NCBI GenBank assembly: GCA_965235115.1
Contig: OZ249439.1
Span: forward strand, 12,276,001 to 12,340,000
Direction of reading: 5' to 3'
Length of the DNA stretch: 64,000 bases
From: Laetmonice hystrix
Lineage: Eukaryota
Part shown: piece after piece, positions 1-64,000 of the stretch
Numbering within the stretch: the first letter of the stretch is position 1
Layout: each line of letters begins with the position of its first letter
Program-made: the position numbers and the translations under genes
The notes under the pieces: model-generated
Seen by the model: the letters and a program-made list of their open reading frames with translations, nothing else
Told to the model about the DNA's origin: nothing
Databases searched by the model: none

Positions 1-2076
1 CTCCATTTGGAACGCTATCGTCTGTTCGGGATCCACACAGTTTCTATCGCGCGCCTGTGGACATGGCTCAAAGAAAGAAGTGCCAGCCAGTTATAGCTCT
101 TATCAGAGGGATCAACCCATCTGTTGGTGCCAACAGGATGAGTGGCTTTGGGCTGACGTCTTGCCTTAGTTCTGGCGCCCCATCTCCCCCCACGTGCCCC
201 ACCAGCCTCCCCAAGATGGCGGTCCCCGGGGAAAGCAACTGCTCCCATTCGATACGCATCTGGCCACAAATCCCGTTTATTCCAAACCTTTTGATGGACC
301 TTGTCATACCAGCGATCACATTTTCATCCACGTGTCGTTGCCAGGAATACATCCAGATTGGAGCCTCTGTCGTAAATAAGATCATGGCCACACAATGGCA
401 GCCTACGATTGAGAACGTGATTACCTCGGCAGTCTACAGAATATGTGAGGGTCCTCTGTGGGAAGTCTTACCCTGCCCTCTCCTTGCCACGTCTTGGCAG
501 GTTAATACGACGTTAGGCACAACACTGAGAGCCCTTCCACGACAGCCTCCTTCAAATTAATGCCATTTGTAAGACATACATTCGCCACATTTACTTTAAC
601 CATCCATGCCTTGCGCGTTAGGGTTTGCAATATGTATTGCCAGGAATCTTCCCCTAGGTCTCTTCCCCTAACTAGACTTTCTAAACACTAACTCTTGGGA
701 ATAGGTAAGACTGAATGGATTCGGATGATATACGATGGCAAATAACTATTCCAAAATTAAGAAAAAATAAAACCAATATTATTATCTCTTTATCAGTCCA
801 CAAAATGCCCTAAGTGAAATATTCACATGTTGCACAATGGTGTGTAGTCATATTGAAGACCAGAAGCCAGGAAACAAAAACCGACATATATGGAACGAAT
901 CTGGACCTAACTGTTAGTCACACTCTTGCTTGCGTGTCGATGCAACAAGCAATAGGCAATCCAGCTTTTTCTCATTTTCTCGGCGTAATACTTCCGTGCT
1001 AATGACATCGTCATAGTAACTGAGCAGCACCAACCACGCTGCCACAATCCATTCCGTTCGCATCACAGGAAGCCATGGCCAGAACGAGGCTGGCAGCACG
1101 GCCTGGACGCCGTGACGTACATCACGTGATGGACATGCCGACCCACAGCGCTTTGATAAAAAGACACGCATGATGAAAAGTGTCACTTGGGGGCGGTTGG
1201 CTTCATGCGGTAATTGGCTAAGAAAGAAAAAACCACTTGAGATGCCTTCCAACTGAGGTGGAAGCTCTGTAGAGACACACAAATGTCTCCTGACGTCCCT
1301 AAGGTGCATAGACACAGACGGCAGGGGGGGGGGTCCTCACAGCCTGAGCCTCCGTCAATTTTGTTCACGTTTCGCAAACGTAAACATGTCCCTTGTTGTG
1401 CACGCAATATGAGGCAGACATAGAACTTTCACACTCTTTCACTCAATCCGCCAGAGAGCTAGATTAGAATAAATAAATGGAATGTTTAAAGACAAATGTT
1501 ATGGTATAATATATTCATGTTCTTGATTATCGGTCGGGCTTATGATAGCATTGTTAGCTTTGTGTCTCATATAAAGAAATAAAGAAATAAAATAGTTAAT
1601 TAGTAAATAAATTTAAGAAACGGAGAAACAAAAAAACTTACATTTGCACGACCATGGCGTGTAAGGTTACTTTGTGAGCGATTACATCTGACCCTCGTCT
1701 TTGTCTTTATTGGAGAGTTGTGGTTGCCATAACTACGCAGGTGCTGAACCCCACTCCTTGTGACGTCATGGTCAAGTTTTTGATGATTGAAAAAGGTATA
1801 GAGTTGGCTTTAACCTGGAGGTTGATGTTTAGATGATTGGAGACAGAGCTGTGAGCTGTGGTCGCAGGTTGAGGGCGCTGACGTCTTTCAGTCTCTAAAA
1901 AACAAGTCAATGAGAAGGTGGTTGTTACAGATAGCACTCGGAATGCAATATGTCTTCCAGAAACAATTTCATTTTCCAACTTGTGGCTGATATTCTAATC
2001 GAAGAGTTTTCGTCCTTGACTTTGTTCATGGCCTTTCAATACGCACATGATTAAAAACGAAAATATCAGAGCTGCA

Positions 2077-2476
2077 TGTGATACGATAGGCAGTTAACAA
2101 ACCGTTACCTCACTTCATTTAAATTATGTGATACGATAGGCAGTTAACAAACCGTTACCTCACTTCATTTAAATTATGTGATACGATAGGCAGTTAACAA
2201 ACCGTTACCTCACTTCATTTAAATTATGTGATACGATAGGCAGTTAACAAACCGTTACCTCACTTCATTTAAATTATGTGATACGATAGGCAGTTAACAA
2301 ACCGTTACCTCACTTCATTTAAATTATGTGATACGATAGGTAGTTAACAAACCGTTACCTCACTTCATTTAAATTATGTGATACGATAGGTAGTTAACAA
2401 ACCGTTACCTCACTTCATTTAAATTATGTGATACGATAGGCAGTTAACAAACCGTTACCTCACTTCATTTAAATTA
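2077..2476. repeat. Minisatellite, 50 bp x 8
   Basis: Unit TGTGATACGATAGGCAGTTAACAAACCGTTACCTCACTTCATTTAAATTA repeated head-to-tail; only units 6 and 7 carry a C>T variant. Confidence 0.97.
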
Positions 2477-2937
2477 ACTCATTAACAAATGGACATGGCG
2501 ATACTGCGAAATTAAAAGACTTGGCGGATTTCCCAAATGGATACTTTCTCCTAGAATAATTTCTGTCTCGATGTAATACATGCAGTAAGCAGCAGGCGTA
2601 CATACCACCTCCACAAATATTCTTTCTATTTATACTGATTTATACAATGGGACATTCCTAAATCGCTTGTTTACTCCTCTAACCTTCGCAGGTCAACAAA
2701 ACAAGAAAACACCCAATACTGAGTTATTTCTGAGAAATGCCCCTTTACCCACATGGGAGGTTCTGGTCATTGGATGATTTCAGTGATTATGCCTGCTGCC
2801 TCCACTGGCCACGGCCGGCGTATTCTGCCGATGTGTCTCATTTATTGGGACTGTTTACTATGATAACCACGTCCCGTGTAAGCACACGGCAGCCGTGAGT
2901 ACCGTCTCCAGAGGTAACACTGGCAGTCTGATTACAG

Positions 2938-3115
2938 GTGCACCAATTCCTGCAGCTGATGAAGCATGAACGTGATGCAGATAGCACGTCCTCGGGCGAG
3001 GGATCCAACACAGACAGCGGGCGTGGGCCCAGTGAGGAGGGTGACCGCGACCACGGCCAGTCGAGGGACCAGGGACCACACGGAGCGCACGGCCACTCCC
3101 AACCACACAACACCC
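2938..3115 (+). CDS. Pcdh: Protocadherin-like gene A, conserved cytoplasmic (penultimate) exon
   Basis: Acceptor ctgattacAG at 2936-2937 with an in-frame TGA just upstream, so the frame opens at the splice site. Perfect donor GTAAGT at 3116. 178 nt, phase 0 to 1. Encodes VHQFLQLMKHERDADSTSSGEGSNTDSGRGPSEEG...HNT, 26/35 aa identical to the exon at 62101-61960 with many synonymous differences. DADS..SDSGRG resembles the protocadherin cytoplasmic CM1-type motif (recalled, not searched). Confidence 0.9.
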
Positions 3116-5499
3116 GTAAGTCACACATTGCACACACCCCAACTTCGCAAAGTCGGCAAGAAATACTGCTGGAAGAACAACTATTTGCTTAGTGTTACCT
3201 TACCAATAGCGGATCCAAAGGGAGTTGTTCAGACCCCCCCCCCCCTTCAGGTTATCTCCTGTTTTCAGTCGAGTTTTCTCTTTTTCGATCTCGTTATTTA
3301 ACTTGTCCGTTATCCCTGTGGGCGTTTCCCCCATCAAACCATCAAATAATTGAGCCATCGCTGCCTTACGGAAATAATCTAAAAAGGATTAGACAAAATG
3401 TGATATTTAGAATAATTTGGTTAGACAACAGTTCTCCCTAGACGTGTATGGCTTTATCAGATTGACCTTTGGTACCTAGCCCTAGACAACACAACTGTTA
3501 TAGTATTATGGGGCACAACACGACACTTTGCTGTAACTGTTCCGTTAGGAGAGCGATTAGGTTAGTCAGGCGTGTATAATGATACCTATAAATCGACGCC
3601 CACCTATTCATGCACGTGTGTAACATAATATTTGTCAGCATGAAGAGATTTCCTGATAGAATGTATAGTCAGCGAGTTTGTTATTAAGTTTCTGGTTTCA
3701 TAGTTTTTCGTCAGTTCTTTAGTCGTCCGTGCGTGCGTGGATTGCGTAGGTAGGTCTAGATAATATCTTCCGTTATATCGCTGTATGATATAACCTAATA
3801 TGTCGAGTTTGTAATGGCAACATGCATTATTATATTGTAAGACCAAAATGTACTTTCTTTAACGGTTTTGACTTATTAAAGCAAAACCTGGTTGTCGTGA
3901 CAGATATGAACGTGGGATACGTTGCTTTCTGTTGTTGACGAGACAAGACGCTATATTGTTTGGATTGCCACACATTGGTGGAGGGGAGGAAAAGTGAGAG
4001 AATTTCATTTACAAGTCGGGCGGGCTGTATACGTTTATATCTCGTTTCATTCTCAAACCTATGATTTATGTAGAAATAAAAGTCGTCTGAAGGACAATCC
4101 GACAAGCACATTATAAGGAGGCAGTAGTCGTTGACGTGAGGTATTGCCCGACGTAAACATCCGACCGACGCCACTTTCTTCTTGCCCCAGTTGTATTCCG
4201 GAAAGCGACGCTCGTCGCCCGGCCGCCTCAGCGTCTCCTGGTCGGTCTGGCCGGCGCTTGTTTTGACACGCTTGGCTAATGGAGGTCAGCCAAAGCCGGC
4301 TATCATATTTGATTCATAGTTGTGGTAGAATCTCGTCGTTTCTTGGGGGCCAAAAGTGAGCTGTTCTCTTGCGATATCGTCAACTGTATCTGCGGAGGCA
4401 TGGAGGCGGCATTATCAAGACGCCTTGGCCTGGCCACCTACGTGATGCCTGTCCATTTACCATTCGGGCGATGCACGAGACACACGCCGCAATCTCAGAG
4501 GCACCCAGGAGGGCATCTTACATTTCGTCGATTCAGAGATAACTGCCACGGGTGACAACAAAGAATAGCGTCTGTTACTGTTAGGTTTGACCAGAGGCAT
4601 GGGTCTGCATGGCAACGGTAAAAGTCAGTCTAGGGGAGTGTGCATGCAATGTCACTGTGGAGCGGCCGAGCAACAGAAACTATACAACAGGTGCCATTCA
4701 ATACTAGGATTAAGCATAGTCAACAGAATTTTGTTATCGTATTTAAAAGATATCACTGTGGAAGCAAAATTGTGACATTGCTGGAGATAATTAAATTATA
4801 AATACAATACAATGGTGAAATACTTCCTGCGAACAATGTTAGATAATTTAAATCCATAAAAAACATATAATTTAAATCCATAGAAAAAACATATTCGTCC
4901 GTCTTATGACAAAGCCAAGTAATATGAATCTGAAACAGTCTCTCTCAGAACTGACTCTAACAGTAAATGAGCAAATCCGATGTAGTGGCTCCTCACAGCA
5001 CCACGCCTGGGCTAATTGCTCACAGGAGATTCAGCGCCTTTTGATGTCCAGTTTCTACTGCCAGCATTGCGCAGTTTCTCCCTACACGTTCTTCTTAGAG
5101 CGCAACAGGAAATATTTTGGCGTCTCTTTTAGACATCAGTCGCTGGTTATTCCTGACGAACAAAAATTGTCCATACTAGCGGTAGTTGCCGGAACTACCG
5201 CAGTGCTATTTGTCGTTTCGTCTTCACAAATGAAACGTAAGAAATGAAGGAGTGCCAATTCCGGCTCCGGAAATGGAATAAGTTGTGCCCGTGTTTGCTT
5301 CGGCCATACGACTGGGTGACAGCGTTTGTGCTATAAACGCGTGACAGTGACTTCTGAAGGTCGGCCATAATAGATACACTGTCCTTGTGCAAATCCATGC
5401 CCAGGCTCGAGGAAGATTGATATGGCGCATCAAAAGTCGTGATTGGCAAGACGACAGGTCCTAACCCGATTCAACAACTGCACCGATAGGAAAAACTTT

Positions 5500-5537
5500 G
5501 AAGTGGCGCGGAACGACTGAAGTGGCGCGGAACGACA
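5500..5537. repeat. 19-bp tandem duplication
   Basis: TGAAGTGGCGCGGAACGAC x2. Confidence 0.85.
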
Positions 5538-6145
5538 GCCAACTTGGTGATTGGAAGTAATGCGCGGAAAAATTAAGTCGGCGGTGCATTTCGATTACGT
5601 TCTTTGCCTTGGGTCCTTTGTACTATGGATCCAACCTATCCATGATATGATGCAACTTTACTCTTTGGTTCAGAAGCTGTGTATACCTAACTACCGAGTA
5701 GTATGAACAGAGAGATCCCTGATGGAGCCGCGCAATTAACAGTAAACTGGAGGACAAGAGGTTTGCCAGCTGAGTGACGCGTCAATTACATTAATCAGAG
5801 GCGGGAACGAAAACAAACTAAATGTTACGGAGACCAAAGTGATTACCCTATACATCTGATCGACTGCATGAATGGTCTTTGTTTGGGACAAACGCCTGAT
5901 AGAATGAGACTCCTGGGCACAGGTGCTTGAGGACGGGAGCGATGACATTATTTCACAGTGTCCATTGTACCGACTTGACAGGCTTTAAAGGTATGGGTGT
6001 ATCTTAAGTCGCGATGTTTAGACAGGAAGGTGGCTTGACTGCTAAGGGCAGTATAGGTAGAGAATGAAAGATTGTACGGATTGCCTGGACGATTGACTGG
6101 TTGTCCCTGGTCATGGTTGGTTGGCGACTTGTCGGCGGAACCCAC

Positions 6146-6164
6146 TCGCGCCCTCTGGCAGAGT
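6146..6164 (-). promoter_or_regulatory. CTCF-like binding motif
   Basis: Minus strand CTGCCAGAGGGCGC, 1 mismatch to the core. Lies in the last intron of gene A. Confidence 0.4.
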
Positions 6165-8128
6165 CGATCGGCCGAAGGTCGTTCGTCAAAGAGTACGGTT
6201 GCGAGCGGGCCACAGACGACGGCATTCATTGGCTGCCTCGACATGAAGAGTAGCCAGACGTTACGATCACGGTGGTCTCGGTGGGGTCTCGCGAGAACCC
6301 ATCAATCACAACGTGCCGTCATGCTGTTTATAGCGTCTGTCCTTGACGTTGTCACAGGGACAAGTTGCCATCTGGGGATTACACATTAACCTCTCACCAG
6401 TACCCTCTACTACCCTGTTACTCGAAACCGGTGTACTACTATAATATTTAACTACAATATGAGTGGTGTTTGCATACAGCAGTAGCAAAACATAGTCCCG
6501 TTCGAACGTTTCAGGTCAACATTTATATTCCTACGAGTAATCAGTGGATGATAATAAGCCTTTCCTTGATGAATAGATGGGGGAGATGAGACCGCTGTGA
6601 AGACAGTGGGAGATGTGCCCAAGAAACATTAAGATAGTCGTAAACTGATAATGATACCACGGGACCATTATCAAGGCTCGTTTGACCTTCGAATGGTGCC
6701 ACCCAGAAGACCCATATACACATTCATGAGGTAATTCCGCCAACTGTGGTCGTTTGGGGTGAAAGGGTGCCCAGGTGTAGGGAAATCTACCGACACAAAG
6801 CCAGGCGACCCTCTTGAGGTAAACACCTCGGCTAATAGGTTGTCTGAATATTGGGACGAGGCGACAAGTATATAATAAATCTATTCAAGCAAACTAGTCA
6901 GATAAATAAAGTATCCATGAACGGCTGTCGGGGTCAGTTTATCAGGTGTCCCCGAACTCTCCTCCTCCATCCTCTGGCCATTCGTTGCCGTCCAAACATA
7001 GAAGTTTAACCTTTTAAAACAACCTGAATTTTCATCGATCAGTTTCCACTGGCGGGGCGTTGTTGGATAAAGGCTACCATTGTTTACTGGTTGAACAGCT
7101 AATCTCTTGCTTTCCTCTGCAGTGTTTTTCAGAAGTAAATTCTGTACCGGCGCAGTTCAGTGCCCCAACAGCGCATCGATTTTTGCGAGAGCGCACGTGC
7201 AGTATAAGTTAAATTTAAAGAGCGATTGAAAAAAGATGTATGGTCAGCAGAAGCTTTAGGAGGAGCAGACAATATATGGCGCCGTAAATACTGCAAGGGG
7301 GATATGTATCCGGCCTATCCAGCCTGTGCGTATCCTTGTACAATACACCGGTTCTATCTATAGTCCCCCGCAGCATTAAGGTTCAGTGACGGGGCAGGAG
7401 AATAGTCATATTACTTACGATTACATAACCAGTTTGCCAATTAAAAGCGTCCAATTATTCTACAGCTTTTCTTTGCCGGACAAAAGTATCCGTTTAAAAA
7501 GGTCATTCTGCCAGCTGCAGCACATTGTTACGTCGTGCTGGTCACACCTCCTGCTACAAAGCCCCCCAGCGGTGGCATTATTTTCTGGGTCTTCGCTCAT
7601 TAAGGAAGGGGTGGGGTTGACTTTCTCCGGACCCCTGGACTTTGGGATGGGTGGAGTGAGTGGGGAGTGTGGGGCGCCAAACTACGTGGTGACGTTATCG
7701 AACCCACTCACCTGTCCGCCGGGCACCGGGTAACTCCACCCTAATCACCCCATTACGGTGATGGATGGCGCGCCAGGGTGTGACGCTGGCTATGCCGGAT
7801 AGCGGCTTCTCCCCCACCCCCGAGGGTTCTACCCCTTCACCCTACACCCTGTCACCACAGGACGGAGACAAAGACCGTCTTCGGGCTCTTGTCAGCCGTG
7901 ATTACGCCTCTTTAAAGTCGGTAAATTGTAGGCGACCACGAACACCAAACATGTAGGGCCGGGTGTTGGGGGCGGGGGGCTATGTTAGCCCAAGTTACAC
8001 AAGGGTGATATCAGCTGTCAGCAGTGATTGATGGAGGTGCACACGTATTGTAAGCTCGTGGAACACTCCGCGGTACCAGTCGTGTTGATAATGACACACA
8101 CTCATTATTCCAATGTGATTGGTGCTCG

Positions 8129-8408
8129 CTCGAGTAACTTTCTAATGTACTAGTCACCGATGACTCGAGTAACTTTCTAATGTACTAGTCACCGATGACT
8201 CGAGTAACTTTCTAATGTACTAGTCACCGATGACTCGAGTAACTTTCTAATGTACTAGTCACCGATGACTCGAGTAACTTTCTAATGTACTAGTCACCGA
8301 TGACTCGAGTAACTTTCTAATGTACTAGTCACCGATGACTCGAGTAACTTTCTAATGTACTAGTCACCGATGACTCGAGTAACTTTCTAATGTACTAGTC
8401 ACCGATGA
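8129..8408. repeat. Minisatellite, 35 bp x 8 (perfect)
   Basis: Unit CTCGAGTAACTTTCTAATGTACTAGTCACCGATGA, identical copies, no spacers. Confidence 0.97.
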
Positions 8409-9468
8409 AATCTTCACATGCAGTCACACCCATTCTCCTGCTCCCGATCTTACACTCATTCTTCTGGGGGTGAGGGAGAAGAAGTTACTTGTCCTGGAGA
8501 AACCCCCTAGTTCCCTGGCAGTGAGGGAAACCTTACAAGGGGATATAAGAGGGTCAATTCGGCAAGGAGAAGGGAGAAATCTGCTCCAGATTCGGGGATT
8601 TACCCCCCTAAATCCCTTGAACCGTCTCTGGTATCCTTCGCTGACACACAGCGATTTATTGTTGCAGTCTAACCTGTCACTTCTATCTGAATTATTTTGG
8701 GAGAAAAATCCAAACACTCCACTGTACAACAGTGATTTTCTGAAGTTTATATAGACCTAATTATCAGTGCACAGAAGATTTGCCAGTCTATTCCCCCGAG
8801 TTGCTATCCTTATGAGAGCTATGATCAATGAGAAATATGACAGTTTAGACATTCCAATTCCTCTTTCACGTCACGTGGAATTATAGTGAAAGGCTCGTCT
8901 TAGTCTTGGATGCCAAGGTTAGGTGAACTCATACATTTTTTAATCTCACAGGAGAGTTATATATCTGAGAGGGAGGGCCGACACGCCCATGATGTAAGGA
9001 ATGAACAATACGATGTGACCGTACAGCATTTATTTAAGTGGGTCTTACGCACAGGCGCCACAAAACATTTTTCCTGAGAGAGTACAGCCAGGAATTATCT
9101 TTACGTGGAATGGGACTAAAATCTGATATAGGGACGTACCGGGGAGATACAAACGCTAAAGCTTTCCTGTAATCTATAAATTATTCATACACTCTGTTGC
9201 CCTGCGCATTTTCAACGCCACTGGTCTCATGGGTTGGAAACTTTACTGTAGGCCTTGATATTGCTACGATGTGTCGAATAGTATTAACCATTCTCCAGCG
9301 TAGATGTTATGTGTCGTATTACCGAGTTGTATTAACGCTTTCTTCTAACCTCACAATTAGGCATGCCTTCATAGTAATCCAGCATGAAGGGAACTCTCAG
9401 AATTCAGTTTCAACACCTTCTTAACGATTTCTTATGTTTGATTTGAAATTGAAATATTCCTTAGGTAA

Positions 9469-9926
9469 GGGGTCATCTCAAAAGTTCACACGTTTTTTCT
9501 AAATTAAATCAGTTTAATTTGGAGCCAGACCACCACCCCACGCCTATCTTAAAGTGTGAAAAACAATGGCTGAAAAATAGATGTACAATTATGATAACAG
9601 TCCTTGAATACCCCATTTATAATAGAGACCTGGAACTGTGTATTAGTGAACAATGACAATCAATCTGTTTAATATTGCACCAATGCTTAGACTCTAGTTT
9701 CAATATATACGAAATACTGCAGATGTATCTGATGCCTAGAAACTAACAGTTTTCAATTTCTTTGTTCATATTAAGTCCTTTTGAATTAGTAATATTGAAA
9801 TTTTATGAACTGATATGCATTCAACTTTTTCCTTTTTTACAAATTAAACTGGGCCTCAGACTACCACCCACTGTTTTAAACTGATTAAATTTAGAAAAAA
9901 AACGTGTGGACTTTTGAGATGGCCCC
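9469..9926. mobile_element. PIF/Harbinger-type MITE (458 bp) in the last intron of gene A
   Basis: About 50-bp terminal inverted repeats (GGGGTCATCTCAAAAGTTCACACGTTTTTTCTAAATT... / ...AATTTAGAAAAAAAACGTGTGGACTTTTGAGATGGCCCC; 3 substitutions plus a 2-nt indel). Flanked on both sides by TAA, the canonical Harbinger target duplication. No ORF inside. Confidence 0.85.
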
Positions 9927-10175
9927 TAACCAAGGCATAAGTTGCCACATGTGAAAGTGACTAGAAATCTGTATTGACCAAGAACTTCAACTTGTTGCAT
10001 GCTTGGTGCCGGACCTTGGTGCCGGCCCTATGACCATAGAGTGTGTATAATACATGGATGTATTCATGGTAAAGCCTACATTTCAGCCACCTTGGCTGAA
10101 ACCTGTGACTATTGCATGTGTTATCTTTGTGCCATGTCTAACGCCTGTGTGCCATATCTGTTTGTGTATTTGCAG

Positions 10176-10876
10176 TGGGTCGCGGGGTAACAGCACGTCC
10201 ACCCACGAGGGCCACGGAGAGCTTCGGTGGTGGCCACACGCCGAGCTCGGTGGTGGCTACCCAGGTTGGGGTACCCCAGCCACCGCCGCCACCGCTGCAG
10301 ACATTCGGGGCGGGCCCGCTCGGGCCTGGCCCACACGGATCTGGTCTGCACTGCTCCAGCTCTCCGTCGACCCATTCGACGCCCAAGAGGGTGACAATTG
10401 CCCCTCATGCTCTTGTTGACCCTCCTGGAAAAACGGGTAGTTTAATGCGTGCTGTGCCCGCCAGGGTAGTCAGCACTGAGCATGGACCTCACCGGACATA
10501 CGGGTACCTGCCGGCCAGGGACCCTCTTTCACATCACCCCTACTCTGGCACAGACAGGGGGTATCATACTGTGAACCCTCGCGGGGGGAACCCCCACCAA
10601 GTGTACCCTAGTGACCGTAGCCGAATGGCCAATATGCCACAGACTTCTAACAATTCAAGCGAAGCCCATCAAGTACATTCTGCGACACTCTCACACCCAC
10701 TACACCATCATCCAACATTACCACACCAGCCTTCCTCTCAAGGCTCGCAAGGGTCACAGGGGTCACAGGGGTCCCAAGGAGGCAGCGACACAAGGAGTGA
10801 CTCGTCGTCTCTACAAAGCAGTTACGCCTTACGATTACAAGAAGCGGGCGAAATATCCAAAGACGTTGTTGTATGA
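10176..10876 (+). CDS. Pcdh: Protocadherin-like gene A, terminal coding exon (Pro/His/Ser-rich tail, SQG repeats, C-terminus KDVVV)
   Basis: Acceptor tttgtgtatttgcAG at 10174-10175. The phase-1 start joins exon 2938-3115 in frame (C+TG = Leu). About 233 open codons, the longest non-repeat ORF in the window. Ends DVVV*, matching DLVV* of the paralog. Contains LQTFGA (WIRS-like) and PPPPP. Confidence 0.82.
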
Positions 10877-11802
10877 ATATATACTAATTAAATGTCTTGT
10901 GACTGACGGACATGGAAGGATGCTCTCCCAGCTACAGCAATAAGGGCGCCACGGATTGGCTGCTGTCGTTCTTCAGCCGGAAGTGACGTCATATGAGTTC
11001 GGAGGTCATTGCGATGGTAACCTCTCAGTTCTTGGATGACATAATTATTTGCTGCGTCTCGGATTACTTGATATGGCACGACAAGCATTGACTGAGTCGG
11101 CTCGTTAATCTAAGCGTAGATTATCCTCTTGCGGTTGACATCCGAAAATGGATGCCTTTCAGGCTGTGCATAGGACGTAAGGTCAGAGACCCCGTGAAAT
11201 TCTATAATATCGTTGTATAAATTAAGCATTTCGAAAAGTGTACATATATTGAGGATTTATAAAATCATTGTGTTTGTTGGCCATGGGGCGTTAAGGGGGT
11301 GGGTCAGCATGAGGGGTGGAAGTTTTTGCCCAAGTGGCGCTGCTTGTAGTGCCCCCAGCTCCTGACGTTAGCGGATACCTAATCCATGGCTGTCGGCTGA
11401 GTACAGTCAATCCTTCATCTGTTTATATCGTCTCGCGGGTCTCAGGTCATCGTCTGGCCGGTTCCCTGTCTATAATATGAAACGTTTCGTGATCTCACGT
11501 GTAACCTAACAAGACACGCTCATTCATTAGTTGTCATTTGATTATTGATATCCGGGTATCTATTTCTACGCCAGCATTGGTCACGTCACAGAGTCAGAAT
11601 ACTTATTTAATCAAAGTGACTGTAATATAGGACGATCATATGAGTGAATGATCAAAGTGCGTGGTTAGAATCCACAGAAACCCCATATTAGGGTTACAAA
11701 ATGTATATTGTAACCGAATACAGAACGGGCTACGTGGATATACGAATACAAATGGTGCACCGGGAGAGTCTGGCACTGTAACCGAAAATATGATACAGTA
11801 CA

Positions 11803-11860
11803 AATAAAATGTAAATCTGTGTATTTATAATGTGTAAAGTGTGCATAAAACAAAAATAAA
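11803..11860 (+). terminator. Candidate poly(A) signals of gene A
   Basis: Two AATAAA hexamers (11803-11808, 11855-11860) about 0.9-1.0 kb after the stop, in an AT/TGTA-rich 3' UTR-like tract and followed by GT-rich sequence. A TGTACATA Pumilio-type element lies at 11239-11246. Confidence 0.45.
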
Positions 11861-26208: not shown

Positions 26209-26855
26209 TGTTAGTATGTTCACCGATGAAAATTCATAACCGCTATTCAGTATATTTACCTTTGCATTAATGCCAGAAGAAAATATTACGTTGCCTGTAA
26301 AGCACTTCACATATCCTCTAATTAATGAAGTTTTCTATATGCGTTCGGTTGATTGCAGTCTGCAGACTGTAAGCTTTCAGAAACGTTTATTGCAGGCCTG
26401 ATGTATACAACACTTCTATATAGGCTGAACATAGAACTAAATAGTGTAGTCTCATAGTAGTGCATGTCTATTAACTGCAGACCAAATTACACACTGTGAT
26501 GTTAATCCGACGCCTATTGTCTATATCTGTTGAAGACCCTTGCTGTGTGTAATGAAGCTGCAGTCTGGCTATAGATAGTGATGTTGTTGGACTTCTTCCT
26601 GAATGCACATGCAATAATATCATTCGTTTCGTTTACAGGGGAAACATACCCAAAGCGTCCTTGTACATAACATTCGTTTTGCATGGACCTGTCTGTGCTT
26701 TGGTAACTTGGTGCATAACCTGATGATAATTAATCTAGCTCGAACATGCGGCCTCTTTAAAAGATATACACGGTGAAATTATATGATAAAACATTTTATC
26801 TACAGATATGGGTGTGTACTGCATGGTAGAGATCAAAATATTTATGATTTGTACT

Positions 26856-27223
26856 GCAGGGTGTCAAGTTTCTATTTTTTCCTATTTTTCAGCATCATTC
26901 ATATTTATTCCTATTTTGGGATTAAAATTCCCATTTTTTCCTATTTTTGTGCAGTATCCCTAAAATATTCCGACGGGTGTCATTTGTCAATTTTTATAAA
27001 CCGTAAAATTGCGTGAATTTCACATATGGTAAAAATGGTGAAGTAGGCTACATTTGAATCTCGAAAAGACTTGATTACAAAAAAGACACACTGATTGACC
27101 CGAACATTTTTATTCCTATTTTCCGTATATTTTCTGCTTGATTTTCCTCTTTTATTCCTATTTTTGCCACAAAAAAATCCTATTTTTCTATTTTTTAAGG
27201 GTCACTGGCACTTAACACCCTGC
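26856..27223. mobile_element. MITE with 13-bp TIR and internal CCTATTTTT repeats
   Basis: GCAGGGTGTCAAG / CTTAACACCCTGC (12/13 match). Many CTATTTT motifs near both ends. TACT flanks both sides (possible 4-bp TSD); an 8-bp hAT TSD is not seen. Confidence 0.7.
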
Positions 27224-29072
27224 TACTGGTAGGACTTCCAACTGTACCAGTACAAATTCCAATTATGATCTGTACGGTGGTGATTGCCGAAGAACTTGAG
27301 CTATGCGGTCAGGTTACCCATTCTGTACAAAAATATTACCGGCTATTGCACACTATCAATGCCTGCGCCTATAATTGCAGTACCTGACGCACATAGAGAG
27401 AAACACAGTTCCATTCTCTCTCACCATCTCTTAAGGTTATGTGCTACACTAAGTCAAACCCATTACATATCAATATTATGTATTTTGAGAGAAAGAAAAA
27501 GTGTTTCTGATTTTAAAAAGGTAAAAAAGTCCATATGTCACCATGTTGACTTTTGTGTGGGCTGTCTGTAGAAAATGAACGTTACTGTTAATTTGAGGGC
27601 ACCTAACACTAATCTGGGGGGCACCAGGGTAAACCCACGGCTTTTCAAAGACATTATATCCCATAAACTTAGGGTTATAACAAAAAAGTAACCACGGTGA
27701 CATATAAATATCTTAACATTTTTTAAATAAAAAAATACTTGTTCTTTGTATTGAAATGCATGATATTGATATGCAAAGGGTTTGGGTTGGGTACATTGCT
27801 TACCATGGCGAGATATGGTGGGAGATTTGATAGGTGCCGCACATGACCTTAAATCAGTTTAAGATTTTGATGTGTCATGTCTAAACATATCGAGGCCACC
27901 CTCTCGGAGTACGGTATACGTTTAAAATAAAGCCGCCGATATTCACGTGTTAATGACATCTTCACACCTGACCAGCCTTCCTCCTCGAAGGACCCGTCGA
28001 TGCTGCCAGTGTGAAAGGGGCGGCCGTTTCCCCACTGCGGCACCTCGATGGATCAGCCCTAGGATATCAGTCCGCCGTTGAATATAGGGCCGCCTCCACC
28101 GGTGAATGCTTGCTTAGCATTACATTCCCATTACCACAAAGATTCTAATAGGGTTCGAACGCGGGGGACGCGCAAACAACAATATAACGATTCCGTTCGT
28201 CTGGCCATGGGGGTCAGAGGAGCTATAATAATGGAGAGGCAGGCTTGAGATCCTACAGGGAACCGTGGTGATATAACGGGCCAGATGGGCGGGTTCGTGT
28301 CTGCCATAGCGTGTATCATTCATGTAAATAGTTTTACTTGTAGCGAGGGCTGATTCGGCTATTAAATGATCCAAAACTAATGAAAGATTGGCAAAAGTGT
28401 GGTTGGGCGGACTGTTCAGACACCTGATTACCCGTTACAACGACCTCCGCGCCTTGCGTGACGCGCCGGAACTCCCAGATGTCCAATACGGAATTGATGC
28501 CCGACTTGGTTTCCGGACAATATCTTCGATTGCAGTCCTAATTAAAGCCTGCTGGCCACCTCTAAATGGATCTGAATGTCAGACAAACTTAATTTCACAG
28601 GGGTCATTTGTAATTGCCGAACTTTATGCGACATTTGTCCATATTAATCGTTTTTAAATGACTCTTGAAGGACAAGCGTATGAAGACATGGCGGTACGCC
28701 GGCCGGTTCGCCTGGCGGGCGATGACTGACAGGCCGAGTACTGGAGCAAGGTGTTGGCAGCATTAATATCTCATCTCATCCCCGTCAGAGGAAGCAGGCC
28801 GGGGCAGGATAAGGGCAGCAGGAACAGGGGCGGGCTAGGCCTATACACTTAGCAGAACCCCTTGGTACTGGAGCAAGTTGCTTGAAGGACAGGAGATGGG
28901 TAGGAGGGACTGGAGGATATAGGAGAAACTCTGGACATTGTAGTTCTATCGGCTAGAAAAAGCGTTTAACTTTTTTCTACCAAATATCCTGGGAATGTTA
29001 CCTTACTTGAAGATAGAGTGATGATACAGCGATAATTTTAGGCTTTTTCCATGGTTGCATGCTAAACAGGCA

Positions 29073-29155
29073 GTACTACGGAGCCCTGTTGGGGACATAA
29101 AGAAAAAAGAATCGTTTATGAGAAAGAAATTTTCCCAAACCGGGCTCCGTACTAC
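29073..29155. repeat. 14-bp inverted repeat with 55-bp spacer (probable transposon relic)
   Basis: GTACTACGGAGCCC / GGGCTCCGTACTAC, 13/14 complementary. Confidence 0.55.
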
Positions 29156-30823
29156 GTAGAACTAACTGGCTACAATCACTTTTCCAAATCACCATGTATC
29201 CCTCTGAATGAGTGGAATTATTTTTTACCAAAACACAGTCTATGACATATATTACAAAATTGCTGACTATGTGACTTTACATTATTGTCAAGAACTTTTA
29301 TTAAGGCCATGCTGTAAAACTGTTGAGTCTATCTAAAACTTTTGGGCATATCGACAACTTGAATTGGGTCAAGGAGTACTATTAAGTCAGAGGTGCTGCG
29401 AATGAATTCAACTACATACACCCACGATATCCTAACCGTGTCCTACCTGTAACAGCAATCCCCGTCCCAGCCATACACAGAACACATGAGATATACATGT
29501 GTAGAAACATGATTCCAGCTCCCATCACTCGCCTGTGTGCCTATCGTATTTCAAGAGTGTTTTTTCAAAGAAGCTGTCCCAAGGATGCTGTATGCCCAGG
29601 GCATTTTACGAAGCTCTCGTAAGTACTTTTTTAATAGAAGATTTATCGCCGATCTTGGATCTTTGGGCCGAGGCTGTACACTAAAGCTGGTATTGGATTC
29701 TCACTTCAGATCACATAATCTACTCCAACAGCACAATGCAATGCTGGAATGACGTGATGTTATCGGAACAGCTGCCGCGAGCTCATTACCGACAACGCCT
29801 CGCCAAATCTCGCGACCCTCGATACGATCATTGGAAAAGATGAGGCGCTACACGATACCGCGCAACAACACTCACAGCTTCACGTGCGTGACAAGGCCGC
29901 GAAGTGATACATACTTTTGACGAGAAACAGATGCGTCCGTTCCCAGGCTGAGTGGTGGGAAGCCGGATTTACACAATACCTAGAACTGTTTCGAAAATTA
30001 TGCATTTATTCAAGATCTCGCATAGGCATGTAGTGTTTCAACACCTCGCCCATCCACATTTATTCCATCAACATGACCACATTCCATGTTGGCAGTCGCC
30101 TCCAAAAACCTTATCAGTCCACCTACACTGGCTTCGGTTGTTTTTCCTCGACTATATATTGTATATAGCTGACCACACTGGATGATGGCAAGTACATGTG
30201 GACCTGAAGCATGCAGTCAAGTGGATCAGTATTGTGAACATCTTTAACTAACGAAATCTTGCTGCAGTAATTACACAGTGTTGTCACAGCATGGCATACG
30301 GCCTGGGATACCCCGCGCGAAGGACAACTCTTGATTAAAAAGCCATTGATGACATTTTCTGATGTATCTTGCCCGAAGAGACGGACAGACTAAGGTTTCA
30401 GAGCAACCGATCGTCTGACTTCGGTACACAGCAGAGGGAACTGGAGTCACTTTGCCTTCAGTTGGTGATTACCCGATGTTCAGAAACGTGATCTCCATTG
30501 AATGTCGTTCAACACTCGGTTGATGTAAAAAGGCCCACTGTTTTTCAACTGTAGTGATGTTATCAGAGGCGTCTACTGTAGATTTTGGTACCACAGTGCC
30601 TCCAGCATCCTGTGCTTACCTAATACTCGAATCTTTCTAACCTTGTTTCATATATATGAACACCAGATCCTTCTCGTGGGTTTAGATTGCATTATGATTT
30701 AAATTCATGTAATGGCACCTTCTAGGCGGGAAGGTGACGATCATAATTATGCAGTCCCTACCCAGGTTGGGACAGCCCCGCCAGCTGTCGGCTGACCTTG
30801 GCAAGTCTGCAGGAGCGAGGTTC

Positions 30824-31087
30824 CGCCGGTAAGGTCATCACGCGCCGAATGCCGCCGGGAAGGTCTTCACGCGCCGGTAAGGTCATCACGCGCCGAATGT
30901 CGCCGGTAATGTCATCACGCGCCGAATGTCGCCGGGAAGGTCTTCACGCACCGGTAAGGTCATCACGCGCCGAATGTCGCCGGGAAGGTCTTCACGCGCC
31001 GGTAAGGTCATCACGCGCCGAATGTCGCCGGTAAGGTCATCACGCGCCGAATGTCGCCGGGAAGATCTTCACGCGCCGGTAAGGTCA
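30824..31087. repeat. CpG-rich compound minisatellite with higher-order structure (ABAAB)x2
   Basis: A = CGCCGGTAAGGTCATCACGCGCCGAATGT (29 bp), B = CGCCGGGAAGGTCTTCACG (19 bp). Order ABAABABAAB plus a partial A; 125-bp super-period confirmed (B at 30853 and 30978). Confidence 0.92.
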
Positions 31088-32123
31088 GCACGGAGCTAGT
31101 GTCAATCAGACTGTTCAGTGAACAGTGTCGCCTTCCACAGTTTTCTTATACATGTAGTTCCTGCGAGTATTATTTTACATGCCTTGCACGTGATGTCAAC
31201 GTAAGCCATGGCTGTAGCTTCAAACTCTCCAAAGGTGTGTCAGCAAGACACGCAACTCGCCTTGTTTCTTATACTACTCACAGTGAGACCAAACAACTAT
31301 ATCGAGCGGGGTGATCGCATTCCAAGCGCATTTTCCCAGGAAACTCCGTTGTACCCAGAACGCCTTAGCACCCTACTCTACTCCCACCCCCACATCCCAA
31401 CTGCTAGGCACCAAACCCCTTTCGTGTGCTCATTCCGCGTTCATACCCAGAACATCGAGGAAGGAAGAGACTGGGCCATGGGGGGTGGGGTGTGTGTGTG
31501 TGTGGGGGGGGTGCATAGTATGTGTGAGCTGGATTGGGAGGGGTGGGGGTACTACGGTCTGGTGAAAGGCGAACGTTATCACAGGTCGCCAGGCAACAGG
31601 ACAAGTGGCGCGAGGTCCCCGGACGCTGCGTTCAATCCATATGGAGAATGACTGCATGGAGCAGGCAGGCTGAGGGTGGCCATACTGTGCGGAGAGGGAA
31701 CCTTCTACCAGACCAAACCTATAATATGTCAAGTCAGGAATTCATTCCTCCTTGTATTAATAATGTTAATGTTCAAAGCGCTATAGATCTAATGTGGTTG
31801 AGAGGGGCATAAATGGTAGTTTAGCCCTCCTGGGAGCCGGTATTTCTTGTTTTTTTTTATCTTTTAGATCCCATTTGCATGTTGAACCCCGGCCCATTTT
31901 CCAACATACTGGATCGTCTGATTTACAGGTTTTACACCTTCACCTCGTCACCAGGTTATCCTGTCTTCATGAGTCTCTAACTCTGCATTAATGCCTTCTT
32001 TGATATTTATAGCAAGGCAGTAACAGGAGATGGCATCTATCTTTCTAGATAGATTATCTCAACCGTTCTGTTGGTCTTTAAGTGACCTTAACATTCCTTG
32101 AAGTACATACTAATTGTGTTTGG

Positions 32124-32210
32124 GAGAGAGAGGGAGAGAGAGAGGAGAGAGAGGGAGAGAGAGGAGGGGGAGAGGGAGAGAGAGAAAGAGATGGGGAGAC
32201 AGAGACAGAG
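32124..32210. repeat. Imperfect (GA)n microsatellite
   Basis: GAGAGAGAGGGAGAG... tract. Confidence 0.9.
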
Positions 32211-35200
32211 ACGTTCAGGCCAACGTTTTAAAAACACATACATATCGTATGTTGTCTGTTTTGGACGGGCAAGTGTAGAGGTGAGTGTTTGCAGAAGAAA
32301 CATATCATCGAGGATTAATATTTCAGTGATTAATTTAGGTGTAAGATACATGAAGTCGCTAATTAAATCAGATTTAATAAACCTTTTTTATACTTGATAA
32401 CCGACCATCATGTTCCTTCAGTTACGGTACACGGCGAGGTCAGATGATAATACCTGCTAAGAAATTATTAGCATAACCCCTCTGGGTAATTTATTTTTAT
32501 ATTTGATAAAGGCATTGAAGTCTCCCATTGTTTGAATGTAACTGGGCCGTTAAAAGGCAGTGTTCGCACTTACTGCAAAATCATGAACGTGAAGTCGATT
32601 TCCTTAATCAAATCTTCTACCCAACAAAACTCATGGAGTACATTTTGGAAATAAAAAATAAACATACACACATTATGCTGGTCATACTATCCACATGTAA
32701 TTGTTTTAGCTAAGTTATATGATGCCTTAAATAAGTCTTAATAAATTCATGGCAGTGATAATCCCTCTTAGTTCTGTTTCAATTACTGCGCCTCTGTTTT
32801 GTAAGAACCAACAGATTAACGCAGGCAACATGTTCTGTCTGAACGCACTAGATTTTCATTCATACGAACTGAAATGCTATAAGACGCAGTGGAAACGTTC
32901 AAGTATCATTTTGATTAATAGTCTTTGAAATGAACTTCAGGAGATTGCTTTCCCTTGCGACAAGTCACTAAATAGGACGTCGCCTGCTAGATCCCCGACT
33001 CTTTTTTATAAGTCTTGAAATATGTAACGACCCGTTGAAAGGCGAGTGTCCTTTAATTCATGAATACGTTTCTCCTAGCAATTCTTTTAGTAATATTTCT
33101 TACAAGAGAGTGAATCATTATGACTATACCAGTTGAAAGTCTCAAAGATTGCTTCTATTTTATGAATTTGCTGCATACGACGTGGCTTGCGATTCATATG
33201 TAAATAGCCGCGAGGTACCAGTGGAAGATGACTTCACGGCATGCGGACGTTACGCCCTCATAGAGATCATATTTCTGTGCCGCGCCGAGACCTCGAAGTC
33301 AGAGCATCAGCGTTCATTAATCGAACTACATAATATTATGGCACTTCAAAATGAGCGACGTCAACCATATGTAAAACCAAGAAGATAGGTGTAGAGGGGG
33401 CAGTACGTAGCCATGGGCACGCTCTGCTTGCCATCCTGGAAGCGAACAACAAGATAATGCTTTCATTGCCACTGTCAAGTATTGATTACGCCCAATTCCG
33501 GTCACTCAGGCAGTCGGAGATGCTGGGAGACCCCCTCTCGTGCCCCAAGCCTCTCCTGGAATGGGATGACCTTGGAGGTGGCGTCCTCGAGCTAACGTCC
33601 CTAAAACTCGCATCACACCAGGCTGCGCTTGCGTTTACGATTCCTCCCTCACGCGCATGCACGTGAGAATTAGCCTGATGTAAAGGACGGCCCTGACGAC
33701 CTTTTTATTCACAAGGCAGAAAAGATTGGGAAATCACACTCGTATTTCAAATAACATGCGCACAATGTAGTTTGACAGTTCCCTCGTGAATACTTCATGA
33801 ACTTCTTCAAGGCAGATTTGACGCACACGCGGAGGGACGCAGATAGGTGTGCTGTTGGACTTCCAAAACCCCCGAGATAGTCTGCTTTTCAGAAGGCCAT
33901 GATCGCCAAAGTCTTTTTTTAAATTTTTGTTCGAAAAAGATATTCTATTGAATGTAACACATTGGAGTTGTATTAACAATAGAATTGACGCTCGGAAGAT
34001 GTAATAACCACATGTGGCGCTAATGTATAGGGGACCGTGGAAACTTTTATTGGGACGGCGCCTTCATGCATTTTGCATGGCTTTCTTTAATGACATCAGG
34101 ACATCCAAACGTTATCCCCATTAGTAAAACTTTTATAACTCTACCTGCCATGATTCCGTGTCCAAGCGAAGAAGTCTTGGTCAGGCAACGCTAGTGTATT
34201 GCATGTTGTGTGTATGTATGTAGGTGGTCAGATGTAGGGGACGAACGCCCATACAAAGGCAACATTACCTTATTCATTTGTTGAACATTACATTAGTTTC
34301 ATTTTGAGAGAGGTCGCCTGACACTCACAGTAATATAAATGTGTCCGGTCTAATCTAGCTTACAATTTTCGTACCTCCAAAGTCTGGATTAACGACTCTG
34401 TTGTTAGAATTCGCGAGTGTTGGCGAATGATTACGAGGTCTCGCCATATTGGACATTTGCAGTACCGGGTTGAACGTAATGGTAACGACTGCCAGCAGCA
34501 GGAAGTACGCTCAAAATTGCCGGCCGCAAGGGAACGAATTACTCTCTCAGAGAATTGCGAAGACATCACGCCAAAACAATGAGGTCTGATTACAATCCAA
34601 GTTCGGTAATTCAACCTGACCTGGTCCGGACGGAAATGTCTTGACTAATCTGACCATAGAGAATTTGAGGGAAATTCAGTTGTGCACGGCAATAGGCAAT
34701 ATAACTCGGCTAAGCGATCCAATCGCCCTGTACCACAAAGCAACAAGTAATATGAATGAGACTTGAAATAAGGTTTCCCTAGGCAAACATGTCCTAAAGG
34801 TACCTTGGTCAAGTCTTGAATGGAATATGAAATGTTCAAAATAAAGAAAGTATCGCTGGAGTTGAATGATGCGTGGGAAGCGGAGTAAATACGAAATGTC
34901 GAGGAACCTTCCACGAAATTGAGCGATTCACATGGTGCCACAATCAATACTTTGTCCCTCACGGTGTTACAACGAGGAGAACTAGAAATACAGATTTATT
35001 GCCGCCAAGCCGAAGACCAAGTGTAGGCCTATACTTATGTTTTGCCTTCATCGGAGCAGACCTAGGTACCGCTTGACCTTTTGAAACAGAATCAAGTTAT
35101 CTATGATAAAAGACCGGCAAGATTTAGAACTTATCATAGTAATGTTGCCATTAAATTAATAATCACTGAAACTAAGAAGAAATAAGTAGGAAGAAATAAT

Positions 35201-36489
35201 ATTCCATCTTAGTTTATTAATTATGTTTAACCCCACACTAATGCTCCATCAAATGAAAACGGAGGAACATACTTTTCAAAATCGAACATAAAACTAGACA
35301 GACTATCACTGCTTGTCAAAGAACTTGAAACCAGGCAGGGCTGCAGAATGTCTGCTCTATTAGAATATTAAAGGTAAACGGATCTGTGAGATTAGAAGAG
35401 TCAAAACCGTCCAGAGTATCCGACGCCTGACAAAGAGATTGCACGAAAGACATAATCTGATGTTTTCATTATTAAGTAGACATTAGAAATACGAAGTCTA
35501 AACGACAGAGAACTCTCTTGCTTCCGTACCGTTACTGACACCTTTCACACGGAGCAGAGACAGGTGCCCTTCCTCAGCGTCCTCTTTCCTCGCGGATGAT
35601 CCACCGACGCTCTCTTTCAGACAACCTACGAACTCTATTTATCTAATAATGCCATCCTTGTGTCTTAAAGCGATCCATGTTGAAGATGTCTCATTCTGGC
35701 GTTGGTTTTAAGACACTGATGTGACATGAAAAGCATCGAGGCTTTCTGGATGTAATGACTAAAAGTAGTAGGGAGAATGACACTGCACAGTGTGGGTCAA
35801 TGGCCATCACCAATACATCCTGGGTAGGTTCAGGAGAGAATGTCCCGGGCAGCTCTGCTGATCTGAGAGAGCGGAGTGGTAGCTTACCGCATACTCTAGC
35901 TGTTAAGGGGCACAGGTAGGATCTCTACCATCAAATAAGCGTCAGCTCTTTGGTCCACTTGACCCCATCAATCCCCACCAACAGTCCTCCATTGACATTG
36001 TTCAGTGCTTCAAGATGACGCCAGTCAGAATATCAATGAAACAGCTCCTGTATGTAGACGGGTATCAGATATAGGGATCCTAACTACGGCTGGCAGCCTG
36101 TAGAGGTATCTGGGAATAGGCATAGGCTCTATAGCTTATTATAAAAATAGGCTGTCAGTGTAAGATAACAATTAGCCTTACAGTAGTGGAATTCGCAAGT
36201 TACGTGGTGACCGACTGGAACATTCGCACGTTCCAGTCCTTTCGGTAATCTTCAGGCCGTCCGTAGAAAGGACCCTCACAGATTAGATATCACTCACGGC
36301 CCAAAGATGCACATGCGCACCACCTCACTTGTTAGATTACTACACCGGTGACCACAAAGTAATGCGGGCACGTCTGTAATACCCCCATCACACTAGAAGG
36401 CGATCTAGCTGCGCTCTAGAAAATGGGCCAGATCGCCGTAGAGCGCGGATAGAGTGCCCTGAGGTCCTTCATCCAGTGTGATTGGGGCA

Positions 36490-36591
36490 TAAGATGGCTG
36501 CTGTTTAGCACGTCTGTAAGATGGCTGCTGTTTAGCACGTCTGTAAGATGGCTGCCGTTTAGCACGTCTGTAAGATGGCTGCTGTTTAGCA
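36490..36591. repeat. Tandem repeat, 27 bp x about 3.8
   Basis: TAAGATGGCTGCTGTTTAGCACGTCTG units. Confidence 0.92.
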
Positions 36592-38096
36592 GCTTACAAC
36601 CAGGGCTTCCAAGGCGGTTTTGCTCTCCACCGAAAACTGACAAGGAAATCAAATTGCTGTGCCCCTAGGCCCTATAGACTCTAGGGCCTACGTCTTTGTA
36701 TGAATAAGTGTAGACAAAACATTCATCTCTCAGCCTTCCAGCTGAAACGGGGCTGAGGATATTGGCTGGAAAAGCTCTGCCCGTTTTTTTTTTTTTTTTT
36801 TTGGGGGGGGGGGCCCAACTGGCCCGATACAACGATGATTCTGATGGAATCACTTAAATTTATTTTATAATGATAAGCGACTATTTTAGTATTTCTAACT
36901 CACCCCGGCGATTATCATCCCTGGCCACTTTGGTATAGACGAAAACGAGATCGATGCCGTTTATCATTCCGGTACCGCTAGGTGAAATCTTTTCAACTGT
37001 CATAGAATAGGTCCACAGGGGCCTATATATCGCGGTGGGTGGGCCTATTCTGTAGGCCTACGAGAATAGTTATTAAGAATAAGCCTATATTTCTATCAAT
37101 TTTAAAGGAAAACGGCTTATCAAAAAGGGCAATTTTTAGTCATGGAGAGGGGACACCCCTCGATCCCCGGCCATGGAAAGGCCACAGAGTGAAGTTCTCT
37201 AAAATTGTAGCTCCCTCCCCTTTCAAGCACCAAAAAAAGATTAAAAAGGAAAAACTAGGCCTAAGGCCCACCATAAAATATATTTAGACCCCGACAGACC
37301 CAGGTTAGAAAAAAGTAGTCCTATTGTCTGCCGGTTGACACAACTGAGGCCGTCCATCAGTCGTCATGACATGCACAGGTCACAGGTGTGCATCGGTGGT
37401 TGCGTTACATTTTTGCTCGCCTCTTTTTATTTACCCAAGCGGGGTAGGCCTACATCTGCATGCAGCCACCGGGAGGTAACGGACGCATTGCATGTCTCTC
37501 AAATTATAGTACCGTCAAGAGGAAAAATTGTAAATCCGAGGTAAGGTAGGCCTACGAAAATCAGTGCATGAGATGCAATTGGAACAACCCGAAAGATGAA
37601 ATCAATGTTAGATAATCAATTTTACAGTTTGACATGGTTGGTGCAAACAAATGAATAAAATTAAGTTTCTGATTTCGTCTTACCCATTGCTTCCAATTGC
37701 ATCTCATTCACTGATTGGTCCCAGGCTGCATTCGGGTTACCGAAGGAAAACAATAATAGTTTGGTCAACGGTGACTCGATTGAGGAAATTGACACATCAT
37801 TGGAAAGAGGAGGTTTTGGCCTATCAGATACCCTTGGTAACTTATATCTAGTTGGTATCATTTGCTCACAAAATGATACTTTAGGATTTCGTTTTTTTTT
37901 TTTTGGGGGGGGGGGGGGGACGCCCAATACGACGTCGGAGATCGGGTCATCACTACATGTAATTTACAATTTTATAGGCTAGGGATAGGCTATATTAGGC
38001 TGTAGGTGCATGACACATGGTTCAGAGGTCATAATGAAAGCGTTAAGCCAGGGTTAATTAATCCCGGATAAACAGCTGTAGGACGGATTCTCCCTG

Positions 38097-38675
38097 TCTG
38101 TTTGTCTCTGTCTCTCTCTGTCTCTCTCTGTTTGTCTCTCTCTCTCTCTCTCTCGTTCTGTTTGTCTCTCTCTNNNNNNNNNNNNNNNNNNNNNNNNNNN
38201 NNNNNNNNNNNNNNNNNNNNNNNNNNNNNNNNNNNNNNNNNNNNNNNNNNNNNNNNNNNNNNNNNNNNNNNNNNNNNNNNNNNNNNNNNNNNNNNNNNNN
38301 NNNNNNNNNNNNNNNNNNNNNNNNNNNNNNNNNNNNNNNNNNNNNNNNNNNNNNNNNNNNNNNNNNNNNNNNNNNNNNNNNNNNNNNNNNNNNNNNNNNN
38401 NNNNNNNNNNNNNNNNNNNNNNNNNNNNNNNNNNNCTCTCNNNNNNNNNNNNNNNNNNNNNNNNNNNNNNNNNNNNNNNNNNNNNNNNNNNNNNNNNNNN
38501 NNNNNNNNNNNNNNNNNNNNNNNNNNNNNNNNNNNNNNNNNNNNNNNNNNNNNNNNNNNNNNNNNNNNNNNNNNNNNNNNNNNNNNNNNNNNNNNNNNNN
38601 NNNNNNTGTTTGTCTCTCTCTCTGCTTGTCTCTCTCTCTCTGTTTGTCTCTGTCTCTCTCCCTCTCTCTCTCTGT
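38097..38675. repeat. (CT)n/(CTGT) microsatellite spanning an assembly gap (N at 38174-38606)
   Basis: CT-rich repeats flank both sides of the N run, and a 5-bp CTCTC island sits at 38436-38440. Confidence 0.9.
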
Positions 38676-41600
38676 CACCCACTCCGACAGATCTAGACCT
38701 CTTTCCGGCTCGTTTAGCTAATCAGATCGTGCTGCACAGACGACTAAGTTATCCTGCGTGTCTTCCGCCGTTTTGGCGAGCTTTAAAAAAAATTCCACGA
38801 GTTGTCAAGATCTTGGCGACGTTTGCTGAACAACCTTCTACTTGTGTTCATTGGGCCGTTTGAAAATTTCAATTTCTTCCTTGTCCGTGCCTGGACGAAA
38901 CTATTCTTGGCTTGGTGCCGATGAAATAGTCAAATTTGTCCCACATCACTAAATGAACTCCAAGGGTCGGTTCTTCCCATCAGACATTTCTCCCGACTCT
39001 GCCATCCCACCTTCTTATTATTCCTGAGGCAAGTGAACTTTCTAATCTTATTACCATTCGGACGGCAAGGTACAAAACCTCATTGCACTATTTCCGCGAC
39101 AAGTATAGTTGAATAAAAACCAACTTATTTCCACTGCCATGCAGGCAACTGTTTTATCTTATATAAGCGGAACGAATCTAACTTCACCCTAACTTAGCCT
39201 ACACTTCTTTGATGCGAAACATTCTAGGATGATATTCTAGCCCATCTACAATGAGTTGAGACGATACAGTCTTAGTTAAATAATCCTCTTCGCTGGAGTG
39301 CGTCTGTGAAAAACTGACCCTCAAAGCTGACTGCCTCATAGTGCTTGGGCTTATGACAGGACGGAAGAATGCCACCAGGTTTTTTTTAATATGACTCTGT
39401 GAAATGGCAGATAATTAATGCTTGTGAAGGCATGAAGAGTGTAGTAAAACTTCATACCGTCCCAGTTTTTCAATGCCTCGTTCGAAGCCTGTAGTTTGTA
39501 GCGTAGTCGACTGAAAGTGGGTGTGGGTGTTGTTGTTGTTGTTGGGGGGGGGGGGGGGGGTTGATATGCACTGACGTGTTACAACCATGGGTGAAGGGGA
39601 TTCAAAATAATGAATACTAAAGTATGTACAAATATTAAGGCTTTATTCATGTCCATTTGAATTAATTTACAATACTCACAATCAACCGCTGATCAAAGCC
39701 TTTTCTTAAGATCACATAATTCGTACTTACATATCGAACATAAAATGCACTATGTACATTGTAACCGAACCATCGAGTCCAGCTTATGTTAAGATTAGAG
39801 AGCTGCAGATGACGTCATTGTCCTTTCCCAGCTCTGAAAGTCTTCATTCATAGCGTTATTACCAACCTGACAGAGGTATCTCTCTGGGGACATTTTCTCC
39901 TCAATGGTAGCAATACATGTGTATTATATAAGTTTACCTACAAAACATGGCTATTTCAAAGCGACATGTCCATCAGTCAGTCCGCTGTCCTCATTTACGT
40001 GCAGTGGAGAGGCTTGATAAAACCATGCATGCAGGAATATATATGCCTGACAATTTGATAAAATATACAACTTGCACATCACACATGACATTCTCTGTAC
40101 AAATATACATACCGAGGCATATAGAACCAGTCGTGGCAGTGACCCATGTACCACCCATCGAGGAGATGCATTCATTCACTCATTCATGTCCTCATCAGGA
40201 TTACACCTTACTCTATCTGAATGAGTCCGGGACGACAGGCTTACCGAAAGAATCCAGAAACAATGTACTATTGCAAACTTGTTCAAACGTCTGACACGTT
40301 TACGTAAGGAAACATTGGGGTCGACCATTGTGACACAGGAGGATGTCAAACGTGTCCCAAGTTGTATATAAACGATGAGAAACAGTTCACCTCCCACTGA
40401 CAATGCTCCACCACAAGGATTCTCAAGGCCAGCAGTTCCTCGTGTCTAATTTGTCAATGGAACATGAAAGATGGCTGTTATCGATCGAGGGAAGCACCGC
40501 TGTACTCTGGTTCTCCTATAATCCTTTGATAACGGGATAACGAAACAACAGATTATGCCAATCAATTTCCCCTGTTGGACTCCCATTTCATCCTTCACTT
40601 GGTCTTCCCCCGGCGGGACCTGATGGACCAGTAGGACGCTGGTGCCCTGCAAGGACACCTGAGACGTTCCCGATACCATTCCCTGCGTCTCCTTTCTGCG
40701 CGTCTCTCACAGATGGGAGGTAATCTATAGCGTTTATATCGCAAACCATCGTAACATCAAACGCCTCCCCACCGCTACTTTCGTCGTGTCCATGTTGAGA
40801 CATGAGAGCCGCGCTACTTAAGAATGTTCCGATGTCTGTCGATGCCACTTCTCCTTGTTAATGCTTGGTTTGATAACGACGCCGAAATCGCACCAATCTC
40901 TCATGTTCAGCTTCCTTCTTCCGGTTCTGAGGGCGTTCTCCAGAACGCTTTGAAGCCCTGCTGCAGCCAGAACTGAGGGCTGTGTCTGACGTCATAATGT
41001 CAAGGGTCAGGGATACCTTATCGTCTTATCAGTATTACTGCTTTGATGTAGACGCTCTCTTCTTTTGGTAGTTCGCCATTATACCATGCACATACTTCTT
41101 ATCAATTGTTATCAGTCGTGTCGCCATAATGACCTTTCCACTCCCCATCTTCCGATTGGACCAAAATCTCGATCCTTCTCTCTCAGACACGACCTGGCAC
41201 AATAGGTTATTCTTGGGATGTTCCAGACAATTTCCGATAAGGCTTTTTTGTCTTAATACGACAACAGCTAAATCATCGACATAAAATTGACTTTTCACAT
41301 AAAAATAGACTTAAAGGAGTTTTTAAAATGAAACTTAAACATAACCTTCGAAAGCACCCCCAAATATTTCATAAACTGAAATTCCTAGCCATTTCCGTTG
41401 AAGCTTAAAGGAAGAATGTTTCAAGGGGAATGAATCGGCACCTTTCAATGAAAGTGTCAAGTTAAATATAATAAGGACAAAGAGGTAACAGTAGTTCCCA
41501 TCGATCCTTACGGCGTCACCTTTTTGCTCCCTTGCCTGTTAGATGAATCGAACGTTGTCATGCAGGTGCTAATTTTCTGAAATATGGATTATTATTGCTG

Positions 41601-43744
41601 TGGAAGGTGCTAATACAGAATAGATCCCTGACAACGGGCAGAACAGTTGTCATGCGCTTAGGGTCCTACAGATTACCTTCCACTCTGTGATGCATTATGG
41701 GATACACCATCAAACAGAACTGTGGCTGTAGGACGTCAGGCTTGTGATAAAAACAGAACTACATCTTTGACTAATGCTTCAAGTATCAAGTTTCCTATGG
41801 TGCACCTCGGCAGTACTTTCACATCTGTTATCATGGGACTTCCCGGGGGCAATGCCCCCACACAAACAAAAACATTTTGTCCTATCGGCAGTTCACCGGC
41901 TGCGAACTGAAGTGATGGGTTTAAAACAGTGTGGTAGCTCCAATTACTGTATGAAGTTGTGGTGTAATGGGGCGGCAGACGAAGACGACCAGACCATCCC
42001 ACTGAGAACACAAAGTCGGCAAGATCAGTCCTGGGCACCCAGACATGAGGAAGCTTGATCATGGAGGAAAAATCATAACTAATTCTCCTGATGGTCACAT
42101 ATCGACTGTCTAATCACAGTAGTGTTACCACTTAAATCAGTAACTTTACCAGGAACAATGCTTGATGCCACTGATTGACTACTACTGAATGCGCAGCTAC
42201 TGTTATAAATAATATGCCATGTGTTTACATCACCAAACCGCCTTGTCTCTATTCTGCCTCTAAAAACATGTATCACATTAAACGCAGCAGCCTCACTCGG
42301 GACATATAAAACCAGATTCACACGTATTCTACCATTCAGAAATAAATAAAAGGAAAATTAAAATGGTGAATCAGTACCAAAAACCGCTTGCAAAATGTAC
42401 CATTTCTTCTGCATTTCTCAGTGGCAGACTGACTTGGCCTAATCATAGCAGAAGGAAAGATTTTACCACCGCCTTCTGATGTAACTGGAGTTGAATGCCA
42501 GGCAAATTAGAGTAATGCTAGTGTGGCTGGAAGTCGATGTTTGTGGTAATCTCCCAAGGCTTAACCTTTCCACGTGACCCTTCCACCTTGTAATAACGGC
42601 TGACCTGATCCACCGCCGGCGCACATTAACACCCTACCTACACCCGTCCCCGTGTGCAGGGATCACTTGGCCATAAATATTTGATCCCGCCTCAGGTGAA
42701 CACACCACAATCACTGCTGAACATGCCACAGGTGCGCTGGACCTTCGTTAACGTGCGCACCACACCACGCCACTAATTCGACAATAAACTTTCGGTTTCA
42801 TCATGTAGATTTGGGATGACACGGAGGTGAACTTGTAGCAGATCTCATATTGCAGTGTGTCTTGGTGTGCTAAGAACTAGGTATGAATGTTATCTGATCC
42901 ATGTGGAGCTGTCAGAAAGATAGAGATGTTTGACATTCACACTCCACCACAAAACACCATTCTCCACGTTTGGGGAGAATCTAAGGAAATATCACTTTTG
43001 GCGTATGGAATTTCGCATAGTTTAACACTGCACAAGATGTTTTAGAAAGTATTTTGCCATTTGGAAATTAACATTCATGGTATTATTTACTGATAGACGG
43101 GGAAACACAAAGCTGTTTTTGTTGATGCTACAGGCTCGGCGATTCATTAGGTGGAGTGCTTTCTGTTTGCCACTTGGGACCCCGATAAACCACTTGGGCC
43201 CGCTGTACATGTCACCCAAGTGCTCCGCTCGGTAATCGTTTGCTATCAGTCTGTCGTTTCTACTGCTCACACACACTACATCCTAACTGTACACATAAAT
43301 ACAGGTGCCATCGCATACAACTACTTGCATTACTCGGCATAACTTAACTGTGACAGAGCTAGAGAAGCTAAATAAATTAAGAACTTTGTACAGAGGTAGA
43401 GCAGTCAACTAGGCCTGCAACGGTGCATAGATACTTACATACTGTACTCGAAAGCGAAATGGACACAAAATTGCACTTTCTTTTTTCTTAAAAAGCTTTC
43501 ACACACATTCAAGTTTTGCTCATTATTCAGACTTGAGAATGGGTAAAATAACAGATGAAATATGGCGCTTTGATTGTATGAGCGTACATATCGACTATTG
43601 CACAGGTTATCATTTCACATTTCTCGTGTGTGCAATCCCTGAGATCACATTCTACAACAAAGAGGCACAATAATAGAAGACACCATCTTGTAGCCTACAA
43701 CTTTTGGCCATCTCTCTCTCTCCCTCCAGTCCACCATTCAGCAC

Positions 43745-44364
43745 TTACACCACCAAGTCTCTGAAGAACAGCTCATCGATCTCCTCACACAAGTCATTGG
43801 GATCGACGACGTAACTGCCTGACGTCGTCGTCGACTCCACGTCGTCAGGAATGGGTTCAAGGATGTGCCTGACGTGTGACGACCCCGGGCCCCCATGCAG
43901 TGCCTCACTCATGTCAGCACATGAGTAGAGCATCCCTCCCTCGTCGTCAGACACCTCCGTGCCCTCCGACTCGTTGTCACTGTGGTAGCCATGCCGGGGG
44001 TGACCATTGTAATATTTCCGCATGTAATTGGCACCAATCTGACTTTGCGGGGTGACAAGTTTCGGGAAGTGATCTCCACTACTAAAACCACGTAGCCTTC
44101 CCTTCTGTGGCATGCCGGCCGTGTCACCCGTACACGTTTCACTAGTTGATGGATCCGTCTTTTTCAGGAAGTCATTCGATGGGGACGTACTCGTGCTGTA
44201 GTTAGGAGCAAACGTGCGCATAGATGTCGGTTGACTTGAATAGCTGTAGTTGCTTCCCGTGAAGCTCTGGCACGGCAGGTTCGGCACAACCTGCACGCTG
44301 CTGTTGAAGCTGTTGTCAGCCTGTATGGAGTTGCCACGCTGACTAGGAGCCTGGTGCGACACCC
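43745..44364 (-). CDS. Pcdh: Protocadherin-like gene B, terminal coding exon with conserved STTTSGSY..EIDELFFRDLVV C-terminus
   Basis: Acceptor tcccttctgtctccAG|GG. Phase 1 joins exon 62101-61960 in frame (G+GG = Gly) across a 17.6-kb intron. About 206 open codons to TAA at 43747-43745. The C-terminal block matches my recollection of mollusc/annelid protocadherin termini (TTTSGSYxxDxxxLCxEIxxLFFxDxxV). Confidence 0.9.
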
Positions 44365-47300
44365 CTGGAGACAGAAGGGATATAGGTAAGGTAAGATAAC
44401 GCCAACTGAGGCCTTCTCAATCAAAAAGACAATAATAATACATTACAGAGTTGATTTCAATGTCCCACTGTCTTCCACCCCAACCCCGGAACTGCAATAA
44501 ACCCATATAATAATAACTATTGGCATGGTCATTATTCCTTCAAAGAGAAATAAGACAATATCATCCATTTCACCTCCAACCAGAAAGCGCTCTAGATAGA
44601 TATCAATTATTGCAACAGTTATACATTCATGCTAACCTGTTTTTTACTTGACATACAACTTGTTTCGATCTTCAGGGAACAATAGCGGACGAGATAAGGA
44701 TGGTATTGTTAATCGCGTGTCACCGTCACAGAGTGAACCTTCCTTTGACTCAACATCTTCATCCTCTTCGATCTCTTTGATTTGTCGACTAAGCTCAATT
44801 TGAAATCGTAGATCAGGCCCTAGAGAATACATCGTGCGTCACAATACGTGATTCCGTGACCCTTAATCTATCTCACCAAGTAAGTCAGCCAATCACCTGC
44901 CCTCAAGCATCCTTCAGTGCTGTAAGCCGGTAATCCTTGCATGTGGGTTGCTGGCTGCACAAAAACCATCTTATGGAGTACCTAACTGGAGGCAGCAGCT
45001 CGTTTTTTGCTCCTGCTCGACAGTTTTATCAGTGAAATTTGACGTCCTGCCATTATTCATATTTGCCAGCCAAGTAATTCATAAATTTTTAAGTAGGTGA
45101 CGAATTCATAAGTCTTCATTACTGGGTCTGCCCTTGCACTGTCTGATGGAGAGAATATGGCAGCATGGGAGCCTGATGGTACGGAGGGGAATTACTCCGG
45201 TCGATTGCAGACCTTGGCCCGACCAGCATCGTGGCACCTGATATACTCGTACGTATTACAAGATCTAGCGGCTCACTTGGCACTACCAAATCACCAACAA
45301 CAGCTACTGCAGTACAAAGGGCACATTTTGTTAATACTCCTCTTTATTGATGAATACCAGATGGATTAATTCCAGGGGAAATAATTTACGTATTCTAATG
45401 TATCCATTACCTAGCATTGTTTAGGATATATCCAATTCGCGATCATTTTTCCAAACGCAAAAATAATACAAGTGTCGAAAAGAATTAAGTAAAGACTATA
45501 AATCTTTTACTGACTAATTGTAATAATGTTGTAAGGAAATCTAACCCTGATATCTACACGAAAGACGGCCTCATCTCCATGATGGATAACTTCCCAAATA
45601 CTTAATTACGCCCAATAAATCTTGATTCTTTTCCATATATTATTACTATCCTATCCAATATTAAAGTTAATATATGACAATGTCTAATTTTTCGACAATA
45701 TTTAATATATTTTCTAACGGATCTATAAAGCCTAGATGGTTTGGCTTTGTTATACGAGATGCCATGTCGGGTAGCCAGGGTTAAGTTTTCCATCATTCTC
45801 AATAATAGTATTCATCAATATATTTTAGTACATCAGAAGCTCGTTTTGTGGAGTACCAAAAAAACCCATGTATCTCATTTTAGCATAGTTCTTACTTTTT
45901 AGCATTGTCTCAATCTGTGTGTTAATAAAAGACTTCATCTGTATACTTAGATTGATTCTGCAGCAATTACTCTAATTTCAGCCAGTTAAAGCATTTAATA
46001 TTTAATACAGGTGCTGTGAATGCAGACACACAGTAAATCAATACTAATGGCCACTCATTCAGTGTGTTCCATGGACAGAAGAATGTCGGCGTTAACTAAG
46101 CATTGTTTGAATCTCGCTCGGTGGAATGTTGGTCAGAAAAATTGAATATAGTTAGGACGACTGCTGTATGTCAATACAACTATTCTCTTCAGCCTCAATC
46201 TCATAATAATTACATGATTTTCAACGCAACCTATCTATTTGATAGCATACTTTATGATGTGAATGGTCGGTCAGGGTATGGCCCCGTTACGGAGTGTATG
46301 TAAAGGTCATTCAACCTGATTTAACTGTCGCTCGAATCGGTTATCACCTGCGATCACCCCTGAGGATCTAGTTAAATAACTGACATACACACAAGCGGGA
46401 AGAGAGTGTGAAAGTGTTGCTATTAAAATTGTCTAGAATTTGGGGGAAATGTGGGGTAATTTTGTGGGGAAAACTCTGAGCGTGGAATATCTGCGTGTAA
46501 TGGCACCAGTACGTAGAGAGCCAGTGTTATCATCCCCGCTACCGTAGGCCTGTCTACGTATCCTCACCACACCAGTCCACTTCCCTTACGGCCCCCTTAC
46601 CTCCCCCAGGACCCGGGAACAGTCCTCGGCCGGTCAAGTCGTAGCCCGTCTGGGTCCACTCTCTCGCAGCTCTTAACCGCCGCCGTAATGTCCCCATTCC
46701 GGATATATTATATAATATATATAATATGCTCGTGGATGATTTATAACAATATCAAAATATTCCAGGCTTTCGCAATGACTGGAGGTTGCTACTGTTATCC
46801 CATGGAAACATTGTGGCTATATAACCGTACAAGTCTTTTATTGATCGGCCAAGAAATGCAATTCACTGAAGTATTCCGACATCATCTTGGTCGAAGGACA
46901 TCAGCACGACATTGCATGGACTGCTCATTGTAGCCTCCACCGAGATAAGGACAAAAACATCACTTTACAACGACTTCGGATGGCACATTATATTTACTCG
47001 ACTAAATCCCGGCCAGCTCATCAAGCAGTCAATCCCATCCTAGGATCTGCAAGGCTGTTTCTAAAAAAACTACAATGATGAGCAATCTGGGACCAAATTT
47101 CTAACCAACCCAAGAACTCCAAACAACTATATAATATTTTGAAATAAATGGAACAATTGCATTCAACCAATAACTTTTGACCTGCGTAGACCACAATCAT
47201 CCCTTGATGCTTTAAGTCTCCAAATGTAACTGGTTAGATTATCCTGAACCATCTCATCAGTAATTCCTTTATCCTTCTACTGGAAAGGAGTTAGCCCCAT

Positions 47301-50300
47301 CTGTGAAGCACTGTCAATCATTGTCCTAACGAATCAAGTCAAAATTAAAATCTGCACTTGCAAATATCGAGTGCGATCAGAATACTCTTGTTTAATACGT
47401 ACGATAGCACTAGAAAATTTTCCAAAGAACCACTCACTCGCTGTAAAATCTCTCAAGTTTGAAATTATAATGAGGGAAAATGGGAGACTGTCATCTATTG
47501 CAGTCTTTCAAGTGCCTCTGTGCAGTGGTATTTGTTGAAAGAATCACATGATAATTTTTTTTATTAGTAAGAACGACACAGGCAACTTACACGGCTTCGA
47601 AATCACGCCGAGTGTTTGCGTCACTTCTTGGAAGTATTGAATTAGACTTGGAATCTTGTTGATGAAAACTGGAGATTACTAATGGCCGTTCGCCCACACG
47701 CCCCCAAGTAATGAGACAGCAATAGAAGCTATTCAGATGTCCTTATCAAAATATCTATTTGTTCGAGCTATTTGTATTGTAGTGTACTGGATTATATTGT
47801 TATTAGAATTTTAAATTTTGCTATGGTCAGCATGGTAAGCTGGAGCCAATACCAATATCTATTACTGGTGGTGTAATATATCATTCGTGGCAATGGCACC
47901 TGAAGTTTGTTGGAGAACAAGTTTATTGCGGTAGTCAAGTAGAAAGCGAGGGAATGCCATTGGACATGAGGCTACAGTGGCTGTTATGGACATTGGCCAC
48001 AGACAGATACACCAGGACAATGATAAGGCTATGATGGAGGGAGATGAAGATCAAACGTTGCTGCCGTCTGACTGCACCATCTCATCCACCTTGCCCTGCG
48101 CCATCACAGTGGCGGGCGCAGACTGGGCAGACAGAAGATGGAGCAGGTTCACGACCTTCTCCACAACCTGATCTGCTCGCCCAGCTTAAAGAGAGCACGA
48201 TATACGAGTGGCTTCCACGGCTGGACCTTAACGAGCTGCAGATAATGCTTCAATGAGCAGCCGGCTACCAAACTATGCTGCTAAGCTCCCTCTACATTTA
48301 TATTCATTCCAAGGCAGGCCTACCTGGTTTCCAACGGGCCCAACATGCAATGAGGGTTTCAGTCATGCAAGTCCCAGGCAGGGACCGTCTAGACTAGGCC
48401 ACCCTCGTGCTGTGGCCACAGGGCAGGCCACACTTATCGGACCGCCTACATACAGGCTAGCACGGCTGCAGGTGGGCCGTGGTAACATGTACCATTTGTC
48501 ACAATCTACTCATACTGGAGAGATCCAAGGCCCATACCCAGCTGGTAAATGGATATGGAACAGGACATTTTACTCATTGTCCAAGGCTGTCTGCAGACTA
48601 TTGCTAGTTTGTTTCTGGCCAACAGGTCATTATATGCAGGACTGAGGACAGTGCCTATAATAAACGGTTGTCAACCGAGACCCATGTGACTGTTAATCAA
48701 CAGATTTGATCAGTCCTTTCCTTCAGTGGAGGTGAATGAGAAAAATGTCACTGTAATCTCACGAGGAACTGCAGACATGAGCAGAATAAGGAAGCGGGAT
48801 TGGCTTTAGATTTGAGCTATTACCGCATTCATGGGAGCATCCATCTGTTCTGGGATATTAAGGACTTGGGTCAGCCAGAACGCCCTAATGGTCGGTCGGC
48901 ACTACTAACATCCAACTGTTCCTTGGGAATGTAAAACGCCACTTAAAAGGGAGACGAAATGTCGAGGTATGCGGGATGTTTGGCTGGTTCCTATGTCCTC
49001 TGATTATCTGGTTACCACTTTAATGAGGGTCCGTAAAGAGATGCCACCATAACGGCCCACCTGTGAGGGAAAACCGAGAATCCTATTAGCATCATGGGGT
49101 TTGCTGACATATCCCGAGTTTGGCCGCCAAGGGCCCCGTAGGGCGCGTTAAGGACCGGGCTGGGGCAGTTGGGGCCAGTCAACCGAGATGACAGTTGGCC
49201 CCGCAGAGAGGCTGGGCGCCCCGCCTGACATGTCGCTGACACATTGCTGAAACTGGGCTGACACAGCGTCCAGCATCAGCTGACCAGGGACAATCGACTG
49301 TCACTGACCCGGTCACTATCTCACAGGTTGTCTAAGCTCGGGCCAGCCAACCCTCCATTTACCTGAAAGGAGTGTGTCAACGGGAACAATTCACGCCCAC
49401 GGCCGGAGAATTCATGGATGAAACCTAAGCCAGCAGTCCTGAAACAGGATCATTGCAACATCAACTACCGGCTTTGTGGGCAGAATTAGCTGCACACCTG
49501 TCCCCCGGGCACGGACCACCGCCACTACCCCCATTAATCATACTTAATTAAGTAATTTTTAACACCGACTGAATGATTTGACCTTTGATGAGAGTCAGCT
49601 GGCCGGATTGAACACTTTTTGACGGGTTTGATTCACTGTTCTATGTAAATCTGTAGCCGGCGGGCTCTTAAACTTGAGCCTGTGGATGAACTCTGAAATT
49701 TGCTAGATTAACTTGGTTGTTTGTTATCTCTGGCGGGTCACACGTACTGGGGCCTTGAGGGAGGCCTGCGGGATTATCACACAAATCCCCCCCTCAGTTT
49801 CCATGCGTTTTATCTGTCCGTTCAGAATAAAACTTTGGGTGACAGCTGGTGAGGTTTGCGGTAGAATCGTCCGGCAGGGACAGAGTGCCATGTCGTGGCA
49901 CCATTTATATTCCTGTCATTCATTAAGTGTTGTTCCTGGGAAACATTTCCTGGCGGACATTTCCTGGTGGTTTCCTGGTTCACAGCGCTCTCCCAACTAA
50001 TGTAGCACCATAACTACACACCGACCACCAGACTCAAAGACGGCGCTCTTTGACGCCGTCTGAATTTCATTTAATCAACCACTTTACCTTAGAGTTAAAT
50101 TAACCAGGCTATAAAACCCTACGTCTAATAATCTACTGGTATAAAAATGCTGCTGTTTTTATGCCCCATAAAAGCCATAAATCTTCATTTATCAAAGGGA
50201 ACTTTTGAAGATACTGTTACATGCACTTTTCTTGATTCCATCCATCAATGGCGACGATGCGGCCTTGCTGTATATCATGACCTTAGTGGGATTGTATCCT

Positions 50301-51457
50301 ATATAAATAAGGCTTTAGGACATAATCTGTGTAATGAATTGGACACGGTGCCTTGGGCCCTACCTTTACGACTAGCCAATCAGGGCCATTAATCACCTAA
50401 CACCTTCGTGTCCGCCGCCCCATCAACATTTCTTACATGTCTTACAGTCAAAAACTTTTAACCAATTTCTCTTCATTTCCAGTTCCGGGACTGAAATATA
50501 CCTCGACTCTCAACAAACTCGTGTGATGTTATTCAGAGAGAGAAGGATATGGTCTGTAATAAACAGATATAATGATTTCATTGGTTTCGACTCTGTCCAA
50601 AGTAGGGTCAGACTGAGGCGGTAACAAGGCATTCGTGATATGTTTGTTGTTCGAAGGACAGTATATGTATTATCCTCGAGTTCATGAATACACTTGCCAC
50701 ATCGCTTCCAGCCGTGCTATATCATTACTATATTTATAAAGCACACAATGCCTTGCCCCAGGGATGTGGTTTGGGACGGCTGGTTTTTAACACTGACTCT
50801 CTGGGACTATTCCTGGCCGCCATGCTCCAGGCTGGTGGAGGCCCAGGGCCTGGCGCTTGCCGACATGGATTCAATTCCGTTTGAAGCGTCACATGTTAGC
50901 CAGGTTCACTATCGGGTCACTCCGACGGTCGACTGACCTGAGCAAATGGAGATAATTCTTCAGGATGCACCCTGGAAATTGAAAGGGACAGTATTCAACT
51001 GCCGACATTTCCTGATGGGCTGAGATGCAATTTATGCCATTGTTGGATGAAGTACCTAGATTGGCAAGGCCAATGTGAGCGCTCCGGTCGGCTTGTATTC
51101 AGGGTCAGGACAAACAAGCTTTAAAGCACTACACATGGTGCTCATTTCAGTCCAATCCCCATCAAGTCACCTCCACAAACAGACCGGCACTGAGACCCTG
51201 TATCTTACCAACAAAACGGCAAACACTGCCCGACACCAGAGGTCAGTGAGCAAGGCTGGCACACAATGGTCGGGGCTGGGTATCAGTTCCCGTCTGTCTG
51301 TAATCACAGGATCCTGCCCACACTGTCCACAGTCACTGACCACACAGATAGTTTCCTCAACTAACACTCAGGTTGAGACGCGGTTAAAGACACTTGGCCC
51401 TGTTGGCTGTCTTCCTCTCGTTCCAGTCAGATGCCTTGGCATTGTTGGGAAACCTGC

Positions 51458-51476
51458 TGCCACCAGAGGGGACAAC
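51458..51476 (+). promoter_or_regulatory. CTCF-like binding motif
   Basis: TGCCACCAGAGGGGAC, 1 mismatch, but at the normally invariant core C. Confidence 0.3.
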
Positions 51477-52355
51477 CGTCAACTTACAACCGATCTGTTC
51501 ATTGCCCAGAGGCAATTAATTGTTCATTTGCCATCCCTCCCCGACAGGCATCAGTGTGCTCATTAGCCAAATAAAGCCTGGCCGAATGTTCCTAATACAG
51601 CAAGACAACCGCTGCATTCTGATGACTCCCTGCTTGCTCATCTGTGATTGACAAACGGGGCACAGATTCGCTCAGATTTGGGCACTTTATCAACACCAAG
51701 CAGCCATGACTCTGCCATGACCTACGGGTCAACCGGTTCATTTCACAGACCACCCCCTTGTAAAGCCTCTGAAATTACGCAGTCACTGCTCCTATTCTCC
51801 TATCTTGGTGGCCGTAATAGATTCTGCTACTTACCACCGCGTTTTCCCATTGTAAATCTTTGCAAAATAATGCATTGCCCCGTTTTCGGCGAGTGAGCCT
51901 CTTGAAGCCAACTGAAGGTTTCCTTTGGGGCCTGGTGAAAGTGGGATTATGTTCTGGGTGGGCGCATCATTAATGTGTGCCGGCGGGCCGGGCGGGCGGC
52001 GCTAGGGTGACAGGTGTAACAGTCATTGTTGGCCTACTCACTATCATATATACAGGGGTGGCCACGTGGAAAATTGTGGGCACGTCGCTTACCAACCACA
52101 CACCTGCACTGGAGGCCACTTCAGATCAACATTACGGCCTTTTAACTATTATCCCTCTGATGGATTTACACGCGTAACCGCCAAAAGGTGGGGCGCTAAA
52201 AGCTACCTGGATTTCCTACACCATTAAGGCGTTTTAAAACATCAACATCACTAACATCAAAGCAGTAGTACAAAAGAGAGAAGTAATGTAAAAATCTGAG
52301 ACGTGGCCACTTCAGATAACATCAAGATATACACGGTGTTGTTCTTACAACACGT

Positions 52356-53200
52356 CCCGAACATCTACTGTTTGGTGTACTCTTTCTGTCACCCACAGTC
52401 CCGTACATCTACTGTTTGGTGTACTCTTTCTGTCACCCACAGTCCCGAACATCTACTGTTTGGTGTACTCTTTCTGTCACCCACAGTCCGTCCCGAACAT
52501 CTACTGTTTGGTGTACTCTTTCTGTCACCCACAGTCCCGAACATCTACTGTTTGGTGTACTCTTTCTGTCACCCACAGTCCCGAACATCTACTGTTTGGT
52601 GTACTCTTTCTGTCACCCACAGTCCCGAACATCTACTGTTTGGTGTACTCTTTCTGTCACCCACAGTCCCGTACATCTACTGTTTGGTGTACTCTTTCTG
52701 TCACCCACAGTCCCGAACATCTACTGTTTGGTGTACTCTTTCTGTCACCCACAGTCCCGAACATCTACTGTTTGGTGTACTCTTTCTGTCACCCACAGTC
52801 CCGAACATCTACTGTTTGGTGTACTCTTTCTGTCACCCACAGTCCCGAACATCTACTGTTTGGTGTACTCTTTCTGTCACCCACAGTCCCGAACATCTAC
52901 TGTTTGGTGTACTCTTTCTGTCACCCACAGTCCGTCCCGAACATCTACTGTTTGGTGTACTCTTTCTGTCACCCACAGTCCCGAACATCTACTGTTTGGT
53001 GTACTCTTTCTGTCACCCACAGTCCCGAACATCTACTGTTTGGTGTACTCTTTCTGTCACCCACAGTCCCGAACATCTACTGTTTGGTGTACTCTTTCTG
53101 TCACCCACAGTCCCGAACATCTACTGTTTGGTGTACACTTTCTGTCACCCACAGTCCCGAACATCTACTGTTTGGGGTACTCTATCTGTCACCCACACAG
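52356..53200. repeat. Minisatellite, 44 bp x about 19, in the gene B intron
   Basis: CCCGAACATCTACTGTTTGGTGTACTCTTTCTGTCACCCACAGT. Two units carry a +4 CCGT insertion; the last units are degenerate. Confidence 0.97.
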
Positions 53201-55297
53201 TCCCCCTCTTGAATCCCTGTCAGCGTCGTCGTCGTCGTCAAAGGTGACACGTACCCTCTGACAACGGCCCCTGCCTGTGGTTGTGGTCCCAACATCGCGT
53301 CCAATGTAGTTCATTCACTCAGTATACACCCATACAAACTCTGTCAAGGCCAAATCATCATTAACAATGGCTATACAAACCGATCCAAAACTCATGATTC
53401 AATAAAACCATCGCTCCAAATCCGTGTCATACAATCATGTGAATGAGGTCGGAATTTCTTACCCAGCTCAGCCCCCTGTGCACTCAAAGAAACTGACTGT
53501 GACCTTTGCTTCTAGCACTTCTGGGTGCATTATAAAGGGATAATATGACGTATAATTGATCTCTTCAAGCTGAATTGTTATCACAATGCTTGCCACTTTG
53601 GCAGACACTAAATGACCTCGCAAAGGTACATCTCTCCATGACATAAAAGCTCCTTCTGCCGCCTTTAGGCAAAGCTTTCTTTGCTGGGATCATATATACG
53701 CAACACCCTTGGCAAGGATATCTGAATCGTTTTTGTGTCTCATAACTTAAAGGTAATGCACACAGAGACAATCTGCAGAGATACACACAGCTGCCAGCCC
53801 CTCACAGTGATCAATGGGCGAGTCGTAAGGCGTACCGCGCGGGTTGATGCTGTTATGATCATACAGTCATGGATCAAAAAATTATAAAACTGAGCCTTCC
53901 TGGGTTCACCAGGGACAATGCCAGTGCTCATACAATATTACACAAGGCAAAGGGATCCTTTCTCTCTCCAAAGTTCTCTCTATATACCATGCTTTTGTTT
54001 TTATTTTAACCTCATTGGGTACAACCGCTATTGTTCTCCTCAACAAGGGTCTTTCAATATTATTAGGGTGTATTTTAATACCGACTTAGGTCACAGTTCC
54101 ACCATTCGCTGGAGCTCTGAGTCGAGCCCGATCTATGCCCACCCTCCAAACCCACAACCCGAGAGGTGGTTTTTACCAGGCCAGGACCCCCCTCCACCTG
54201 CGTACCCACATCTCGGACATATGGACCCCACATAATGGCTGCTTACATTTTCCGAAGAGTTCGCAGAAAGCACGGTTAGACAGAATGCCTCCGATTCTGG
54301 TAACATTGCTCAAGAGGAAGGACTCGGGCAGAGTAATAAATCCAGCTGCCAGGTTCGGCCCCGTATTGATACCTCCTGTCGACCCAAACTGTCGGGCTCG
54401 TCCCCCTAAAACAGGCAAACATGGCTGAGCGCGCCGTCGGAGGCCGACACTTGTGGCCAGCCCACCAGACAGCGGGACTCTAATTCCGACGGCATTAAAT
54501 AAACCAAACAAACACAAGAACTCTACAGGGAAATGTCGCCCTGGTCCAGTCCACTCTGCCTACCAGCGGAACCGCCAGCTGCTTTGAGCCATGGCCAGCC
54601 ACGAATCCCGCGTGGAAACTGACCCATTGGGGAACAATTGGAACCACCGTTTGGCGTCTCGGAGGGCTCATCAGCCACTGAGGACCAGTAGAGTACTGGT
54701 TCTCCACCACCGGGTCCCGCAGAGTGGGAAATTGGTCGCAAATAGACGGCTGCAATGGATACATTCCGTGTGAATCTTTGGGGATAATTGTATGAGATGG
54801 CGGAGAGTTGTGCAGATGAAACAGGAAATTAATTTTTACATGAAGCTGGAGATCCGAGTCTCGTCATCTACATCAGAGGAGTCAGGTTTCGTCTGAACCC
54901 CAAATAACAGTTCATTCTATTTCAGCATGTTTAATTAGAAGATGTTCGTTACTATTGTAAGCCCGTTTATGCTTACACTGATAGGAACACGGCTACACCA
55001 GTCTCACCAAGAACTACTCCCACTGCTCTGCTATGTAGCTACTCCCATTGCTCTGCTATGTAGATCTTTTATATGGAGGTGAAAGGGCCCCAGGGCCCGT
55101 CAACAAAACACAGGGCCATGGAATCCCCACAATGCCCGATCACTTTTATTGGTATGCCAAACGCTATTTGAATGTTAAGAGTGTCTGGGGTATGGCTGCA
55201 CGCGGTTCGCGGGGAGGCCGGGGAGGACAAAGGATAGCGGCTGTCTGCGGCAGTGATGAAGAACAGCACTTCGTTACCACGGCTTCACCATTACGTC

Positions 55298-55708
55298 TCT
55301 AACTGGTTCACAGACAACCATTCCTAATGTCGTGGTTCACAGGAAACCATTCCTAATGTCGTGGTTCACAGGCAACCGTTCCTACTGTCGTGGTTCACAG
55401 GCAACCAGTCCTAATGTCGTGGTTCACAGCCAACCATTCCTAATGTCGTGGTTCACAGGCAACCATTCCTAATGTCGTGGTTCACAGGCAACCATTCCTA
55501 ATGTCGTGGTTCACAGGCAACCATCTCTAATGTCGTGGTTCACAGGCAACCATCTCTAATGTCGTGGTTCACAGGCAACCAGTCCTAATGTCGTGGTTCA
55601 CAGGCAACCAGTCCTAATGTCGTGGTTCACAGGCAACCAGTCCTAATGTCGTGGTTCACAGGCAACCAGTCCTAATGTCGTGGTTCACAGGCAACCAGTC
55701 CTAATGTC
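55298..55708. repeat. Minisatellite, 29 bp x about 14
   Basis: CTAATGTCGTGGTTCACAGGCAACCA(T/G)TC. Variants are clustered along the array. Confidence 0.96.
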
Positions 55709-55743
55709 CCCGCTGGCTATGCTGGCCGTGTTGTCGCGCTGTC

Positions 55744-55762
55744 CGCCGCCAGGGGGCCGACA
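55744..55762 (+). promoter_or_regulatory. CTCF-like binding motif
   Basis: CCGCCAGGGGGCCG, 1 mismatch to the core. Lies in the last intron of gene B. Confidence 0.38.
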
Positions 55763-58314
55763 GAGACATCGCTGGAGTTTGGCAGCAGACTGGCCGGGGT
55801 CACGAGGAATGGGAATGCACGTCAGGTATTGGACCAAGAGTTAGCTGAACGTTGCTGATGTCTTTACCCGGTGAGGTTTTACGTAGGTCAAGTCAGCCTC
55901 TAGACATGGGCCTCGAGATTGTCGGCTTCAATATCCGCCAACGTGGCGGGCCTTTTATAGAGATATCCGGCTCTCATTGAACCAACCGACATCTCCATTT
56001 CAATCACACCAACATCTCAACACTGCATCTGGATTCACCTTCCCCAACTCTAAAAAATCTAAATTAAGGCAAGCTTTTAAAATTAAAATATTCCCTCTCA
56101 TGGGTGTAGCAGAACCTTCGCCCCTCCAAATGTGCACGACTGGAATGTTAAAGTAAGGGCTGGTTTCACACTGGAGGACAAGCTAGCAATCACAGTACAA
56201 TGGTCACAGTACAGGCGCAAAGCCAACCTTATTAAATTATCCCACCAATCCCTGGGCCGTCCTCCGACCTGTAGGCACGGTCCCATCCACCTAATACACC
56301 ATAAAGTATCTCTGGTCAAGTCATACCAACTTAGTGGCCCGCACCTAAAGCATTGCTAAGGCCGGCGTTATCCAATTAAAAGGGCCCGCCTTATTCCACT
56401 TAGTCTCGGGCCCAGGCCGGAGCGCCCTATCCGGGATTACCGGCCGCGCTGCGCGATCTGATTTGTCCGGTCAGATTTACTTAGTCAATTCCTTGCTACA
56501 GCTGCCTCTGACACGGCCATTATGAGAGCAGAATGGCAATTTAAGGAGAGAGCAGGGCTTGCCCTTTACACTGCACGGGTCACATGGGGTGTACCCTTCT
56601 CATCTTAAGGAACAGAAGAGGTTAAGATTTCCCAATATCTGCAGTAGACGTATGCATTGCCTGTTGCTGTGGCAACCTCATATACCATGCTTTCTGATCG
56701 TTGGTACCAACCTCTCAGACTCCACACCATTCCGGCACCAACCTCAATGTCAGCCTGTCAGCCCCTTTCAGGAAACAAAACACTGCCAAGACTAATGCAA
56801 TATGGCGAAACTGCCCACTGAACACCTTGTATGTCACCCTGGAAGCCGGCACGTTGCTTAGACTGACTCACTGAATATACTGCCTCGTGTCACCCGACCG
56901 ACAGCTAACTCCCCTGACTCCTCCCACCACACTCGTCCATGTTTCTTGTAAGCCAATCATTTTATCTCAATATGGCTTCTCCAGGTCAAAGGTCATTAGG
57001 CAGATGAACAATTCGGTAAGATCAGAGTGAACCATAGATGCCATTATCTCAACAGGCGTCATTCATCACCTTGATCCAATCCACTCGGTGCCACGGGCCC
57101 AGTTTGGCCCCAGAGAGCCGCTAATCCCGTAATTCATTAGCTTGATGGTGCTCAGATTGACATTTTATTGGCCTAGGTTCTATTTCACTCCCGACCTTTA
57201 TAGGCTATTTCTGACCCGAGATCCTAACACGTATGACGATGTGGCAACTCTAACGATCAAACACCTGCCATGTCTATCAGAGGACCCCTAATTAATCTCA
57301 CTCTACCTTCTCGGATTATTTCTGGGCCTCGTGTGAAGGGTACAGTGATCGTGTACCCAAGTGGAGGCATAGTGAACGGACTGCCGGAAGGACCGGCATG
57401 CTGTTCGCGACGTTCCGGCCAATGTTTCTCACTCTGTTATCAGCGTCCTCTTCCAAACGACACTACCAGGCAAGTATTGTCGTTGATAAAACCAGCCGCT
57501 CCTCATGTGCTGGCATTGATTGCCTTGTGTCATTACGTGCGGCAATAACAAGTGATAGTTCTTATAATTGCTGGTCATAAATGATGACAAGACAGTGTTA
57601 TGCTTTGAAAACCATTCATAATGAATAAGCTTTCCTGGCTCAACATTTCTGCCTACTCAACAGGCTTTCATTCCCAAATCATGGAGCTAGGCACAGAAAA
57701 GGGATTTTGACATTTTTAGATTCGATTCCAATTATACTGGCATTTTTTGAAATGTTGATATCTCAAGGGGCTGTGTTTATTAGCGATACCTTTATAAAGA
57801 CGCCGACTTGACGATAGTTCACTCGCAGATCTAGTTACGATAGGGAAGTAGGCAGGCGTTCCCACGCTTTGGAGAAACACTTCAACGATATTTCTAGGAC
57901 AAAAAGTGAAAATTCTCTGGAAATATTTCACAAGCATATAGATGTGAAGAGTCTCGACTAATGACCTGATATCAAAGGTAACAGCTTACACATCTATACG
58001 TTTACATCTAACACTGCATGCAACCACCAAACGAGATTCACTCCTTAATTAAGGCTGGCCAAATTAAAAATGTCGAAATGTCAAATATGGAACTAAGCCC
58101 TCGCCCGGATGAAACATTGCTAGCCCAGAGTCTAAACATTCAGATTCTGTAGATTAGCCATTCTCTCCCTTTCTGCCACCCTGCAAAGAATGATCTGCAT
58201 CTCAACTTTTCATACTCTCTGTCATGCTCCTTCCGCTGTTCGTCACCTAATTTGACTTTTTTGGGAGGTGGGGGGGCTACTCCTTGTAGATATCTCCACA
58301 TGTTGTTAGATAAT

Positions 58315-58471
58315 CAGGGTTGTCGTCTGCAAGTTTACTGATATCATGGTCTAGATCTATGTCCCCAGAATTTGCTAGTCGCCAACTGGGCGTGTGTTCT
58401 GTAAATGCCTAGTCGCCCGGGCTCATTTTTAGTCGCCTCGGTCGACCGGTCGAGTCCAAACGCCACCCCTG
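58315..58471. mobile_element. hAT-like MITE relic
   Basis: CAGGGTTGTCGT / ACGCCACCCCTG ends (10/12 match) and three internal TAGTCGCC motifs. No TSD. Confidence 0.4.
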
Positions 58472-61363
58472 CACAAGTTTTCCGAATTTTTCAATGTCAA
58501 CAGGATTTCCAAAGTCAATGTCAGTTTAGGTTTTCTTTAAGACGTAGCAGCCCATGAAAATGTCATTGTCCCTGTTTTCTGTCTTTATTCGCGGAACCCT
58601 CTGGCCTAATTAAGTCATTGATTGCATGCAATGAAGCCACTTATAATAGCCTTTGTCTAAGTAATCGTTAGCCAGCCGTAATAAAGGTGTTCTCGGACAT
58701 GAGCCGGAATCAGTGGAGACGAACTAATGTCACCGAGACCGGCTAGGGTCACTTTACGTATGTATACACAGTAACACCATGGGAGCACACCCTACTGCTG
58801 TAAATGGTCTTCACACACTCCCCGGCTGACGAGCTCTTCATTATGGAAAATGTAGCCCTCAGCCGGCTCCCAGCTCCCCGGCCAAATATGTTCAGCTTCC
58901 TTAACGAGTGAAATATTCATGCAGAATTCGGTGCCTCGCCACCATTCCAGTCAGCCTTGTAAGACATCCAACTTGTGGATTATTGAGAATCATAAATATT
59001 ATCTCGGCTTATTATGTGAAGACTGATAACCCGGGAGACGCTATCGTAATGATTGACAGATCCTTGTGTCGTGAGAAGGGAGCCCAAGGACTCCCCTCCA
59101 TTTCCCTTGAAGAAGTGTTTGTGGGAGAGTAATTGTGCCTGGCTTGCTCCATGCAGCTGCATGCCAACTATTTGCATGCACGTGACCCCAAACAGAACAT
59201 CCCCGGCGGACTCCCAGCCCCGGCGTGGGGGCGCGAGTCGGACAGCTGATTGGCTATTCACCCTCAGGCCTGCCACGCCTATGTTGACCTCCTCTCCCTC
59301 ATCAAAGTCTTCCATTCATAATCCAACCTCTGTAGCCTAACTTTGTGCAAGGGTTCAAAAGCTACGTTGTCTGTTCTCACTTCCTTCCAGACATCAGTGC
59401 CAACAGTAATCATACAAATTCAGTGTGGGCAAAAGTAAGTGTCTGGTGTGACCACAATGTCAATATCTGAGCAAAGAACAACTTCAGCCGTGACAAGAAG
59501 TCGTAAGAAGTCAAGAAGGCCCCCAACAAGTCACCACTGGAACTTTTTTCTTCACAATAAGTGAAAGGCTTTCCATAAAGATGGAATAGATTAAAGAAAA
59601 TCTGTTCCTTATACAAATACTGTGCCGCAAACTTTCACGGGATCTTACTATAACATGTCCTGGCCGACCGTAAATAGTGCCCAGACAACTTGAAGGTGTT
59701 CTGAAGGTCACAAGGCAGACTTTGGGTCGGCGACAGTGCTGAGTTTGAAACAGAGCAAGTTACGGACTGAGTGAAAAGTGTCCATGAGAACACATCTACA
59801 TTGTATATGGATCATCATGTATGGATTCACCGACGGCCGTAACATCTAGTAAAGAATGGTAGTAAAATACCCGAGCCATTATACATGTCGGAGATTCCTA
59901 CGTATCACTATCACAGCCGTTAGGCCAGGCATTGAAGATCCATGTTACACGATATGCACAGATCTAGGATAATAGAGTGTGTGATGCAGATGTTATATGG
60001 TGTGTCGGCCTAACGGATTTCGCTAAGATTCATTTTCACAAAATACAAGGAAGACTTCAAATTGAGAGATTGTGATGAAAAACAAAGCACATCGTACTCG
60101 TTCTTTGAAGTTTTCCACGCTTTTATCGTAGCGTATGTTCACACTATCCGAAATATAATGGGGGTCACCTTGGTATTAACGTTCTATAAACTCATGAGAA
60201 TGAAAGTGTAATATGTTCAATAAAACGTGAGGAAAGTAGATAATATCCTTATCTTGATGAATGATGTTCATATTTACAGCCCTCCGCTTATCCCATACCA
60301 ACTCAAAATAAACACTAGTGGCATCTTATAAACTGCTGCCGTGCGAGCCACAATGCAAATTATTTGCGTTTCATACTCATTAATTGAGGGCTTAGCTGGC
60401 TGGCGGTGGAAAAGCAGCATTATTAATATTTCCTTAGTCGACTGAATCCAATAATCCTTGTATGTACATAGAGAAGGCGATTTCCAATTTGTCACTGTTT
60501 ATGAGAGGAACTGTTCCTAATGTGGTGGCGTGGTCCGCGTGGTGGAGCCACCACTGCGGCTGGCCCCCAGGTCAATATCCCCACCCGTCACCTCACCCCT
60601 TGTCCGTGTCACCGGTGAATCCCCAGCCCCGATTCCACTTTTTTCCAAGGAGAGTAGGCCCCTAATCTGGCCATCCATCACCGCCTGGCATTAACTGACA
60701 AAGGTGCGTGGTGGCCATTGTGGCCAGGCCACCGTGGCCACAATCACAATCTCATCCCAGACTCTATGCCCCCCTCCTTGCCACGAGCCATTCACCCAAG
60801 TGCCAAGTGAAAACACCCCTACGAAAACACCCCCACACCCCCACCTACCACTCGCTAAAGGAGCGGCACCTCGAGTGGCGCTGGGTGGCGTATGTAAGAG
60901 ATACGGCACAATTTATTCCCAATCTCAGGCCCAGTCTGAAAGGCAGCTCGGGGACCCCGGCTCATTGCCATAATGCACCCGTGTATTGTCCCTTCCCCAA
61001 GCTGTCAATCACGACGGCGCCCCTTCCGATGGCGGCTGGAGGGCGCCCACCGCTGGTCTTTGAGTAGAAACCTCTTCCTGGTCTGCACAATACGCACGAG
61101 AAGTGCTGATGATCTGTCCATCTGAGGGGGCTCTCAACTAATTCTAATAACAAAAACACTGGATCTATTTCTCAGAGCCTTAGGCGAATAGAATTGGGGA
61201 CGAATAGCCTACATTCTTTTTATCAGTGGAATTGCCATGCCCTCCATCGAAAGGAAGGCATTTGTGATGGAACGAGCATTGTCGATGGTGTATACATACC
61301 TCAGAGAGAACAGGGCAAAATATGTATGATAACACGGAAACATTTCATATTGCCAGCACTTAT

Positions 61364-61530
61364 TGTCAATATGGGCGCTACAGCAAGCTTAGCTGTTAGA
61401 GATAGCCAGGTTAGTAGTATACACAAAGTGAATTCTGAATCACTAACAGTGTGTCAATATGGGCGCTACAGCAAGCTTAGCTGTTAGAGATAGCCAGGTT
61501 AGTAGTATACACAAAGTGAATTCTGAATCA
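61364..61530. repeat. Perfect 79-bp direct duplication (period 88)
   Basis: TGTCAATATGGGCGCTACAGCAAG...GTGAATTCTGAATCA at 61364 and 61452. Confidence 0.95.
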
Positions 61531-61959
61531 GGCTGCTCAGACTTGACGGGACGTTTTATATAAGCGATAAATAGATGTTGCATTATCTAAACGTTTCTCC
61601 TTTCGTCCAAACACTGAATCATTTAAAAGATAAAAAGTAGTAGCTTATCTTTAAGCTCTCTGATATAATCCATACAAGGGAGAATGCCACGACTGAATGC
61701 TTAAGTAATAAAACTCTTCTCGCTTACAAAAGAAACCTATTATTCGATGAGAACAATAGTGGGCGAATACACTCGTGAATCTTTCTGTATGTGATAACCA
61801 GCTTCCAATGACGGGACAAGATTCCAACAGTATTATACGGTTTTCTTACCATTCACTGACACTGAATGTGCCCACAAAGGACCCCCCTTTGATTAAGTTA
61901 AGGCTGTTCATCATACATATAAAGTAAGTCCCTGAGGAGGGCTGTAGAATGGCACCGAC

Positions 61960-62101
61960 CTGTATGGTGGGAATCGTTGTGGCTCCTTGGGCCCTCCCCC
62001 TCCTCGCTGGGGCCACGCCCACTGTCCGTGTTCGAGCCATCACCGGAGTAAGCACTATCGGCATCAGGATCCTGTTTCAACATCTGCAGTAACTGGTGAA
62101 C
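61960..62101 (-). CDS. Pcdh: Protocadherin-like gene B, conserved cytoplasmic (penultimate) exon
   Basis: Minus-strand acceptor ttgattgtattgtacttgcAG|GTT and donor CAG|gtcggt. 142 nt, phase 0 to 1, the same phases as the gene A exon. Encodes VHQLLQMLKQDPDADSAYSGDGSNTDSGRGPSEEGEGPRSHNDSHHT. Confidence 0.9.
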
Positions 62102-62408
62102 CTGCAAGTACAATACAATCAAAGTCAAATTATGATAGAAATGATATCCACAGGTTCATCAGTGGTAGGAGTAAACAGAATATCCAGGGGCCAGTGTTCA
62201 GTCAACAGCCGCTCTATATAAACAGCGGCGATAATCACCAAGTAAGTTTTTTAGGAAGACATTATTTTATCGTATGTCAACAGTTTCTCATTGCTGTAAA
62301 ACATACTAATCGTTTAATTCGGGTGTGACTATCTCGTTATATCTAAGCCGGCTTTCTATCCTACTACTCGTCATATAAATGGATGAACATTATCCTTGTA
62401 TTTAGGTT

Positions 62409-62518
62409 TTCTCTACATACAGAATACATCTACTGTCCACACTTCTGTCATATGACAATACACTTCTCTACATACAGAATACATCTACTGTCCACACTTC
62501 TGTCATATGACAATACAC
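62409..62518. repeat. 55 bp x 2 tandem duplication
   Basis: TTCTCTACATACAGAATACATCTACTGTCCACACTTCTGTCATATGACAATACAC x2. Confidence 0.95.
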
Positions 62519-62940
62519 GTTAATACATACAGTTGTCTTTTTATCTTGCATAATTCAGACATTAAGACTGGCCTAATATTCTTTGCCTAAATCTTGCCGA
62601 GTAATGTGAACTGAAAGATAAGCTCTCGGTTTCTGTTTATTGACACGTTATTCATTAAGGATTTCTTACCGACTGTCTCAGACCCTAATGTATAATTCTG
62701 AGCGTGCTCAAACCAATGGAATAGTTATCTCTTTGCAAGTATGATTTCCTATCCGCATTAGACTAATGAATTCGAGTGAAGTTTCTCTCTGCACCGATAT
62801 CTCTTGTGAATATAGTTTTTCCCCTTCAAAAATTGGTTATTCCAGATGGGTTATTTTTTATTCTTCGGTTGATGTTCCATACATGAGACTTATATGGTCC
62901 ACACAAATGAACCATATACATGGAGCTGTGAAATAAACCA

Positions 62941-62959
62941 TTCGCCAGGGGGCGCTGCC
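62941..62959 (+). promoter_or_regulatory. CTCF-like binding motif
   Basis: TCGCCAGGGGGCGCTG, 1 mismatch to the core CCRSYAGRKGGCRS. Sequence match only. Confidence 0.5.
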
Positions 62960-64000
62960 CGCCATCAATTAACATAATAACCTAACAATTCAATAACACG
63001 TCACAATCGGCTGCGCCCTGAGCGCCATAAACTAGCTGGGTATCCTTTGTGTCACATGTCCTCGGCGTTTCATTTGGCCAGCATTTACACAAAATCCCCA
63101 GCAGCATAATGTCACGTGAAGCAATTTACATGAGAGGTTTTCACATGGAGAAATCGCACACCGATTGAGGCCGACTCCACCCGACCCACTCTCCGACAGA
63201 CGACTTGTTTATCATTGGTCACCGACTGGCTGGTGGCATATGGTAAACCAGGAGAGATGGCCCGGGCGTGGGACAGACACCCTGCCCACCCAGACCGACA
63301 GGTGGCCCAGCCTTACCCCACACACCCCCACACCCGGTGTGGCCAGGCCCCCAGAGACTGCTACAACCGATCCAACCACACACAGTTTACACGTGTCACG
63401 CTGTCGACACAATTAAAACCACCAGACGAGCTTTAATCCCATATTGTTCCCCCGCTGAATTAGCCAGCCTGATTAAACATTAAAGCACGAGTTCCCAGAC
63501 CCCCCTACCTCCAGTCCCTACCCCAACATATCCCACAATGGATCTCTTTCAAACACCTCAATGTGCCCAGTCCACCGCATATTGCTACATTGAAAACCGC
63601 ACCTTATTTCATTAAATCAGAAAATTAATTAACAGATCTCCACTTGAATCAATTTGTTTGCAATTGCCCGATCCGTACGCGATTGGAGAAGACAACGCGG
63701 GCGAAAGTCTTTGTTTGTTGGGCCTTTTGATATGCCATCATTGAGAGCTGATGCAATTTTATCAGTCATTAAGCCATATTATATGTCATTACCTTAATTT
63801 GTAGGACAAGGGCTGGCTTAACAAGGCTACAATATGATTATGGGAATCATTCAGACTTTGTCGGAGTGCTCTTGATCCAATTTAAGCAACGTTTTCACAC
63901 AGGCCTTTGCTAAATCAAGTGTCTCTAATCATTTTAAACGAATGGAGTTCAGTGAGAAAAAAGATTTAAATTCTTGATGACTTCAGATAGTTACCAGAGG

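Follow-up and report, generated by a model that had tools for sequence, protein, structure and literature searches.

A 64-kb stretch of an annelid-type genome very probably carries the 3' halves of two convergent, non-clustered protocadherin genes

Introduction

In the vertebrate clustered protocadherins (alpha, gamma), variable exons are spliced to shared constant exons. The locus described here, a window of 64 kb on one chromosome-scale contig (C4) of an annelid-type genome, raises the question of whether a comparable arrangement exists outside vertebrates. An initial annotation recognized protocadherin 3' regions at both ends of the window, in mirror image, and proposed that they are shared constant exons fed by arrays of variable exons lying outward on either side. 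Such a system would mean that the variable/constant protocadherin cluster had been invented a second time, independently and outside vertebrates, a notable case of convergent evolution in neuronal self-recognition. Our analysis leads to a different reading: the window very probably contains the 3' halves of two separate, convergent paralogous genes, which we call A and B, encoding non-clustered protocadherins with seven cadherin repeats.

Results

Each gene was modelled with four coding exons, fully open in frame, giving proteins of 1271 aa (gene A) and 1238 aa (gene B); either gene may have additional small or non-coding exons. The exon anatomy of both genes is demonstrated, as are their frames, homology, copy numbers and synteny. 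The features are as follows, in window coordinates unless marked C4.

C4:12246982-12249744 (window -29018..-26256), + strand: gene A exon 1, outside the window, 29 kb upstream
C4:12272810-12272983 (window -3190..-3017), + strand: gene A exon 2, 174 nt, 58 codons, outside the window
1..2937, + strand: 3' part of gene A intron 2 (5954 nt in whole; exon 2 ends at window -3017)
2938..3115, + strand: gene A coding exon 3, 178 nt, phase 0 to 1 (splice sites, translation)
3116..10175, + strand: gene A intron 3, 7060 nt, from donor 3116 to acceptor 10175
10176..10876, + strand: putative gene A terminal coding exon 4 with stop (acceptor, phase, frame open to the stop at 10874-10876)
10877..43744, no strand: convergent intergenic region, with presumed 3' UTRs, three N gaps, tandem repeats and CT-rich simple sequence
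43745..44364, - strand: gene B terminal coding exon 4 with stop (acceptor, homology to the Pcd11x tail)
44365..61959, - strand: gene B intron 3, 17,595 nt
61960..62101, - strand: gene B coding exon 3, 142 nt, phase 0 to 1 (splice sites, translation)
62102..64000, - strand: 3' part of gene B intron 2 (7291 nt in whole; exon 2 at window-equivalent 69393-69623)
C4:12345623-12345393 (window 69623..69393), - strand: gene B exon 2, 231 nt, 77 codons, outside the window
C4:12404730-12402007, - strand: gene B exon 1, outside the window, 64 kb upstream

The two short exons from which the annotation had started, at 2938-3115 on the plus strand and 62101-61960 on the minus strand, are indeed homologous, with AG/GT borders and phase 0 to 1 in both. 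Gene A exon 3 lies between the acceptor ...gattacag/GTGCAC and the donor ACACCC/gtaagt and encodes VHQFLQLMK...DSGRGPSEEG; its gene B counterpart lies between ...tacttgcag/GTTCAC and ATACAG/gtcggt and encodes VHQLLQMLK...DSGRGPSEEGE, so that both products carry an acidic, serine-rich DSGRGPSEEG motif. Over the first 35 codons we reproduced the reported identity of 26/35 aa, with 14 of the 26 identical residues coded differently and a nucleotide identity of 81/105. The match is not due to chance, since the two exons find each other with E = 7.5e-10 in a six-frame search of the whole genome. Gene A exon 3 is also 71% identical to residues 973-1009 of Platynereis Pcd11x.

Exon 3 is the third coding exon of its gene rather than the first after the ectodomain exon. 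The intervening exon 2 was found through its homology to a segment of Pcd11x; it has clean splice sites and a length divisible by three in both genes. Since it is absent from one homologue (P0010), it may be a cassette exon. Every junction leading into exon 2 or exon 3 is phase 0, and the exon 1 donors fit the acceptors downstream.

Upstream of each 3' region lies a 2.7-kb exon 1 that encodes a signal peptide, EC1-EC7, a membrane helix and a juxtamembrane segment, with ectodomain and helix uninterrupted in one large open frame that runs to a phase-0 donor. This frame spans 951 codons in gene A (C4:12246955-12249807, + strand; donor CAG/gttagt) and 956 in gene B (C4:12401893-12404760, - strand; donor GAG/gtaagg); no other cadherin-type frame is present within 100 kb of the window on either side. 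Pfam finds Cadherin_2 (E = 9e-16 and 8e-19) and six to seven Cadherin stretches (E = 4e-103 and 3e-111) in the two genes; the window does hold protocadherin 3' regions at both ends. Each protein has one signal peptide, one membrane helix and six DxNDxxP linkers about 108 aa apart. The number of repeats is put at seven on the basis of these six inter-repeat linkers and of an alignment to EC1-6 of PCDH10, which leaves one extra repeat before the membrane.

A terminal exon follows each exon 3, as had been claimed, at 10176-10876 (+) and 44364-43745 (-), with good acceptors and frames that fit the phase-1 junction. In gene B (acceptor tctccag/GG; split codon restored as G+GG = Gly), exon 4 carries the C-terminus conserved in this family, TTSGSYVVDPNDLCEEIDELFFRDLVV, and exons 3 and 4 together match the C-terminal 269 residues of Platynereis Pcd11x at 41% identity (E = 1.4e-39). 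A search of the genome with gene B exon 4 gave no second match. This canonical tail occurs in this genome in gene B and, weakly, in one other paralogue, and in no others. In gene A (acceptor tttgcag/TG; split codon restored as C+TG = Leu), the tail has diverged and ends in ...SSYALRLQEAGEISKDVVV. Its assignment as exon 4 is a probable one, drawn from its phase, its position, its open frame and a few short motifs held in common, namely LQTF and, with P0020, LMRAVPARVV; it aligns with the family tails in multiple alignment only, and it too is unique in a genome search. Pairwise similarity between the two terminal exons is not significant (E = 2.8), and they can be aligned only by way of further family members.

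Gene A is an old duplicate with a diverged terminal exon. Its C-terminus is degenerate (SSYALRLQE-AGEIS-KDVVV), with most of the conserved C-terminal motif lost; this loss, together with the lack of a detectable homologue of its terminal exon in the genome, could mean that one member of the pair is decaying or no longer functional, gene A being the most plausible candidate. However, all four of its exons are open and have canonical splice sites, the 1271-codon frame and the calcium-binding linkers are intact, and its exon 1 is 94% identical to the orthologue in one related species and 82% identical to that in a more distant one, which indicates purifying selection. We therefore regard decay as very improbable, and pseudogene status for gene A as unlikely. 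The proposal of an old duplication under purifying selection holds for the pair as a whole: in the related assembly the orthologues are 94% (A) and 92% (B) identical, versus 55% between A and B.

The outward-facing, tail-to-tail layout was also upheld, with gene A on the plus strand, gene B on the minus strand and their stop codons facing each other across 32,868 bases. This interval had been described as 33 kb with no recognizable gene, and we agree: its 75 open frames of at least 75 aa yield low-complexity Pfam matches only, and no Rfam family is found between the two genes; a scan of this kind would overlook genes built from short exons. Candidate poly(A) signals are present. Three N gaps, at 19304-19896, 38174-38435 and 38441-38606, are flanked by CT-rich simple sequence and touch no exon; being intergenic, they leave the reading frames unaffected, and as they lie downstream of both genes they are unlikely to hide ectodomain exons. 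Spurious long ORFs arise within gene B intron 3 from two tandem arrays (44 bp x19 and 29 bp x14).

The three gaps between the genes do offer an opening for a scaffolding artefact, in which the tail-to-tail order would have been created across the Ns. Two other assemblies speak against this. In the closer one, the A and B orthologues lie on one 386-kb contig, with an exon 1 spacing of about 151 kb compared to 152 kb here, and in the second, more distant one they are likewise convergent on a single contig. Since the convergent order recurs on one contig in each of the two, the layout is real, and we consider an artefact exceedingly unlikely. The same observation establishes synteny in related genomes, which had been suggested as a check.

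We then considered whether exons 3 and 4 could be constant exons joined to several promoter-driven ectodomain exons, forming an independently evolved set of clustered protocadherins. Phase is no obstacle to such splicing, given that exons 2 and 3 are both entered in phase 0, and a paralogue does lie on the same strand 150 kb upstream of gene A. That paralogue, however, comes with an exon 3 of its own (C4:12124379). When both gene models were searched with tblastn against 264 kb (the 64-kb window plus 100 kb on each side), the eight exons of genes A and B were recovered and nothing further, so that the flanks contain one ectodomain exon each instead of the arrays that had been envisaged. Genome-wide, no ectodomain exon was found in the interval that separates gene A from the 12.09-Mb paralogue, or for about 1 Mb past gene B; moving outward from either supposed constant region, one thus meets a single ectodomain exon before reaching another gene or covering a megabase. 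The ectodomains contain seven repeats instead of six, and neither exon 3 nor exon 4 of either gene has a Pfam match at E <= 1, the clustered-protocadherin constant-region families Cadherin_tail and Cadherin_C_2 included. The cluster reading is refuted at the genomic level, and we give it hardly any credence. What stands is the alternative that the initial annotation had itself allowed, two ordinary single genes, each with one exon 1 and its own exons 2-4.

The wider family points the same way, with a 1:1 pairing of ectodomain exons and exon 3 copies. There are 21 paralogous exon 1s in the genome, all on C4 and spread over 26 Mb, and 15/21 have their own exon 3 copy 7-64 kb downstream on the same strand. 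The 'constant' exon is a multi-copy feature of the family, duplicated along with each gene. Of the neighboring pairs within 250 kb among the 21 paralogues, six are convergent, three tandem and one divergent. Four of the convergent pairs consist of mutual closest relatives, and the A/B pair, which keeps its orientation in two other species, falls in a clade of three. It is conceivable, if improbable, that tail-to-tail pairing is maintained, for example through a shared 3' regulatory domain or through transcriptional interference by which any one cell would use one partner or the other; this would amount to a two-way choice, resembling protocadherin isoform choice in function only.

The splicing of genes A and B is predicted from the coding exons as modelled. 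Reads over 58001-64000 come from four sequencing runs of a single sample, none of which is listed as RNA. Three of the runs cover introns and exon equally and are therefore DNA, while the fourth touches only a repeat at 58432-58471 and leaves gene B exon 3 uncovered.

Discussion

The closest known relative of gene B is Platynereis dumerilii Pcd11x (UniProt A0A2H5BFB8; P0003), which it matches in a single HSP over residues 9-1241 of 1241 with 52% identity; gene B is the counterpart of Pcd11x. Like gene B, Pcd11x and its spiralian relatives (automatically named protocadherin-1-like, -11 X-linked-like or -20-like) have seven repeats. Pcd11x and gene B share a KKEVSF juxtamembrane motif, a PQACSSML...PWxLTQRELE segment, DSGRGPSEEG and the C-terminal TTSGSYVVDPxDLCxEIDxLFFRDxVV; gene A has all of these features as far as exon 3 and differs in the diverged terminal exon. 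The conserved tail of gene B is common to annelid, nemertean and mollusc proteins. A profile search with the tail returned 301 proteins, and among ten that were looked up, the nine with names were all molluscan; a search for homologous proteins with the Pcd11x tail gave spiralian matches only.

With the vertebrate non-clustered delta-protocadherins, genes A and B share one large exon for ectodomain and membrane helix, a few small cytoplasmic exons and the status of stand-alone genes. The DSGRGPSEE of A and B may resemble the vertebrate DSGKGDSD-type motif. The delta1 group (PCDH1/7/9/11) has seven repeats and delta2 (PCDH8/10/17/18/19) six, with PCDH20 as delta0 (PMC7339444, PMC6769022); the seven repeats of A and B agree with delta1 and delta0. 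The best matches among solved structures include PCDH10, 18, 19 and 17 as well as PCDH1, and over EC1-4 PCDH1 is outscored by delta2 and clustered proteins, so these comparisons give no one-to-one vertebrate class for A and B. As regards the cytoplasmic motifs CM1 and CM2 of delta1, PF08374 reaches 16.9 bits in gene A, against a cut-off of 26.3, and has no match in gene B. The CM3 motif of delta-protocadherins is RRVTF, a docking motif for PP1-alpha (PMC6339937, PMC7339444). Neither RRVTF nor R/K-V-x-F is present in the tails of A and B; the aligned position reads KRVTIA in gene A and RNISF in some molluscs, with nothing comparable in gene B.

As in the vertebrate clustered protocadherins, the distal tail in genes A and B is encoded by small 3' exons that come after a large ectodomain exon. 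The difference is that each set of 3' exons goes with just one ectodomain exon, and that there are seven repeats rather than six. Among cephalopods, Octopus has 168 protocadherin genes in dense head-to-tail arrays, reported to be without recognizable tail motifs (PMC6339937, PMC10084454). Both that expansion and the 21-gene set described here are lineage-specific spiralian expansions of separate genes, not variable/constant units; in contrast to the Octopus arrays, the 21 genes extend over 26 Mb, often lie in convergent pairs, and most keep the exon with the DSGRG motif.

By analogy with their family, the A and B proteins would be receptors, probably neural, for calcium-dependent homophilic adhesion or recognition, with ectodomains that bind in trans through the membrane-distal repeats. 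Their tail motifs may recruit cytoplasmic partners, and the hydrophobic C-terminus could serve as a PDZ ligand; Pfam detected neither Cadherin_C nor any other domain in exons 3 and 4 or in the tail part of exon 1, and hence no catenin-binding domain of the classical-cadherin type.

The locus provides clean four-exon models for two unannotated genes and, in gene B, a cytoplasmic tail with fixed motifs common to annelid, nemertean and mollusc protocadherins. Protocadherin diversification in this annelid-type genome has proceeded by whole-gene duplication, with 21 copies on one chromosome.

Exons of two convergent protocadherin genes

The window, C4:12276001-12340000, carries the 3' halves of two protocadherin paralogues, gene A on the + strand and gene B on the - strand.

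Coding exons in the window
2938-3115, + strand: gene A exon 3 (exon A), 178 nt, phase 0 to 1, canonical AG/GT borders, translates to VHQFLQLMKHERDADSTSSGEGSNTDSGRGPSEEG...
62101-61960, - strand: gene B exon 3 (exon B), 142 nt, phase 0 to 1, canonical AG/GT borders, translates to VHQLLQMLKQDPDADSAYSGDGSNTDSGRGPSEEG...
10176-10876, + strand: gene A terminal exon 4, acceptor completes split codon CTG, frame open up to the stop
44364-43745, - strand: gene B terminal exon 4, acceptor completes split codon GGG, frame open up to the stop

The phases of exons A and B are identical on opposite strands and each is followed by a large terminal exon, as the initial annotation had described. A scripted recount reproduced its figures for their likeness (26/35 residues shared, 14 of them through different codons) and gave a nucleotide identity of 81/105; the two exons also found each other in a six-frame whole-genome search (E = 7.5e-10). 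The stop codons lie 32,868 bases apart, and the absence of a recognisable gene from these ~33 kb was borne out: Pfam searches of the 75 open frames of at least 75 aa between the stops returned only low-complexity matches, and an Rfam scan of the same stretch returned none. All three N runs fall in this intergenic stretch, flanked by CT-rich simple sequence, and so affect neither exons nor reading frames.

We then listed stop-to-stop frames in 100 kb on each side of the window and found a single cadherin-type frame (containing exon 1) upstream of each gene. Both frames begin with a signal peptide, match Pfam Cadherin_2 plus six or seven Cadherin domains (E = 4e-103 for A, 3e-111 for B) and contain one membrane helix and six DxNDxxP linkers at ~108-residue spacing, indicating seven cadherin repeats. 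When three-exon models were aligned with Platynereis dumerilii Pcd11x (P0003), ~60 residues were absent between exons 1 and 3; tblastn with the missing segment placed it a short way beyond the window edge in each gene.

Exons outside the window (contig C4, OZ249439.1)
12246955-12249807, + strand: open frame containing gene A exon 1, 951 codons, 29 kb upstream of exon A, phase 0 donor CAG|gttagt
12401893-12404760, - strand: open frame containing gene B exon 1, 956 codons, 64 kb upstream of exon B, phase 0 donor GAG|gtaagg
12272810-12272983 (L012:6810-6983), + strand: gene A exon 2, 174 nt, clean acceptor, donor GAG|gtacg
12345623-12345393 (L013:5393-5623), - strand: gene B exon 2, 231 nt, clean acceptor, donor GAG|gtacg

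Both exon 2 lengths are divisible by three, and the product is proline- or histidine-rich, ending in PWxLTQR(E/D)xE. The segment is present in Pcd11x and the homologue P0020 and absent from the homologue P0010, so exon 2 may be an alternatively spliced cassette. The four-exon models are open (1271 aa for A, 1238 aa for B), and gene B aligns to Pcd11x in one HSP (residues 9-1241 of 1241, 52% identity), which provides cross-species support for joining the four exons. All splicing was inferred from sequence and homology; four sequencing runs on 58001-64000 gave even DNA-like coverage, with none in the fourth, and no RNA run is among the organism's records. Beyond the donor, the exon 1 frames run on for 21 codons in A (L010:3745-3807, +) and 38 codons in B (L019:2006-1893, -) before a stop. 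Intron retention after exon 1 would be predicted to yield short-tail isoforms, which have been described for vertebrate delta-protocadherins.

One ectodomain exon per gene

The initial annotation had raised the possibility of two shared constant regions, each fed by an array of variable exons, as in vertebrate clustered protocadherins. The genomic layout refutes this. The flank survey gave one ectodomain exon upstream of each gene and no array, and tblastn with both models found no cadherin-like sequence in 264 kb besides the eight exons of A and B. Across the assembly (627 Mb, 35 contigs), a search with gene B exon 1 recovered 21 full-length paralogous seven-repeat ectodomain exons, all on C4 (1.0-26.9 Mb), and querying with exon A, with exon B and with a tail profile gave 13-15 copies of the DSGRG-motif exon (exon 3), all on C4 bar one weak match on contig C3 (E = 4.4). 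Of the 21 ectodomain exons, 15 are each followed by a same-strand exon 3 copy of their own at a distance of 7-64 kb; the paralogue upstream of gene A is one of these (exon 1 at 12094535, exon 3 at 12124379). The genome-wide search found no further ectodomain exon between this 12.09-Mb paralogue and gene A, or within ~1 Mb beyond gene B. The "constant" exon was therefore duplicated with each gene rather than shared; exons 3 and 4 of both genes likewise matched no Pfam family, vertebrate constant-region families included. A and B are ordinary protocadherin paralogues arranged tail to tail.

As stand-alone genes with a large first exon and few 3' exons, A and B resemble the non-clustered delta-protocadherins, and they share their seven repeats with the delta1 and delta0 classes (as defined in PMC7339444 and PMC6769022). 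Solved-structure matches of the ectodomain were PCDH10/18/19/17, clustered gamma and alpha proteins, and PCDH1. Pfam PF08374 scored below threshold in A and gave no hit in B, the RRVTF motif was absent, and delta1 membership is not established. Octopus protocadherins are reported to lack CM1-3 (PMC6339937), and lophotrochozoan protocadherins to exist as separate genes (PMC10084454).

Intronic repeats and variants

Near-perfect intronic tandem arrays
2076-2476: 50 bp x8
8129-8408: 35 bp x8
52354-53197: 44 bp x19, source of three overlapping spurious ORFs (250-314 aa)
55304-55708: 29 bp x14

Arrays of this kind also fill the sequence flanking the window. In gene B intron 3, three DNA runs from the same sample each have one contig that omits a 367-bp element (58105-58471), and the element alone has 4-6x the depth of its surroundings. 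Together these suggest that a multi-copy repeat is inserted here in the heterozygous state. The same intron contains, ~430 bp downstream of exon B, an exact tandem duplication of 88 bp (61364-61530); one run's contig skips one copy, and the duplication may be of variable copy number or a collapsed repeat.

Cytoplasmic tail

A multiple alignment revealed tail motifs common to annelid, nemertean (Lineus) and mollusc proteins.

Shared tail motifs
KKEVSF, after the membrane
PQACSS...PWxLTQRELE, exon 2
DSGRG(G/P)SEE, exon 3
YSxAD(M/I)
TTSGSYxxxPxxLxxEIDxLFFxDxxV, C-terminal

Every motif is present in gene B. The gene A C-terminus is degenerate but retains LQTF, and it shares LMRAVPARVV with P0020; pairwise, the two terminal exons had no significant similarity. 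In this genome, the canonical C-terminal part of the tail profile is matched by gene B only and, weakly, by one other paralogue. An exhaustive profile search returned 301 proteins; of ten looked up, nine were named, all molluscan, and one had no name. The alignment also contains a segment, RNISFSDDSV, conserved in mollusc and nemertean homologues and fitting the PP1-docking pattern R-x-[VI]-x-F; the aligned position reads KRVTIA in gene A, with nothing comparable in gene B. This segment could be a spiralian counterpart of vertebrate CM3 (RRVTF), lost or degenerate in A and B.

Age and orientation of the pair

Among named homologues, the best matches to the two proteins are annelid (Platynereis, Ridgeia, Paralvinella, Capitella). 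In a maximum-likelihood tree, A, B, the 12.09-Mb paralogue and Pcd11x form a well-supported clade, with Ridgeia and Paralvinella proteins outside. In a related assembly, a single 386-kb contig carries the counterparts orthologous to A (P0008, 94%) and B (P0001, 92%), on opposite strands and inward-pointing, ~151 kb apart versus 152 kb here. Convergent orthologues (82% A, 77% B) also occur in another, more distant assembly, both on a single 3.45-Mb contig and on the haplotig of that contig. With A and B only 55% identical to each other, the orthologue identities, conserved convergence and tree together uphold the earlier reading of an old duplication with both copies conserved.

Among the 21 C4 paralogues, neighbours within 250 kb are convergent in six cases, tandem in three and divergent in one. 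Four convergent pairs (14.09/14.31, 15.47/15.52, 25.91/25.96 and 26.03/26.15 Mb) are sister genes in the tree (SH-aLRT 96-100). The recurrence of convergent sister pairs in this protocadherin family is a mildly interesting feature that remains once the cluster is set aside.
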